Of a stretch of 64,000 nt of DNA, positions 1 through 64,000 are shown piece by piece. Made by a program: the position numbers and the translations under genes. The DNA comes from Isurus oxyrinchus. Its lineage: Eukaryota. The notes beneath the pieces were generated by a model. It was not told the origin of the DNA, made no database searches, and was given only the letters and a program-made list of their open reading frames with translations. The stretch spans positions 744,001-808,000 of the forward strand of contig JANJGN010000131.1 of the NCBI GenBank assembly GCA_026770705.1, read 5' to 3'. Positions within the stretch are counted from its first letter, which is position 1, and each line of letters opens with the position of its first letter.

Positions 1-2589
1 CTCATTATTCATTCATAGTTACTGGGAGACAGCACCTTCTGAAATTATATAAAGTCCTTCAATAGTTCAGAGTGTCCCAGGTTGCTTAACGACAAGGGCG
101 TATCTAGTGAAGTATAGTCACTCCTTTAATCTAGTGATAGAGTTAGAGGAAAATACAGAATCTGTTTAAATAACATCTTAAGAAAGAGATATAAACGTGA
201 TTTTTTCTTTCCATGTATTTACGATGCTTGATGAAGATCCAGGAGATGTAAAGGTCTTTTGAATTTTCAACTTCTGCTCTGTTAAAATTTCACTCGTACA
301 GCATGAAATTCACAGAAATTTGGAACAAAGAATCAGGCCTGTAAGCATTCTCCGATCAATAAGATGTTTAATTTTTTATGTTCTAAAAGCGCAAGGAGAA
401 GTTAAGGAAGTTAAACAATTATAATGAAATCCTTTGAATGATTATAACTGCTGCAAGCTGGAGGGGTCGTTGGATACCCGCTTCTTAGTTTATTGTCAGA
501 GAAACCAACGGATCTATGATCAAAGGTAATTAACAGCTCTCAGTTACTCTCAGGCAGCATAAATCATGCTTCCTGCTCCAGTGAATCTTGTCATCTGCTA
601 CTTGATGACATAGTTTAACCGTAGACCACAAAACGTTAAACGAAAACTTATGTGTCACATTCCCACCTCCTTGCATAGGAAGAACCAGATTAAAATAACC
701 TGGCATCAAGGCGGAGATAAACAGACTCTTGGTCAAAAAAAAATGTTGAAGATCTGAACTATAATAACACAGGCAGGCATGCGCACAGGCACTTGTCAAA
801 GAGGCTACACAAACAAACACACACACGTACACATATAGGCGCGCTTGCACACACGCAAACACGCACGTACCCACACAACCACATGCATTTCGACATCAAC
901 ACGTATGTATCTGTATATATTTTATGTCGTTTTAAATGGAAATAGAGGCGGACAAGCTGCAAGAACATTGGCTGCTATTTTGACTTATTTTATTAATGCA
1001 CAGTCTATCAAAATGGAGAACCCAACAACACTGTCAGGGTGCAAGGAGGAGGGGAGTAAACATTGCTCATACACCCGTGATACCACCACCACCGTGTATC
1101 GCTAGTGGTGGCGCTGCAGTTGTTCCCTCAAACAGTTCAGGTTCATATTCACTTAACAAACGTTTACATTCAAGCAGTTACCAAGACCATAAGGATCCCC
1201 AAACACAGGCTTTTATGCCTAACATTTCAGAAGGCACACACAACAGTATTAAGTTGATCTTTTATATACCGCTTGGTGATGAATATCAAGGTCACCTGCT
1301 CAACGACTATCTATTACTCTTTGGTCCAGTGACTGATCAGTTGCCAGTCACATCTGTGTCCACAATTAGCTACACGTGACGGCTGGCTAAGTTAGTTTAA
1401 TAGAAGATACCAGTACAGGCATGAACAAGGAGCAATGGATGGTGAGGGAAATCCTCAATTTACATAATTTAAAAATGCTTGCAAATCTCCAGACTCTGAA
1501 CAGCATCTTTCAACTCATGTCACTCAAAAATAAATATAGTAAACTGGATAGATCCTAGAATAATTTTAATTCTAAACACCAATCGTTACTCTTCCAGGGG
1601 CTTGAAACTATTTTCGTGTTTGCAAATTCGATGCCAATTCTGTTTCTTTCTGGAAGCTATTGTAATATTTTCGATAAGCAACCAATTGAGGTCCGAAATT
1701 GCTCTAAGACTTCGATAGCTCAAACTATGTGACACAATAGTGACCTAACAGCACAGGAAGGACTTCAAATTCCCATGAGTCAATTTTCAAAACGTTCTAT
1801 ATCCTCTTTTTCTAGAGTCATATAATGATGTAAATTATAGATCAGGCATTTTTTTCTCTCTAAGAGATATTCTGAAAAAATATATCTATATATTCCAGTG
1901 CTCTCCCCCCATTACTCAAGGACGTTCGTGTCTCATTGTGAAGGGCAACTATGCACAGCCCATCTCAGAGCTGGAACAGGTGCATGATATCCCTTTCGCA
2001 GTGATATTTGCTGGTTGAAATCCCACAGAAACGCCAAACAGATATTTGACCTCTTAACAATGTGAATACTCTAGTGCATAAGCAGAAAGTAACGCCTGGC
2101 CACAGCCCGGACTGTTGCATGTCCACTCTTTGGTATCGCTGTGTCAATGAGTCACCAAGTGAAATGGAAGATTGAAGTCATTGGGAGTGGGTAACAGCTA
2201 CTCACCGGTGTGGTTGTATGTATGAGACAGTATTGAGGAGGGGCAGTTCTTGCTCTTACTGTACCTGAATGCAATTATGCCTTCATTGGTGGAACGTGTG
2301 AGTGAACTTGGATCTAAATGGTGATTAAGCAATTAAGCCTCATCGCTTGGTCTGCATAGAGCCACTAGAATCTCAGCAGGTTGGACAGTAGGTGAATTCT
2401 CTCCTGCACACATGGCAGGCTAATTACACAGCCCAGGTGTGGACTTATAGGTTTCTCAGCAGGTCACGAAGTCTGAACCCATTTCCAAAGCAAAATGGAC
2501 TCAAATTAAACTCTCAATTCTCCATCACGCTATAGACAGTGCAGTTTATGATGAAAGAGATGGGGGTTTTACCAATGGCCACTAGGTCA

Positions 2590-3530
2590 AAGGGAGGAGT
2601 TTTGTCCTCATCGGGCGGGCACAGAGAGGTGGACAGGAGCTTTCCGGAACGCGACTGCCAGCCCGTGATCAGGGCCGGAAAGCGATTTCACGCTGGCAGG
2701 TCAATTAAGGGCCACCCCGCGTGAAACTCAGCTGGTGACAGGTTGGAGGGGCCGAGCGGGAATGGGAGCCTCTCGGCCGCCGGGTCCAATGGCGATCCGG
2801 CCGCCAGTTTGAAAACGGCCCAGGCAGCCCCAGGAAGGCTGCTGGAGAATGACGTCTGTCTGCTGTTGCAAAGATAGACTCCTGTGCGGCAGCAAACACC
2901 AGGCGGGAGGGCATGTTGTTTGGGCATTCGGCCCCCAGTTTTACTGAGGTGTGCCTCGCTGACCTCATGGAGGGCGTGGCTGCCGGAAGGGACACCCTTG
3001 TCCGAAGAGATGGAAGGAGGACACCTCCAAACCTCACAAAGAAGCATTGGGAGGAAGTGGCAGCCTCGGTGAACAGCCATAATGCACACCTGGGTGCAGT
3101 GCCAGAGGCGTTTGATTGACCTGCTACACTCGGAAAAGATGATTGCTGTGTTGGCATCAGTCAGTGTGTGGAATTGTTTTGAACTAGCCGCCCTCCCCAT
3201 GCAGTTCAGCGTGTCAGGACCTGAGTCCTAACTGTCAATCACTCCGGCTCAGGCCAAGTTGCTGAGCATTGGCTGCTTTGACTGAGTGCCATGCGAATCA
3301 CCGGCCATGACATGGATGTGGCCTGCAAGGCGCCCCAATGCTGGGGTTCGCCAGGCTGTAATGGCCCTGCATGTTGGATGTGGACTAATGAATGCTCCTC
3401 TGTGCTTTCAGGAGAAGGCAGCCCGTAACAACATTGAGAGGCCACGGACTGGCAGAGGACCCCCACACCTTTCAACATCACTGTCTCTGGCGACGTAGCG
3501 GCCTCCAGCCAGGTGTCCCCTTGCTGTGAT
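2590..3530 (+). mobile_element. PIF/Harbinger DNA transposon remnant with spliced Myb/SANT-like gene
   Basis: GC-rich island. ORF 2913-3119 (APSFTEVCLADLMEGVAAGRDTL...PPNLTKKHWEEVAASVN) and a second exon after ctttcag at ~3412 (EKAARNNIERPRTGRGPP) resemble Harbinger Myb/SANT proteins. Degenerate. Confidence 0.7.
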
Positions 3531-4154
3531 CATCTCCGACTATGGAGGGTTGTATCTATAAATCATTCCTTCTCTGCTCCCTTAGCTTGGCCATACCAGA
3601 CATTTAAATCAGGGTTGAAAAAACTCTGAAGATGACAAAAGATTTAATTCTTTAAGCAAACACCCAGAATTTGAACTGAATTCTGATGACAAATACGTTT
3701 CCTTCACTCCACCTTGTTCTAAAATCTCAACTGAGCTTCACCGATCCTCAAGTGATACACAAGGTCTGTTACCACTGAGAAATGCAATTTAACTACCTGT
3801 TAGCTCCAAAACTTACCTTAATCTTGGGAAACTACGTAACAAGCTTTTTATTTACTGGAATAACTTCAAAGGTCCTGCCTCCTTGTCCTTAGCTAATTAA
3901 AAGCGCCCACATTATCATGATCTTGTAATTTTAGCTGTGAGCCTCTTAGGTCAACATGGCTCCAAACTTTTAAGAATAATAAACTTCAAAGTTGGTTAAA
4001 TTGCATTTAATTTACGGCTGCTTTTACCAGTTTTTGCCACCAGATATCCCCTCTGCCTACAGTTAAATCTTTAATTCCTAAAACTAACAATTGGATTGAA
4101 AATCAGCTGAATTATGACACTAGCCATGGGTAACAGAAGGTGAATTTTTCACCG

Positions 4155-4745
4155 CAGTATCAGGTACAAATTTACTATTAAACTGGTATACCAGTTCCAA
4201 GGTCAGAGTTAGACCGTGGCGTCAGGTACATATTCACGTTCAAATTGGGGTATCCGGTACAAAGCCACTGTTAGACTGAATTATCAGTTAGAATAGCACT
4301 GATAGACTGGAATGTCATGTACATGGTCAATGTAAGATTGGGATATCAGTTACAACGTCACTGTTGTACTCGATTATCAGTTACAGCGAAGTTTCGGGTA
4401 CAAGGCGAATAGGATACCACATTTCAATCCCATGGTCACCGTTTGACAACAGTATCTGTAGGAAGCCCACTGATGGACCTATGCATAATTCAAATGAGCA
4501 CTGTATGACCAGGTATTAGTTGCATGGTCACTGTAAGTCCGTGGTATCAGGTACAAAGTCATTTTAGATTGTGTAGTGTCATTCACATGGACACTAATAT
4601 TCCATGGATTTCAATTACAGGGTTTAGTTACACCGGGGCATCATTTTCCAGGTCAGCTTTAAAGTTAAACTCTCATATCATTTCCATGGTAATTGTTGAT
4701 CCATAGCATCAGTTTTACGTTTACTGTTAAACCAAGCAGTTTCAA
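4155..4745. repeat. Degenerate ~31-bp minisatellite
   Basis: Repeated units such as tatccggtacaaagccactgttagactgaat / tatcagttagaatagcactgatagactggaa / tatcagttacaacgtcactgttgtactcgat. Confidence 0.8.
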
Positions 4746-5117
4746 AACATCAGTCTATAATTTCCCTTTCTGATCACTAGACAATGATCAACTATGCATC
4801 CTTTTGGACAGTTACTGCTTCTGTCCATACTCTGGCACTTGTGTTCATCCCCTGAGAAATTAATTGAAACCATGAAATTGTTTGGCAGCATTTTATCTCC
4901 GGAATAATCAAAGCTCTGGATTTGAGTCTGTTTTTCTTTTCTTATCTGTGCTGCAAGCCTGCAGAATTCCATAACCTGTTTATCACAAAAGTGGCTGACG
5001 TCACGTGCTTGCTTTGAATAAATTATCTTGACAGGAATGCCATGTAGTTTTTAGTATATTTTTTCCATACAAAGTGATGGGATGAAAGGGTTAAGGCATC
5101 TTGTTTGTTAAGTGACT

Positions 5118-5180
5118 GTAATTAATGCCAGCCAGTGTATTGTTTAATTGAATCACCAGGACTCTCCTCCGCCTATATCT
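5118..5180 (+). promoter_or_regulatory. Putative proximal promoter of GPCR gene 1
   Basis: GTAATTAATG (5118), TAATTG (5145), degenerate O/E-like aatcaccaggac, 11 nt, then TATATC (5174). Same spacing as the promoter of gene 2. Confidence 0.45.
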
Positions 5181-5270
5181 AGGCAATGTTTTCAATGTGT
5201 ATATCAGTGTTTGACAGAGTGTGGTCGCCAGTATAAACAGCGATCATTGGATCTCACAGCAAATGAGATC

Positions 5271-5367
5271 ATGTTCTTTGAAATTCCAACTGAACTTCGG
5301 ATTGTCTGGGTGATTTATGATTTGCAAAGGATTTACTATCCGCTCCTCGCTGCTGTTGGCATTTCTG
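5271..5367 (+). CDS. GPR139-like: GPR139/GPR142-like orphan GPCR gene 1, exon 1 (joins 10629..11530; 332 aa)
   Basis: ATG at 5271 gives MFFEIPTELRIVWVIYDLQRIYYPLLAAVGIS, then G|GTGAGT donor at 5368 (phase 1). The IYYP..AAxG TM1 motif is shared with the paralogs. Confidence 0.85.
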
Positions 5368-6059
5368 GTGAGTGATTATTTTAGAAACTTATTTTATAAA
5401 ACATCTTTCACCATGTTTGTTGTCCTTGCCCTTAACGTAAGTTAATTAATTTTATTCTCTGTAATTCTTGTGTCCTGTGACATGTAATGCCCTGTGCTTC
5501 TGTGAAGTAGCATTTCAGCAGTTGCTGATTCACTGTTCACAGTTCATTGGACCGTTTGTATATCTCAAGACTTGCTTCAAATGATTTTTTTCTTCAGAAT
5601 TTGGCTGGTATAATATTTTATGCAATAAATATTAGTGATGAATTATAGCTATTGAACAGCTGCAGTCTGCTGTTTAAACTGAACCCCAATATCTGAGCAG
5701 AATATGTTGCGCAGGTATTGGTTTTGCAGTGCGATGCAGATAGTAATTTGCACTGATCTGCGGAAATTAGGGCAGACAGGACCGAGGGAAGATCTCACAT
5801 AATAATTCAGCTCCAGGCAAATTCCGTTCCACCATCTCCCGCTTTGCCTAACAATAACCAAATTTAGATATTTAGGAGAGAATTTAAAATGTAATAATTG
5901 TTCAACAATATTTGCTCCCCTCACCAACAATTGGCTCCGTTCCCATTTCTGTCCACAGACCTAATTCCCTTCCCTTGTCTCTGCATGACGTTATTTAGAG
6001 CTGCAAATCATTATCCCCCTCTCAAAGTTTTTTTTTCAAAATGTGTCCTTGGGAAATGG

Positions 6060-6410
6060 ATGCTTGTGACAAACTTCCATTTATTACCCATCCGGAAGTG
6101 AGCTGAGAAGTTGGTGCTGAGTCTTCTTGCTGAGCTGAAGTATTCCCTCTGCTGACTGTGCTCCTACCTGCTGTTAGGGAATTCCGGAACGCTGATGAAG
6201 GGAGATGTTACCGTTCCAAGTCAGGATGGTGCGTTAGAAAAGGTCAATCTCACGGCATTGCACACCTTCTGCATTTTGCTGTGCTGGTACGTGCTGTCGA
6301 AGTAGCCCCGGTGTGTTGTTGTAGTTGATTCTGTAGACATTCTTCCTTCATCCACAGAGGTGGAGGTGGAGAAATAGCAAGTTTAATGATGGACGGACAC
6401 TGATGGAAAA
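6060..6410 (-). mobile_element. Decayed CR1-like LINE 3' fragment
   Basis: Degenerate match to the same 3' sequence seen at 8110-8500 (gctgttagggaattcc...ttccaagtcaggatgg). Confidence 0.5.
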
Positions 6411-8109
6411 TCTATTCCATTATTGAAGGGGATTCTGCTTATTGGGTGTTGCTCTGATAACCATACTGATGAGTAGTGAGCATTCCATTATGTTTCAGAT
6501 GTGAGATTTCCAGGCGTTTGATTGGGTTGGTGGGAGGCATGGTGTAGGGTGTGGGTGGAGGGGTGGCTGCTGGTGGGGACTGGTTCACCGTACTCCCACC
6601 AAACTGCTGAACACCGAACTTCCTCATCATGTTCCTCAGTTGCTGATATAGTTAATAGTTCCATCTGCTTAGCCACTGTTCTTTGCTGCTCCATTCTGTA
6701 GTCATTACCCCTGCCCTTGTAAATAAGCAACCCCTGTTGCCTCAGTCTTTGTAAGCAAACACTCCATCTCTAACCTCTCTTTCCTCTACAAATTCCTTGT
6801 CCCTGCTGCTACCCCCCACGTTTCTGCCCCTTCTTCCAGGGACACCATGCTTAAATCTTTCTAACCATTTTTCTACCTTATTACAACTCTTACACCGTCC
6901 TTAGCAAAGGCACAAATTATATCTTATGTGACTCTGCTAATGTCGAGCTGCCTCTCTTCCCTTTTGTCGACATGTCTGCAGCCTTTGGCATGGGTGACCA
7001 CAATGAAGTATTAAGAGTTTCATGTTCTGAATTTCCTCCTAAATCCTTTGTCCTCGCCACAAACTTATCATCCTTTAAGATAATTCTTAAAATGTGTTCT
7101 TTATTGTTATTCACCCTAAGCCAGCCTTTTTTGACCTGATCTCCATTTCGCTCTTGTGTAATTTCCCTCTATCTGCAGCTAGTGTCTGGAGTCCATTGCC
7201 GTGAAATTAATACTGACTATATCATTAACCGGAACTCCTGATGCCAACAGTGGTGAATATTGCAATGTCTGCCGCTCTGCATATCAGGACCGATCTGAAA
7301 TCTTGATCCAGGAGCATGCATGGTAATTTCCCATGAACTTTAAACTTCAGATGGGCAGATTTGTATTGCCCAGGCCCCTCTAACAATGACTCCAATACTG
7401 ACTTTAGTGTTGGACTGTTGTGCCTGTTGTGTGACAGATGCTTGGCATAGTATTTTCCCGCTATTAATTTCTAGCATGTGTCAGTGAATAACTTTCAAGC
7501 AAAGCCCATGCACGCCCAACCCCCACCTACAGAACTCCCACATTCATCCCACACACAACAACCCACAACACCCCCAACTACTGACCCCAGAATATCTAAT
7601 CTGACTCGATTGCCTTCCCCTCGATCCACTTGCACAGCTCTCACTAGCCATCGCCCGTCCATTCAACCCCCAACCGACTGCAAAGCACATTAACTACTCA
7701 CCCATCCCCATCCCAACTGCTGACCACCCGCCATCTACGCACCTCGTACACAGCTCATTTCCCCCACCCCGCTATGGAGGCAAGAAAAACAAGCTGCAAG
7801 GGTGGAAAAAGATGCGGCTTTAATTACATTTACAATCAGCACTGATTATCCGAGTATCGCCACCAAATAGGAGGCCAGGACCATTAATTTTATGAATTAT
7901 CTGACATATTAATTTAAACATGCATCAAAGCCCTGTGTTAATATTGCACCAGAATCTTCAGTTTCCCTGAGATAATAACACAGACGAGTTTCATTCTATC
8001 CTCATCCAGCGTTTAAACAGTCGAGAAACTGGTAAAAATTGTAAATTTTCATAATTTGGCTGCTCGGGTACACAATCTAGAGAAAGCGAACATGCAATAT
8101 GTGTTATTA

Positions 8110-9330
8110 TTATCCATTCATGGGAAATAGGCTTCGTTGGCTGGGCCAGAATTTATTACCCATCACTAGTTGCCCTTGTGTAGGTGGTGCTGAGCTGCCT
8201 TCTTGAACTGCTACAGTCTTCGGGGTGTAGGCGCACCCAGAGTGCTGTTCTGAAGGGAATTCCAGGATTTTGGCCCAGCGACAGAGAAGGAACGGCGATA
8301 TATTTCCAGGTCAAAATGGTGAGTGACTTGAAGGGGAACTTCCGTTTGGTGGTGTTCACATCTGTCTGCTCCCCTTCTCCTTCTAGATGGTAGTGGTCGG
8401 GGTTTGAACGTGCAGCTGAAAGAGCCTTGATGAGTTCCTGCAGTGCATCTTGTAGATGGCACCCACTGGTGCTACTATGCAACAGTGGTGGAGTGTGTAA
8501 ATATTTTTGGATGTGCTACCAATCCAGCGAGATGCATTGCCCTGAATGGTGTCAAGCTTCTTGAGCGTTCTGGGAGCTGCGCCCATCCAAGCAAGCGAGG
8601 AGCATTCCACTACACTCCTGACTTGTGCCTTGCAGATGGTGGACAGGCTTTGGCGGTGAGGAGGTGAGTTGCACGTCGCACTATTCCTTGCCTCTAATCT
8701 GCTCTTGTAGCCATAGTATTTATATGGCTTGTTCAGTTCCGTTTCTGGTCAATAGTAAACCCCAGGATTTGATAGTGGGGGATTCAGTGATGTTAATGCC
8801 ATTGAATGACAAAGGGCGATGGTTGGGTTCTCCCTTGTTGGAGATGGTCATTGCCTGACACTTGAGCGGTGCACAAGATACTTGCCACATGTCAGCGCAA
8901 GCCTGCTAATTGTCCAGCTCTTGCTGCATTTGAGCATGGGCTACTTCAGTACCTGAGGAGTCGTTAATGGCGCTGAACATTGTGAAATCAGTAGCGAACA
9001 TCCCACTTCTGACTATGTGATGGAAGGAAGGTCATTGATGAAGCAGCTGAAGATGGTTGGGCCGAGGACAGTACCCTGAAGGAATGCTGCAGTGAAGTCC
9101 TAGCGCTGAGATGATCGACCCCCAACAAACACAACCATCATCCTTTCTGCTAGGTATGGTTCGAAGCAGCAGAGATTTCCCCCCTGATTCCCATTGACTC
9201 CAGGTTTGCTAGGGGCCCTTGATGCCACACTCTGCCAAATGTTGCCTTGATGTCAAGGGCAGCCGCTCTCACCTCCCCCCGGGAGTTCAGCTCCTTTTTC
9301 CATGTTTGAAACAAAGCTGTAATGAGGTTA
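8110..9330 (-). mobile_element. CR1-like LINE fragment (RT C-terminus and 3' tail) in intron of gene 1
   Basis: Minus-strand peptides ELNSRGEVRAAALDIKATFGRVWHQG and MECSSLAWMGAAPRTLKKLDTIQ are typical of CR1/L2 ORF2. Confidence 0.85.
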
Positions 9331-9429
9331 GGATACAGCAATATAGCAAGTGAATAGGATAATAAATGGCAGTCTTCCCTGTATTCGAGTAAGGAACTTT
9401 TGATAGAATTATGCATGTGATTGGTGAGA

Positions 9430-9890
9430 AAACATATCGATTAATGTGTACAGTTTTGGCCTTCTTGCCTAAGGAAAAATATACTTAAGTAATCAATCAA
9501 TCAATCAAATTTGACATGCATCTTCTTAAATTTAGAGGATGTGTGATTATCTCATCGAGTCATAGAAAATAATTTAGTGTCCTCATAGCATGGATGCTGA
9601 GAGAATGTTTCCCTTAGGTGGGGAGTCGAGAACTCGATCCCTGAGATAAAATGTTGGCCATTTGGAATTGAGATGAAGAGAATCTTCTTCACTGAGAAAG
9701 TGGAGAAACGTCGGAATTATTAACTCTCGAGGGCTGTTGGTCGGTAGATTTTTGTGCTCTAAGGCCATTAAGATAAATGGGGATTGTTTTGGATAGTAGA
9801 ATTCGAAGAACGGCCATGGGTTTAATGAACATTAGAGTTGACCAAAGAGAAATATGGCTTGCTCTTGCTCCTAGTTCTTGCATTCTTATG
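9430..9890 (+). mobile_element. CR1-like LINE 3' end, decayed
   Basis: Resembles the 3' end of the 20040-21190 copy (gagaatgtttccc...gggctgt...cttgctcctagttctt). Confidence 0.6.
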
Positions 9891-10628
9891 TAACAACTTC
9901 ATTTCCCAACCACTGGCCCATTTAATTCCTGGCCCAAAACACAGACATTAGATCCATTGGTAAATTCTCTCCTGCTAGCCAGCCTGAATTTTGGGTGCTG
10001 CCACTCTCTGCTGTTCCTTCGTGTTGGCCAGCTCTGATTCAATCTCTAATTTATTTTCTTCAGTCTAGCGATCCATTTACCTCCCTGTTCTTTATTTCTT
10101 TTCGAGAGTCTATTTGTTACTGGGATACAGTCTAAGCGTTCATTGTGCCTTTTGGCGAAGGCAATAATTATCAGGAAGGCACATTTGGACATCCTGATTT
10201 GAAATACAATTTCTGAATTCAAATCTGTATTTACTTCTTTACACAACCTTAATGTTCCACTCAAATGTCTTCTCAAAAATAAATGAACCATTTTCCTTCA
10301 GTACAAATCACAGCCCTTCTTACATATCGTTGTGATGCAGTTTGCAGCATGTTCATGGGATATTGAGCAGGACTAATAATGGAGTGAGTGATTTTCACTC
10401 CGAATTCCATGAATAATTTAGGGAAGTGGCGATGAGACCTGCTGCAGGATTTGGTTTCCTGCTACAACAGGATGGTGTTTAACTCGAAACACTCCCTCCA
10501 GCGTAAAGCTCAAACACTGGTAAAGTAATTAGATTCTGACCTTGGATAACTCGGTTCAAATGTCACTCCATCAGTCTGTAACATTTGCTCTAAGTTAAAT
10601 AACTATCCTGCCTTTCTCTTCCTTACAG

Positions 10629-11530
10629 TGAACATACTGACTATTGTGACACTGTCTCGGGGAAGGTGCGGTCTCTCAAAATGTGTTTCCCTTTACCTGG
10701 TGTCCATGGCAACCGCGGATCTACTGGTCGTTATCCTTGATCTCATATTCAGGCAAATTGCTATTCTTTACTGGGCTCAGTTTCAGTTCATGTGGAGGTT
10801 TAAAGTGTGTAATATCCATGCAGTCCTGCTTTATGCAGCCACAGATTGTTCTGTCTGGTTCACAGTCTCTTTCACCTTTGATAGATTTCTGGCTATTTGT
10901 TCCCAGAAGTTGAAAACAAAATATTGCACCCAGCATACGGCGGCTGTGGTTCTCGGAACAGTCAGTCTGCTATTCTGTGTGAAGGATTCATTCTGGTACT
11001 TTATGTATGTAGGTCATTATTCGCTTTCCAATGCTCCTTGGTTTTGCACATTAGTGACGGATGCTGAATTCTCATCAATGTGGGCAGCAATCGAATGTCT
11101 TCATTATATTTTAACACCATTTGTGCCATTTGTTTTGATTTTGATGTTGAACGCTTTAACTGTCAGATATATTTTAGTGTCGAGCAGAGCCCGCAGGAGA
11201 CTCCGGGCTCACTGCAGTGGGGAGAGACCCAGGGACCCACAGATGGAGAAACGCAGGAAATCCATCATTTTACTGTTTGCTATATCGGGGAATTTTATCC
11301 TGTTGTGGTTAGTTTTTATGATAAATTCTGTTTGTAATAGGCTATATGTGTTAGATGCTATTCCTGTATACCTTCCTAGGTTTGTGCAGGAACTGGGATT
11401 TATATTTCAGCTCCTGAGTTGTTGCACTAACACGGCCATTTATGCAGTGACCCAGACTCAATTCAGAAATGAGCTGAAGAATGTGGTGAAATATCCCTTT
11501 TCTGTAATTTTTAAATGTATTAAACAGTGA
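10629..11530 (+). CDS. GPR139-like: GPR139/GPR142-like orphan GPCR gene 1, exon 2
   Basis: Pyrimidine tract and ccttacAG| at 10628. Uninterrupted 7TM ORF with NILTIV (TM1), MATADLL (TM2), C3.25, FTFDRF (TM3), PWFC (ECL2), RRKSIILLF (TM6), NTAIY (TM7), FRNEL (helix 8), stop TGA at 11528-11530. Confidence 0.93.
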
Positions 11531-12469
11531 CAAGAATATCCATTATCAATACGAGTTGACCCTGTTTTATTCCCAATCTCTTCACCTCGGTGATGAGCAC
11601 AGGGTGAGGCCAGTTTTCATCTTTCACCGCCAGGATTCAATGACTAACAGAAACGGTGCATTTGGGAAGTAATTTACCTCAGTCCTGTTTGTCCTGCTGG
11701 TTTCCTGGCTATTCCAACTCTCCTGTTGTCCTTGGGCCTGGTGTGTGAAATTCCCACCCACCAGGCTCGAGTTCCATGTCATTATCGAAAGGGGCTTTGG
11801 AGGATAAGGCCACTTGGGCAGGTGACAGTCCAGGGGCGGACATGCTGCAGTGTCTCCAGCATCACAGGGAAATCTTGTTCAAAACATTTCAGACCAACCT
11901 GCAGATGGGAGGGTGGGTTTCAGAGGTTGAAAGTCAGTGATTGCAGCTTTTCAAAATCTTTCTGTGATTTTATTCCAGTGTTTTTAGAGCTGAACAGTCA
12001 CAGTATCTCGGAGCGGGAAGTCTCCTCGTTTCAAATAAAGATTTATTTCCACTGCACAAGTTATGTTCCAGTGAAATTCGTCAATTCAAATGTCCCCTGA
12101 ACTCATCTGGAAAAAGTATGTTCAGGAGAGGAGAGAGAGGGGGGGCCAATATGCTCGGAACTGAAATAAAAAACAGCAATGCTGGGAATAATCAGCAGCC
12201 CTCGCTACTTTTGTGTAGCGAGAAACAGACTAATGCTTCAAGGGCTTCCATCAGTGTTGTGACACTCTTACGTGATCCAAAGGACTCCTGCTGCTGCAGC
12301 AGTAACTGAAGCATGTCATTTCAAAGTGTGAGGTGTGGGGTGAGGGGCGCCGGCGACCTACGTGTGTGTTTTTTGTTGTGGGGGTGGGGGTGGTGGGGGT
12401 GATGGAGTATAGAGTGAAATATCAAACTTTGTCAGCATCTGGCCAGTGGGCAATTGGAAGGCTCACTAC

Positions 12470-13330
12470 TTGAGAGCCAGCTGTTCACAACACATGAATG
12501 ATTTGGATATGAGCGCCAAATGTAATATTTCCAAGTTCGAGGATGACACAAAGCTTGGTGGGAACGTGTATTGTGAGGAAGGTGAAAAACGGTTTCAAGG
12601 CGATTTGGACAGACTTGGTGAGGGGGACAGAACAGGAAAGATGAAATTTAACGTGGAAGAATGTGAGGTTAACCAGCTTGGTAGGATCAACAGAGGTGCA
12701 GATTATTTCATAAAACGTGAGAGCCTGGAAAATGTAGCTGTACAAGGGGGCCTGTGTACCCTCATCAATAAGTCTCTGAAACCTGGCATACATATGAAGC
12801 ATTTAGGAAGGCGAAAAGAATGTTAGCTTCTCTCACAAGTGGATTTGAATACAGCCATAGTGAATTCTCATTTCCTTTGTATATAATCTTGGTTAGGCCA
12901 CCCCTGGGGTACAATGTGCAGGTGTGGCCCCCTTACATTCGGAAGGGAGTCAATGTTATTGAGGGAGTGAATCGAAGGCTCACCAGATTTGCATCAGGGA
13001 TGGCGTGACTGTCCTGTGAAGAAGGATTGGGGACACTGGACCTGTATTCTCCAGAGTTTCCAAACATGAGCAAAAAGATCTCAATATAACAAACAAAACA
13101 CCTGAATGGAAGAAAGTGTAAATGAAGGTCAGATGTTTCCCCTGGTCGGGGAATCTAGAAACAGGGGACACAATTTCAAAATAAGGGTAAAGCCACTAGG
13201 ACTGACATGAGGAGAATTGTTTTTTACTCAGTGGTTTGCGAATGTTTGTATTTCTGCATCCCGGAGAGTTGTGGAAGTACAATCATTGAGTATGTTTAAA
13301 GCAGAGAATGGCAGATTTCTAAATAATAAT
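12470..13330 (+). mobile_element. CR1-like LINE fragment
   Basis: Peptides MNDLDMSAKCNISKFEDDTKLGG (degenerate FADD) and LYIILVRPPLGYNVQVWPPYIRK. Confidence 0.85.
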
Positions 13331-13444
13331 CTGCCTTACTGTTTTATCCCCATTATATTGCATCAATAAGCCACTCCCAAATCCCATGTGCAATGACAGC
13401 GGTTAAAAAAAATGCAGCCATGAGAGGAGGGAAGTCCTGAACAG

Positions 13445-13690
13445 TAAAAGCTAAATATTGCGGTTTCTGGAAATCTAAAACTAAAAGAGAAACTGCTGCA
13501 AAACCTCAGTATGTCCAACATCACTTGTGGAGATAAAGACAGGATTAACGTTTTGAGTCTTTATGACTTTTGTTCAGATAAGAAGACTCCGAAGTAGAAT
13601 CATGCGGGCTCGAAACGTTAACCCTGTCGTTTTCTTCACAGATGCTTTATGAACTGTTGAGATTTTCCAACTTTTTCTGTTGTTGATTCA
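13445..13690. mobile_element. Palindromic non-autonomous element derived from Penelope-like terminal repeats
   Basis: Inverted arms (aaaactgctgcaaaacctcag...ttaacgttttgagtc / gggctcgaaacgttaacc...gagattttccaac). Confidence 0.6.
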
Positions 13691-14022
13691 GATGTCCTGA
13701 TGGGCTTTGCGGTAGAGGAAGGGGGAGAGATTGGGAGAGAGACAGGGTTTAAGCAAAAACTCCACTCATTCATAAATATCATTCCGAGTCTTGAAGATGT
13801 GTAGGTAATTTTTCTCTGCCTAACCCTTCCTTTATTCAACAACACGGAACCTTGCGCCTGAACTCTGAGGAATTGGAGAAAAGTGGCGCAGTTTCAGATG
13901 GATGATATTGGAAGATAGCAGGATATGAAGAGAAACTTCTGCTGTTATTCCCGTGATCGGGAGGCTCTGAAGTTTCGTCTGACGAAACGATGAAGCAGGT
14001 AGAACGAAATCCCTGGGGTGAT

Positions 14023-14229
14023 AAATGCAAAATACTGCGGATGCTGGAACTCTGAAACAAAAATAAAATTGCTGGAAAAACTCAGCAGGCCTGACAGCAT
14101 CTGAGGAGAGAGAAACAGAGTTGACCTTTCGAGTTCAGCTGAAGAAGGGTCATACCGAATCGAGAATCTGTTTCTGCCTCTGCAGATTCTATCAGACCTG
14201 CTGATATTTCCAGCGTTTTCTGTTTTCAC
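14023..14229. mobile_element. Hairpin element (Penelope-like terminal repeat derivative) with 12-bp direct flanking repeat
   Basis: Arms gctggaaaaactcagcaggcctgacagcatctg and cagattctatcagacctgctgatatttccagc. Flanked by ccctggggtgat at 14011-14022 and 14230-14241. Confidence 0.75.
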
Positions 14230-15200
14230 CCCTGGGGTGATGTTCAGCGAGTTCAGGGAGATGGTATCAGTAGGAATGAGCTGATCAGGAATACAGTTCA
14301 TTATCAAAGCAGAAGGGAGAATGACAGCGCTAATGGATTTAACAGAAAAGGTGGAAGTGGAGAGTCGGCCTGTGTTTACTGGAATAAGGACCATGTATAT
14401 GCTGAACGGAAAGGGGTGTGGCAGGGCGAGGTGCAGGCTGCGTCTGTTTGTGTATTTAAGAGAAAATGGAAAGCCAGTGTCTCAGTATCCGATCGGCCCC
14501 AGGATCTGTGAACAAGCCCCATGTTTATGGTTACTTGCAGCATAAAGTTGGACCCCATCTTTGAGTATTTTGGCGGTTTTGAACCCCCCCCCCCCCCCCA
14601 CCCCGCACCCCCCCCCCCCACCCCCGTATGTCCAATAGACCTAATGCTCTGTAATAATTTGCAGGATGTGTACTTAATAATATATCAGTGCCAGACACGC
14701 CCCAGCCCCTGGAAACATCCCTTGGTTTGTGCTCCGTATTCTGCCTGTGTTATATATCTAGCCTGTGGCATCCCCACTTCAAAGTGTTTAATCGGACATT
14801 GCAGAGGGATCTTGAACAATTTTCTGACCCTGATTGCACCAACGGTGGGAGTGTTTGATGGGGTATTTTAAAGGATGTTTTCTGCTCCAATTTCCTGTCC
14901 TATATCAGCCTCCAATGAAGCCGAACCCTACAGTTTAGAATTGCCAGACATGTGACTGTGACTGTCCAGAGTGAAGTCACCGAGGTGACCCTCCCTGTTC
15001 AATCATTCCACCTCGGGCAATAGCCAGAAACAGGCAGAGGTAAAGGTCTCCTTACACGGATGGGGCGATGGGTGTAAGCAGAACCCCGACAGGAATGGTA
15101 AAACGGGGAGAAATGTGTCACAGGGAAAATGCAGCGGTGTCGATGGGCCTTGGGGAAAGGAATTCAGCAAAGTCACAGTTAGTTCACTTTTCATTCCAGA

Positions 15201-15559
15201 TTTATTAGTAATATCAGAGAATATTTCACAGGAAATTTTATTTTAAAGTTAACAGAAGTGAATATAATGCCTGAGGTCACGTTGGGAACAGAACACATGC
15301 GCTCTGATTTGGTAAATTGTATGTACCACTGGAACATAGATCAGAAAGAGAAAACTGAGGCTCAAAGGAAAGGGAAGGGGGTAATAACGAATAACGAATG
15401 AAAACGTTACTTAATTACAATTCAAATCCTAACTCCAGGGAAATTAGATGCTACAATTACATTACAACCATTTTCATCTCACACCTTTCATACATGAAAT
15501 CGGAAATACTGCTACAGGTTCGGTTACAGATTCGGGATCACAAAGTGAAGACATTTCAC
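15201..15559 (-). pseudogene. Immunoglobulin heavy-chain TM2 exon and 3'UTR (orphan remnant)
   Basis: ctaaAG|GTG AAA (VK) at 15559, 241 nt after the TM1 donor. Reads VKCLHFVIPNL* (stop ends at 15524). AATAAA on the minus strand at 15201-15206. Confidence 0.65.
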
Positions 15560-15800
15560 CTTTAGAATCACCAAGAGAACAGATTTTATATTGGAGTAGA
15601 GAGACCTGAAAAAACAGCTGAGGAAAAGCTACGAGGTCCAAATTCAACCGATCACTTGATCTGTAAAAGAAGGAGACAATAATGAAGCAGATATTTATGA
15701 TCAGGTGCATTGATGTTATTACTTTTAATTGTTGAAATGTTTAGAACATTTTCAGACCGCTTCTGCCAGATTGTAGCATGAGTGGATTGAATCTTCTCAC

Positions 15801-15928
15801 CTTTACCAGAGTGACGGCAATGCTGTCGAAAATGCTCAGGAAGAACAGGACGATGAATGTTAGAGATTTTGTCCAGATGTTCCCGTTATCGTCCTCATAG
15901 CCTTCAATCCAGATGTGGTCTGTGGAAT
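15801..15928 (-). pseudogene. Immunoglobulin heavy-chain transmembrane exon TM1 (orphan; shark IgH membrane form)
   Basis: AG|(D)STDHIWIEGYEDDNGNIWTKSLTFIVLFFLSIFDSIAVTLVK|GTGAGA: acidic spacer plus the antigen-receptor TM pattern (compare IgM [29 protein letters not shown]). Phase 1 start, phase 0 end. The conserved YS is mutated to DS. The 5' boundary may extend to ~15978. Confidence 0.85.
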
Positions 15929-18299
15929 CTACACGGATATTACCGAGGGGTTGGCCAATGGGAACCTCAATTAATCTCAGCAAAAAAAAAATAACGACAA
16001 GAAATCAGATAATACATTAAAAATTATGTGATGTCAGAATAAAGCTGGAATTTATTCATGTGAAAGTACCTGTTATTACATAGAAACAGATAACACTCAC
16101 GAGGAGAAAGATGGAAAGGCAAGGTGTCACGTCGACGCCATTTCATCGGAACATTCACGTCTTCAGCATCCAGTGCCTTTTGTTATGTTTACGCCATTGC
16201 TTTTTTGACTTGTGCACGTTTGCCTACCATTTTATAGCCGTTTATTTAATTGAGGATAAAATTATTAATATTTTATTTCAGTTTTGCGGTAGCTAAATGG
16301 ATAACAAAGCTTAGCATTGCACTGCACAGATGGAGGCCAGTACACGCATTATTCCTGTTCCTGAAAGTGCTATTCCATTTGTCCGGTTCCAATGCTCTTT
16401 CTCATAGTAATTTATTTTCCTTTCTAAATAGTGATTCGTTTTTGGAAGAAATATTATCCAGTCTGCTTCTACCACGTGTTCAGCTTGTGCATACACAGGT
16501 CACCATGAATAACTTATTTAAAAAGTCCAGATATCCCCAGTGGTTTTTTAACAGCTCCCACCAAAATAAAACAAACAGAAAAGAAATACAGAGAGCAGGA
16601 ATTGAATATAGTTATTACTACGAGTGCCAAGTAGGAGCGATAACCCATGGGGATAGCAACTTTAGCCACCATTTACCACAATGGACTTGAATGAGCTGAT
16701 CTCAGTGTTGGGAAGTATAGTATAAAACATTTGCGTACCACGCTAATTTAGGAAGGGCTGAGGTTTTGCTTATGCTAAGGATAAATGTGACCAAATACAA
16801 GAATATCAAAAACTCGTGAGGATAAATGGCAAAGTAATTTGATTCTGAACAAGATTGAAGTGCTGTAATTTGGTAGGAAGATTAAGCCGAGGAAATCTAC
16901 TGGTTGGAAATTATTATCTTAAATGAGATTAAGACTCGGGGTCATCTAAAATGGTAGTGCTTCAAAAATCAAGGAATTCCCATTGAGATAAATGGGGCAA
17001 TATTTGCAGATGATTGGGAAATTTCAACTGATTAAATGTTCCAAGATAAATTTTTCACGAATATGTCCACTGAATAGTCCACGCATGTTGACTGAAAGTC
17101 CAATCAGCACGTCCATAGAACTCCCCTAACACTTTTAACTTTCGTTGATAGTTCATCGACCTGAAACAGTTAACTGTTTTTTTGTTCTCAATCCCGAGAT
17201 GTTATCCAGCCGACGAAATGTGTCCAGCATTTCCTCGTGCATATAGAAACACTCTCCGAAGAGAGCACAATAAATTGATACTGTATTTTTTTCATGTTAT
17301 TGGTGTGGAATATTGAGACAGACAAATTTTCAATCATCAGTAATTGCGACCCAGAAATATATTCTTTTACTGTTAGTAGAGAAGTGGGAATAGTCGAATT
17401 TCGTGCAGATATTTAAAACATCTCCATGGATTAAAAAAATGACTTTTTTTATAGAGCGTGTCAGAGAATCGTTGTGACTCAGGTCACATTGCGATCAACA
17501 TGGTTGATGAACAGCTGTCCAAAATTCAATTCTGATTCGTCGACCTAAGTGGCCACTTAAATTTAATCGAGCTTCCTTATGCAAATACGTAAGCAACCTG
17601 CAGGGTGCCGCACACAAATCAAAGAGAAAGCCCTGACTATTAAAGAGTGGTTGGTGCTCCAGAAAAGCAGATGCAAATTTGATCCAGGAAAGTACAAAGT
17701 AATGAGTTTGATGTTCAGAGTGTGTAATGCTGTGCAACCGTTGCTGCAAATAAAGCCATGGAACACATGGGTGTAAAGTTATCTCAATATATAGTCGATA
17801 TATGTTCATGAAAGGGAGTCTGTATCATTAAACTTCACTAGGTAGGGTCCATTTAATGGATGTGATACCCTTGGCTTTTTTAGTCCTTGTACGTAGTTCA
17901 TCTAGGAATCAGTTGCTGGAATCAGTGGATATATTTTTCAAGGGGTTACTAGCATGTTGATGCATAGTGCCTATAAGGCATGGATACAGAGATGAATTGG
18001 CCTGAGGGGCTGTTAAAGTGGATATCCTACAGTCTCCTTATTTGAACCTTTTTTTTTAATGCCGTTAATAATTACCCGAAGCTCGATGACACAACAACAA
18101 TGGCCGAATTTGTGGAGGAAACAAAGCTGTTGAAGATGGTCGACTGCAAAACCTGAGGAAGATAAGCTGTAGGATGATGTTTGGAATTGGAGAGACAGAC
18201 ATTATTTGCACTTCAACAGAGAGAGATGGTAAAAAAAATGCCACATGTCGACCAGAAGTACAGTGAGCCTTTCTTCGGTCACCAGGAACTGTGGGAATC

Positions 18300-18860
18300 G
18301 ATTGTTAAGAATTCTGAACAACTCATTAATAGATTTATGCTATGATTGGGGAGGATCTTCATGGCTTATGATAGTGACATCGTTTTTGCCCCCTTTTAGA
18401 TGCCAGTTGATGTCATAGACTTGGACTTCGAACTTAAATCCCTCAAGATTCCACACAAAGGTTAGTTCGTAAGATGATAACTCATGGGTTTGAAGCGAAT
18501 CTATTAGCATGAGTAGAAGATCGGTCAATGTCGAGGAAGCAAATAATACGGTTTACTGGGCACTTTCAGGCTGGCAGGCTGTCACCAGTGGAGTGCCGCA
18601 ACTTTCAATGATGGCCTCAGCTACAATTTGCATTAATCACTTCGGAAAAGACCTGGAAAATAATTGAGTTGCTGACGATTCAATGCTAGGTGCGGATGCA
18701 AGCTGTGAGGTGAACACAAGGAGGCTGAAAGTTGATGTCGAAAGCTTAAGGGAGAGGGCAACAGATGGACTTCCTATCGGAGCACAAAGTGCACAAATGT
18801 GAAGTTGTATACTTTGGCGGTAAGAAATGGAAATATAATGTTTCTAAATGGCGTAAATCA
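18300..18860 (+). mobile_element. Highly decayed CR1-like LINE fragment
   Basis: ctggcaggctgtcaccagtggagtgccgca (W..VTSGVPQ), gttgctgacgattcaatgctagg (FADD-like) and KCEVVYFG. Confidence 0.65.
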
Positions 18861-18879
18861 TCCAAATGTTGCTGCTTAA

Positions 18880-19395
18880 TGAACCTCGAAACGGGCAAAG
18901 TACAGAACATATCCAACCGGCTGGGCCATGCTGGTAAAGCTCAAATTACAGTGTTCAACATTGGATGCGATTCCAGAACTCGAGAACATTTGTTAAAAAA
19001 AAATGAATTGCACTAAGAATAACGCTGACAACCAATTTAGATTATCATTTGGGCTTGCAGAATGTTGCATTTGCATGTATTTGGACGCTGCATATTTTAA
19101 TACACAGGGCCCTGTTCTTTGCAAGCAGAAAAGACATGCACACACATTGTGCCTGGTTCAGCTAAACACAATAAATGACAGTCATTCGCTGACTCATTCC
19201 TCAAGGCAATGCATTGACTAATCAAGGCCAAGCTGCCTAGCTAAAGTTTCAAACAAAGCTTAGGAGTTAACTTTCAGTCGCCAGAATTGGTGCATTCTCC
19301 ATGACAATTCCTCTGCCGGAGTCCACTTGCCAAGCAATCAGCACTGTCTTCACATGCAGTATAAATTGCTGTTTTCCTCTTACATCGGTATTCTT
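18880..19395 (+). mobile_element. Penelope-like element 3' portion (GIY-YIG endonuclease C-terminus and terminal repeat)
   Basis: Peptides CDSRTREHLL, CTKNNADNQFRL and LDAAYFNTQGPVLCKQKRHAHTL match the PLE endonuclease C-terminus pattern. Confidence 0.7.
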
Positions 19396-19429
19396 AAAAA
19401 GTGACCTTACGAGTCAAAATATGTTTCTA

Positions 19430-19900
19430 ATTGGAGGAAGATTTCGCCAGGAGTTGGTGTCAGCACCTTTTTCTGGATATTTATAATGGCTTTGACTTGG
19501 GTGTACGTGACATAATTTCAAAGCTTACAGATGTGACAAAACTTGGAAATATTGCAAACCAATGTGACGAGGGTGCTGAACTTCCAAAAGCCATAAACAG
19601 ATTTATAAAATGGGCATACAAGTTGGTAGATTAACTTTAACGTAGCTATCTGTCAAGTGGATCATCTTTGAATGAAGAATAAGGATAAAAAAACTCGATT
19701 AAAGGATATGATGGTAATGGGATTGCAGGAGCAAAATACATGTCCCATATGTTTATAAATCGGCATACAGGATGTTTGATCCTATAAGTAGCAACCTAGG
19801 ATAAAAACACAAGAACGTTTTGGCTCAGCTGGAGCATTTGAGTCCAGTTCTGGGAAGAACATTTTGCAAGGAATTTATAGCTTTCGAAATAATGACAGGG
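19430..19900 (+). mobile_element. Decayed CR1-like LINE fragment
   Basis: Peptide LFLDIYNGFDLGVRDIISKLTDVTKLGNIAN. Confidence 0.65.
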
Positions 19901-19923
19901 ATGAGGAACATCTGTTACAAGTT

Positions 19924-20030
19924 AAAAACAAAAACAGAATTACCTGGAAAAACTCAGCAGGTCTGGCAGCATCGGCGGAGAAGAAAAGAGTTGACGTTTC
20001 GAGTCCTCATGACCCTTCGACAGAACTTGA
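19924..20030 (-). mobile_element. Short, little-decayed Penelope-like terminal repeat
   Basis: ctggaaaaactcagcaggtctggcagcatcggcggagaagaaaagagttgacgtttcgagtcctcatgacccttcgacagaac, same family as 14023-14229. Confidence 0.65.
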
Positions 20031-20039
20031 GGGAACTTG

Positions 20040-21190
20040 ACAGAACTTATTGCACAAGTTAAGAGCCCGTGGTATTGAGAGAAATGTATTAGCATGGACT
20101 GAGGATTGGATAACAGAGAGGAGACAAAGAGTCTGGATTAATGGGTCCTTTTCAGAAGCGTTGGAAAGACGCAACAAATGGAGTGCCACAGTATCAGTCC
20201 TAGCACCTCAACTATTTATTAGCTATTGCAATGACTTGGAGGAGCGGACAGAGTGTGATGTATCCAAATTTGCTGATGCTACAGCAATAGGTGAGAAGAC
20301 ATGTTGTGAAAGGACATAAGGAATGTAAAAGGTGTTGTAGATAGGTTGAGTGAGTGAGCAAAAACACTTGGCAGATGGAGTTTAATGCCGGAAAGTGTGA
20401 GGTCATTCACTTTTGTAGGAAGAATCAAAAGGCAGACTATTATTAAAATGGAGAGAGACTTCAAAAACGTGCAGGCTCTGATTGTTCCTGTGTACGAAGC
20501 ACAAAACGTTAACATGCAAATGTAACAAGTAATTAAGAAGGCAAATGGCATTTTGGTCTGTGTTGCTAGGGGGTTACAGTTTAAAAAATAGAGAGGTCTT
20601 GTTACAAATATGCAGGATTCGGTGGGGCCCCACCTGGAGTGCTGTGAACGCTTTCGGCCCCTGTATTTAAGAATTGATATATTGGCATCAGATGCAGTTC
20701 AAAGGGGATTCGTTAGGCTGATTCCTGGGATGATGGAGTTGACTTATCAGGAACGACTAAACACATTAGGACTTTATTTATTAGCCCTTCGAAGAATGAG
20801 GAATGATCTTATTGAGACGAACAGAATCCTGAGGGGAGGGGTTGCTTGACAGGTAGATGTTGAGAAAATGTTCGCTTTAGTGGGGGAATCTCGAGCTAGG
20901 GGACGTAGTTACATAATAAGGGGCCACACATACAAAATGAGTTGCGAACGAATATCTTCTCTCTGAGAGTATTGAATGTCTGGAATTCTCTACCCCAGAG
21001 AGTTGTGGAGGCTTGATCTCTGAAGGTATTTAAAGAAGAGATGGATAGATTTTTGAAATATCGTGAGTTGAGCTTCATGATGAGCTGTCAGTAAAGAGGA
21101 TTTGAGACCTGGTGCAGATCAGCCATGATGTTATTGAATGGCGGGGCAGGCTTGAGCGGCCTAATGGCTTACTGCTGTTGCAATTTCTTA
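20040..21190 (+). mobile_element. CR1-like LINE fragment with 3' end
   Basis: Peptides HKLRARGIERNVLAWTEDWITERRQRVWING, DVSKFADATAIG and VGPHLECCERFRPLYLR. Confidence 0.9.
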
Positions 21191-21209
21191 TCATCACTTA
21201 GCTATTACC

Positions 21210-21625
21210 ACCGCATCGACAAACAAACAGTCCCTGCACCACCGATGCAAAGAGGCAGCAGTTGTGAACAACGTACAGGATGCATTTCAGGAACTCACCA
21301 AGGCTTCTTAGACATCATCTTACCAACCTACGATCTCTACTGCCTAGAAGATCAAGGGCAAGAAATAAATAAGGACACCATCGAATTCAAGTTCTCCTCC
21401 ACGCCACACACCATCCAGACTTCGATCAGATCATCGCTCCTTCACTGTGGTGGAGGTTAAATCTTTGAACTTCCTCGGTAAATGCACTGTGCTGTATGTA
21501 CACCACATGGACTGCAGTGGTTCAAGAACGCGGCTCACCATCACCTTCCGAAGGACAATTGGTGATTGGCAATAAATGTTAGCCTAGCCAGTGAAGCCTA
21601 AATTCTGGACACAAAATTTGAAAAA
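21210..21625 (+). mobile_element. 3' end of second CR1-like family
   Basis: Reverse complement of the tail at 8110-8500 (cacatggactgcagtggttcaagaacgcggctcaccatcacc). Confidence 0.7.
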
Positions 21626-21739
21626 AACCTAGGAAAATTTATTTAGTTTGCAGAGATCGAGTCCTTGTTTATGAATGCATGTTGCCCCTGACAAGTTTTA
21701 ATGAACCACGTGAACAACTTGACTGATTACCTTGAAGTT

Positions 21740-22200
21740 CTTGCTAGTGTGCCGCAATTAGCGCACTCAAGGCTTCTCAATGACTGTGACCATTCGTGGA
21801 ATCATTTCTAACTGTTGGAGTTTTGATTCGAGTTTTACAAGCGCGGGCTGCTTCAATTGGATCTTTGTTCGGTATATTACGTACCGGGTGGAGGGACATT
21901 TTGTTTGACTTGACCGACCAATCGCTGAGATCTCTGACTCACTTTGCTGGCGCTGGGATTCATACATTGCGTTACTCAATTGCCTGGTGAGTAGAAACTT
22001 GGCTTGTTCTATTATCTTCAACCAATTCGTGGACAATACCACTCGTGTCGCCGTTGCATAGTGCCAACATTTTTTTTTTGTTGCTCCAATTTTGGGCTAC
22101 CTGAGTCTTCCCGAATAATTTGAGATATACCCAGGTCTTTTCAGGCCCGAAAGGGAAAGCTGTGACCATTTAGCGAGTTTGCCTAAAGCACTGCGGACAA
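21740..22200 (-). mobile_element. Penelope-like element fragment (RT-endonuclease linker)
   Basis: Minus-strand peptides FGPEKTWVYLKLF and VLSTNWL...QLSNAMYESQRQ resemble the PLE linker and GIY-YIG start. Confidence 0.65.
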
Positions 22201-22486
22201 AGAGACTGCAGATTTATTTTTGTATACTTGCTTTTCAAATAATTTCATCCATTTCGATGAATTATTGTTTCTTATAATTGGTTAATTGAGATACAATAGT
22301 TTACATCTCAAATAAACTTTCTTCAAATATCTGGATTGGACAAATGAAACCAATATATTGGTTGAAGTAGAATCTTAAACTGAAAGGAGTTACGTATCCC
22401 CAGTGTAACCTAAAGCAGCACAATTGTATGTGTGATTTCCAAACCTCTCTGTGTTTCTCTGCATGTTTTTTCTCTCCATATCATTG

Positions 22487-22860
22487 GGATGATGGTGGCG
22501 CCGTTGCACTGTCATAAAGCTAATAATCCAGGTGTGAAGGCTAACACCTTAGAGAGGGAGGATCAAATCAAACCACGGCAGCAGATAGAGTTTAAACTCG
22601 TTGAATGAATCAGAAATTGTGAAACTAGCCCCAGCAATAGTGACCATGGAACTATCACAGTTTGTTGTAAAAACTCATCTGGTTCACTTAACTAGCCTGG
22701 CCTACTTGTGACTCCAGTCCCACAACAATGTGGTTGACTCTTAACTGTCCTCTGAAATGGCCTAGTAAGCCACTCAGGACAAAGGTCATTAGGGATGGGC
22801 AACAAATGATGGCCTGTTCAGTGACATCCATGACATGTGAAAGCATCAAGAATAAATAAA
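22487..22860 (+). mobile_element. tRNA-headed SINE sharing its 3' tail with the CR1-like LINE
   Basis: tRNA-like head, body tgtaaaaactcatctggttcact...gtgactccagtcccacaacaatgtggttgactc, tail agggatgggcaacaaatgatggcc. Related copies at ~34300, 49715 and 59780. Confidence 0.7.
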
Positions 22861-24964
22861 CAATTCAAATCCCTGATTTTAATAGCACAGCCTAGTATAG
22901 GAAGCAATCAAAATTCACATGACATTTGCTAACTAGACAAAATTCAAATTGGCATATAATTATGAAAACACTTCCACATGGGAGTCTATGTGTAATATAA
23001 CTACACTGGATGCCTGGTATTATTACTTTCAAAGATGGATCACAATTGCAACATTGAACTGCTGAAATGATGTCCATTTTGAAAACGACTTCTCTATATG
23101 GATCATATTAATTAAGAAGATGGCTGCAACAGGTCAATAACTGAACTTGTGTGTTTTGCTTCGTATCCTTTCTGATGCCTGGCGGTTAAAAACTACATTG
23201 GCTCCAAAACTATAGGCGCAAATTTGAAAGATTGACGTTTTTATAATTACTAGCCATGGAATGTACAATGTATTATTTTTACTGCAATGATATAGTTGTA
23301 TTCAAGATCACAAAGCTTTTTTCTTCAAGGCCAGGAGATCTAATTGCTCTTCGCAAAACTCAAAGAGATATCTGAACATTGTCTAAATTTAATTGTGATT
23401 TAGCCCTTACCGAGTTTGAGGACAAATGTTCCATCCTGTTGTGGCCAAATAGCGTGCCACATTTTATGATACATTTTGTTATTATGCCTTTGGGACAGCA
23501 CATGAATAGAGCTGGTGATGGTAGAGTTTGGAACATTTTCTCAATGGTTTGATTCGGCGAGTCCGACAATGTCAGACCTTCCATTGGCTAGTTTGAGAGT
23601 CAGCTCTCATGTCCCAAGATGTGAATGAGGAGGGCTTTGCAGGATCGATTGGGCTGGCTTTCCCTTTGTAGCTTCCAGCATCTGGGAAAATCACGAGTGT
23701 TCCTCACACTGTTACTTTTCTTTTTTTGTTTCATAGCGGCTTGCTCGACCATTTCAGACAATGGTTATCACTTAAATACTTCTCCATGGGTCTGGAACCA
23801 CATGTTCTCCAAGCAGGGGAACTAAAGCACAATCCTTGCACTAAGATGCATTAATGAAACAGAACGCAATTTTTTCCTTCTTGATAAGAATATACTTTCA
23901 TGGTCATTATTCGTGATGTGTCATTTTTCTTTTTCTTTGCCTTCTTAATTTCAGTTGCATTTAGAGAACTTAATTCAACTACTTTAGCCACTGCTGTGGG
24001 ATCTTAAATTATGTCGCGAATCAATAAAATGGATTTCGTGTTTTAGTCCATTAAAATAATTATTATGCTACCATGCCCCTGGACCATTTTCTCCTAAAGA
24101 TTCAAAGAGAATCGGAGTCAATCGAACATGTGAAAATGAGAGAGAATGACTACTTTCAGGAAAACCATTGAAAGAGAATAAAACTAAAGTGGGTAGATGC
24201 AAGTTATATATAGATTACCCATGATCTAACTGAAGTATAGGAAATATTAGAGCAGCTGGATGTATCCTGCTTTTCCTCTGAGTCAACATGTTCAGGAGAG
24301 GAACTCCAAGGCTGTTGGGTAAATGCAAAACTAAAAACCATCCAAAAGCAATTCTTTCAGGCGACAGCGAGAGGGGATCCTGCGAATGGAGAACAGAAAG
24401 TAAAACAAAAAAAAGGAGCAATGTTTGCCAATACAGACAGTGGAATTTAATTTCAAAGGCCAGTGTTGCTGGAAGCACAATAAAACAGGCACCCAACTGA
24501 GAGTGTTCTAATGCAATGACGATGCAAAGATCTGCAATCACTTCCATAGAATTAAATTTAAGTTGCAGCATTTGCAACGGGGAGAGACGCTGCAACACTT
24601 CTGTCTGTGGAATAGATTTCAATGGATTACCCAACCTGGGCAGGACGTACTCTACGGAAGCAAAGCTTGACAATACCTGGACCATAGAATGGGATTCGTT
24701 TGCCCACCCCAGCTGGAGATTTATTGAAATGTTTCCACAGGTAATAAATCGTTCACCTGCACCATTGGCGAGGAAGCATATTGCCAGTTGTCCCATTCTT
24801 TCAAATTCAAGTGCATTCACTCAGATAATAAAATGATTAAAACGATGTTTAGGCGAGAAGAGACTCAGTCATTCGCTTCAATTGTTGATAGGTCAGCGAA
24901 TTTAGAGATTTGATTCTGCTGTTTATAATCATGACAATCATTTCATGGAAAATTTAATAAGTAG

Positions 24965-26355
24965 TCACAGAATCAAAGGATCGCACAGTGCAGAAGAGGC
25001 CCTTCGGCTCATCGAGTCTGTACTGACACGTGAGAAACACCTGACCTACCTAACTAATCCCATTGACCAGCGCTTGGCCCACAACCTTGAATGTTAGGAC
25101 GTGCCAAGTATTCATCTAGACACTTTATAAAGGATGTGAGGCAACTCGCCTCCACCACTGTCCCAGGCAGCGTATTCCAGACCGTCCCCAATACCTGGGT
25201 AAAAAAGGTTTTCCCTCACATCCCCACGAAACCTCCTGCCCCTCACCTTGAACTTGTGTTCCCTCGTGACTGAGCCTTTGACTAAGGGGAACAGCTGTCC
25301 CTATCCACCCCTTCAATACCTCTCACAAGCTTGTACACCTTGAACTGGCCGCTCCTCAGTCTTCTCTGATTCGCCGAAAAAACCCAACTCTATCCAACCA
25401 CTCTTTATAAGGTAAATGGTTCATCCCAGGCTGCATCCACGTGTACTTCCTCTACACCGCCTCTAGCACAATCACATCCTTCCTATCATTTGGCGATCAA
25501 AACTGCACAGAGCACTCCAGCTGTGGTCTCACCAAAGTTCTATACAACTCCAACATGACCCCTCCACTTTTGCAATCGTGCCTCGATTGAGAAAGGCAAT
25601 TGTCCCAAATGCCTTTTTCACCACCCCACTATCATGCCCCTCTGCCTTCAGAGACTTATGGACACATGCACCAAGGTCCCTTTGTTCCTCAGATCTTCCT
25701 AGTGCCATGCCGTTCATTGAATACTTCCTTGTCAAATTACTCCTTCCAAAGTGTATAACCTCTTGCTTTTCAGTGGTAAATTCCATCTGCCACTTATCTG
25801 CCCATTTGACCACCACGCCGATATCTTCCTCCAGCCCAAGCCTCTCAACCTCACTGTAAACCAACCGGCCAATCTTTGTGTTATCCGCAAACTTACTATT
25901 CCTACTCCCCACATAGTCATCTATGTCATTTATATAAATAATGAATAATAGGCAACCCAGCACAGATCTCTGTGGTACACCACAGGACTCGGGTTTTCAG
26001 TCACCAAAGCAGCCTTCTATCATTACATTCTGTCTCCTACAACTAAGCCAATTTATAATCCACCTTTTCAAATTACCCTGTATCCCATGTGTATTTGCCT
26101 TATTTATAAGGCTGCCATATGGGACCTTGTCAAAGGCTTTTCTGAAATCCATATTAACTACATCAACTGCACTACCATCATGTACACACCTGGTCACCTC
26201 CTCAAAAATTCAGTCAAATTTGTTAGGCATGACCTACCTCTAAAGAATCAATGCTGAATATCTCTTATCAAACCTTCTCTCTCCAAGTTAAGGTAGATTC
26301 TTTCCTTCAGAATTTTCTCCAATAGTTTCCGGACCACTGACATGGGACTCACTCG
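24965..26355 (-). mobile_element. CR1-like LINE (RT domain to 3' end)
   Basis: Peptides AVDVVNMDFRKAFDKVPYGSLINK and FIIYINDIDDYVGSRNSKFADNTKIG, plus a 3' terminus (rc of cacagtgcagaagaggcccttcggctcatcgagtctg). Confidence 0.92.
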
Positions 26356-26392
26356 TTGTTCGGTAGAACAGAATGTGAGAGTGCTGATCAAA

Positions 26393-26750
26393 GACACATG
26401 CTTTCGAAACTTTTCACCTTGGACTCATCAGGACAATTCGCAAGAGTAACAAAAAAATCAAAGGGAACAACACTTAAAACGTCATGAGAAGAGTGTGATG
26501 ATTGATGGGCGAGTGAAAATGGATTACTCGTGGCGTTGCAATAGAGAATGCGATAATGACCTGATGAATGGAAGTTAACTGTCAACCGTTGTTTACATTC
26601 AAATCAAGTATGTTGACTCTGATTGGTCAAGACATTTCATGAGGCCATGAGCCAGAGACAGGCTCTCCCGTCCTTTGTTCAGTTGAAATCGGCGTTACTC
26701 TTGCAAATTGTCCTGATAAGTGCAAGAGCATAAGCTTCTACAACATGTGC
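26393..26750. mobile_element. Penelope-like terminal-repeat derivative with ~57-bp inverted arms carrying hammerhead-ribozyme-like cores
   Basis: rc(26393-26450) = gttactcttgcgaattgtcCTGATGAgtccaaggtGAAAagtttcgaaagcatgtg versus 26694-26750 = gttactcttgcaaattgtcctgataagtgcaagagcataagcttctacaacatgtg. Confidence 0.65.
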
Positions 26751-27721
26751 ATTTTTCTGCTACTTAATCGTTTAGACAAATCCCTTATAAAGTGCAGAGC
26801 AATCGGTTTGTTTCAATTAACATCGGAAGACATAACAAATGATAATATGTACACAGCATGAATGTCTTGGATTGGATTTTCTGCTGAGATCAATGCTGAG
26901 TCCTAAGACTTTCGGTTGGTTGTAAGTCACGACACGGGAAATTCCAAATAACAGCAAGTGTGTAATATTTAATCCACGATTGGGATAGGGGGTCATTGTG
27001 AAGCGTAACCCACAATTGCATTCTAATTACTGTTTCTGTATCAGGATGGCAATAAACTTTTATAATGCATTGTGGATGGTGAAGATAATGTTTCCATTAA
27101 ATTTGTTTTCTTTTTGTTCTGGCCAGTTGCGATTTGTAATCATTTAAAAGGGGAGATTGTTGCCAGTGTAACTTATATTGTATGATGACTCTGCGGATTT
27201 CGCCTCCATTGCCAAATGGAAGAGGCGAACAAAATGTTTCCTTTATCTGTGTCTGTAATATTCCAGTTCCCTCTTGCTATGTTTATGGGAAAAAGAGTTC
27301 AAGTGTGAAGCGGAGACTGCTCAATATAGATCAATGGGTGGGGACAGTGTCCGTTTCCATTTCAGGGCGCCATCTACCATCAAGTTCCAAAACATAGGAA
27401 GGGGAGGTAGCAAGGTTCCTACATTTAATAGTGAAACTTTGTTGCCAAGTTATACATTTTTGTCGGACACTTTGTCTCCTACATGAACGTCGAGACACCC
27501 CGGGACCTTAGGGACAGTTGGGAATGTACCAGGCCCGCTCTGGAAAGGGGACAAAAAATAAAAACAAACTGGGAAAATGCAGAGTTAGTTATATAATTCT
27601 GAATTCACACCTCGGACAGGAGGTAACTCTGTTTCTGCGGGTTGAAGCCATATGTAACATGTACAGCAACAGCAATGGGTGGGGTATAATGTAGAATTCA
27701 TGTTGGATTTCACTGCTTTCA

Positions 27722-28629
27722 TCATTTAAAAAAATTAACAATCAGACTCAATGGATATTTCACACCATTCTTTAACTCCTCTCTGAATTTACTCTGGGTA
27801 CCTGCATAAATAAAGGGGTTGATGCAGGAACTTAAAAGCTGCAGCATAAGTCCACATTCCTCCAGTATAACATTTGATTGATTGAAATTCGAGCCATCGA
27901 AATAACTAACGCTGGCAATTCGTGCGTAGAGGAAAGTTATAAGAGCGAGGAAATATAACAGGATGAAACTTCCCGAGATGGCAAAGAGTAAAACGATGGA
28001 CTTTCTCCTCTTCTCCATCTCTGGGTCACTTTGTTTCTCGCTCTTGCTGTGGGCTCGCAGTCTTCTGCGGGCTCGACTGGCCACAACAATGTGCCTGACC
28101 GTCAGAACATTGAGCAGCAAAATAAGAACGAATGGGAGACAAGGGGTTAAAACGGCATTTATGCTGTCATATGCCACCCATCCGGGTGATGAATAATATA
28201 TTGGCTTTAGTTTGCAGTACCAGGGTGTATTGTCCGTGATAACAGAAGGTTCACAAGCAAAGTACAAGGGTATTCTTTTAGCACAATGCACAACGCAGAC
28301 AGTTCCTATGACCACAGCTGCTGATTTCTTGGTGCAATATTTGGTTTTCAGCTGCTGACAACAAATGGCTACAAATCGATCAAAGGTGAAAGCAACTGTC
28401 ACCCAGACAGAAGAATCCCTGACGCCATATATGAACACAAGACTGAGAGCAAAGGCCGGAGTGATGGAGAGGAAACTAAATGGGAAATATGTACCTACAA
28501 TCCGGTTTAACATCACAGCAAGGATCATGATCAGGAGATCCGTCACGGCCATGGACATCAGGTAGTATGTGATACATCCAGTGAGACCGCATCTTCTTCG
28601 GGACAGGATCACAATTACTGCCAAATTAG
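27722..28629 (-). CDS. GPR139-like: GPR139/GPR142-like orphan GPCR gene 2, exon 2
   Basis: ctctgtcacAG| acceptor at 28630. Open 7TM frame ANLAVIVILSRRRCGL...MAVTDLL...FTFDRF...RRKSIVLLF...NPFIYAGTQSKFREELK, stop TGA at 27722. Confidence 0.93.
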
Positions 28630-30020
28630 CTGTGACAGAGGAATATAACCAGTAAGTTTGCGGTGGGGACAAATGAATATAGAACAGAAAATGTTGAGAA
28701 ACTCACAAATACAGCATTGGTCATGAAAAGAGAGCAATGTTCCCATTTCAGTCCTATGACTTATATACTCCAGTGGAGAAAGAAAGACTCATTCCAAAAT
28801 GCAGCAAATTGTCAATACTGTGCTGATTTACAGGAGGAATGCGGGCTCAGTCCTATAGTGAATATTCAAATTGCTGCATTGTTACTCAGTTAAATGAAAA
28901 ACAATCAAGTATCCTCTTGCTTGTTGTTTAGAGAAGAACAGGCTAGGACATTGGAAAAAGAAAGGTACACAATGTTAAATCGACCTACGAATTTGACAGA
29001 AACTGGGTAGATGGCGTTGAATGGAATTAAATACAAAGTGTTACTCTTGTGGGCATAATCCAGCAAATGAGAACAGAAAGAATGGAAAAAAAAAACTCCT
29101 TTGGAAGGAAATAAAGGGTAACTAGAACTCCTGAGTTATGATGACGTGCAGCGAACACAACTGTCCTTCACAGCAGGGTGGAAATCCACACACAGTTTAA
29201 GGTTCAGTTGCTTTTAAATTGAAAGACGTCAAGCTTTAGAGTCAAAACGTCCTGGATTCAAGCCCAACTTCAGCTCCCTGAGAATTCCTCTCCGCCCAGG
29301 GTGCCAGGTTTCTGCTAAGGTAAGAAACCCTGGGCCAGTCATTTAATATTCTGCACAGATTTATCAGATAAATACTGTTCATATTCCAACGAAAGGTTAA
29401 AGGGAAAAGAATGAGATAGTGCATAATACAGATACAGTTCCTCTGTAATAATTCACCCACGGTGACAATGCCGTTGAAACAATAGAAAAACATTTCCTCA
29501 GTGGTAACAGCGTTATACATTAAGCTTTTTAAAAATACCAAGAATAAAATAAAAGAACATCTAAAACCTCGAACGGTGGCGGTAAACAGATGAAAGTGTC
29601 CAATTAAACTGACTAAATGTTACTAGCTCAGGGAAGATAGTGCATTGTTACTGCTGAACTATTATTCTTGTATTGGGGAGAAACTATGTTCAAGGGAAGA
29701 AATGGCACAGACAAACTTGAGCGACTCGACATGTGATGACGACTAATCATGTCAGTAAAAGAAAACAATTGTGTTGCTAAAATGGAGAATTAAATTAAGC
29801 ATTTCCCTTGAAGTGGAAAAAAGTCACATTGTCGAGGGTGATAAATTGGGACGATGTCGCCGTAATGTTGATAGATTGTCCTGTTTAATGGGAGAAAGAA
29901 TATCGTACCATGTAGAAGCAAAGCTCCTAAATACGAACAATGATTCACTAAAATGAAAGCAAACCAAAGAGAAGTGATTAAACAATGATTTCAATAGCAT
30001 AGCAAACCAAAATACTTAAC

Positions 30021-30090
30021 CTGGAATCCCGATCGCTGCAATGACAGGATAATATATGATGAAAATAAGACCTTTTGGCAATCCGTGCAT
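30021..30090 (-). CDS. GPR139-like: GPR139/GPR142-like orphan GPCR gene 2, exon 1 (joined protein 325 aa)
   Basis: ATG at 30090 gives MHGLPKGLIFIIYYPVIAAIGIP, then G|GTTAAGT donor. 70 nt, phase 1, same layout as genes 3 and 4. Confidence 0.9.
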
Positions 30091-30140
30091 TTCTGTCACC
30101 AGCTGCGAGTGTGTTCTGCACCACAACTAAAGACAGTCAC

Positions 30141-30237
30141 ATATATATCTCAAGCCAGCCTCCAGGGAGACAATTAGACGCTTTGATCTTTTGCAATAAT
30201 TACGCTAATTGAAACAAAGATGGTCGTGCTGCAGCTG
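30141..30237 (-). promoter_or_regulatory. Proximal promoter of gene 2 (E-box, TAAT sites, O/E-like site, TATA)
   Basis: On the minus strand: CAGCTG...cAATTAgcgTAATTAttg...cTAATTG-TCTCCCTGGAGG-11 nt-TATATA. Confidence 0.65.
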
Positions 30238-31149
30238 ACAGGAAATTATTTTTGTTTTGACGGAGTAGAAAGCTCTTCAAGGTCACTGACATTGTTCTGG
30301 AGGAACATCCTCACAAAGTGCCCTTCTGTCTTCCACATTAACACAAATCTACATTGATGTTTCTTTATCATCTGCCCTTTACCACAACCGTTTCCCGCCG
30401 CTATAGTGAAAACAAGAACTCTTCCATTGCTCCCTATTCCCCAACTTCGATGTAAAGTCATGGATCTGAACCTTTTACCGTTTTCTCTCCACAGATGCTG
30501 AACGGTCTATTGCGTATTTCCAGCATTTTTTGTCTCATTCTGTTCGCATTTGGTATGGAAATGTTCAACTCATCACCTTTATTTAGCTTTAAAGTACTCA
30601 AATCTTCTGTACGGCTTCTTGCATTGTGGATTATTCCACATGAGTTAAATTCATTGCAGACATGTCAAATCCAGCTGTAGTGATTGTGCACAGTTGTGTA
30701 GCTGTGAACGGCTACGTTTTACTTGATCAGATGCAATCAAGCGCTTATGCGTTAATTCTGCATAATTATAGAGAGTACGCTTAAACTCCGTAAACGGAGG
30801 TCCAGTTGAGCACGATTCTAGTTAATGCGGACCGTTCCAGTTCGGTATGGTTATGTGATGTGTCGAGGCTCCATTTCTGCCACGTTACATTCATTCATGA
30901 CGGATAAGGAAGGGTAAGTGTGCACGTCCTTTTCCCGTAAATCGCTTTCCGTGTCGCCAGGCGAGATTATGCACGGCTGCACTAAGTCTGCAAAGGCCCA
31001 GTTCAGTCATCTTGCATTGAATATGGACAGGCCCCATTTTAACTGCTATCTTCAATGTGCACATGTGAAGCAGTGTTATAAATCTTGCGCAGATAGTTAA
31101 TTCCTCATGCTTCCTTTCAGTATCCGGAAAAAAACTATCCACCGAAATA

Positions 31150-33700
31150 TTGAAAATAGGAGTAGGATTACTCCTTCGAGCCCTTCGAGCTTGCTCCGCC
31201 ATTCAGTTTGATGATGGCTGATCCTCTATCTGAACGCCTTAGTCCTGCACTCTCCCCATACCGCTTGATGCATTTGAAGGCTAGAAGTCTATTTATTTAC
31301 TTTTTAAATATATGCAGTGACTTGACCTCCACAGCTTTCTGTGCTAGAGAATTCCACACGTTCGCCACCTTCTGATTGAAGACCTTTCTCGTCATTTCAG
31401 TTCTAAATGGTCTACCCCGTATCCTGAGTCTGTGACCTCTTGTTCTAGACGCCCGAGTCAGAGGAAATATCATCCCTGTACCAGCCTGTAGATCCCTGTC
31501 AGAGTTTCATATGGTTCAGTGGGATCGCCTCTCATTCTTCTGAGCTCCAATGAATAAAGGCCTTGCTGGCCCAATCTCTCCTCATACGACAATTCTACCA
31601 GCCCAGAGATCAGCGTGGTGGACCTTTGCTGAACTCCCTCTATGGCAAATATATCCTTTCTTAGGTAAGGAGACCAGAACTGCACACTCTTCTCCAGGTG
31701 TGATCTCACAATGACCATGCACAGCTGCAGTAAGACATCATTGCTGCTGCTCTCAAATCCTGTCGCAATAAAGGTCAACGTACCATTTACGTCCTTAAGT
31801 GCTTGCTGCACCAGCATGCTTGCTTTCAGTGATTGCTGCGCAAGGGCATCTCGGCCCCTTTGCACATCAACATTTCCAAATTTATCACCAGTTAAATAAT
31901 ATTATGCTAATCTGCTTTTCCTGCCATAGTAGATAAGTTCACACTTATTTTCCCAATCACTCAACCTGCGTAAGTCGCCTTGAAGCGTCTGAACACTCGC
32001 CTCGTCTCTCACATCCTCACCAAGTTTCGTGTCATCAAAAATTGGAAATGTTGCCTTTTGTTGCGTCATGCAAATCGTATATATACATATATTTATATAT
32101 ATTGCAAATAGCTCGGGCCAAAACACTGATCCCTGCTAGTCCACTCGTCACCGCCTGCCACGCCAAAGAAGACCCACTTATTCCTGCTCTCTTTCCTGTC
32201 TTTAATTTTACATGCTAACCTTTTATGTGGGTCTTTGTCAAAGACTTTCTGATATTCCAAATACATCACAGCCACTGGTTCTCCCTTATCTTTTTTGCAG
32301 GTTATGTCCTTAAAAACTCCATAAGGTTTGTTAAACATGATTTCCCCTGATAGATACATGTTGACATTGTCTCATCCCATTGATATTTTTCAAGTGCCCT
32401 GTTATCACATACTCTACAATAGACTCTAGCATTTCCCCTACTATTGAGGTTCGGCTGACTGGTCTGTAATTCGTTGTTTTCTCCCTCACTCATTTTTTTT
32501 TTAAATAGCGGGGTTATAATTAACACGCTGCAATCTGCCGGTACTGTTGCAGAATCTACATAATTTTGGAAGATGACAACCACTACACTCACTATTTACA
32601 TGGCCACCTCCTTTAGTACCCCAAGATGTATATTATCAGGTCTTGGGGATTGATTGGCTTTCAGTCCGATTACTTTCTCCAGCACAACTGTGTTTGTAAC
32701 ATTAATTTCGTTGAATTCTTCCTTCTCAATAGACCCGAGGTTCCTTCGTATTTCTGTGAAGTTATTTATATCTCCCTAAGTGAAGACAGAGCTAAAGTAA
32801 TTGTTCTATTATAAATGCTCCCGTTTCAGACTGTGAGGTTTTTTAATAAATATATTTATAGATGCTTTTAATGACCACTTTTATGTTACTTGCAAGTTTA
32901 CCCTCATCCAATATTTCCCCCCCTTATTCGAACTCTTGGTCGTCCTTTGCTGAGTTCTAAACTGTTCCCAATCCTCAGGCTTGCTAATGTTTCTAACATC
33001 TTCACATGAACTCTCTTTAGATCTAAAGCTATCCTTAATTTATTTTGTTACCCATGGTGGGGCCGTTTTTCCTGTCTTGTTCTTTTGGGCAAGAAAATAA
33101 AGTATAACTTTTGAAATGTATGCACACTTTCGTTAATCATTGGACGTTGTCTACGTACCATCTTTCCTTTTAATAAAGTACTCCAATCAATCTTAGCCAA
33201 CTCAAATCTCCTACCTTTGTCGATTCCTTTGTTAGATTTAGCACCCTCGTTTCAGACCAGACTACTTCACTTTCCATTCCAATGAAGAATTCTATCATGT
33301 TGGTCACTGTTCCCCGAAGGACCCAACACAACAAGATTATGATTTAAGTGCTTCTCATTTCACTATACCAAATCTAGGATAGCCTGATCCCCAGTCCGTT
33401 CCTCAACATACGAGTCTGAAAAAAAAAACATTTCGTACACACTACAGGAATCCATTCGCCATTGTAATTGCTAATTTGGTTTGCACACTCTATATGTAGT
33501 TAAAAGTCATCCATGATTTCTGGAGCACCCTTGTTACATGCAAGTCCAAGTTCCTATTTTATGCCGACCCCTATGTCGGCACTGCTGTCTGGAGGTCTAC
33601 AGATAAGTGATCTTTTCCACTCATTGTTGCTTCTTAGCTCCACCCAGGTTGAATCTACATCTAGATTTTCTAAGCCAATATCCCTCTCTCACTCTCGCAC
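31150..33700 (-). mobile_element. Long decayed CR1-like LINE
   Basis: Minus-strand peptides VPADCSVLIITPLFKK, VMYLEYQKVFDKDPHKRL, IFDDTKLGEDV and VRSHLEKSVQFWSPYLRKDI, with a 3' end at ~31150. Confidence 0.88.
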
Positions 33701-35599
33701 TGATTTCATCGACATGGTTTCCTTCAAGTGTGAAAAGTTCAATTTATGTATGATTGTTTTCCACAGAGATGGGGCCTGCTGGTCCATAATGAGTGTGAAA
33801 TGACTCAGGTCTGCACAGTAATTCTCAACGTCCACATCTCATTTCTTGACACCGGTGTTCAAAGGGGACTGGTTCAGTTATACACTGTTACTTCTGGCGT
33901 GGGCTACTCCAGTTCAACCTCATTCGATTCAATGTTAGCAATCCCAAATCATCAGTATTGCAAGCAATGAGATCTCTTTAAAGTCATCGTAGTTAGGTTT
34001 AGTGTGCACATTGCTTCTTCAGTACGGTTACATTCAGTGTGTGCAGGTCCAGTTGTGAGCAATATCTACTATTCTGGACTGGTCTTTTTCAGCAGTATTA
34101 TATGTTTATCGTGACAATGAACAGTATTTTTTGATTCTAACCTGTAACAAGGGATCCAGGTGTGCAGAATGTATTCAGTAAGGATACAGCAGAATGTTAC
34201 CAATTCAAGGATGAGGACGTCAAACAACTTCCCCTTGGAATTTAATGTAATTGTGATAGTCGAACCCCCTACGTCAACATTCGGGGCAGCGTGATAGGGT
34301 GATCCTGAGGCCGAGGCACATACCATTGTGACATTGTTTTAAATCATAACATGGCAGCTAATTCATTTAATGCGACTAGATTATCAAGCTTGTCTCGGTA
34401 ACTGTGCCCACAAAAAACGGTCATCGATTGTTACAAACACCCATCTGCTTCACGAATGTCCTTTAGGGAAGACAATGTGCCGTCCTTACCCGATCTGGCC
34501 TACATGTGGCTGCAGACCCACAGTAAAATGTCTGCCTCTTAACTGCACTCAAATTGATAACAAATATGGCCTTCTGATCGATGCCCACATCCCATGGGGT
34601 AAAAAAATCAAGTTATCAGTATTCTGTAACTGCACCTTCCAAAGTCCGGGTTTTACTGTGTTGAAAAACAAAGGTAACAGGCACATGGAAACACCAGCAG
34701 CTGCATCTCACTAACGCTCGAAACTTGAAAATATTTTTCATCACTTGGTCAAACTGTGAAACTTCCTGCCTTGCAGTATTATGGATGAAGATAGCGCACA
34801 TGGACTGAAGGGGCCCAAGAAGGCAGCTCACCACGAAATTCTAAAGAAAATTAGCAATTCGCAATAAAGATTGACCTTGCCACCTAGGGCCATATTGCAG
34901 GGATAAATAGAAAAGGTGGTATCAGTATTGAGTGGAGACAATATTGCAGTCCTAGTAAGAATGTCTTCCTCATATCAAACACATAACCCAACTGCTGGGA
35001 GCTGATAAATCGCACTTGAGCTGCCACGCTACCTGGGCTGTTCCATCGGACACAGAACAGTGGGAAGATGAGAGACGTTTACTTTGCAAAGAGTTAAAAA
35101 GAATGATTCAAAAATGCATTGCAAACAGGAATATGAAACTTTCAATCACCCCACATATTGTGGCAGATTTCTATTATCGTTAGAATATCATATTCCCCTT
35201 TGACCAATCTTTGTACTTTTAAGCACATGCACTCCGATACTTCTGTGTATGTTTCAGTATTAATAAATTACTTGGGTCAACGCACAGTCCACAGCAACAC
35301 CGTTTTGCTCAATGTGACCGAAGCTATGGGCAAAAATAGGGATATTTTTAATTCATATAAAGCGCCTCCAAGCCAAATTGCTCCACATGATGTTTCTTGC
35401 ATGCACATGGGATCGTGAAAATGGCTTAAGTTTTAGATGCCACCCGATTGGCCGAACTTCAATAAGCGCAGCTCTCCATTAACACTGCAATAAACTATAT
35501 TTATTTTAAATTTATGCTCATGCCCCGAGGAAATCGACCCCACACCACATGCTCCAAATTTTCCATCACTTAAGTGGCCAACGTTCCAGGGAAGGACAG

Positions 35600-36870
35600 G
35601 GAAACATTACAAAGATACCATGAAACTCTTCGTGAAGCACAGCGCCATTCACATGAATGATTTCGACCAACCATTAACAAAAATGGCGAGACTTTCCATC
35701 ATTTTGCTTGTAATGCAATGTAGACTAATGTGGCGATATTTGACCGGAATGGATTTTTCCTTCCTTTTCTGGACAGGCCATATTTTGGCAGCTTCCAATT
35801 GTTTGAGTCATTGCCAGCTTTCTCAGATGTGCAGAAGTCGGAAATAGAGTCGGCTCATTCTGAAGCACTAATCTTCAATTCTACAGCCGGCTCTTTTATC
35901 GGGCCCGTTGCCTTTGTGGCATATTTTGTACTCAATCGTCTTTTATATTAAATGGAAACAATCGAATTGGGTGAGGACAGAATCCTGGGACGATAAAGAC
36001 CTCAGGAGGAGTCTGAGATGGATCTTCCACTCGGAAGTTCTGGCTGAATGTGGATTAAAACCCTTCAGCCATCTCTTTTTGCACCGATATGCTGGACTGC
36101 CCCATCTTTAGGGTTAGGGATGTTCGTGGAATACCCTCTTTCTCTTTATTCTTCTATTGTCCACCGCTATTCATGATTGGATGTGGAAGGATTGCAGATC
36201 TTTGGTTTGACCAATTTTTTGTGGGATATCTTAGTGCTGTCAATCACATGCTTTTTCAGTTGCTTGGATTGCACAGGTTTCTGTTTTTTTACTTCACCAG
36301 GTCGAAACCTCTTTTTTAGGTCCGGTGGGTGCAGGCCTTGGCATGCTGTCCGACACCCTTCACTTTATCAGAATTGATCCCTTCATCTGTTCGTAATGTC
36401 CAAGTGAGGGATATAACGGGCCATGAGTTTACAAACTAACATTTGATTCAATGCTATAGCTGCTGATGGCTCACTGCACCTAATGGAAATCCGGCTTTGA
36501 TTTTCTTGATTTGATTTAGCACAATGGTAGCGCCACACAGCACGAAAGTGTGACAGTTTTCATGTTTACACAGAATGCGTACTGGAGGCTTCTCTCAATA
36601 CTATGGTGGACAGGTGCATCTACATCTGCTACAGGTAGTTTACTTATGATCAGGTAAGGTGTGTTCTTCCCTCTCTTTGGCTCTCTCATCACCTCCTACA
36701 GGCAACTTCCATAGGCATGCAGCCAGGTCAATTTTTATTCGTGCTTCGGAAACACACTTGGTGATGGACACTGAAGCCCCCTGAGTTCATTCTGCGACCT
36801 TGCAACTCTTAGTCTGTCTTGCAAATGGCATTCAACATGGAGCAGCACTGATTCTTCAGGGAAGTATGGG
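35600..36870 (-). mobile_element. Decayed CR1-like LINE (second family), internal ORF2 region
   Basis: Degenerate antisense ORF2 text (agactaatgtggcgatatttgaccggaatggattt...ggacactgaagcccc), the same family as 8110-9330. Confidence 0.6.
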
Positions 36871-37099
36871 AAGGGGAGCGGGTGGTCTTGTGGGGTGGGG
36901 GGGGGGGGGGTAATCAGCTGGAGGCACTTATTCAATAGGGACTTTGTGCAAAACAACAGAGCTGCGACCAGTAATGTTGCACAGCTAGTGTAGTTGCGAA
37001 TAATTTAAACTAAATTAGCCAAGCCTGTGCTCGCCCAATTATTGAAATAAAAGCGAGAAACAACATGAAGAAGGCAATGCTAGTTTCAGATAAAACTGG

Positions 37100-37750
37100 A
37101 AACGCAACATTTAACCTTTTTCATAGACAATACTACGAGAACTCTGACATATCAGAATGTTGGAAACAGTTAGGAAGAGGACTTCCGATTTCAAAAGTCT
37201 ACAGCATCTGAATAAAAGTGGCAGATGGGACTTAACCCAGGAAATGCTAGATTTAGTAAAATGGCCAGTGAGGAACAACATCCATTTAATGATAAGGTTC
37301 TAAACAGTGCGCAAGGACATAGGGACCTGAGGGTCCATGTGAATTGATATTCAAAGGTGCCATGACATGTTGAAAGTATCGTTACAACAGGCTTTGGAAT
37401 TTTCGAGTTCATAAATCGAGAAAGTGAGCATAAATACGAGGAAGCTGTGTTGAAACAATTTACACTCTGGTTAGACCATAATTAAATTGCTGCGTCCGTT
37501 TCTGGTCACCATGCACCAGGTAAAATGTTTGTGTCCTTTATGCAGTGTAGAGGAGATTTACTCGAATGTTAACAGGGATGCAGCTCCTTGGCAGCAATAT
37601 TCTGTGAGTGGAGCTTGGGTTGTTCTCATCGGAGGAAAGGGAATTGATGAGATGTTTGGTAGAAACTTCCTAGATTAAACGGGTTGAGATAAGGTCGACA
37701 GCAGAAAATATGTTCCCAGTTACCAATCGTAAAGTTGCTTGGGTGCAACG
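37100..37750 (+). mobile_element. Decayed CR1-like LINE fragment
   Basis: agtggcagatgggacttaacccaggaaatg, agggacctgagggtccatgt and ctctggttagaccataattaaattgctgcgtccgtttctggtcacc. Confidence 0.6.
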
Positions 37751-37774
37751 TTTTAAGGAACGCATGAAGGTTGA

Positions 37775-40700
37775 TTTATGAGTTCCCAGGCATTCTGTTT
37801 CTTGTGTTGACAGGATTATTGGCAATGATACGGATGCTGCATAATATAGTTTAATTGATACTTCAATATTGTAATTTACACCTCAATTTCTTCATTAAAC
37901 GGGTCATTTATTTTACATGCTTAGATGTTAATTTTACATTGATATCGATGTAAATTTAACTCACGATGGTTGCGGTGTGTACAAAGCTCATCTAATTTGT
38001 TGATGGATCATGCAAATACAGTTGAATTGACAGGGAGTGACAGCTGATTCGCAGGATTTGTATGCGGGCCTCAGCTTTTCACCGCATTTAGAAGGATCAA
38101 AATGAAGCAACAGTAAGTTTCGTATCCAAATTGCTGCAGAAAATAAGCCATGTGGTACAGTAAATAGTTTAGAGAAGAACAGGACATTGCGAAGGGTTGT
38201 TGTTGGATAACTGAATGAGCAAACTGTGGGAGAAGGAATACAATTTGTGGAAAGGTATTTTTCTCTGGTGCTTTAAGCTTAACCATTGCACGTCACCATA
38301 TTTTCTAATTAGCGTGAAACTATAAATGATAGTGGTAAGTATTTTCCATGTTTTTGTTCACCCGCCACATGTTTATTGGTGTTCGATTTGCATTGCGTAA
38401 CTTTAACATCAATCATTGCAGTCGATGAATTGTTATGAAGACCATTTTTAACTCTGTTGCTGCTGTTAACAACTGCATTCAATTCTCTTTAGAGTGCACT
38501 TTGTTTTCAAGGCTGTGAGATACCCTTCGGAGCTGGAAATAATTATATTCGTAGCCACTTTATTTAGCTCAACTAAATTTTGAAATCTCAGTGTTCATTC
38601 GGAAAGCCCTGGGTTTGTTCCCTACTTCCGAACTGGTGTCTGTAGCCCAGCTCCATGCCGCTGAGGAAGTCCAGCACTATCTACTCTGTGGTCCTTCCGA
38701 CGAGGCTGTAAACCGAGGTCTTTCTGCTTTATCAGTTGAAAACCCTCACTACTGCTGCGAGACCTAATCTCCCACTACAGCAGTCACTGAACTGAATAAA
38801 AGCCTTTGATGCGCTTTGTCTTGCTTCCACAGGGACAAAACCCAAGTTGAATCAATGGTGTTCGCTTAGATTTTCTTTTTCAACGTACATTGGTTCCTTC
38901 TGATACTTATTAGGATTTCGTTATTACCCATATCTTATTTCCTGTCATTCGATTGGTTTCTTTATTATAGTGATTTAAAGTTTCATAACGTTATTATTTA
39001 CTGTATTTATAAATGAATAAATGTATTGAGCTTTTATCTGTATTTTATGCCATTTTCAGGTGGTTGTCCTTTTGCCAATTTAATACGTTAGTGAAGATCA
39101 ATTCCTTCTCCTTCTAGATTACATAAAATGTACATGAATCGGAAAGTAACAGTTTTGTGTCATTTTGTATTCCGACTTCCACTTTATCTGAGACAATATA
39201 AATAAAAAATGGACCAGAATTAATGCATTGGTAAACTAATCAGTTCCAGCGTTGAATGAAGTATCGATGGCCCATGTGCCATACCATTCTCCCGCCAAAC
39301 GGACATTGTAGCTGGGAGATTCAGCACTAATTCTTCCCTTCTCTCTCATCTCTTTCTCTCTCTCTCTCTCTCTCTCGCTTGCAGCTAATTTTCTGACTAT
39401 CGTGATCCGTTCCCGAGGAAGATGTGGTCTTTCCAGATACGCAGTATCCATGGCGGTGACAGATCTCCATGTTATTATCATTACACTGGTATTAAGCCGG
39501 TGTTCGGCTGTTTATTTTCCAGTCAGTTTTCTGAGCCACTCAAAAGACGAGACAGAAACATTCTAAATCTGAATTCATTGTATTCTACGTATTTTTTTCC
39601 GGAATTAGGTCTTTTCAATCTTTGTTTAACTGTGAAGGCTTGAGGGTCAGATGTTTACTTTCTAGCTTCTACCGGATGTTTGGCTGCTCTCCAACAGTAA
39701 AAGATTCAAGATTGCTTAATGTGTTCCTGCGATTTCTGTGTCGTGTGTTGACGGACTTTTTGGCAATGATACAAATGCTGCACAATGTAGTTTAATTGTT
39801 ACTTCATTAATGTCATTATTTCTTGAATTTCTTAGTTAAACAGGTCGTTTATTGTACTTGCCTAGATGTTAATTTACAGTGATATCGATGTAAATTTAAG
39901 TCACGATGGCTGTGGTATATGCAATGTTCATCTAATTTGTTGATGGATACTGTGAATACATTTCAACTGACAGGGGGTGACAGCTGATTCGCACGATTTG
40001 TATTTGGGTCTCAGCTTTTCACCGCATTTAGGAGGTTAAAAAATGAGGCAACAGTAAGTTTCGTATCCAAATTGCTGCCGAAAATAAGCCATGTGGCACA
40101 GTAAATATTTTGGTTAAGAAGAGGACATTGCGAAGAGTTGTTGTTGGATAACTGAATGAGCAAACTGTGGGAGAAGAAATATAATTTATGGAAGGGTGTT
40201 TTTTGTGGCGCTTTGAGCTTAGCCATTAGGGATCAGCATATTTTCCAATTGGCGGGAAACCATAAATATTAGTGGTATGTATTTTTCTATATTTTTGTTT
40301 ACCCTCCACATGTTTATTCGTAAATTTATCAAATAGTTGCTATCGATGAACTGTTATGAAGACTTTTTTTTAACTCTGTTGCTGCTATTAACTGCTCCAT
40401 TCAATTCTCCTAAAATGTATTTTGTTGTCAAGGCTATGTGATACCCATCGGAGCCGGCATTTATTATGCTCATAGCCACTTTATTTCGGGGATCTAAATT
40501 TTGAAATATCAGCGTTCAAGCAATGGGTTTGAGCCCTACTCCCGATCTCGAGTTCCTAACCTAGCTGCATACTCCTGAGGAAGGACAGCACTATTTGCTC
40601 TGTCGCACTTTTAATCAGTGGAGGTCTTTCTGCTTCTTCAATTGAAAATCTTCACTAATAATGCGAGAACTAATCTCGCACTACAGCAATCATTGAGCTG

Positions 40701-41251
40701 CAAAAAAACCGCTCATGCTCCTTGCCCTGTTTCCACAGGAACAAAACCCGAATTGAATCAATGGCGTTCGCTCAACTTTATTTTCCATCGTCCCGTGGTT
40801 CCCTCATTTATTTATTTGGAATGAGTTATTATCCATATCTTATTTCCTGTCATTCTATTGCTTTAAGTATTATAGCGGTTCCATAACATTTCATAACGTT
40901 ATTATTTACCGCATTTTAAACGAGTAAATGTATTGATTTATTATCTGTACGTTATGCCATCTTCAGGCTGCCCTTTTGTCAATTTAATACGTTAGTCTTG
41001 TTCAATTCCTTCTACTTCTAGATTGCATAAACTTTACAAGAATCAGAAAATAAGTGCTTTGCGTTATTTCATGTTCCAACCTCCAATTTATTTGGGACAA
41101 TATTAATAAAAAAAAACCAGCCGTACTACTTTGCTAAATTAATCAGTTCCAGCGTTGAATCAAGTATTCATGATATAAATTCCATACCCTCTCCCACCAA
41201 ACCGCAGGTGTAGCTGAGAGTTTCGGCACTAATTCTGTTCTTCTCTCTCTC

Positions 41252-41282
<31 letters not shown>

Positions 41283-41457
41283 GCCTTACAGCTAACTTTC
41301 TAATGATTGTGATCTTTTCCAGAGGAATATGTGGTCTCTCCTGATGTATCACGCAATATCTGGTATCCATGGTGGTGACAGATTTCCTTGTCATTAGCAT
41401 TAGCGTGACATTAAGCTCATTTCCAGCTGTTTATTTTCCAGTCAGTTTTCTGTCCAG
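37775..41457 (+). repeat. Tandem segmental duplication (~1.75-kb units at ~37775-39537 and ~39712-41457)
   Basis: Colinear matches throughout, e.g. tcagcttttcaccgcatttag at 38071 and 40011, aagtttcgtatccaaattgctgc, aatcagttccagcgttgaat. Each unit ends in a GPCR exon 2. Confidence 0.9.
39385..39537 (+). pseudogene. Truncated GPR139-like exon 2 fragment
   Basis: (CT)n-gcttgcAG| then ANFLTIVIRSRGRCGLSRYAVSMAVTDLHVIIITLVLSRCSAVYFPVSFLS, with an internal deletion and an abrupt break after ECL1. Confidence 0.85.
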
Positions 41458-42197
41458 CATTCCTCTATGTCGTCCTTGTTGCTTTAAACTTTGGCTCCAA
41501 ATGTTGTACTCTCTGGTCAACCTTCAAATTCACCTTTTACTGCTTCCTGGCCATTTGTCACCAGGAGCTGGAAATGGAATACTGCAGTTAGAAAACAGCA
41601 ACTGGAAATTTAGGAATGATCTGTGTGCTGTCCACTTTGATAAACACCCTTTTTATTTCATAAATGAACCTATTTATATCGTTAACAATGTAACTCGGTG
41701 CTCTCTCATAGATGATGCATTTTATATTTCATTTCCATGGAGAATATTTGAATGGCTGGACTGTATTCTAACTCCATGTCTCTCCTTTCTCCTGATTTTG
41801 CTGCTCGATATTGAGACTTTCTGAAATATTCTACTGGCAAGTAGATCCTGCAGCAGACTCTGATCCCAAAGGAATGGAGAGAATCAGAGTGTCTCCGAGA
41901 TGAAGAGCCACAGCAAGTCTATTGTTGTACTCTTCTCCATCTCAGGCAGTTTCCTCCAGCTGGTCTTAACGCATATTGTACGTTTCCTGTTTGCACAAAG
42001 TATGGGAAATAGCTGATCTATCAGTTCCATTTCCATTGACACAAAATATATTCTGCAGCAAAGCTGATAGTTTTTTAACTCCTTAGACCCTGTAGCAATA
42101 CATTTATATATGCAGGGACCCAGACGAAATACAAAGCGGAGCTGAAAAGGGCGTTTAAATACTCTTTCAATCTATTGCCAAATGGCACAAACTGTGA
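41292..42197 (+). pseudogene. GPR139-like pseudogene, full-length decayed exon 2
   Basis: ccttacAG| then ANFLMIVIFSRGICGLS*CITQYLVSMVVTDFL, with in-frame TGA at 41342, frameshifts and later stops. Recognisable ILTPCLSFLLILLL, KSIVVLFSISGSF and IYAGTQTKYKAELK. Confidence 0.9.
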
Positions 42198-43469
42198 CAA
42201 TGGCGGGATAGTTATTTGAAGTCTTTGCGATCACAAGAGATGAGAGTCAGTGTAAGCGTTTCGGCCCAACAATCCTGCTCCACCATACAGTAAGTTCATG
42301 ACTGATGTGATCCTGGTCTTAACTCCGTTTTCCTGTCAGACTGAGTAACCATTGGATCCCCTGTCGATCAATAATTTGTCTAACGATGCCTTGAATATAT
42401 TTAGTGCCCCTGCCGCCTCTTGTTTTCTGTAGCAGACAATTCCAAAGTCTCTGGAACCTCCTCATCCCCTGGTACTTTCCCTATGAGCCTTCCTTTATCA
42501 TTAACAATAGACCTGGATTTTGCCATGGAAAATCACAATAAATAAAATCTCTCCGGCCGAGATCAGTCTTCACTGAAAATCATTCTGCAGAACTGTAATT
42601 GCCCAAATTGAATGTAAGCTCATTGATCAAGCCAACTGCACAAGAAGCATAGCTGCTGGGAAGTTAAAAGGTTCATGCTGGCAGTACCAGTGATCAACTT
42701 GGACTGCCCACGACAATGAACTTCAGAAGCTCACATTAAAAGTAAGAATGCAGAACTAAACCAGTCCAGTCTGAATGCAAATGTCCTTGTAAACACTTAT
42801 TAGCACCGAGCAGACTTTGATAAGTCTGCACGAAACAAAACCATGCTCAGCCGGTCCTGTCTCCATCGATAGAAAGTGTTCACAGCCGGGGCTGTGCACA
42901 TGGTATGTTGTTGTGTTCCACCGGACAAAGTTGACAATAACCGGGCAAAAATTCGTTTATGTACATTCAGTGTAACAGGATAGAAATTGGCCTGTTCGTA
43001 CTGAGTGCAGCTGTGCACAATTTAACCTGAATGCAGTGAATGCAATTTACTGAACTGGACAGTCACAACGGTATGATTTATCCCTAAACTGGTTTTCCAC
43101 TTAACAGTGATTGCAAGCGGGCTGAACGGGACTCGTTACATGGTATATAACCATGTCGACCTGGAGCGCTCCACCATTAATTTAATGATGCACATTGTGC
43201 TCAACAGGAGGTTGTGTTCTCTGCATGTGAGAGCACTGAGCTTAGCCTGAAAGCACCAAGCACACACGTCATGAACTGGATCTTGCCACACAAAAAGTAA
43301 ATTCACACACCAGTGCACATTCGTTATTGCCGGGATTGACATGGCTACACTAACTGATTTGAACTAGTCCACAATGGAAGTAACTGTGCCAAACTAGGTG
43401 TGCGCACTGTGAATATAACCGTGCTGAGCTGCACATTTCTACATTGAATGTAAACACCCTGAATGGAAT

Positions 43470-45150
43470 TAAACAGGAAACGATGGAAATACTCAAGATA
43501 TCCGGCAGCATGTACGAAGAGAGAGAAACAGAAACCGTTTCAGGGCCGGGACCATTTATCAGAGTTGGCAAAAGTAACAGACGGAAAAGTTTTCATGCAA
43601 GTATAGAGGCAAAAAACGGATGTGGGGGAAAGGGATCAAAAGGAGATGCTTCTGGTAAAGGGGAAAACAGGAGAAATCAAATGACAAAAGCAGTGATGGC
43701 GGAAGTCAACGTGTAACAAGGAAAAGCAGAAGAGGAATGTTGAAAAGACGGCAAACTGTATATAACAGAATCGAAATCAACAAATGTTTCCCAACGCAAC
43801 AACAAAGAGCAAAGAAGAAAGAAAAATGCAGTTGGTGTGATCACGAATGTGGAAATTTATGGAAAATCCAAAAGCCTAGAATGTGCATTAAGGAAATATG
43901 AGATTTTAAACCTGGAGGACAGGTTCCATTTCCTTGAAGCAGTGGGAGGGTTCAATCACAGTCATGTCAAAGTGAGAGCGGAACAGATAATTAGGGTGAC
44001 AAACGACCAGAAGATGACACTTGTGGACTGAATGGATGTATCTGAGAAATGATCACCGATCTACATTTAACCTCCAGAATGTGGAGCAGGCTGCATATTG
44101 AACAGCGAACAGGGTATACTCAATGGACATAAGTTCAAACAAATCGATTTTCCAATTTGAAGCCGTGTTTGGGATGTAGGAAAAGAGAATGGCAAAGAGA
44201 CAGGAGCTGGTGTTGCATGACCATTGTGTGCATAGGAAAGCTCTTCGGAAAAGGAAGGGTTGAATTGACTGAGGAGGAGACAAGTGCAGAGTGGAGCAAA
44301 TGACCCATTCTCAATGTTAAAGAGTAGAGGCGAGTTGGACATATTGGGTGGTGACAACGTGCCGGAGGAGTTTGAAAATGCAGAGGTGGACCAAATGATA
44401 CTAGAGATGTGTGGAATGGTAGGCAAGGGCAAGGAGAAGCCTATTGTGGATCTTGGAGGGGGAGAAGGTGTGAAAGCAGAAGTCTGAGACTTGTTACACG
44501 CACGGCGCTGGGTTCTGTCAACCACGGTGCGCTGGAAAAACTCGGCTGAAGTAATTGGAAGCTCTATTGGAGAAAGCTAGAAGGGATAATCGAACATATT
44601 CAGCAGAAACTGAGATTCTGAGAGAACGGAAAAGAGCCTTTCCAGTAAGCGAGGTGCATGGATGTGTATTCAAGATAACTGGTTGTTGGTGAGCTTCTGT
44701 TGAATATTGGGCCATAGCCAATTCCCCGATGTGTCCACATCAAAGTGGCCGAAGGAAATATAAATTTCAAACATGGAGCAAATAAGGGCATGGGGAGGGT
44801 TACATTCCAAAGCAAACGTAACCTCATTTTCCAGTTCAGGGGTTGAATGAAATCAACACTGATCTGGTCATGAATATACCAGGAAGAAGTGTGATGGAGG
44901 TGCCTGAGTGGGCCTGGAACAATGATTCTGCTACAAATCCATCTAAAAGCCAAACAGAAATAGGACACAAGCCAATACCCATAGCATTAGCGTTTCATTT
45001 ACAGAGTTAATTGAGACACTTTTCGTCGTGAGTTGACGTCCAAGCAGGCAGAGAGGCTGATGATGGATGGCTACTGATTGGTTCCTCATTCCAGAAGGGA
45101 AAGGGAGCCACGTTAACGTGATCCGTGTTCACACGGGCTGAAAAATGATT
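43470..45150 (-). mobile_element. Decayed Penelope-like retroelement
   Basis: Minus-strand SYLEYTSMHLAYWKGSFPFSQ (PLE RT C-terminal motif) and a terminal repeat at 43475-43570. Confidence 0.65.
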
Positions 45151-45377
45151 AAGAGTGAGAACTTTGTAATGTTTTCCTGCGGGGTTTAAAGCCATGGATG
45201 CTCGTGCACAGTGCTCACATTCACAATTACAATCGCCTATTTGGCTTGTTATTTAAATTTTAGGCAAAAATGCAACTTGGACCGTACTCTCCAGTCTGAG
45301 TATTTCAATTTGGAGCCGTGCCAGTGTCCTTGAAAACAGATTCCATTCCATCAAAAATATAAACGCGAGCGCGGCAG

Positions 45378-45466
45378 CAGCTGCACTAAAATGTTTTTTT
45401 TCAGTTGGTGTAATTAATGTAAAAGGCCTTCTCATTGTCTCCCTAGAGGCCGACATCATGTATAAA
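45378..45466 (+). promoter_or_regulatory. Proximal promoter of gene 3 (E-box, TAAT site, O/E-like site, TATA)
   Basis: CAGCTG (45378), TAATTA (45411), TCATTG-TCTCCCTAGAGG (45432-45449), 11 nt, TATAAA (45461). Confidence 0.65.
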
Positions 45467-45517
45467 TGTAACAGTCTTTCGGTGTAGCACAGAGCACCCT
45501 CGGAGCTTATGAGAGAA

Positions 45518-45587
45518 ATGCATGGGATACCACAAGGTCTGGTGTTCGCCATTTACTATCCCGTTCTTGCAGCTATCGGTATTCCAG
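45518..45587 (+). CDS. GPR139-like: GPR139/GPR142-like orphan GPCR gene 3, exon 1 (joined protein 326 aa; alternative in-frame ATG at 45509)
   Basis: MHGIPQGLVFAIYYPVLAAIGIP, then G|GTAAAG donor at 45588. 70 nt, phase 1. Confidence 0.9.
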
Positions 45588-46852
45588 GTAAAGTATTAGG
45601 GTTAGTTACCAGTTACCAGAATCATTTTTCACTCTATCACTTATTTAATTTAGCTGTACTGCTTCTCTATGGTTCACCTCATTAACATGATAATTTGTTT
45701 TTTATAATGTATTCCCTTTTTCACAGTATCCTTATCTCCACGTTTAGTGAATTCTTCTTTTAAATGATATTAAACCTTCCCTTTCCTCGCAATATTACTG
45801 CTCATTACTGGTCCATTTTCTCCACTTTAAGGGTATCATTTCTCCCCTTCACGAGAACAGTTTCTTCCCATTGCCAGTACACTTAAATCCATTTCAGCAA
45901 TTACTATGATTGCTTCACCAATGCCGTTTCATTCTCTTTCACTAAAAAGTTTCTCCCACTTAGCAGTGCCGCCTCTCAGTCTAAATGTAATTAGATGTTG
46001 TTATTGTCATTATTAATGTGGGCGAAGTATTTAGCACACTAGTATCACACTGCAATGTAGATCTATTGTATTGTTGGCACTGTCACCATGGATGATTTAT
46101 CACGCTGTAAATGTAGCTCTATTGTGTTGTTGACACAACTATTGAATTACCTCACTTTGTTGTGTGCATATATTGCTCCTTGCGCTGGAATCTGAATAAC
46201 AGCTATTTCTTAAGTTGGATTTTGTATTCACGAGTTATTGGACCGGTCCTCAGTCTTTTGTTTTAGCTGAAGTATAGCACATCGGACAGTGCAACCTTGC
46301 TGAAGTCCAACAGTTGGGCTTGAACGCTAAACCTTTTGACTCAAAAGTGAGATTGCTGCAAACTAAGCCACACCTGAACCATAGTAAGCATGATCAGCTT
46401 TAGTCGTGGCTGTGAAGCCTTGTTCCTTTAAATTCGAATTGTTACAGCTCAGATGCATCAGATCTCCTTCATCTTCTTTTCAGTTAAGTAGTAGCTTTTT
46501 TTTTGCTGAACTTTTTTCAAGCTCTATAAAGTATTTGTTAACCTTAGAATTTCCAATGTTCCAGAGTATTCTTATATTTTCTCGTCTCTAAACATTGAAT
46601 GAGAACAACATCGATTGTATTTCAGAGTCACAATCCAGATCGTTCAAGGTTCTCCTTGGGTTAGCCCTCAGTGTTGCTGACAGTACAGAACAGATTGCTA
46701 TGTTTTAGGATATTTTCCTCCAGATCATCTCTCTGACATGCTAACTTGTTCCTCTCTTTTCAACTGCTGCCTGACTGAGAATCTCCAACAGTTTATGTTC
46801 TAAATTTCTTTCTCAACATCTGCTATTCGCTGGCTGCGTTTCGCTGTCACAG

Positions 46853-47763
46853 CTAATCTGGCAGTGATTGTGATACTGATTCGAGGAAGATGCGGTCTCT
46901 CCAAATGTATCACTTACTACTTGATGTCCATGGCCATAACGGATCTCCTTGTCGGGATCACAGTTGTGATATTAAACCGGATTATAGGTATTTATTTCCC
47001 GTTCAGTCTCCTGGCCATCACACCGGTCTTCAGCCTCAGACTTGTGCTAATTTATGGTGTCATCGATTCTTCTGTCTGGGTAACAGTGGCTTTCACCTTT
47101 GACCGATTTGTAGCCATTTGCTGCCAGAAGCTGAAAATTAAATATTGCACTGAGAAAATGGCGGCTGCGGTGATAGGAACTGTCTCTGTACTTAACTGCG
47201 TTAAAAGCATTCCCTTGTATTTTATGTGTGAGCCTGCCTTTATAATTGACAATATACCCTGGCAATGCAACTCAAAATCAATATTTTATACGTCACCTGC
47301 ATGGGTCGCTTATGAAAGCATAATCGCCGTTTTAACCCTTTGCCTCTCCTTCGTTCTTATATTACTGCTCAATGCTCTGACCATCAGACACATTGTAGCG
47401 GCCAGTCGAGCCCGCAGGAGACTCCGGATCCAGAGCAATGGAGAGAATCAAAGTGACCCAGAGATACAGAAGAGAAGGAAATCCATGGTTTTGCTCTTCT
47501 GTATCTCGGGCAGTTTCATCCTGTTACATTTGTTAAGACTTATAAACTTCCTCTATGTCCGAATTGCGAATCTTAGCTATGTGGACTCTACCAATTTCAA
47601 TGAATCAAATTTTCTTATGGAGGAAAGCGCACGTATGCTTCAGCTCCTGAGTTCTTGCATCAATCCGTTTATTTATGCAGGGACCCAGAGTAAATTCAGA
47701 GAAGAGTTAAAGAATGGTGTGAAATTCCCACTGAACCTGCTTGTTAAATTATTTAAAAGATGA
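46853..47763 (+). CDS. GPR139-like: GPR139/GPR142-like orphan GPCR gene 3, exon 2
   Basis: ctgtcacAG| at 46852. Open 7TM frame ANLAVIVILIRGRCGLSKC...FTFDRF...NPFIYAGTQSKFREELK, stop TGA at 47761-47763, AATAAA at 47768. Confidence 0.93.
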
Positions 47764-49714
47764 TAACAATAAAATTCAACATGAGTCATAATGAGTGTTC
47801 CATCCATTGCTGCTTTTGTTTATCTCACACAAAGTTTTGTCTCCCGGAAGCAACGTCATTTTCTTTGAGTCCCTTTTCCTCCGTGTGAATTTAACAATGT
47901 ATAAAGAACGTTGCCTGCTCCCAGTTAGTTTTTAGTTGTCTTCCTCGTGCTAGCAGGGGCCTGGTACATCCCTACCAGCCCCCAGGGCCTTGGAAATCCA
48001 TGTGGGAGACAGAGAGTCCGGCTTAGATCTGATATTGGATACCAAAATTTAACAATTTAAGGGAGGAACCTCAATGTTATTGATTTGTGTAGTTTATACC
48101 TTATAGGTAAAAGGCGTTCTGAAACGGTAACAAATGCTGCTCCCATGCATTGTTCTCAACTCACTAGTCACCGCTTCACACTCGCTCACCCTTGTCATTA
48201 AACATAGGAATAAGGGGCAGGAAAAAATGAACAATAGTAATTCGCCTTCTACACTTTCAATCGGACAATTACGATGACATTTCCAGTGTTATCAAACAGC
48301 ATAAATCGAGTCTAACTACAGTGTCTTATTTTCAACGGGCATCAATCGTGAACAACAGAATTATTAAAAATAACTCATCAAATGTAATGGCAAATTCAGA
48401 ATTTAATGGCCCCTCTCGGCGGCGAGATTTTTTGGTTCTGCCAAAGCCAATGAGCTTTTGAATGACTCACCACACTTTACAGCACTGCCGCTCCCCACTG
48501 ACCATGCACAAACACATTTCTTGCCATCCTGATAGCCACAAAATCTCACGCCAGAGAAGTTATTGGCTACTCATTGCAACAGATCATTATCCCAATCTCG
48601 GGTGAGTACTGCACATGCGCTTGGGGTATGGCAGTTCCCCTGCTCCCCAAATGCAAAATACGGCGCAGGTCTCAATATTTGTCACTGTTGCCAGCGGAAG
48701 ATCGTGAGTAAGGAAGTAATTATTTGTTATACCTCGAAAGGTCTTTCAATATCGAGGTGGAAACTGATGCATTAGCCTTCTCTTTATATGCCCTTTGTCC
48801 AGATTATTAAATAACCCCAGATGTGATTAACATCATTAGTAAGAACATAATTGAAATTCTGCTGCTACTTGAAATTTCACTCATCTGTCAGCAATTGAAA
48901 TGCACGACTGAGTCACTCGCCAACTACATATCATTTGAAAGGTTTTTCCTACGTCTACCTCTTAAACATAACGGACTGTGAGAAGAAGAAACAACTGTTA
49001 ACATCTTCCCTAATCCATGCAGCATGTGAACGACTTCTTCTCAGTGGGAATATATCAATTAATTTTCAGGCAGGCTGAGGAAGCGCGTCCCGTCCTACAG
49101 TGTCCTCATTTGCAATGTTTCGCAGTATACCGCATCCTTGTGCTACTGAGGTTGGATGATTTGTTGAAACTTCGTCCAGTCATTGAAAACGTGCAAGACC
49201 TCTCCCCACTGTGGATGGTGCGATGCGTTTATTTATTCATATTGTGCTAACTAGTTAAAACGTTGTCCACATCCATTGCATTGGAGCACTCTCTGTCCAG
49301 TGTGCATCACATTCTTTTTGCTGTCACACTAACTATTGAAATATAGTCATACTTACTATACTGGCGACCATTTTTCCAATCTGCTTGGTGCTGTTCTATG
49401 CCTCCTTGTTCCCTTCTCGCTGCTTTGCAGAAATTGCTGACTATAGCTGGTTTCTGGTTTCAGTTCTGCATTTACCAGTGCAATTTTGGATCCTATCCCG
49501 AAGTTGTTGACCCATAGCAAAAGGAGAAGGATATTCTGGTCCGGGAATCTTCCCTGTCCTTCAATTAGTGCATTGCTAATATGCAGAATGTCTCCATTTG
49601 GACACCTTAGTTTAAAGCAGTTGGTACCAAATCCTATCAATCTCAGTTTTGATATTTTCAATTGAACCCTAGTCTCTATATCTCGTTGGTAGACAATTGC
49701 CTTGATGTATGTTG

Positions 49715-50200
49715 GAATAGTGGTCAGGTTCATGGACTAGTAAACCTGAAGGCAAGGTTAGTGATTCAGGGACGAAAATTTACATCCCACCACGTCAACT
49801 GATGAACATAAATTCAGTTCACGAAAGTAAGCTGAAAATTAAAAAAAGAGCAATTATGAATGATGACCATGAAACTACAGAATTCTCATGAATTAGCACA
49901 ATCCGTTTCATTCATTTACTTTCATGAAGGAATTCAGTTGTCTTTCCCAAGTTTGGCCTCTATGTGATGCTACGCCCAGGGAGATGCAGTGGAGTGACAA
50001 CTTCCCCCTTAACTGGCCTAGCAAGCAGGAGAAAATGTTTGAAAATAGAACCGATGGAACACCCGGCATCGAGCTAAGCACTAGAAACAACAAAAAGACA
50101 GTCAGCTCTGTCGATCCTGTAAAGTCTTCTTCACACAAATGTGGATGCATGAGATCTGCCCCAGAGAGCAGTCAGGCAACAGGCTGACATAATCATATTT
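49715..50200 (+). mobile_element. SINE/LINE-related repeat (same head and body as the 22487 copy)
   Basis: ggactagtaaacc...cccaccacg...tgaccatgaaact...ctggcctagcaagc followed by acccggcatcgagctaagcac. Confidence 0.55.
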
Positions 50201-51479
50201 TGAACCGTACCGTTCAGCCAATATTCCAGGTTTCTATCACCATTCAGAGTTAGGTTCGGCCATACCGCGAAAAAAAAAATCTTAAAGTGTTGGGCGTTTT
50301 TGTCCACAACTAGAAAGTGACCTGCACCAAACTGGCCCAGTGACAATTAAATAATGATTAAGTTCAAATACCTCTTTGATGTTTATTTGGAACAATTAGA
50401 TCTCCTGACATTAAATAAACTTGTTATCTTTAAAAGAGACGAACCTTTCCACTCAAAATGAATGTCCATATTGATTGGTTAGTTTCTCTGTCACTATCAA
50501 ACAACCTACCATTTCCGTTTGCATATTTGCTGTTAGTCTTGGAACCGATGCACTTATGTTGCAGGACACCCATCACAAAACATGTGTCACACTTTGTTAC
50601 AAATACATAAAAAAACTTTTAAAAACGAGAGTTCTGGCGATGGAACAAGAAGCTGAAGCTTAAAATAAAAAGTAATTATCCTCTTGGTTGGATTTGTGCA
50701 TTTTGAGAAATTGCTATTAAAGTGGAGGTCTGGTTAGCAGTTACATGTAACAATTATGTTTCACCTCTGAGACGACACGTAAACAACAATGCCCGATATC
50801 TAGCTTAGTAAACTTAAAGATCGACTTCCATTTCAAAGTATTTTCTTAATTACATGTTCATTTGAACTTTGTGAAATTAAGAAGACTTCATGATTTAAAT
50901 TAGTGTGTTTTCTATGATCGGCCAGTGTCTATAAAACAGGGATTGGAAATTATATGTAGAAAAGCAAACAGAGGTTAATAAATCAATGAAATAGAATTGC
51001 TCTTTTTTAAGCCACACCTTGGTCCGTATCTCATCTAGGTTTAATGATGTGCTTGTATCCCTGATTACTGTAATTTTTACACTTAAGTTATTTGAACAAA
51101 GCGTTGGTTGTAAAAAGTGATACTGTAATTAAGCCATTAGAGCCAGTAATCACAAGCTGAAAAAGATGAAAGTAATTCAAAGGCAACTATGTAACATGGA
51201 AATAAATCTGAAAATCTCATAAAGAAACAAAAAGAAAAAACGCTGGAAGTTATCAATCGCATCACCAGCTCCTTGACAAAAACATACTCACCGAACTGGG
51301 TACAACACAAAGGGGCCTGTGACTGTGCAGAGTCTATTTTAAAATAATTATCTATAAATAACATTTAAAGCAGCGGTAATATGATGCTTTTCTAGTAAAC
51401 TTCTAAATAATCCCTTGCGGAGCTCTGACAAATGTTCCCTGCAGAGAGCGCATTGTTCAATTTATGGGTGAATCAACAA

Positions 51480-51730
51480 TATTTTTAGGGGACAGTGAAG
51501 ATTGCATTCAGGGGACATTAATGATTGAACTTAGGAGAAGATGATCATTGTAGTTAGGGGACATTCAAAGATTGTATTTAGCAGCCAGTGATCATTATGG
51601 TTATGGTACAGTCGTCATTGTTTTAGGGGACAGTGAAAATTGTATTAGGGGACAGAGATCATTCCATTTACAGGGCAGAGAGCATTGTATTTAGGGGCAG
51701 AGCAGACTATATTCAGGGAACCATTGTCAT
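51480..51730. repeat. ~22-bp minisatellite
   Basis: Repeated ttaggggacagtgaagattgta-like units. Confidence 0.8.
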
Positions 51731-51739
51731 TCGCACCGA

Positions 51740-52860
51740 ACTTCCGAATTCGGTACGTGGGGGTGGGAGGGGTTGTGCATGGTAAGTGGCCCAGAAGATG
51801 CACCCGGGGCCCCCACAGGAATTTCTCATGTAAACATTACACAGATATTGTGCAGGAACTTCAAACTTCCGATGGGAAATTATCCTGGATGCCTTGGAAT
51901 CATCTGGACATCAAATTTAAATTGCAGAACATACGTAGCTCCACCACTCTGAGCAGAATAGGTATCCAGGAAAAGTTAGGGGATTTGAAATAATTTCCTA
52001 CTTCCCAATTCCCCACTTGACCCTAAATATTCCCCTCCACCGTTCCTCACTCGGTTGCCCTGATTATCCTCCTGACAGCCCGACTACCTTCCTACCTCGG
52101 ACTACAACCCCACCCTCATGAGTAACCCGACTAAAAAAACACCACCCTATTATTCCTCCCTCCACAAATCGTCTCACCCACGCCTCGACTGACACCCGCA
52201 GACACAAAATACCCCTGGACTAATTCTACACCCTCCGACCCATCCTACCCACTCCACCTATCCTAATCCCAACGTATCCTATTCCCCGGAACGATGCTAC
52301 CACCCGATCCTCCCTATCCCATTCCACCTACCCTAAACCCGGGACCATCCTATGCCCCTGACCCATACTGCCCCACTCAACTCATCCAACCAGCCAGCCA
52401 CAGATTACATCACTGAATCATCCTACCACGCTCCACCATTCTACCCCTGATCCAACCATCCAGACTGGCACACCCAACCCCACTCGCCCCGTCCTACCTC
52501 CAACCCATCATGCACACTCCAAGTATCCTACCCTGAATCATCCAATTCTCCTAGCCCAACCTACCCCCCTCAACCCATCCTGCCTCCAAGGACTATCCTA
52601 CAGTCTGGACTATTCTAACCCACTGGACCTATACTACCCACTCTACCTCCCCGACCTAACAGACAGCTTGAACCAGCCAACCCGCCCGACCATTTCACGC
52701 CCGAACAATCCTGCCCCACTTGAACTAGACTACAAGCCCGACCATTCCTCAACTGCCAACGAAACCTACTCCTGACACAAGTTACACTACGTCAACTGTT
52801 CACAACACCTTACACATTCTGTCAGTTCAAAGCATCCTACCTCACGCCGGTTTTTCGAAT
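51740..52860 (+). repeat. Interspersed repeat with long C-rich low-complexity tail
   Basis: Core (aacttcaaacttccg...gcagaataggtatccaggaaaag) recurs at ~57120 (+) and ~56770 (-), followed by C-rich degenerate repeats. Confidence 0.55.
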
Positions 52861-52889
52861 CCTGGTCTACTCTTCCCCTGACACATCCA

Positions 52890-53545
52890 TTGACTAGAAA
52901 TTGAACTGGGCTAGCCATCTAAACACTGTGGCTACAAGAACAGGTAAGAGGCTAGGTATCCTGCGTCGATTAACTCAGCTCCTGATTCCCCAAAGCCTGC
53001 CCACCAGGTGGCCCACTTGCTCTTGGTGCAAGTCAAGAGTGTAATTAAATACTTCCCACTTGTCTGGATGAGTGCTGCTCCAACAACGCTCACGAAGCTT
53101 GACACCATGCAGGACAAAGCAACCCGCGGGATTGACCCCCCCATCCACAAATATTCACTCCCTCCACCACCGGTGCACAGTGGCAGCACTATTTGCCATC
53201 TACAAGATGCACTGCAGGAATTCACCTTAGACAGCACCTTCCAAACTTACGGCCACTACCTTCTTGAATGACAAGGGCAGCAGATATATGGGAACTCCAA
53301 CAACTGGAATTTCCCCTCCAAGTCACTCATCATACTGACTTGGAAATATGTCGTTGTCCCTTATATGTCCCTGGGTCAATATCCTGGAACTCCCTCCCTA
53401 ACAGAACATAGGTGTACCTACACTACATGGACCACAGCAGTTCAAGAAAGAAGCTTATTAACACCATGTTCTCAAGGGCAATTATGGGTGGGCATTAAAT
53501 GCTGACTGAACCTGGGACACCCACATCCATGAATGAATAAAAAAA
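52890..53545 (+). mobile_element. CR1-like LINE 3' fragment (second family)
   Basis: Peptide QVKSVIKYFPLVWMSAAPTTLTKLDTMQDKATR. The tail ends in atgaatgaataaaaaaa and matches rc of 8110-8700. Confidence 0.85.
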
Positions 53546-55304
53546 CTGTTACAGAAGCATCACTTTACCCTTTGACTTTTTAACTGATATTGTGCCTAAT
53601 TGTGACGAAGTATTAATATCCGACTCTAACATTGACGGAGTAAATGATGCTTTGGTCAAATACGTTGAATGACCACATGTGTTGGGCTCCATATCCTCTT
53701 GCAAGTAATTGACCAATTTTGAAGGATTTTCTGCGGTGTGCTCGCACAGATTGCCTGAATAAACAAACTTTCCTGATGGAAAGACACGAAGAGTTGGGCT
53801 CGTGATTCTTATACAGTTTTTGACATATGCAGTGTTTACTCGTGCAATTGAATTCATACCAAAGAGCCAAAAGTCGTTTTTTTCTGATCAAGATGGTTTT
53901 CATTACTCTGAATGGATATGCACAATGTAAGTCTATTTACTGTACCGTGAACTGAGGCTGTAACAGAAAAGGAGAAAAGCTTTGCTACAGCTGTACAAAT
54001 CCCTGGTTAGATTACATGCTGGATTCCTTGTATAGTTCTGGGAACAGAACATTAGAAATGATAAACATTGGTCTAGAAGCAGGCCAGCACTGATCTACCA
54101 GAATGCTTGGAAGGTTTTAATATTTAGACTCAGGCGCCATGCCAGTTATTACAGCAGGACAACTGTTGGTTTCCGCCTGGTGCCTCAGCTTGAAATGAAT
54201 TTCAGGATGTTAGAGTCAATGTGCAGCAAATATCCACATTAGTAATACCATGCAAATTCAAACAACTATACTCAGTATCTGTTCCATGATTCAATGTTTA
54301 AAATCAAAGTTGTAATATTTGTATTCTCATTTTGAAATTAGGCACTCTCCACTTTGCAACACAAAACGAGTTGTAAACCTGGCGGAGTTGCACCATTTGT
54401 TGCAGTGAAGAAACAACTCCGGACTGGAGTGCTGTTTTCAAAGGTCAGTTGTGATCGGTTGATCAGGAGTAATGCGTGTATCTGTGTAAACAGCAAGCAG
54501 AAACATCTGTCCCATTGCAACCCATATTCAGCCTTACACCACCATCTTTAGTCAGTTAACTTTTTGTGCATTGTGCATTAGCACAGCCCATCTCACCCCT
54601 TTCCTTCACTTCTAATCTCCGCCTCTATAGCTGTTCTCGACCAGTGGACACGTGAATTTTCCAAAACCTGATGCGAAATTTTAACTCTCAGCCCTCGTTT
54701 TATTCTTTCAATCAAGACGTAATTCATGCTAGTTTTGACAATTCGCATGATGTCAAGTGTTGTGACTAGCCAATCTGGTAACTCGTGTTTTCTTTTAGTT
54801 TTAGTAATAATAATTGATGTGGGGAAGCATGGATTTGTGTCGTGGGTAAACAATAATTACAGTTCACTGGATAGTCCATGTCTGCATAAAGAGGCCAGAT
54901 CTGCCAGTGTGAAATCCTTAAAGAATAGGCAGCTTTTCATGGTGTGGACGTACTATCTGCAGTTGTCTTCATAAGGGGTTCAAGTAGTCATGCAGCTCCC
55001 AGATCAAAGAAACTACAAGTGCCAGAGAAGGCATTAGGGTTTGTGTATTAGACAGGCCCACGTTTTTGGACCACATCACCTTGTTTAGGCTGATTTCCTT
55101 TTTGAGTCATCGAGGCCCCAATGTCCAACAGGTTCTGCTCCCTCTCAAACCTGAGGGAAGACAAATTCTAGCGAAAGCTTGTAGAATTTCTGTTCAATAG
55201 TATGTCTATATCAGATCTGCATTGGTCCCAATCTCTCGGAATCGTTCTCATGTTTTTTGCCCGGTTCAGCATAAGAAGGCCGACAAGATTTTGTCTCGAT
55301 GGTG

Positions 55305-56245
55305 TTTATGTGCCATATATTTCCTGGCCTCTAGGAATTAGCCTATGGTTGTGCCAACGGCAATATCAGTGTTATATATCGGCTCTGCAACTGCTCTGCT
55401 TTGTAAGTGTTTAGCCGGACAGTGCGGGGGGGGTGGGGGGGGGGGGGGGGGTGGCGTTGTGGGGGGTGGGGGCACTCCGCGCCTAACCAGAGCTGTAGAG
55501 GCCTGGGAATATTTTATGTGATACGTAAAGAACGTATTCTTCCTCAAACATTGTGCTGCATTAACCTCTGAGGAAGAGTGCCTTTATTATTTAGAACGAC
55601 CCGACGCTGACTGTGACAGATCAGAGACGTCACTGAGTTGCTCTTCGCCATTCCATCATTCTGCTTCTGGTTTTTACCATAAAAGGGAAGGGGTAAACAT
55701 TTCTTTACACGGGTGGGGCGTTGTGTGGTGAATCGCGCTTTGACTGAAGGGCCTCGAGTTCAAACACTTTGCAGACAGGAATCGTGTGAAATACCAGTCT
55801 GGAAAGGAGGAAAACGTGAAATAGGGAAAATGCAGCCATGTCGATGAAGCGAGGAGAAATGAATTCAGCAAAGTTATACTTGGTGCAATTATCATTCAAG
55901 ATTTATTAACAATTTCAGGGCATGTTTTGTAGAAATTATTCATTTAAAGGTCACAAAAGTGAATTTATCATTTGAGCGTCACATTGAGACGACCCCATAT
56001 GCTCTGAGCTGCCAACTGTAAGAAGAAGTGTAACATAGGCCAGAAAGAGAAAACAGAAATTTAGCATAAAGGGAAGGGGATAACAGCGAAAGAAAAGACA
56101 TATTTACAAATGCAATTCAAGCTATAGTGAAATTATAAGCGACAGTTATTTTAAAATAATAATTATCTCGCGCATTTCAGACAGAAAGGTGGAAATACTT
56201 CCACGAATGTCTCAATTACAGATTCAGAATCATAAAATGAAGATA
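55305..56245 (-). pseudogene. Second copy of the Ig heavy-chain TM2/3'UTR region, truncated by a repeat insertion
   Basis: Colinear with 14680-15550 (gtgttatatatc; tgactgtgac; ttacacgg.tggggcg; agggaaaatgcagc..tgtcgatg; gaattcagcaaagt; cagaaagagaaaac; ttacagattc). Minus-strand AATAAA at 55902-55907, and rc YLHFMILNL* at the break. Confidence 0.7.
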
Positions 56246-56249
56246 GGCA

Positions 56250-57790
56250 CAGCGTGGAGAGAGGTTTAGTGTGCAAGACAGCAGGGTCAGGTAGTCGGGT
56301 GGCAAGTATAGGGGTGAGAGAATAGGGTAGTTCGAGGGATATCAGGCAGTTAGAGGTTGTTGACATTTAGTGGGGGAAGGGGGCTAGACAATTGGACGGG
56401 GGGGGGTGGTTAGCGGGTGGGGTTGAAGTGCGGAGTAGGCACAGTGCGGTGGGAGTGTGGGTAGCGTTTGGGTTATCCGGAGGGTTGTCTGGGGTAGGGG
56501 GAGATTCGGGTGTTCGGGACGGTAGTCGGGGGTTGGGTGCAATGGGAATGTGGGAGATTAGTTTGGGGATAGCGGTTGTCCCCGTCATCTCGGCAGCAGT
56601 TGAAGTTTCAATGTATTAGACAGGGTATGGGTAATTGGGTTTTGGATGGTAGTCGGGGACCTGGGGCACACTCGGGCTGTCTGGACAGTAATTGGGGTGT
56701 CCATTTCAGAGTTGCAGATCTGAATTCTGGTTACTCAGGAGCTGGAACTGGTATTAATCCTTCTCACGTTTCCTGGGTACCTATTCTGCTAAGTATGCCA
56801 GGACAATCCAACTCCTCCAAATCTAACTCAGGGTTCTGGAATGTTCCAGATGCAGTACTAATTGCCCAAAGGATGTGGAAAATCCGGGGGAAGTTGCCGG
56901 GCAGTCCTGAAGTGGGGAATTACATGGCATTCAACATCGCATCTCTCTGGTACCTTGGGGTCAGGCCATCTACTGGTCAGAAGATCTGGGAATATTGACA
57001 ATACATTCTGATCTCCATAGGGCCGCAGTCATGAGGCACCCCAAAGATGCTGTTTGAGAAGCACAACCTCCACCATCCGCCCCCGGGCAGGAAGCCCCCA
57101 TATGAGGGCTGCACGGGTATTGACCGGAAAATTCAAACTTCCGAAGAACATCAGGTACCATCCAAACCATCCGACATGTGGATTTTAATTGGAAACTTCA
57201 GATTGTTATGCCTGTCCCGGGAAAATAGTTTCCCAGGAGGAGTGAGAAGAACGAAAATCGTTTCTAACTCCTGGGTCACTATAGAAATGACAACCCCGAC
57301 CCCCCACTGGAAACCTCAAATATATCTCCCACCTCCCCGACTGCCGAACCTCCCCCGCCTATCCTCTCAACCCGCCCCCGACTAAGCCCCATTACCTTCC
57401 CCAACCCCTGACAATCCTCCCGCCCCCAGGCTGTCCTCCCAGCAATCAACGAACCACAAGCACCCAACTGCACCGTCACCCAGTGAGGACCCAATTGACC
57501 TCACGAATACCCCTGATAACCTGCCAAACACCCTCCCAACACATCGAATACTCGTCAAGCATGACATCGACAATTTCCCTCGATTCCCCAAACACCCTGC
57601 AGACCCCTGATTACCCCATAAGCATTCCAACCGCCTGAACAGCCCAGGGTATCACTCTAACACCTCGACAACCATCCCAACCACGCCTAATTCTCTCCTG
57701 GTATCCAAATGTAACAACCCTGGACACACCCGATGATTCCAACACCGCCCTCCCATCCTCTCCCCCAGCGGCCCATCACCTCCATCCCCA
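56250..57790. repeat. Head-to-head pair of the C-rich-tailed repeat
   Basis: G-rich tract (56250-56700), inverted core, direct core, then C-rich tract (57300-57790). Confidence 0.55.
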
Positions 57791-59779
57791 ATCCTGGAAA
57801 ATTGGATTCTGGATGTCTGATATCTAATAGCAGTAGTTTTCCTTATCCATGTTTGATTTGATGTTCTCTGATGTCATGAGACTTGATGGATTCCGCAGCA
57901 GATATTGAGAACTCCAAAGGCCCTCCTTCCAGAATATACACCACTGTACTGGCATCACCGAAGGCTCTAGCCTGTTGGTTTATGTTGCTTCCCAACTCGA
58001 TTTTTTTCCAATTATAGCATTCCAAATCATATTTTTTGCAGTAAATTCCATATCTCATGCGCTTGGCATTCCAGCTGTCTTTCCTGAATTATGTCAACTA
58101 GCCTGCACACAGTTTTCTCCATATCCATGTCTTGCACTATCGGCAAAGCTTAAATTTTTACCCTTTGTTCCCGTGTCCATATGTCTAACAGATATCACAA
58201 ATGACAATTGACTGAACACCAATACTTGTGGGACACTGTGTTAACTTGCTTCATGATGCAAAACCATCGGGACCCACGAATACCATCCCGTCTATTACTT
58301 CAGAGAAAAGTCCTGTCAAGTTTGTCTATTTTGCCTTATTACAAATCCATGTTAGCTGTCGGTTATTAACCGAAAATCTTCCAATTCACCATTAAAATTG
58401 CCCCGATTCTGCTCACTGGACGTTCACCTGGCGGCAATGTTAGGCTGACTGATTGTAATGCAACAATGATTTTCACACAGGATAGGAAATGTCTCTGTGG
58501 TGAATTTGCATGGGGGCTTCTAGATTGTCATGTGACATTCAATGTCAACATGCTTCATTAACATTCAACATCATAACGTGAGAAAAGTGCAACTTTTAAA
58601 GATATTGTAAGATATCATGGGGGTAATGTTTCCTGTTGAATAAGTTTTAAAAAAATCTAGTTTGTAAAGGAGAACATGAAAAAAATAACGACTGATCTTA
58701 TTGGGAATTACAATGGAGTAATTGATGCAACGGAAATAACGAGACAACCCGACTAATAAATTCGTCAAATTCTTTCTGTACCTGCCTTTCGAAAGACGAA
58801 TGTGCTCCTGAGCAGTGTCAGTGTCATCCAGCATCCGCCCAAAATGAAAACGAATGGAACGTCTCGCCAATCAGCCCAAATTGCCGAGTTGTAGGCCCCT
58901 ACTGCATTACAAAGCAACACTGCAGCACCAACATCCTGTTGTTCTCTGGAATCCATTAAGTGTCAACTAAACTCGCTTGCATTTCACGCTATGCACACCC
59001 AAAAATCCTGCCCACCAGATCATTGATAAATGGTTCTATTGAGTATTGTCAGTAGATAGAGTGAGATTCTTAATATTGGTTCATACAATGCAATGGCAAC
59101 TCCTGCCGCTGTCAAGGAGCATTAAAGAGTCTGGCTCCATTTGAACAGATTGCTTTTGCCAGAGCATCGTCTCTTCATAGCCGACACTGCATTTCAGCTG
59201 TAACGTTGCTGGTCCAGAGGCATCGTTGGCCCCGTGGACACATCATCAGATCTGCTGCCTCTCCTTACAGGCTGCAGAACAGTCATCTGGGAAATCCAGA
59301 AACCAACCACAAGGCCTCCAAAAACAAGCCTTAATAACACCAAATAGTTTGTGACAGGAGAACTCCTCCAAATTAAATTCCATGATATTAAGGTACCAAG
59401 CCCATTGTGAAATACTGGTGGAGTGTCAGTTTTGCAGAACTGGAGCTTCTGTTTGCCGAATGATGTATTAATGCGTTTTCTACTCCACATTCGGTATACT
59501 GCCATCACTTCAGTCGTCAGGATGTGTGACTTCAGTGTAACATCGATTCACCTTTTTCAGGCAAATACGGGGCATACTCCCACAGGCCTCTTTCACAAAT
59601 GGAATTCTGGGTCATGGTAGAGAGTGCCTCAGCAAACCACAGCTAAACATCGGTACCACTGCTGCAACTAATTTCGTGCCCCGAATATTGAAGCTATCAA
59701 CTGACATTATAGTTGATCACGTCTGGGCCTGTTGTCGAATAACTGTTAAAGATAAATTGGTAGGACCGGTTAACTACTG

Positions 59780-60070
59780 ATGGGAGGTGGTGGTGTAGCA
59801 GCATTATGACCAGGTTAACATTGCATAAGGCCCAACCTAATTCTCTGGGGACCGAAGTTCACATCCCACCGTGGAAGGTTGGGCAATTTGAATTCAATAC
59901 AAATCTTTAATTAAGCGTCTGATGATGATCATGAAACCATTGCTAATTGCTGTAAAAGCCCATTTGGTTTAATCATTTCCTGCAGGAAAGAGCATCTGCT
60001 GTCTGGCCTCTACGTGACTCTTAAATGCTCTCTGAACAAGAGCATTTAGCGATTGAATGAATAAAAAAAT
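59780..60070 (+). mobile_element. tRNA-headed SINE
   Basis: ggaggtggtggtgtagc...ctctggggacc...cccaccgtgg...catgaaaccattg...ctggcctctacgtgactc with an A-rich tail. Same family as 22487. Confidence 0.7.
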
Positions 60071-60780
60071 CCCTTCTACCTTTATCAACGTGGCTAACAG
60101 GACAGTAGGAAACGAAATCGGCTGAAGATTTATAAATGATAAATGAAGATAATGTCCTTATGCAGTTTTCTAACTTTTTAAAAAATGATTTTGTTGGTCA
60201 TTTTTGGGGCCCCTTTAGAGATGGGACTCTTCCCAATTGGCCAACGGAAAGTGCAGAAGATGAATTGATGGTATTTTGCCATCGCAATCCCCCAGTCTGC
60301 TGTTTGTATATTTAGGGGCTCAGGTGTTTGCTGTAAAGCAGTGCTTGGTCAGTGGAGAACAATTCCTGAGGATAGTATGTGCATCCATTTCGAAGCGTAT
60401 CCAACCATCAAGATCAGAATCATTACTGGGGCGGGACGCGGGGAGATTGTGGTTGCTTTATCAACAGTTCATCTTGGAATGTGGTAACAAATCAGATATA
60501 CGACACTTTGCCGTCCACATGAACGTAGAGATACTACGAGGACTACAAGGACACTGGATTCTGATGGGAATAAGACAGACCAGAGAAAATATGGGCAAGA
60601 GAACATTTAACTACCAGAGAACAGATACTGACACTTAATTGTGCTCGGATGTATTGCGCCTTTAACAGTCTTATTTTCAAACTGAGTGACTGTGAACTAG
60701 AATGGAGAACAATACATGGCATCGACAAGAAGGGGCAAGGATGGAATCTTGTGTACAGTTGAAGTTGGATTCTGCTGTCC

Positions 60781-61690
60781 TTATCGTCCAAATAATTTAA
60801 CAATTTCAAGTAGTGGATATTTCACCCCATTCTTTAACACCTCTCTGAATTTACTCTGGTCCCTGCATAAATAAACAGGTTTGCGCAGGAACTCAAAAAC
60901 TGAAGCATGTATGCTTTTTCCTCAAGAATGAATGTTGAAAGATTGATTTCAGAGCTTGAAAAGTATTTAACATTTCCAATTTGCACATAGAGGAAAGTTA
61001 TAAAAATTAACAAGTATAACAGGATGAAATTTCCCGATACACAGAAGAGTAAAATGATGGACTTTTTCCGCTTCTCCATCTCAGGGTCACGCTGATTGTC
61101 TCCATTTCTCCGGGTCTGGAGTCTCCTGCGAGCTCTGCTGGCTGCGAGAATGTGTCTAACTGTCAGGACATTGAGCAGTAAAATCAGAATGAATGGGAGA
61201 CAAGGGGTTAAAATGTGATCAATGCAGTCATAGGCGATCCATGCAAGTGAGGTATAAAATATCACTTTTACATCGCAGAACCAGGGCACATTGTCAATTA
61301 TGTACAAAGATTCGTATATAAAATACTGGAAGGTGTTTTTGACACAGCTGATTGTGCAGATTGTCCCTATAACCCGTGCCGCCGTTTTTTTGGAACAACA
61401 TTTTACTTTCAGCTTCTGGCAACAAATGGCCACAAATCGATCAAAGGTGAAAGCTGTAGTTAACCAGGCAGAGCTGTCTATGGCTGAATATATTAAGGCT
61501 TCACGGAGACTGCATACTGGTGTGATTGACAGGAAACTGAGTGGGAAATAAATACCAGCAGTCCGGTTCAATATCACAGCGGTTATAATGAGCAGGAGAT
61601 CTGATACCGCCAGGGATTGTAAATAATGCGTTATACAGGTGGAGAGGCCGCATTTCACTCGAGAAAGGATCACAATCACCGCCAGGTTAG
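60781..61690 (-). CDS. GPR139-like: GPR139/GPR142-like orphan GPCR gene 4, exon 2 (1-bp frameshift after TM7; as sequenced stops at 60834)
   Basis: (CT)n-tttattgcAG| at 61691. Open through all 7 TMs. GGG ACC AG AGT lacks one C of ACC CAG at ~60858. The ancestral tail SKFREVLKNGVKYPLLEIVKLFGR* continues in the other frame to TAA at 60781. Confidence 0.85.
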
Positions 61691-62889
61691 CTGCAATAAA
61701 GAGAGAGAGAGAGAGAAGTTGGAAAGAGACTGAGTTTGTGTGTGTGTGAGTTTGGGAGAGAACGAATACAGGAAGGTTACTGCTCAAACTATAAACAAAT
61801 CAACAATTGTATAGGATTCTGCATGAATTTGTACATTTCAGATGTGTTCCCCAGTTGCGCAATTGCAATGGGCAAGTGATTCAGCTTTGTAAATTGAAAT
61901 CTTAATTCAATATAGGTCAGGTCAAAGTTATATGAATGTCAAATATTTTAATAAAAACTAATGGAGAACAAAAGACATCGTTAACATTGAGAAACCAACC
62001 TAGAATTTTTGTATAAGCAGGAAGAAAGTGTACGCTTCTGCAAGGCATTGCAGGAAATATGGTCTAAAGTAAGTAACAAAACAAGCAACAAAAAGTGTGG
62101 AAACTAACAAGGGCGCGGATTATATCTCACTGAAGATCAATATAGTTCCTTTCCTATATAATAATTGGCAATAATTATTGAAAATTATTCGTTGTTGTGA
62201 ACTTCGGGAATTAAACCTGCTTCCAAATATCGACATACAGCGAGGAGTAAAGGGGCAATAAATGATTTCTGATCTTCCAGACAGGGCGTTTGCCTGCATG
62301 TGAAGATACATCCTAGCTCCTCACATATAGTCAACTGGAAGATCGGTGTCGATCTGAACCTTTGGAAATGGCGGAAGCCAAAATCTCCTTCCGAGTGAGG
62401 TCCTCTTGCAATGCAGCACTGACTCCGTACTGCACTGCACTTTCGGGATCAACTATCAACGTTGTCCTGTAATAGATATTTCAAATCAAAGCATTGCGCC
62501 TGAGATGTGAAAGATGCAGCCAAGTAGACAGCCTCATTCAATATGGACAAACAGCGGAGACGGGAAAATGTGGGACATTGTCCGGTGATATCAGCAGAAG
62601 GAAATTCCGACGTCAACAGTGGTCAAGTCGAAGCGTCAGCAGCAGTTCAAGAACCAATTAGTGTTGGAGACTGAGAGCAGAAACACACCTCTGTGATCGT
62701 GGTGCTAATATAGAATATTCATCAAAAGTCTATTATTACATTGTTCATACATCTGTCAAAAACTGGGTACTCATGATGTCCTTCCATCAAATTCGTTGGG
62801 GGAATATTGAATGTTACATTGCCCTCTATCAATGAAACATTCGTGGGAATTTTTCGATCATTGTCAATGTGAACAACACAACAGATTTA

Positions 62890-63300
62890 CATTTGCACCG
62901 TGAAAACAGTGTGATAGCTCATCCACAGTTCGACTGTCAGTAACAGAAGATGATCCATTTCACAGTGTGTTTAAAGTGTGATAACATAACCACAGTTCGA
63001 CTGTCAGTAACAGAACACGAACATATTCATACTGTGATTAAAGTGTGATCACTCAACCACAGTTAGACTGTCAGTAACAGAAGGTGATCACATTCACACT
63101 GTGATTACAATGTGATAATTCACCTTCAGTAATGATACCGGAAACACAATGGAAAAACATTTAGACTGTAATGTCACTGTTAAAATACACCTGCAGTAAC
63201 AGAAGACAATTACACTTGCACCGTGATTACAATGTGATAATTCTCCTTCAGCAACAATGCCAGTAACAGAATGGAAATGCAATTGCACTGTGATAATAGT
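62890..63300. repeat. ~62-bp tandem repeat in intron of gene 4
   Basis: ccacagttcgactgtcagtaacagaa recurs at ~62923, 62990 and 63057, then decays. Confidence 0.8.
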
Positions 63301-63339
63301 GTGAAAATGCACCAGTACTAAATGGCGCAAAACACCATT

Positions 63340-63780
63340 GAAGATGGTAATATAATACCACTTACAACGAAAAATTACACCCTTATAAGGGGGATATTAT
63401 ACCGCTAACAGCGAGAAATTTCACCCTGAACAGGGTAATATTTTACCATTAACAGCGAGAAATTACACACTTTGCAGCGTGATATGATAGCACTTAAATT
63501 GTGAAATTTTGTTTTTAACAAGGTTATATTATGCCACTAACAGCGAAGAATTGCACCTTTAATAGCATATTATTAAGCCATTAGCGGCGAGGAATTTTAG
63601 GCAAAGGGAACAAATTATATTGTCAAAATTGAGACATTATGCCTATAAAGTGGGGAAAATGTTCTTTTAGAGGGGTAAAATATACTTGTTAAAAGAGGGA
63701 AATTGCTCCATTAATGGGGAGAATTGTACAGATAAAGGGCGAAATGGGAGAATGGGTATAACGTTATGGATATTAAATGC
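63340..63780. repeat. ~43-bp degenerate tandem repeat in intron of gene 4
   Basis: Repeated taatattttaccattaacagcgagaaattacacac-like units. Confidence 0.7.
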
Positions 63781-63846
63781 TTTTAAAAGGTAGAATTCCT
63801 GCAGATAACCGATTTCCGTATCAAAATAGTAATTACAATACTTTAC

Positions 63847-63916
63847 CTGGAACCCCGAGAGCTGCAAGGACTGGATAATAAATGGCAGACAGAAGGTCTT
63901 TTGGTGATCCGTGCAT
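63847..63916 (-). CDS. GPR139-like: GPR139/GPR142-like orphan GPCR gene 4, exon 1
   Basis: ATG at 63916 gives MHGSPKDLLSAIYYPVLAALGVP, then G|GTAAAG. 70 nt, phase 1. Confidence 0.9.
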
Positions 63917-63967
63917 CTCCAACAAATGTTCTGAACGCCTTCTGCACTGCACTGAAAGATTGTCACA

Positions 63968-64000
63968 TTTATAACTGATATGAAGCTCCAGGGAGTTAAT
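63968..64000 (-). promoter_or_regulatory. Proximal promoter of gene 4 (cut by window edge)
   Basis: On the minus strand: ATTA-ACTCCCTGGAGC-11 nt-TATAAA, then tgtgac as in gene 2. Confidence 0.65.

Follow-up and report, generated by a model that had tools for sequence, protein, structure and literature searches.

A cluster of class A GPCR genes in Isurus oxyrinchus as part of a candidate chemoreceptor family of cartilaginous fishes

The stretch of Isurus oxyrinchus DNA analysed here (64 kb; referred to as the window) raises the question of what a shark might use a cluster of closely similar receptor genes for. By tblastn and splice-site mapping, six two-exon class A GPCR copies (three intact, one frameshifted, two decayed) and one further fragment were located in it. 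The initial annotation had listed the same six paralogous copies in the same condition, and this count was confirmed, with the addition that the two decayed copies, C1 and C2, share one tandem duplication.

Gene A lies on the forward strand. Its exon 1 (5271–5367) encodes the N-terminus and the first half of TM1, with a start that agrees with Heptranchias relatives P0282 and P0283, and exon 2 (10629–11530) encodes the remaining 7TM part of an intact protein of 332 amino acids that represents the A subfamily. Gene B is encoded on the reverse strand (exon 1, 30090–30021, placed by splice-site mapping; exon 2, 28629–27722) and is intact with 325 amino acids; it lacks Cys3.25 and has an additional Cys where ECL2 begins. 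Gene D, on the forward strand (exon 1, 45518–45587, likewise from splice-site mapping; exon 2, 46853–47763; 326 amino acids, intact), is a recent paralogue of gene B (74% identity) in which Ser replaces Pro5.50. Gene E is again on the reverse strand, with exon 1 at 63916–63847 (splice-site mapping) and exon 2 at 61690–60784. Near position 60858, directly past TM7, a C run of this gene is one base short, and the resulting frameshift leaves a protein of 308 amino acids without helix 8. An assembly error could account for it: of 60 indel rows from a comparison with a close relative's contigs, the 12 listed did not include the frameshift. All four full genes (A, B, D and E) have a phase-1 GT-AG intron within TM1.

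The starts of C1 and C2 are borne by a forward-strand tandem duplication of about 1.8 kb (37767–41452; copies 37767–39533 and 39708–41452, 78% identical). Pseudogene C1 (39381–39545, forward) is a TM1-TM2 remnant truncated past TM2, while C2 (41282–42204, forward) retains nearly all of exon 2, interrupted by several stops and frameshifts. An exon 1 of either pseudogene was not found by tblastn in the window, where only a weak motif was seen. The seventh fragment (42362–42538, forward), a TM4-ECL2 remnant, was missing from the initial annotation. Weak opposite-strand tblastn matches over B and D were discarded as antisense echoes of those same exons, and an Rfam search of the window gave no match. 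Between positions 45300 and 62000, all 30 of 30 bins were covered by DNA contigs of a close relative (runs X2 and X6), and the cluster is therefore not an assembly artefact.

The cluster genes are class A (rhodopsin-like) GPCRs. Four long ORFs among the 12 tested scored 67.6–81.6 bits against Pfam 7tm_1 (cut-off 30.5), which was the sole domain found at E≤0.01. The DRF motif is present in all four full genes, and NPxxY occurs in B and D, NTxxY in A and NLxxY in E. The AlphaFold model of gene D exon 2 (mean pLDDT 88) shows a helical bundle and, in ECL2, a hairpin. All intracellular motifs quoted in the initial annotation were present, with minor variants in B and E. Its description of very short N-termini held for the window but not family-wide, as 48 of 119 A-like relatives carry WNVT-type N-terminal units; a glycosylation sequon was found in 0 of 70 short D-like N-termini. 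Membership in the OR, TAAR, V1R or V2R families was rejected, given that 7tm_1 was the only Pfam domain and none of these names occurred among the 240 matches listed.

Copy counts were taken from annotated proteins of other species. Gene A as query retrieved 1,789 protein clusters at E≤1e-20 and gene D 2,048 matches at E≤1e-5; among the matches listed for both queries, 240 of 240 were chondrichthyan. Heterodontus has at least 128 distinct family members, and a single 59.5-Mb contig bears 60 of its 82 D-like matches. The expansion is present in sharks, skates, rays and a chimaera, and subfamilies as well as the gene A pocket are kept across distant shark orders. These searches support the proposal of a large birth-and-death family of cartilaginous fishes that is automatically labelled 'probable GPR139', clustered in the manner of an olfactory-receptor-type repertoire. 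In a tree of 35 of the available rows, with invertebrate and amphioxus rows as outgroups and no true GPR139 or GPR142 included, a sister gene was recovered in amphibians, once per genus, and in sturgeon (support 100/99); none was found in amniotes, a distribution that fits an aquatic function. Hence the expansion is confined to cartilaginous fishes but the lineage is not. Broadly similar proteins of Latimeria and teleosts are the next to branch off, just outside that of the sharks; that they correspond to GPR210A/B or to 'Orphan 139-like'/'NMOGPR' is our guess. No paper on the shark and ray expansion was found in the literature searched, most subscription papers lying outside it, and entries for 'receptor 139' or 'gpr139' were absent from the 8 supplementary files of PMC13188829 and the 24 of PMC8455134.

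How close these receptors are to GPR139 itself was judged by several comparisons. Human GPR139 matched the full-length member P0005 with E 3e-11, followed by the prolactin-releasing peptide receptor at 1.4e-9, and matched gene D exon 2 with E 7e-7. Zebrafish and human GPR139 are about 70% identical (PMC7318219), and by this benchmark orthology to GPR139 was rejected. In profile searches GPR139 was the top PDB match (3e-23 vs 3e-17), and with Foldseek it ranked fifth, without separation from other peptide receptors. By sequence, the genes are placed in a putative GPR139/142-related clade that is hugely expanded in cartilaginous fishes. The six GPR139 agonist-site residues (E108, F109, H187, W241, R244 and N271; positions mapped by sequence alignment) are poorly kept in 302 rows: none in 45, one in 86, two in 139 and three in 32, with no member retaining more than three. 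The ligand link to L-Trp/L-Phe drawn in the initial annotation thus found no support, in view of both the distant similarity and the loss of agonist-site residues; with the Trp/Phe pocket of GPR139 not retained, amino acids appear to be weak candidates as ligands.

Sequence variation is unevenly distributed over the receptors. Over the 302 rows, mean column entropy was lowest in the intracellular halves of the helices, at 1.07 bits, and rose to 1.87 at outer non-pocket positions, 2.16 at pocket positions and 2.41 in ECL2. Gene A and four likely orthologues share 77–86% of pocket and 76–84% of intracellular residues (Fisher p 0.44–1), whereas identity among paralogues B, D and E is 51–60% in the pocket vs 73–87% intracellularly (p 0.001–0.02). 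On one orthologue group, three paralogue pairs and a general list of pocket positions not drawn from a structure, the pocket is therefore conserved in orthologues and variable in paralogues. Entropies and paralogue identities bear out the earlier claim of a conserved intracellular face opposed to variable outer parts. Changes of chemical class are more frequent at pocket than at neighbouring outer-helix positions (p=0.001), while the substitution rate of the general pocket set does not exceed that of outer non-pocket positions (p=0.37). In the gene A subfamily the pocket is rather constant, the top three combinations covering 91 of 302 rows. Regional pairwise dN/dS from four coding sequences was 0.39–0.63 for the pocket and 0.17–0.23 for the intracellular part; being below 1 in every region, these regional pairwise values gave no sign of positive selection. 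Pro6.50 is retained in only 20 of 302 rows, and the same compensatory cysteine swap arose twice.

Upstream of three of the four full genes (B, D and E), an exact TCCCYNGRG O/E (Ebf) core is located at ATG-78, with a TATA box 21 bp on; the core agrees with the O/E consensus listed in PMC3247239 (Table 1). The gene B promoter (30142–30202, reverse strand) has two homeodomain-type sites, the O/E core at 30168–30160 and the TATA box 21 bp beyond. In the gene D promoter (45411–45466, forward) a homeodomain-type site at 45411 is followed by the core at 45440–45448 and a TATA box at 45461. For gene E (63968–63994, reverse) core (63994–63986) and TATA box are present, and the window ends 6 bp upstream. 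The region upstream of gene A (5119–5161, forward) contains TAAT sites of the homeodomain type together with an O/E-like site that is degenerate (two mismatches); their positions correspond by homology to those in B, D and E. The window contains 12 TCCCNNGRG sites, and the three in the B, D and E promoters are the only ones followed by a TATA box (null mean 0.05). When these promoters were aligned, 8 of 8 motif columns were identical, compared with 32 of 70 other non-coding columns. As they share one ancestor, they count as one origin. A Heterodontus gene model, P0074, extends in frame across the same promoter and shows compatible residues, which were absent from a second read-through model (P0125, Stegostoma). 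The exon-1 DNA pattern, sought in metagenome contigs as a source of independent promoters, was found in 0 stretches; the six loci of a protein-profile scan were set aside as short C-terminal stretches (TM7; two from TM6) of unrelated GPCRs. In studied V1R promoters O/E-like sites were found in 39 of 39 (PMC3247230). The layout seen here is of the type enriched in odorant and V1R receptor promoters, and it adds support to a predicted expression in sensory neurons.

The motif was spotted post hoc, and its gene A version is degenerate. Ebf factors act also in B cells and other neurons.

Parts of the stretch are contained in 7 of 15 sequencing runs, none of them tissue-labelled, and four runs were compared with the window. 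Run X10 yielded two 118-nt contigs on gene D at about 86% identity, and run X1, labelled as a coral metagenome, covered intergenic DNA as well; paralogue-level pieces and intergenic coverage mean that neither run shows transcription. In catshark, trpc2 is among the top brain-and-olfactory-epithelium transcripts, and no GPCRs are among the 50 most specific transcripts of these tissues (PMC11979771); sparsely expressed receptors would be expected to be absent from such a list.

The genes combine one conserved G-protein face with many differing pockets and a shared homeodomain, O/E (Ebf) and TATA promoter. We give a probability of roughly one half to the reading that they form a repertoire of tuned chemoreceptors in sensory neurons, olfactory neurons being the likeliest. 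The window would then be part of a tandem array derived from an ancient GPR139/142-related lineage that remained a single gene in amphibians and sturgeon and presumably expanded through duplication and decay among cartilaginous fishes. Each gene would be active in a fraction of the Ebf/Lhx2-type sensory neurons, again most likely olfactory ones, and each receptor may recognise a different water-borne ligand, a peptide or a hydrophobic or aromatic metabolite being likelier than free Trp or Phe. All receptors might feed into a common signalling route, probably from Gq/Go and phospholipase C to TRPC2.

Alternatively, the receptors might serve immune or barrier surveillance on leukocytes or epithelial sentinel cells, sensing microbial or damage peptides like formyl-peptide and chemoattractant receptors, with the O/E site serving EBF1 in the B lineage. 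Immune GPCRs also form birth-and-death clusters with variable pockets, and the fold search puts GPR15, CXCR2, C3aR and CCR5 about level with GPR139, at scores that do not discriminate. We nevertheless regard this role as unlikely: homeodomain sites beside an O/E site and a TATA box are the layout of odorant-receptor promoters, ancestry is of the GPR139/neuropeptide rather than the chemokine type (profile E 3e-23 for GPR139 vs 1e-16 for CCR1), and arms-race selection was not seen at the regional resolution of the dN/dS analysis. Expression outside the nose has a precedent in several catshark OR and V2R genes expressed mainly in spleen, testis or rectal gland (PMC11979771). A chemosensory but non-olfactory use, as an MRGPR-like repertoire of trigeminal or spinal neurons, solitary chemosensory cells, taste buds, or gill or gut cells, is similarly improbable in our estimate, the promoter layout being best documented for receptors of the nose and vomeronasal organ. 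Such a use would draw on the activity of Ebf genes in many sensory neurons and on the precedent of GPR142, a nutrient sensor of gut and pancreas. MAS1 and related receptors are absent from cartilaginous fishes (PMC8455134) and catshark yielded no TAS2R (PMC6368271), so these sensory niches are left open.

Least probable, and by our estimate quite remote, is that an endocrine or neuropeptide-type receptor was multiplied by genome instability into mostly redundant duplicates that experience relaxed purifying selection and form no tuned repertoire. Damage to three of the six window copies, dN/dS nowhere above 1, and the loss of Pro5.50 in D and of Pro6.50 in most rows would agree with this, as would the greater variation of outer than inner halves in most GPCR families. 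It is at odds with the conservation of subfamilies and of the gene A pocket over distant shark orders, the low intracellular dN/dS (0.17–0.23), the repeated cysteine swap of the same kind and an expansion that covers sharks, batoids and a chimaera.

If the genes are a tuned sensory repertoire, the family may comprise overlooked chemical sensors in a group believed to possess few of them. Cartilaginous fishes have large olfactory organs. For catshark, only 65 chemosensory receptor genes have been reported (PMC6368271), the cartilaginous fishes as a whole have been called GPCR-poor (PMC8455134), and shark V2Rs already provide amino-acid-type olfactory receptors (PMC10116579). A single shark has no fewer than 128 distinct members of this family under an automatic label, which changes the receptor count whatever the role. 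If the role is olfactory, a vertebrate smell-receptor family would have arisen independently once more, and the contrast between few receptor genes and large olfactory organs could be explained. More tentatively, and with odds somewhat below even, this would be a fifth major vertebrate olfactory family, derived from the GPR139/142 lineage, using the Ebf/homeodomain code of odorant receptors, outnumbering all known shark chemoreceptors together and represented by a single gene in amphibians and sturgeon. The ancestral ligand and expression site can be approached in the laboratory through the conserved single-copy gene of Xenopus (XP_031757816.1) and axolotl.

Among known systems, GPR139 and GPR142 resemble the shark clade as the best solved-structure match by sequence, in the two-exon gene (as for GPR139 in PMC7318219, where coupling is mainly to Gq/11), and in the absence of Trp4.50, an aromatic residue at 3.33 and often His5.42 and Trp6.48. 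The shark clade differs in being multi-copy and only distantly similar, in mostly having substituted the agonist-site residues Glu3.32, Arg6.51 and Asn7.39 and lost Pro6.50, and in its TM3-ECL2 cysteine pair and long basic ICL3 motif. GPR210A/B (PMC6504862, in which the word 'shark' is absent) and 'Orphan 139-like'/'NMOGPR' (table in PMC5207463) are likewise unstudied non-mammalian receptors near GPR139/142, from fishes and coelacanth, but are small gene sets of bony vertebrates. GPR139 has been linked to the invertebrate FMRFamide/sex-peptide/MIP receptor group (PMC12208981), and Atlas neighbours of the shark family include FMRFamide-receptor-like and Srw-type clusters, although the shark clade has no established ligand or orthology. 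With OR, TAAR, V1R/ORA, V2R/OlfC and vomeronasal FPR genes, the shark genes have in common clustered birth and death of class A genes, short N-termini, variable pockets, and O/E, homeodomain and TATA promoters. They share no sequence membership with them (Pfam 7tm_1 only), their coding region is split by an intron, and their short D-like N-termini carry no sequon (0/70). The shark family would thus work like an odorant or vomeronasal repertoire, yet come from another branch of class A GPCRs.

The window contains a cluster of class A GPCR genes in turnover. A six-frame ORF listing and tblastn revealed four long seven-transmembrane (7TM) reading frames, those of the two-exon genes A, B, D and E, along with one extra fragment and two decayed copies (C1 and C2), both held in a 1.8-kb tandem duplication. 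Each long frame begins at a splice acceptor, and first exons with a phase-1 donor were located 1.3-5.3 kb upstream. Spliced products of A, B and D are intact (332, 325 and 326 aa, respectively); that of E comprises 308 aa because it is one base short after TM7. Together with this splice mapping, the searches confirmed the initial annotation's description of six copies, three intact, one frameshifted and two decayed. Pairwise identity was 74% between B and D, 62-64% between E and either of these, and 46-49% between A and the others. An out-of-frame ATG (position 5264), 7 bases 5' of the start of A, begins a frame of 16 codons that overlaps with exon 1.

DNA contigs of a close relative covered all 30 bins of region 45300-62000. 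In sequencing run X2, depth in receptor-exon bins was about 15- to 40-fold that of single-copy flanks, a figure which does not equal copy number and agrees with many paralogues. Run X1, labelled coral metatranscriptome, yielded short contigs matching both exons and intergenic DNA of this region at about 97% identity, most simply explained as DNA carry-over. Intergenic DNA carries decayed interspersed repeats (8107-8753, 25532-25996, 52889-53543 and 55326-56243), including a pair of related inverted copies; 25532-25996 gave a weak reverse-transcriptase match under the Pfam cut-off, and contig depth was very high at 52541-53654 and 55326-55882. The intron of gene E contains minisatellite arrays at 62908-63291 and 63349-63472 (periods 67/122 and 44).

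The family is large. Exon 2 of D matched 2,048 protein clusters (E<=1e-5) and exon 2 of A 1,789 (E<=1e-20); the best 120 of each were all chondrichthyan, and most bore the name 'probable G-protein coupled receptor 139'. All ten deeper-branching representatives looked up came from sharks, skates, stingray or Callorhinchus, and more distant matches were salamander, coelacanth, teleost and amphioxus proteins. Among the matches listed for D and A, Heterodontus francisci accounted for at least 128 distinct clusters (82 + 46, at 90% identity). As a single 59.5-Mb Heterodontus contig holds 60 of the 82 D-type clusters and a relative of A (P0284), the window's pairing of A and D probably reflects an old cluster.

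A salamander protein used as query in a word-based search gave 25 matches. Amphibians supplied 20 clusters, each genus being listed once and every one of the three orders represented; the other five were a sturgeon cluster and four proteins of chondrichthyans. Amniote or teleost relatives were not among these 25, which leaves their absence unproven. An IQ-TREE phylogeny of 35 rows, among them no GPR139 or GPR142 proper, joined the gene of amphibians and sturgeon to the chondrichthyan family in one clade (100/99), separate from a Latimeria/teleost group. This gene and the family share a TM3-ICL2 motif, and an ICL3 motif is common to the family and the amphibian gene. Clade and motifs date the receptor lineage to the jawed-vertebrate ancestor; only its expansion is chondrichthyan. 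The sister gene (P0230, P0407-P0426) is conserved (66-74% identity among amphibians, 46% in sturgeon), occurs in Xenopus and axolotl, is likewise labelled 'probable GPR139' and appears to be unstudied.

The family genes are already public in annotations, under a misleading name. No description of the chondrichthyan expansion was found in a literature search that did not reach most subscription papers, so that a prior description may exist. In the accessible parts of the sources, the closest mentions were GPR210A/B in bony fishes (PMC6504862) and a table entry 'Orphan 139-like' (PMC5207463); the shark expansion was not discussed in those of PMC12294341 and PMC12208981 or found in those of the PMC13188829 supplements. 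Catshark chemosensory genes have been counted at 65 (PMC6368271), and a paucity of GPCRs has been ascribed to cartilaginous fishes (PMC8455134).

By sequence, the best match among solved structures was human GPR139, weakly so (E 3e-11 with a full-length member, 3e-23 with a 141-sequence profile), followed by the prolactin-releasing peptide receptor (1.4e-9 and 3e-17, respectively); true GPR139 orthologues are about 70% identical (PMC7318219). An AlphaFold model of D exon 2 was confident (pLDDT 88) and displayed a beta-hairpin in ECL2; a Foldseek search with it returned peptide and chemoattractant receptors without separation, GPR139 ranking fifth. PMC7318219 names six agonist-site residues; none of the 302 aligned members keeps more than three of these, and the positions show 151 different residue combinations. 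The argument for L-Trp/L-Phe ligands made in the initial annotation therefore does not transfer from GPR139 to the family.

The noted conservation of the intracellular face against variable outer halves held up both by weighted entropy and by site rate (p at most about 1e-7). As this contrast is common in GPCRs, two sharper pocket tests were run. Compared with 50 neighbouring outer positions, 35 generic pocket positions displayed more chemical-class changes (p=0.001) and slightly higher entropy (p=0.046), and no faster substitution (p=0.37); the six GPR139-site positions were faster (p=0.02). Between A and four likely orthologues, pocket identity (27-30 of 35) was on par with the inner half, and among B, D and E it was 18-21 of 35, significantly below the inner half (p 0.001-0.02). 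A pocket kept in orthologues and divergent in paralogues is the signature of specificity-determining positions. Pairwise dN/dS among the four window sequences was 0.26-0.38 overall, 0.17-0.23 in the inner half and 0.39-0.63 in the pocket, exceeding 1 in no region.

The TM3 cysteine, present in 294 of 302 rows, is lost in B (28629-27722) and D (46853-47763), both of which have gained a cysteine where ECL2 starts. Of three Heterodontus proteins (P0012, P0062, P0064), two, placed in a separate clade, carry the same swap and the third has both cysteines. Loss and gain were associated (Fisher p 1e-6, kinship of rows ignored), and the swap in two clades suggests an alternative disulphide within ECL2 that may have arisen twice. 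Asp3.37 (84%), a basic residue at 4.56 in TM4 (83%) and Gln7.42 (74%) are family-conserved, the first two possibly forming a buried TM3-TM4 salt bridge; Pro6.50, present in just 20 of 302 rows, is unusually rare for class A receptors. Whereas N-termini in the window are short, 48 of 119 A-like relatives (P0280-P0398) carry WNVT-type units at the N-terminus, each about 14 residues long and bearing a glycosylation sequon; in some, several copies stand in tandem.

Alignment of the upstream regions of A, B, D and E uncovered a common layout missed by the initial annotation. In the candidate promoters of B, D and E, an exact TCCCYNGRG core of Ebf (O/E) type lies at ATG-78, as counted from the ATG, followed 21 bp on by a TATA box. 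Homeodomain-type TAAT sites lie 5' of the core in B and D; the window stops 6 bp upstream of the core of E. A has TAAT sites at homologous places and an O/E-like site with two mismatches. By itself, the core is about as frequent in the window as chance predicts (7 versus 5.6 expected; looser pattern, 12 versus 10.5). With a TATA box behind it, only the B, D and E sites remained (null mean 0.05 in 60 simulations), the motif having been picked post hoc and the three sites having one ancestral origin; B, D and E agree in 8 of 8 motif columns, and of the remaining non-coding columns 32 of 70 are identical. The N-terminal extension of Heterodontus gene model P0074 is an in-frame read-through of the promoter, and at unchanged spacing its residues fit both the O/E site and the TATA box (E about 1e-9 to 1e-10); Stegostoma model P0125 matches in the TATA part only.

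Observed directly are the cluster with its turnover, the size of the family, paralogue pockets that diverge, and the promoter motifs. We put the probability that the family is a nose-centred chemoreceptor repertoire at about 0.5. Receptors would be expressed in sensory neurons driven by Ebf and homeodomain factors and would share one G-protein route while recognizing different external ligands. Ebf is active also in B cells and other neurons; a repertoire located in other sensory cells and a role in immune or barrier sensing, both of which could draw on such a site, are each rather unlikely. Least probable is that the copies are redundant duplicates.

For the nose-centred repertoire, known systems offer the following comparisons, as far as the consulted parts of the sources extend. 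V2Rs are the demonstrated olfactory family in sharks (PMC10116579), and the top 50 catshark brain-and-olfactory transcripts include trpc2 and no GPCR (PMC11979771). The B/D/E core fits the O/E matrix consensus given in PMC3247239, a study of 314 mouse odorant receptor start sites in which the preceding 200 bp proved enriched for O/E and homeodomain sites. O/E-like sites occur in 39 of 39 V1R promoters (PMC3247230), and in odorant receptor enhancers Lhx2 and Ebf work jointly (PMC5608512).

Follow-up and report, generated by a model that had tools for sequence, protein, structure and literature searches.

The window, by which we mean the whole 64,000-nucleotide stretch of Isurus oxyrinchus DNA that was analyzed, carries on its minus strand a piece of immunoglobulin heavy-chain (IgH) sequence lying among genes for G-protein-coupled receptors (GPCRs). 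We interpret this piece, with a probability of roughly 0.8, as a fragment from the 3′ end of an elasmobranch IgM heavy-chain cluster, non-functional and consisting of the first transmembrane exon (TM1), an intron, TM2, the untranslated region (UTR), and flanking sequence, and produced by a rearrangement at the DNA level. That the intron and the flank past the poly(A) signals have been kept argues for such an origin. The coordinates of the features are collected in Table 1.

Table 1. Features of the window, in order of position
Feature	Coordinates	Strand	Remarks
GPR139-like GPCR, exon 2, divergent subfamily	10629..11530	+	tail to tail with the first remnant; exon 1 not located
Genomic flank past the poly(A) signals	14670..15200	-	common to the second remnant and contigs of organisms A and B
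3′ UTR	15201..15651	-	AATAAA at 15242-15237 and 15206-15201; contains the earlier TM2 site, 15559
Likely TM2 coding part, Ile-Lys-stop	15652..15660	-	predicted from acceptor and tail length
TM1-TM2 intron, 140 nt, GT..CAG	15661..15800	-	predicted
TM1 exon (spacer and transmembrane helix), assigned to IgM	15801..15928	-	frame open; homology and splice sites
Interval holding the junction of IgM-derived sequence and GPCR flank	15929..22200	-	repeat fragments at about 18.4-21.9 kb
GPR139-like GPCR, intact, 325 aa	27722..30090	-	exon 1 30090-30021 (phase 1), exon 2 28629-27722
GPCR pseudogene pieces	39381..42532	+	39381-39536; 41291-42177 (4 stops); 42464-42532
GPR139-like GPCR, open frame	45518..47763	+	inverted copy of the 27.7-kb gene; the duplication includes the intron and about 3.4 kb of 3′ flank
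Second, more diverged IgH 3′ remnant (UTR and flank, without TM exons)	55292..56245	-	AATAAA 55907-55902; nhmmer E 4.5e-75
GPR139-like GPCR, C-terminal frame change	60790..63916	-	upstream of the second remnant

Identity of the First Membrane Exon

The 43 residues encoded by positions 15801-15929 of the minus strand (as translated) are identical to the peptide first reported in the first-pass annotation. The acceptor AG, at 15930-15929, is in phase 1, such that the first codon is split, and the donor, GTGAGA, follows directly after 15801, after a Lys codon. In a tblastn comparison with a catshark IgM-type protein TM1 scored E 7e-16, as against E 1.1 for the next match in the window, and six of the seven best PDB matches of the TM1 peptide were membrane μ chains (best E 3e-4). 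The peptide was assigned to no family in Pfam and had no usable match in the ESM Atlas. With significant homology to the TM segments of membrane Ig heavy chains, 15801-15928 is an IgH membrane exon. The earlier claims of a minus-strand TM1 exon with a GTGAGA donor and of an antigen-receptor TM segment are thus borne out, the translation being exact and the homology far above chance.

TM1 agrees at 34 of 43 residues (79%) with two IgM-type models of Scyliorhinus torazame (GCB75424 and GCB60865), at 33 of 43 (77%) with the nurse shark μ membrane forms AAT91061 and AAT91062, and at 58% with horn shark P23088. Its sole match among the longer proteins searched was one S. torazame V-CH-TM model (79%), and a library-wide search returned six matches, four to shark IgH of the μ type and two to unrelated repeats. 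In the extracellular spacer (the first 19 residues), 16 of 19 residues are the same as in the S. torazame IgM-type models, which makes IgM the best assignment, as judged by closeness to the IgM membrane forms that were compared. TM exons do exist in IgNAR and IgW (in the accessible parts of PMC8692893 and PMC5192425, respectively), but, given the spacer match and the four μ-type chains among the library-wide matches, derivation of the exon from either of these isotypes is quite unlikely. The comparison with shark Ig membrane forms that the first-pass annotation had called for therefore yielded significant IgH matches, with IgM as the best isotype. Two draft IgM models of C. punctatum are truncated, P0004 retaining only TM and the terminal part of the last C domain, and P0006 only V-CH1-TM; these are partial clusters or prediction errors.

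TM2 and the 3′ End

The first-pass annotation placed the start of TM2 at 15559, 241 nt beyond TM1. We consider this site less likely, since its acceptor is AAG and it would give a tail of 10 residues, unlike the two-residue tails of the references. In contrast, the acceptor at 15660 reads CAG, has 16 of 20 pyrimidines, and would add Ile-Lys-stop. A two-residue tail follows the TM1 Lys in all 12 elasmobranch-type membrane μ proteins compared (VK in eight, IE in two, AK in two), four of which were deposited from horn or nurse shark under the name of Ig heavy or μ chain, the rest being gene models or one unnamed protein; the closest homologue, P0002, ends in Ile-Glu. TM2 thus probably starts at 15660, and with this start the phase-1 acceptor, the donor after a Lys codon, and a short TM2 with a two-residue tail are all present at the sequence level. 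A further AG, the third, lies at 15605 with 17 of 20 pyrimidines; it would give a long tail unlike that of any reference.

Read evidence was drawn from contigs only, over 14650-19650, in 4 of the 24 listed runs and with half of run X4. In run X21, one paralogous contig aligns on either side of 15532-15639 and not to 15532-15639 itself, and two X4 contigs lose alignment at 15640; other contigs cover 15605-15634, which counts against TM2 at 15660. In the two runs presumed to be RNA, no contig was listed with a TM1-TM2 splice at any of the acceptor sites, and paralogous contigs read through the TM1-TM2 intron unspliced. The poly(A) signal noted previously was found as AATAAA at both 15242 and 15206. 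A processed retrocopy was rejected: the intron is kept and homology continues for ~530 nt beyond the poly(A) signal, shared flank that argues against retrocopying.

Search for Other Immunoglobulin Exons

No V, J, or CH exon and no recombination signal sequence (RSS) was found in the whole 64 kb by tblastn, profile, ORF, and motif scans. The catshark IgM-type protein scored by tblastn on the TM exon only. When 107 Ig proteins were searched in the same way, 19 matches were counted on the TM exon, with 4 more among 25 listed others, and the best match elsewhere had E 0.011, as compared to 0.026 in a reversed-window control. This match, at 7671-7757(+) with three turtle IgH queries, was dismissed as being at control level, and the profile did not detect it. 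An IgM profile built from 31 IgH chains reached 2.4 bits at best (5.6 in the reversed control); it also missed the TM exon itself, probably because secreted forms dominate the profile and it has no TM match states, and so was without a positive control in the window. Among 205 stop-to-stop frames of at least 70 aa there were no Ig-family matches; those to other families were 7tm_1 (four), RVT_1 (two), and two below the cut-off. Scans of the window for J motifs, RSS, and Rfam families each gave zero.

For comparison, the 13 shark IgM gene models in table S1 of PMC12227049 are 8.3-25.2 kb long. V, D, or J segments with RSS, or Cμ1-4, were not found within about 25 kb upstream of TM1, and all 48 kb upstream held GPCR genes and repeats only. 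TM1 is orphaned within the 64 kb. The first-pass annotation had reported no CH, J, or V exon in ~12 kb; this statement now extends to the window as a whole, and the upstream scans for Ig exons (tblastn, IgH profile, 205 frames, and J and RSS motifs) all ended without one.

A Second 3′ Remnant

A second remnant, missed by the first-pass annotation, lies ~40 kb from the first. Positions 15553-14670 match 56245-55292 on the same strand, the pair being 71% identical over 687 columns with a score of 418 (maximum of 34 in 50 shuffles), and the distal AATAAA is common to both. No TM exons were found 5′ of the second remnant, where the TM region scored 30 against 56244-60790 (shuffled maximum 34). The second remnant is Ig-linked and is not a common repeat, because a single X21 contig links 15708 with 15340 and the summed depth over this sequence is much lower than over the repeat at 18992-19492. 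Its 5′ end adjoins G/C-skewed sequence. This stretch, 56246-57900, has imperfect inverted arms (56515-56665 versus 57314-57422) and is perhaps an inserted element.

Each remnant is located downstream of a minus-strand GPCR gene (about 12 and 4.5 kb away, respectively) and faces a plus-strand GPCR gene. The first remnant has paralogues elsewhere that are 83-90% identical to it (X21 contigs), as against 71% for the second remnant, and hence the two stem from different clusters or different times. The same identities led us to reject the idea that a unit already orphaned was duplicated locally in recent times. With two remnants in the array, it would appear that IgH clusters lay in, or were copied into, the GPR139-like array at least twice.

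The GPCR Array

The GPCR sequences of the window, which belong to 7tm_1, comprise four genes in which a long frame is open (in one of them the frame changes late), along with pieces of pseudogenes. The family to which they belong, a class A group expanded in elasmobranchs, has a two-exon gene structure and is annotated as "probable G-protein coupled receptor 139," which is an automatic annotation name and not an orthology assignment; it numbers 2363 proteins at E ≤1e-20, up to 74% identical. Among the 120 of the 2363 matches listed, all family proteins were from sharks and rays, and none was a GPCR-TM fusion.

Several rearrangements were observed within the array. An inverted duplication (22209-30020 on the minus strand versus 45590-51210 on the plus strand) takes in GPCR, intron, and 3′ flank, with non-coding identity of about 65-68%, and a direct duplication of 1.8 kb (37767-39533 and 39708-41452, plus strand, 78%) contains the first part of two exons of GPCR pseudogenes. 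At 60790-60882 on the minus strand the 60.8-kb GPCR changes frame, as a result of either a real frameshift or a sequence error. Tandem arrays with units of 67, 122, 44, and 23 nt lie at 62897-63472 (within the 60.8-kb GPCR gene, in its intron) and 51484-51718, and reverse transcriptase fragments and other dispersed repeats lie between GPCR and remnant at 25532-26209 (minus strand), 18992-19492, and 20040-21630.

The Upstream Junction

Homology between the 3′ flanks of the 27.7-kb and 46.8-kb GPCR genes reaches down to 22209, and the junction between IgM-derived sequence and GPCR flank therefore lies between about 15.94 and 22.2 kb. All 30 bins are covered by contigs of X4 (organism A) and likewise by those of X5 (organism B). 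One X5 contig bridges 15869-16132 with 15 differences, extending 60 and 203 letters to either side of the TM1 acceptor; thus, a second organism likewise has TM1 contiguous with its upstream flank.

The X5 contigs sum to a depth of 296-739 across 14650-15985, which falls to 41-133 across 15986-18490, and in X21 the alignment of an 834-letter contig begins at 15940 and continues downward only. Depth summed in this way does not give a copy number, and these values only hint that most paralogues diverge from the window sequence just upstream of TM1. Contigs from organism A (X4) with one or two differences from 17566-17770 and 18171-18384 have a depth of 408-556, as compared to 39-71 for single repeat contigs of that run. 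The upstream flank may therefore be multi-copy in organism A, representing either an intron in an intact subfamily, with the breakpoint further up in repeats, or an amplified orphan unit. Over 16650-18990 as a whole, near-identical high-depth contigs in organism A stand beside low summed depth in organism B, a possible recent amplification.

Decay of the First Remnant

The residues at TM positions 4, 5, 6, 18, and 20 are K, S, L, D, and I, each of which occurs in none of 22 vertebrate references. These substitutions (T4K, A5S, S6L, Y18D, and A/T20I) affect 5 of 26 TM residues, and two of them fall on positions, S6 and Y18, that are invariant in all 22 references. The first-pass annotation had pointed out the change of the YS pair to DS, and indeed Y occupies that position in 22 of 22 references; it had overlooked the four further substitutions. 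In mammals, T4, T7, Y18, and S19 form the face of the TM segment that binds CD79 (PMC6613136), a face that is not conserved in TM1 owing to T4K and Y18D. These two changes alter the surface that binds CD79a/b in mammals, and the same role is presumed for sharks. A shark CD79-alpha has been reported (accessible part of PMC4034164).

The splice sites, frame, and poly(A) signals of TM1 are intact, which counts against a pseudogene. In a simulation of random change, however, the TM1 frame stayed open in 85-49% of trials after 6-26 changes; an open frame is thus expected by chance and is not evidence of function. At 15820 all covering contigs, from four runs, differ from the window, and therefore Ile20 looks private to it, in a difference table that keeps the best-supported differences and so favors such rows. 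Run X24, probably of DNA, gave almost no cover of TM1, and X21 gave only the 83-90% paralogues, with no TM1-TM2 joint; these observations do not bear on expression in either direction. The first remnant has the features of an unprocessed pseudogene fragment, namely, retained intron and flank, missing upstream exons, and relaxed constraint. Having no promoter, VDJ, or C exons, it would be expected to make no B-cell receptor.

GPCR Genes and IgH in Other Sharks

In S. torazame, the GPR139-like protein XP_072357602.1 (P0115) and the partial IgH V-C chain XP_072357606.1 (P0180; 58-70% to IgM chains) are four accession numbers apart and on the same 330.8-Mb record. Because same-record GPCR paralogues of the horn shark, H. 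francisci, also have close accessions, the two catshark genes are, as judged by accession order, probably neighbors. The IgM records of the horn shark itself bear no chromosome assignment. One of the two S. torazame GPCRs looked up was near an IgH accession, and the other was far away. GPCR P0085 of S. canicula is on a record of 133,841,611 bp, which may be chr17, the published antigen-receptor chromosome, and which we have not counted as support.

The two remnants 40 kb apart and the catshark accession neighbors suggest that the large GPR139-like family shares ground with IgM clusters. They also strengthen the earlier claim that the GPCR family is intermingled with Ig loci, although in the window this holds for remnants only. 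We found no mention of GPR139-like neighbors of IgM clusters in the literature searched, the coverage of which leaves out most subscription journals, and no such link appears in the accessible parts of PMC10620051 and bioRxiv 2025.06.08.657570.

Origin of the Fragment

A DNA-level rearrangement would have cut the fragment from V-D-D-J-Cμ1-4. In its simplest form, which we somewhat favor, this would be an in-place deletion between repeats; a partial segmental duplication is a less probable alternative. The fragment would then have drifted neutrally, untranslated. The second remnant, 40 kb away, would be older and would have lost its TM exons as well. Of the first-pass proposal that a deleted IgH cluster left its 3′ end here, the orphaned IgM remnant stands, whereas in-place deletion is not separable from the arrival of a partial duplicate.

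Might the junction instead be an artifact, an IgM 3′ end mis-joined to a GPCR scaffold? Both families are multi-copy and no single contig spans 14650-19650, but the window contains no N, the contig from organism B bridges the TM1 acceptor, X4 and X5 leave no bin of 14650-19650 uncovered, and the second remnant is too diverged (71% identical) to be a collapsed copy, so that a chimeric assembly is very unlikely. Slightly less probable still is that the TM exons are part of a functional IgH gene with C exons beyond the 64 kb and with GPCR genes nested in a giant intron. The splice signals are intact and the window ends 48 kb upstream, but two same-strand GPCR genes lie in between, none of the 13 published shark IgM models (table S1 of PMC12227049) exceeds 25.2 kb, and TM1 has Y18D and four other non-consensus TM residues. 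Least probable of all is an exaptation in which GPCR exon 1 (30090-30021) splices to TM1 to give a small membrane protein independent of CD79. The two exons are on the same strand and would join phase 1 to phase 1, and the TM1 frame, splice sites, and poly(A) signals have survived; however, phases often agree by chance, exon 2 of the GPCR is intact, two AATAAA (24725 and 22218) precede TM1, the open frame is expected under neutrality, and the difference at 15820 in all covering contigs from four runs is as for a private change.

A further possibility extends the interpretation as an IgM 3′ fragment rather than competing with it. GPCR genes and IgM clusters might have duplicated together as a shared repeating unit, with the GPCR upstream of a same-strand IgM cluster, and both remnants would have lost V to Cμ4. 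Both remnants indeed have the layout GPCR(+), remnant(-), GPCR(-), the divergence of the remnant pair (71-72%) is about equal to that of the 3′ flanks of the upstream GPCRs (68%), and the catshark pair on one 330.8-Mb record, with the horn shark paralogues, would fit such a unit. Against this, the first remnant is 83-90% identical to paralogues elsewhere and only 71% to the second, the plus-strand GPCRs are of different subfamilies (52% versus 72% to P0009), and only one of the two S. torazame GPCRs is near an IgH accession, accession order being an indirect sign of position. We regard the shared unit as tentative. Equally speculative is the broader picture in which the gaps (120 to >200 kb) between shark IgM miniloci would be filled by hundreds of GPR139-like genes that co-duplicate and die as GPCR-IgM units, the window being the fossil of two such units. 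If true, GPCR-IgM units would connect the evolution of IgH clusters with the expansion of an orphan receptor family, and an immune role for that family would be testable. This interleaving is the sole part of the work that we consider worth following, and the link should show in public annotations.

Comparison with Known Systems

The fragment resembles elasmobranch IgM membrane heavy chains in its TM1 spacer and helix (58-79% identical), its phase-1 acceptor, and its probable short TM2 with a two-residue tail. It differs from them in that V, D, J, and C exons are missing and in its five TM substitutions found in 0 of 22 references. Shark IgM miniloci number 15-200, are at least 120 kb apart, and have pseudogenes among them (accessible parts of PMC2435157 and PMC5192425); the latter source counts three μ pseudogenes in the nurse shark. 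Table S1 of PMC12227049 lists clusters as "IgM missing V," "IgM pseudo," and "IgM C only," and three of seven IgNAR clusters are incomplete in the accessible part of PMC8692893. The remnants in the window are like these clusters in being partial clusters from the birth and death of miniloci. The listed clusters keep C exons, however, whereas those in the window keep TM and UTR, or UTR alone, and lie among GPCR genes. GPCR neighbors could not appear in table S1 of PMC12227049, which is confined to Ig, TCR, psmb5, and a single VSIG gene.

We conclude that the fragment is an expected by-product of ordinary birth and death of shark IgM clusters and that a function is unlikely. Its value is as a marker: annotation based on C domains misses TM-only and UTR-only remnants, and maps and counts of past IgH loci therefore miss such remnants.

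Ig pieces outside the working locus are familiar from mammals, in which they include orphons, mostly V segments, and a processed C-epsilon pseudogene. Unlike the latter, the fragment in the window keeps its intron and flank and is not processed.

What the first reader, a model, noticed from the sequence alone, without database searches (positions are those of the whole stretch)
30141..30237. Olfactory-receptor-type promoter module (homeodomain + O/E + TATA, fixed spacing) shared by all four orphan GPCR genes
Seen: gene 2 has TAATTG-TCTCCCTGGAGG-N11-TATATA, gene 3 TCATTG-TCTCCCTAGAGG-N11-TATAAA (45432-45466), gene 4 ATTA-ACTCCCTGGAGC-N11-TATAAA (63968-64000). The much more divergent gene 1 has TAATTG-aatcaccaggac-N11-TATATC (5145-5179). 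Genes 1-3 also have an upstream GTAATTA, 26 nt before the second TAAT site in genes 1 and 2. Genes 2 and 3 share a CAGCTG E-box about 30 nt further up. Known: adjacent homeodomain (Lhx2, TAATNN) and O/E (Olf1/EBF, TCCCNNGRG) sites are the hallmark of vertebrate olfactory-receptor promoters and enhancers. Inference: these receptors are transcribed in olfactory sensory neurons by the OR-type programme. Alternative: EBF1 plus an E-box (E2A) is also the B-cell combination, which matters because IgH remnants are interleaved here.
Basis: partly seen in the sequence, partly recalled or inferred. Interest (0 to 1): 0.85.

Follow-up and report, generated by a model that had tools for sequence, protein, structure and literature searches.

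The report
Shared promoter of shark GPCR paralogs
Neighbouring copies of a receptor gene family that is greatly expanded in sharks share a short TATA-type promoter with homeodomain-type sites, but nothing here shows that it is a smell-receptor promoter.

Summary
Genes 2, 3 and 4 carry TCCCTRGAG, 11 spacer bases and TATAWA. The TATA lies exactly 57 nt before the ATG in all three, and a conserved CAGA lies 30 nt after it.

The genes are two-exon "GPR139-like" class-A GPCRs, a family with 2167 hits, the best all from elasmobranchs.

The divergent gene 1 keeps GTAATTA-N20-TAATTG-N23-TATA in exact register with gene 2 (expected 5e-5 per window), but lacks the TCCC core. So the homeodomain-type sites and the TATA box are the deeply conserved parts.

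The O/E label is weak:
- It matches 11-12 of 17 specified positions of the published consensus. About 0.4-1.7% of window positions score as well.
- With three paralogs it is not shown to be more conserved than its flanks (permutation 0.37).

No RNA evidence was obtained. The literature leans against an OR-type programme in the shark nose.

This scan had already noted the same module on other DNA of this genome, and two follow-ups reached the same conclusion.

Verdict: a real conserved proximal promoter. Expression tissue is unknown and the olfactory reading is untested.

The parts
30232..30237 (-). Gene 2 E-box CAGCTG. It is the upstream edge of the block conserved with gene 3.
   Evidence: The blastn block between genes 2 and 3 starts at 30237.
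30197..30203 (-). Gene 2 distal homeodomain-type site GTAATTA. A further CAATTA lies at 30211-30206.
   Evidence: GTAATTA is the only 7-mer shared by the 200-bp upstream regions of genes 1, 2 and 3.
30171..30176 (-). Gene 2 proximal homeodomain-type site TAATTG.
30159..30170 (-). Gene 2 O/E-like 12-mer TCTCCCTGGAGG.
   Evidence: It matches 12 of 17 specified consensus positions.
30142..30147 (-). Gene 2 TATA box TATATA, 57 nt before the ATG.
30021..30117 (-). Gene 2 exon 1. The predicted start is the A of the conserved CAGA at 30117. ATG is at 30090 and the donor GT follows 30021.
   Evidence: The start site is inferred, not mapped.
27722..28632 (-). Gene 2 exon 2 (7tm_1), with the acceptor ...cacag|CT.
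45378..45383 (+). Gene 3 E-box CAGCTG.
45410..45416 (+). Gene 3 distal homeodomain-type site GTAATTA.
45432..45449 (+). Gene 3 TCATTG (TAAT core lost) followed by the O/E-like TCTCCCTAGAGG.
   Evidence: 11 of 17 positions
45461..45466 (+). Gene 3 TATA box TATAAA, 57 nt before the ATG at 45518.
45491..45587 (+). Gene 3 exon 1. The predicted start is at 45491 and the ATG at 45518.
63985..64000 (-). Gene 4 ATTA (cut by the window end) followed by the O/E-like ACTCCCTGGAGC.
   Evidence: 12 of 17 positions
63968..63973 (-). Gene 4 TATA box TATAAA, 57 nt before the ATG at 63916.
63847..63943 (-). Gene 4 exon 1. The predicted start is at 63943.
5118..5179 (+). Gene 1 module: GTAATTA, 20 nt, TAATTG, AATCACCAGGAC (no TCCC core), 11 nt, TATATC. 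It is in exact register with gene 2. The ATG is at 5271.

Best explanation
The finding is the proximal promoter of a tandem cluster of two-exon, GPR139-like class-A GPCR genes. It was inherited through gene duplication and has been kept largely intact.

Reading from the ATG upstream, its parts are:
- A 27-nt 5' UTR.
- A conserved CA(+1)GA initiator-like element.
- A TATA box whose first T lies 30 nt upstream of that A.
- An 11-nt variable spacer.
- A pyrimidine-then-purine 12-mer (TCTCCCTRGAGG) that matches the core of the O/E (EBF) consensus.
- A TAATTG homeodomain-type site abutting the 12-mer.
- A second homeodomain-type site (GTAATTA) 22-27 nt further up.
- In genes 2 and 3, an E-box.

Most likely mechanism (inferred):
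- TBP/TFIID is positioned by the TATA and initiator pair and gives a focused start site.
- One or more homeodomain factors bound at the TAAT sites supply cell-type restriction.
- In the gene 2-4 subfamily, a factor bound to the 12-mer may contribute as well.

What is shown and what is inferred:
- Shown here: the sequence layout, its register, and its conservation relative to the upstream DNA and the intron.
- Inferred: the start site, the identity of the binding factors, and the tissue.
For: Gene models:
- The exon-1 peptides (MHGLPKGL..IGIP) match the annotated N-termini of homologues in other sharks.
- Donors and acceptors are intact in all four genes.

Layout in genes 2-4:
- The alignment of the three genes from -84 to +68 needs no gaps.
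- TATA to ATG is 57 nt in 3 of 3 genes.
- The A of the conserved CAGA lies 30 nt after the first T of the TATA in 3 of 3 genes.

Gene 2 against gene 3, scored against shuffles:
- -150..-1: z = 24.9, 106 of 145 identical.
- -300..-151: z = 4.1.
- Further upstream: z <= 1.3.
- First 150 nt of the intron: z = 0.9.
- Best intron stretch: 257 of 413 identical (62%).

Gene 1 against gene 2:
- The upstream regions show no general similarity (local score 17 against a shuffle mean of 18.5).
- Yet GTAATTA-N20-TAATTG-N23-TATA occurs only at 5118 and 30203, with 5e-5 expected per window.
- Gene 1 matches 18 of 18 motif columns. The next best among about 128,000 positions is 14.
- GTAATTA is the only 7-mer shared by the three 200-bp upstream regions. 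18 of 500 shuffles gave a shared 7-mer.

There is no CpG island: CpG observed/expected is 0.43-0.60 and GC is 0.40-0.42. This fits a tissue-restricted TATA promoter.
Against: - No start site or transcript was mapped. No RNA holder was found, and the two runs guessed to be RNA gave zero depth over exon 1 and the promoter.
- Three-way identity of the 84 noncoding bases (45 of 84, 54%) equals that of 4-fold degenerate sites in exon 2 (32 of 60, 53%). A 10-nt window with at least 9 identical columns arises in 37% of column shuffles. With three paralogs, constraint on individual motifs is therefore not demonstrated.
- The Fisher contrast of motif against spacer (14 of 16 against 2 of 11, p = 0.0009) is post hoc, because the motifs were picked for being conserved.
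- Gene 4 looks like a pseudogene (frameshift in the C-terminal tail, NPxxY changed to NLFIY) yet still carries the module.
- Gene conversion among paralogs could also keep the promoter and exon 1 alike.
- An unannotated upstream noncoding exon cannot be excluded.
Confidence: 0.7

Rival explanations
1. The module is an olfactory-receptor-type promoter bound by Lhx2 and O/E (Ebf), and these receptors are chosen and transcribed in olfactory sensory neurons, making the family an unrecognised shark chemoreceptor family.
For: - The core TCCCyngrg of the published O/E consensus is matched exactly in genes 2-4, and homeodomain sites and a TATA box lie beside it.
- O/E and homeodomain sites near the TSS typify mouse OR promoters (PMC3247239), and V1R promoters also carry O/E-like sites (PMC3247230, passages).
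- The family is very large, arrayed in tandem and includes pseudogenes, as chemoreceptor families do.
- In gene 1's 12-mer the pyrimidine-then-purine pattern is kept at 8 of 9 central positions (my reading of the output). Monahan et al. say composite Ebf sites tolerate such patterns.
Against: - There is no expression evidence at all.
- Against the full 22-nt consensus the sites score 11-12 of 17. 546 window positions score at least 12, about 1.3 expected per 150-bp promoter on both strands.
- The loose core occurs at the chance rate in the window, 12 hits against 10.96 expected.
- Gene 1 lacks the TCCC core, and gene 3 lacks the proximal TAAT.
- In catshark, canonical ORs are not expressed in the nose and all its neurons carry microvillous markers (PMC10116579, abstract). 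[quoted passage not shown]
- TAAT sites are bound by many homeodomain factors (general knowledge).
Confidence: 0.2
2. There is no selective constraint. The shared module is residual similarity from fairly recent tandem duplication, perhaps helped by gene conversion, and the transcription-factor-like words in it are coincidental.
For: - Noncoding three-way identity (54%) equals that of 4-fold sites (53%), and the permutation test gives p = 0.37.
- Parts of the intron still align between genes 2 and 3, 62% over 413 nt.
- The apparent pseudogene, gene 4, keeps the module.
Against: - The conserved block has sharp edges at about -150 and at the exon-1 donor, while the adjacent upstream DNA and the first 150 nt of the intron are unalignable.
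- Three genes show no indel in the 84 nt before the ATG.
- The old paralog gene 1, only 49% identical in exon-2 protein, keeps the two homeodomain-type sites and the TATA in register although nothing else in its upstream region aligns.
Confidence: 0.12
3. The module is a lymphoid (B-lineage) promoter. EBF1 binds the 12-mer and E2A binds the CAGCTG E-box, in keeping with the immunoglobulin and T-cell-receptor gene remnants around the cluster.
For: - Genes 2 and 3 carry a CAGCTG E-box 32-34 nt upstream of GTAATTA.
- Earlier first-reader notes place IgH remnants inside the window and a TCR V array beside it. I did not check these.
Against: - The E-box is absent from gene 1 and cannot be seen for gene 4.
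- The O/E match is weak.
- The most deeply conserved elements are homeodomain-type sites, which are not part of the classical EBF/E2A pairing (general knowledge).
- There is no expression data.
Confidence: 0.06

Closest known systems
Mouse odorant-receptor proximal promoters (O/E plus homeodomain sites, TATA in a subset)
   Same: - An O/E-core word, TAAT-type sites and a TATA box all lie within about 120 nt of the predicted start.
- There is no CpG island.
- The genes belong to a large tandem GPCR family.
Sources; PMC3247239.
   Different: - The full-consensus O/E match is weak, and the deepest paralog lacks it.
- GC content equals the local average rather than being exceptionally AT-rich.
- The coding sequence is split, with a 23-codon first exon. 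OR coding regions are intronless (recalled).
- Olfactory expression, Lhx2/Ebf binding and singular choice are all untested.
Greek Island Lhx2/Ebf composite motif of OR enhancers (Monahan et al. 2017)
   Same: A homeodomain-type site abuts an Ebf-like pyrimidine/purine element at a fixed short distance: 2 nt from TAATTG to TCCC in gene 2.
   Different: - The published motif marks intergenic enhancers and is stated not to be juxtaposed in most OR promoters. Here the pair sits at about -59 to -42 of a TATA promoter.
- The published logo is a figure and its sequences are in supplements, so I could not compare the letters or the spacing.
GPR139 (human orphan/aromatic amino-acid receptor; solved structure 7VUG)
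   Same: It is the best solved-structure match to a profile of the shark family (E = 6e-13, 51.9 bits). NCBI also names most shark homologues 'probable GPR139'.
   Different: - The match is only marginally better than the prolactin-releasing peptide receptor (3e-11).
- A single-sequence search found nothing at 1e-5.
- The name reflects the nearest hit, not shown orthology.

Membership tests
OR-type proximal promoter | An O/E (Olf-1/EBF) site within about 200 bp upstream of the TSS | tested here: inconclusive
   - The core TCCCyngrg is exact in 3 of 4 genes and absent from gene 1.
- Against the 22-nt V$NOLF consensus the sites score 12, 11 and 12 of 17, and gene 1 scores 9. About 0.4% of window positions score at least 12.
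- The TSS is only predicted.
OR-type proximal promoter | Homeodomain (TAAT-core) sites near the TSS | tested here: met
   - GTAATTA is present in genes 1, 2 and 3.
- TAATTG is present in genes 1 and 2.
- Gene 3 has TCATTG instead.
- Gene 4 is cut by the window end.
Sources.
OR-type proximal promoter | Transcription in olfactory sensory neurons, sparse and singular | not testable with these tools
   - There is no RNA holder.
- Depth over exon 1 in the two runs guessed to be RNA is zero.
- Run and tissue names are coded.
OR-type proximal promoter | Occupancy by Lhx2 and Ebf | not testable with these tools
   This needs ChIP or EMSA.
OR-type proximal promoter | Exceptionally AT-rich sequence without a CpG island | tested here: inconclusive
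   There is no CpG island (CpG observed/expected 0.43-0.60). GC of 0.40-0.42 equals the window mean of 0.419, so the region is not exceptionally AT-rich.
Greek Island composite Lhx2/Ebf motif | Stereotyped spacing and letter pattern of the composite | not testable with these tools
   The logo is a figure and the sequences are in supplements, which are closed. Text searches for the letters found none.
Greek Island composite Lhx2/Ebf motif | Location in an intergenic enhancer | tested here: not met
   The pair lies 11 nt upstream of a TATA box and about 80 nt before the ATG.
TATA plus initiator focused core promoter | A TATA box about 30 nt upstream of a CA(+1) initiator (spacing recalled from general knowledge) | tested here: met
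   In 3 of 3 genes the first T of the TATA lies 30 nt before the A of a conserved CAGA. The start site itself is not mapped.
GPR139/GPR142 receptor group | Orthology or clear nearest-neighbour relation to GPR139 | tested here: inconclusive
   The profile hit to GPR139 is E = 6e-13, against 3e-11 for PrRPR. No tree was built.

The most novel reading that the evidence does not exclude
The GPR139-like expansion of elasmobranchs is an unrecognised chemosensory receptor family. Its members carry, inside their own promoters, a homeodomain/O-E composite of the kind that mammals use in OR enhancers. That would mean the Lhx2/Ebf receptor-choice grammar predates, or is independent of, the canonical OR family. 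It would also mean the shark nose, or another chemosensory epithelium, is not limited to V2Rs.
Probability: 0.15. Interest if true: 0.85.

Novelty: new member of a known kind. Interest (0 to 1): 0.4.

Why it matters
Sharks have very few canonical odorant receptors, yet they carry hundreds of these GPR139-like genes, and my searches found no paper on their function. A rigid promoter shared by the whole family is a practical handle on that question:
- It predicts the start sites.
- It gives a short element for reporter constructs.
- It names candidate regulators that can be tested.

If expression proved to be olfactory, or otherwise chemosensory, the picture of shark olfaction as purely V2R-based would change. 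If expression proved to be in brain, immune or endocrine cells, the family would instead be an unusual expansion of an internal receptor.

Tried and rejected
Approaches that led nowhere:
- **Metagenome pattern scan.** A scan of metagenome contigs for the module found 0 matches.
- **Metagenome protein scan.** A scan with alignment A2 gave 18 loci of only 24-33% identity. These are not shark DNA and I did not use them.
- **RNA evidence.** The look-up of sequencing runs listed no RNA holder.
- **Reads.** Read laying showed that X1 and X2 are DNA. They cover all 30 bins, intron included, and differ from the window at about 3% of positions. X7 and X8, guessed to be RNA, touch only exon-2 stretches at under 95% likeness. 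One loose end there continues into intron-like sequence, so there is no spliced transcript, no start site and no tissue information.
- **A mistaken pattern.** My first module pattern had the spacer one base too long and missed the real sites. I corrected this.
- **Supplements.** These were closed and I did not ask for them. Supplementary file 2 of PMC5608512 and the additional files of PMC3247239 may bear on the composite-motif and O/E comparisons. Supplementary datasets of PMC11979771 may hold tissue Z-scores for catshark family members.
- **Papers on the family.** I searched for papers on this shark GPCR family. Nothing in the listings I saw described it.

Considered and rejected:
- **A high-copy repeat.** The gene 2 module has no further copy in the window.
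- **Extra promoters in the window.** Only four exon-1 copies exist. The pseudogene at 41285-42183 has none.

Full report
**What is there**

The window holds four two-exon class-A GPCR genes and one pseudogene.
- Gene 1 is on the + strand, with its ATG at 5271 and exon 2 at 10628-11530.
- Gene 2 is on the - strand, with its ATG at 30090 and exon 2 at 28632-27722.
- Gene 3 is on the + strand, with its ATG at 45518 and exon 2 running to 47763.
- Gene 4 is on the - strand, with its ATG at 63916 and exon 2 running to about 60834.
- The pseudogene lies at 41285-42183 and has no detectable exon 1.

All four exon-2 ORFs match Pfam 7tm_1.

Exon 2 of gene 2 finds 2167 proteins at E <= 1e-3. The best 120 are all elasmobranch proteins, mostly named 'probable G-protein coupled receptor 139', with a top identity of 73%. 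A profile of the family hits solved GPR139 best (E = 6e-13), only a little ahead of the prolactin-releasing peptide receptor at 3e-11. The name is therefore a nearest-hit label.

The 23-codon exon-1 peptides match the annotated N-termini of the shark homologues, and the splice sites are intact. The DNA just upstream of exon 1 is therefore the expected place for the promoter.

**Checking the observation**

Genes 2, 3 and 4 align without a single gap from -84 to +68 relative to the ATG.
- The O/E-like 12-mer sits at -80..-69.
- An 11-nt spacer follows.
- The TATA hexamer sits at -57..-52 in all three.
- A conserved CAGA has its A exactly 30 nt after the first T of the TATA, at window positions 30117, 45491 and 63943.

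That spacing is the classical TATA-initiator distance (recalled knowledge). It predicts a 27-nt 5' UTR.

The regex TCCCNNGRG-N10-14-TATAWA has exactly three hits in the 64 kb, and they are these promoters.

The claim 'all four' needs trimming:
- Gene 1 has AATCACCAGGAC where the others have the TCCC-core 12-mer, and its TATATC is 97 nt from the ATG.
- Gene 3 has TCATTG instead of TAATTG, and its two homeodomain-type sites are 5 nt closer together.
- Gene 4's upstream part is cut by the window end.

**Is it more than shared descent?**

The results point both ways, and I report both.

For constraint, comparing gene 2 with gene 3 against shuffles:
- -150..-1: z = 24.9, 106 of 145 identical.
- -300..-151: z = 4.1.
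- Further upstream: z <= 1.3.
- First 150 nt of the intron: z = 0.9.
- Best intron stretch: 62% identity (257 of 413).

The conserved block therefore has sharp edges, at the E-box (30237) and just past the exon-1 donor.

The strongest evidence comes from gene 1, whose exon-2 protein is only 49% identical to gene 2.
- Its upstream region has no general similarity to that of gene 2. The local alignment score is 17, against a shuffle mean of 18.5.
- Yet GTAATTA-N20-TAATTG-N23-TATA occurs in the window only at 5118 and 30203. About 5e-5 occurrences are expected from base composition.
- On the 18 motif columns gene 1 scores 18 of 18. The next best of about 128,000 positions scores 14.
- An unbiased word count found GTAATTA to be the only 7-mer shared by the 200-bp upstream regions of genes 1, 2 and 3. 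18 of 500 shuffles gave any shared 7-mer.

Against constraint:
- Among genes 2-4, the three-way identity of the 84 noncoding bases is 45 of 84 (54%). That of 4-fold degenerate sites in exon 2 is 32 of 60 (53%).
- The O/E core is 9 of 10 identical and the spacer 2 of 11. But a 10-nt window with at least 9 identical columns turns up in 37% of column shuffles.
- The Fisher contrast of motifs against spacer (p = 0.0009) is post hoc.

Gene 4 also looks like a pseudogene, with a frameshift in the C-terminal tail and NPxxY changed to NLFIY, yet it keeps the module.

My reading is that the two homeodomain-type sites and the TATA box are under long-term constraint. Constraint on the O/E-like 12-mer is plausible within the gene 2-4 subfamily, but it is not demonstrated.

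**How good is the O/E label?**

- The published consensus used for mouse OR promoters is nncdabTCCCyngrgarbnkgn (PMC3247239, table passage).
- Genes 2-4 match the core TCCCyngrg exactly.
- Over the 17 specified positions they score only 12, 11 and 12. Gene 1 scores 9 in the same register.
- 546 window positions (0.43%) score at least 12, which is about 1.3 per 150-bp promoter on both strands.
- The loose core by itself occurs at the chance rate, 12 hits against 10.96 expected.
- The second half-site reads GAGG where the palindromic EBF site has GGGA (recalled).

The label 'O/E-like' is fair. 'O/E site' is not established.

**Comparison with the literature**

- In mouse, 246 of 314 OR promoters have a conserved O/E site within 200 bp of the TSS, 39% have a TATA call at -60..-10, and homeodomain matrices are enriched (PMC3247239, section 6 and table passages).
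- A 2025 review repeats these features (PMC12547500, passages).
- Mouse V1R promoters also have O/E-like sites near their TSSs (PMC3247230, passages).
- Tight, stereotyped juxtaposition of Lhx2 and Ebf sites is described as the signature of Greek Island enhancers. It is enriched there relative to OR promoters, in most of which the sites are 'not juxtaposed' (PMC5608512, passages).
- The shark layout, with TAATTG 2 nt from TCCC, therefore resembles the enhancer composite more than a typical OR promoter.
- In catshark, canonical ORs are not expressed in the olfactory epithelium, and microvillous markers label the whole neuronal population (PMC10116579, abstract).
- Ciliated olfactory neurons are absent in sharks, and the 50 top genes specific to 'brain & olfactory epithelium' include no GPCR (PMC11979771, passages).
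- These points lower the prior for an OR-type programme. They do not exclude it, because those studies targeted the known receptor families.
- Four searches brought up no paper that described this shark family, judging by the listings.

**Expression**

- The one run search listed four holders of gene 2, all from one study and of unrecorded kind, and no RNA holder.
- Laying X1 and X2 showed them to be DNA. All 30 bins are covered, intron included.
- The two runs guessed to be RNA had 16 contigs and 1 contig respectively. All were under 95% alike, all lay only on exon-2 stretches, and depth over exon 1 and the promoter was zero.
- So there is no start-site mapping and no tissue information.
No promoter from another shark could be examined.

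**Earlier notes of this scan**

The same module has been noted on at least ten other stretches of this genome. Two follow-ups concluded that the promoter is conserved but that nothing shows olfactory use. I treat these as leads only. My own tests on this window reach the same verdict.

This report adds the following:
- The exact register with the old paralog, gene 1.
- The TATA-initiator geometry.
- The chance-level score of the O/E match.
- The negative permutation result.

**Verdict**

This is a real, conserved, TATA-type proximal promoter of a shark-expanded GPCR family. The homeodomain-type sites are its most durable upstream elements. The olfactory-receptor reading is an untested analogy.

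Noticed in passing
window 60790-60960 (- strand): Gene 4 has an apparent 1-nt frameshift just after IYAGT, so the conserved tail QSKFRE..KNGVKYPL continues in another frame. Its NPxxY motif reads NLFIY. It is probably a recent pseudogene, or else an assembly error.
   Followed up: partly
window 41285-42183 (+) and 39384-39536 (+): There is a degraded fifth GPCR copy (37% identity to gene 2, broken into pieces) and a further 55-residue fragment. No exon 1 or promoter module was detected for either.
   Followed up: partly
window 27261-27721 (- strand, downstream of the gene 2 stop): The blastn block between genes 2 and 3 runs about 460 nt past the stop codon at 73% identity. The 3' UTR, or 3' flank, is therefore as conserved as the coding region.
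   Followed up: no
window 15433-15441 (- strand): The same 9-mer, TCCCTGGAG, occurs once more, inside the stretch that another first-reader note calls IgH membrane exons. It is probably coincidence, given 12 hits against 10.96 expected for the loose consensus.
   Followed up: no
window 30100-30105: Gene 2 has a second CAGCTG inside the predicted 5' UTR, 10-15 nt before the ATG. It is not conserved in genes 3 or 4.
   Followed up: no
window 27735-28483, runs X1 and X2: At 80% likeness, the summed contig depth on some exon-2 bins is 30-60 times that of the intron and promoter bins. This fits very many paralogs sharing conserved exon-2 stretches, although depth here is not a copy number. The window also differs at about 3% of positions from the contigs of these DNA runs, which carry the same species label.
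   Followed up: no
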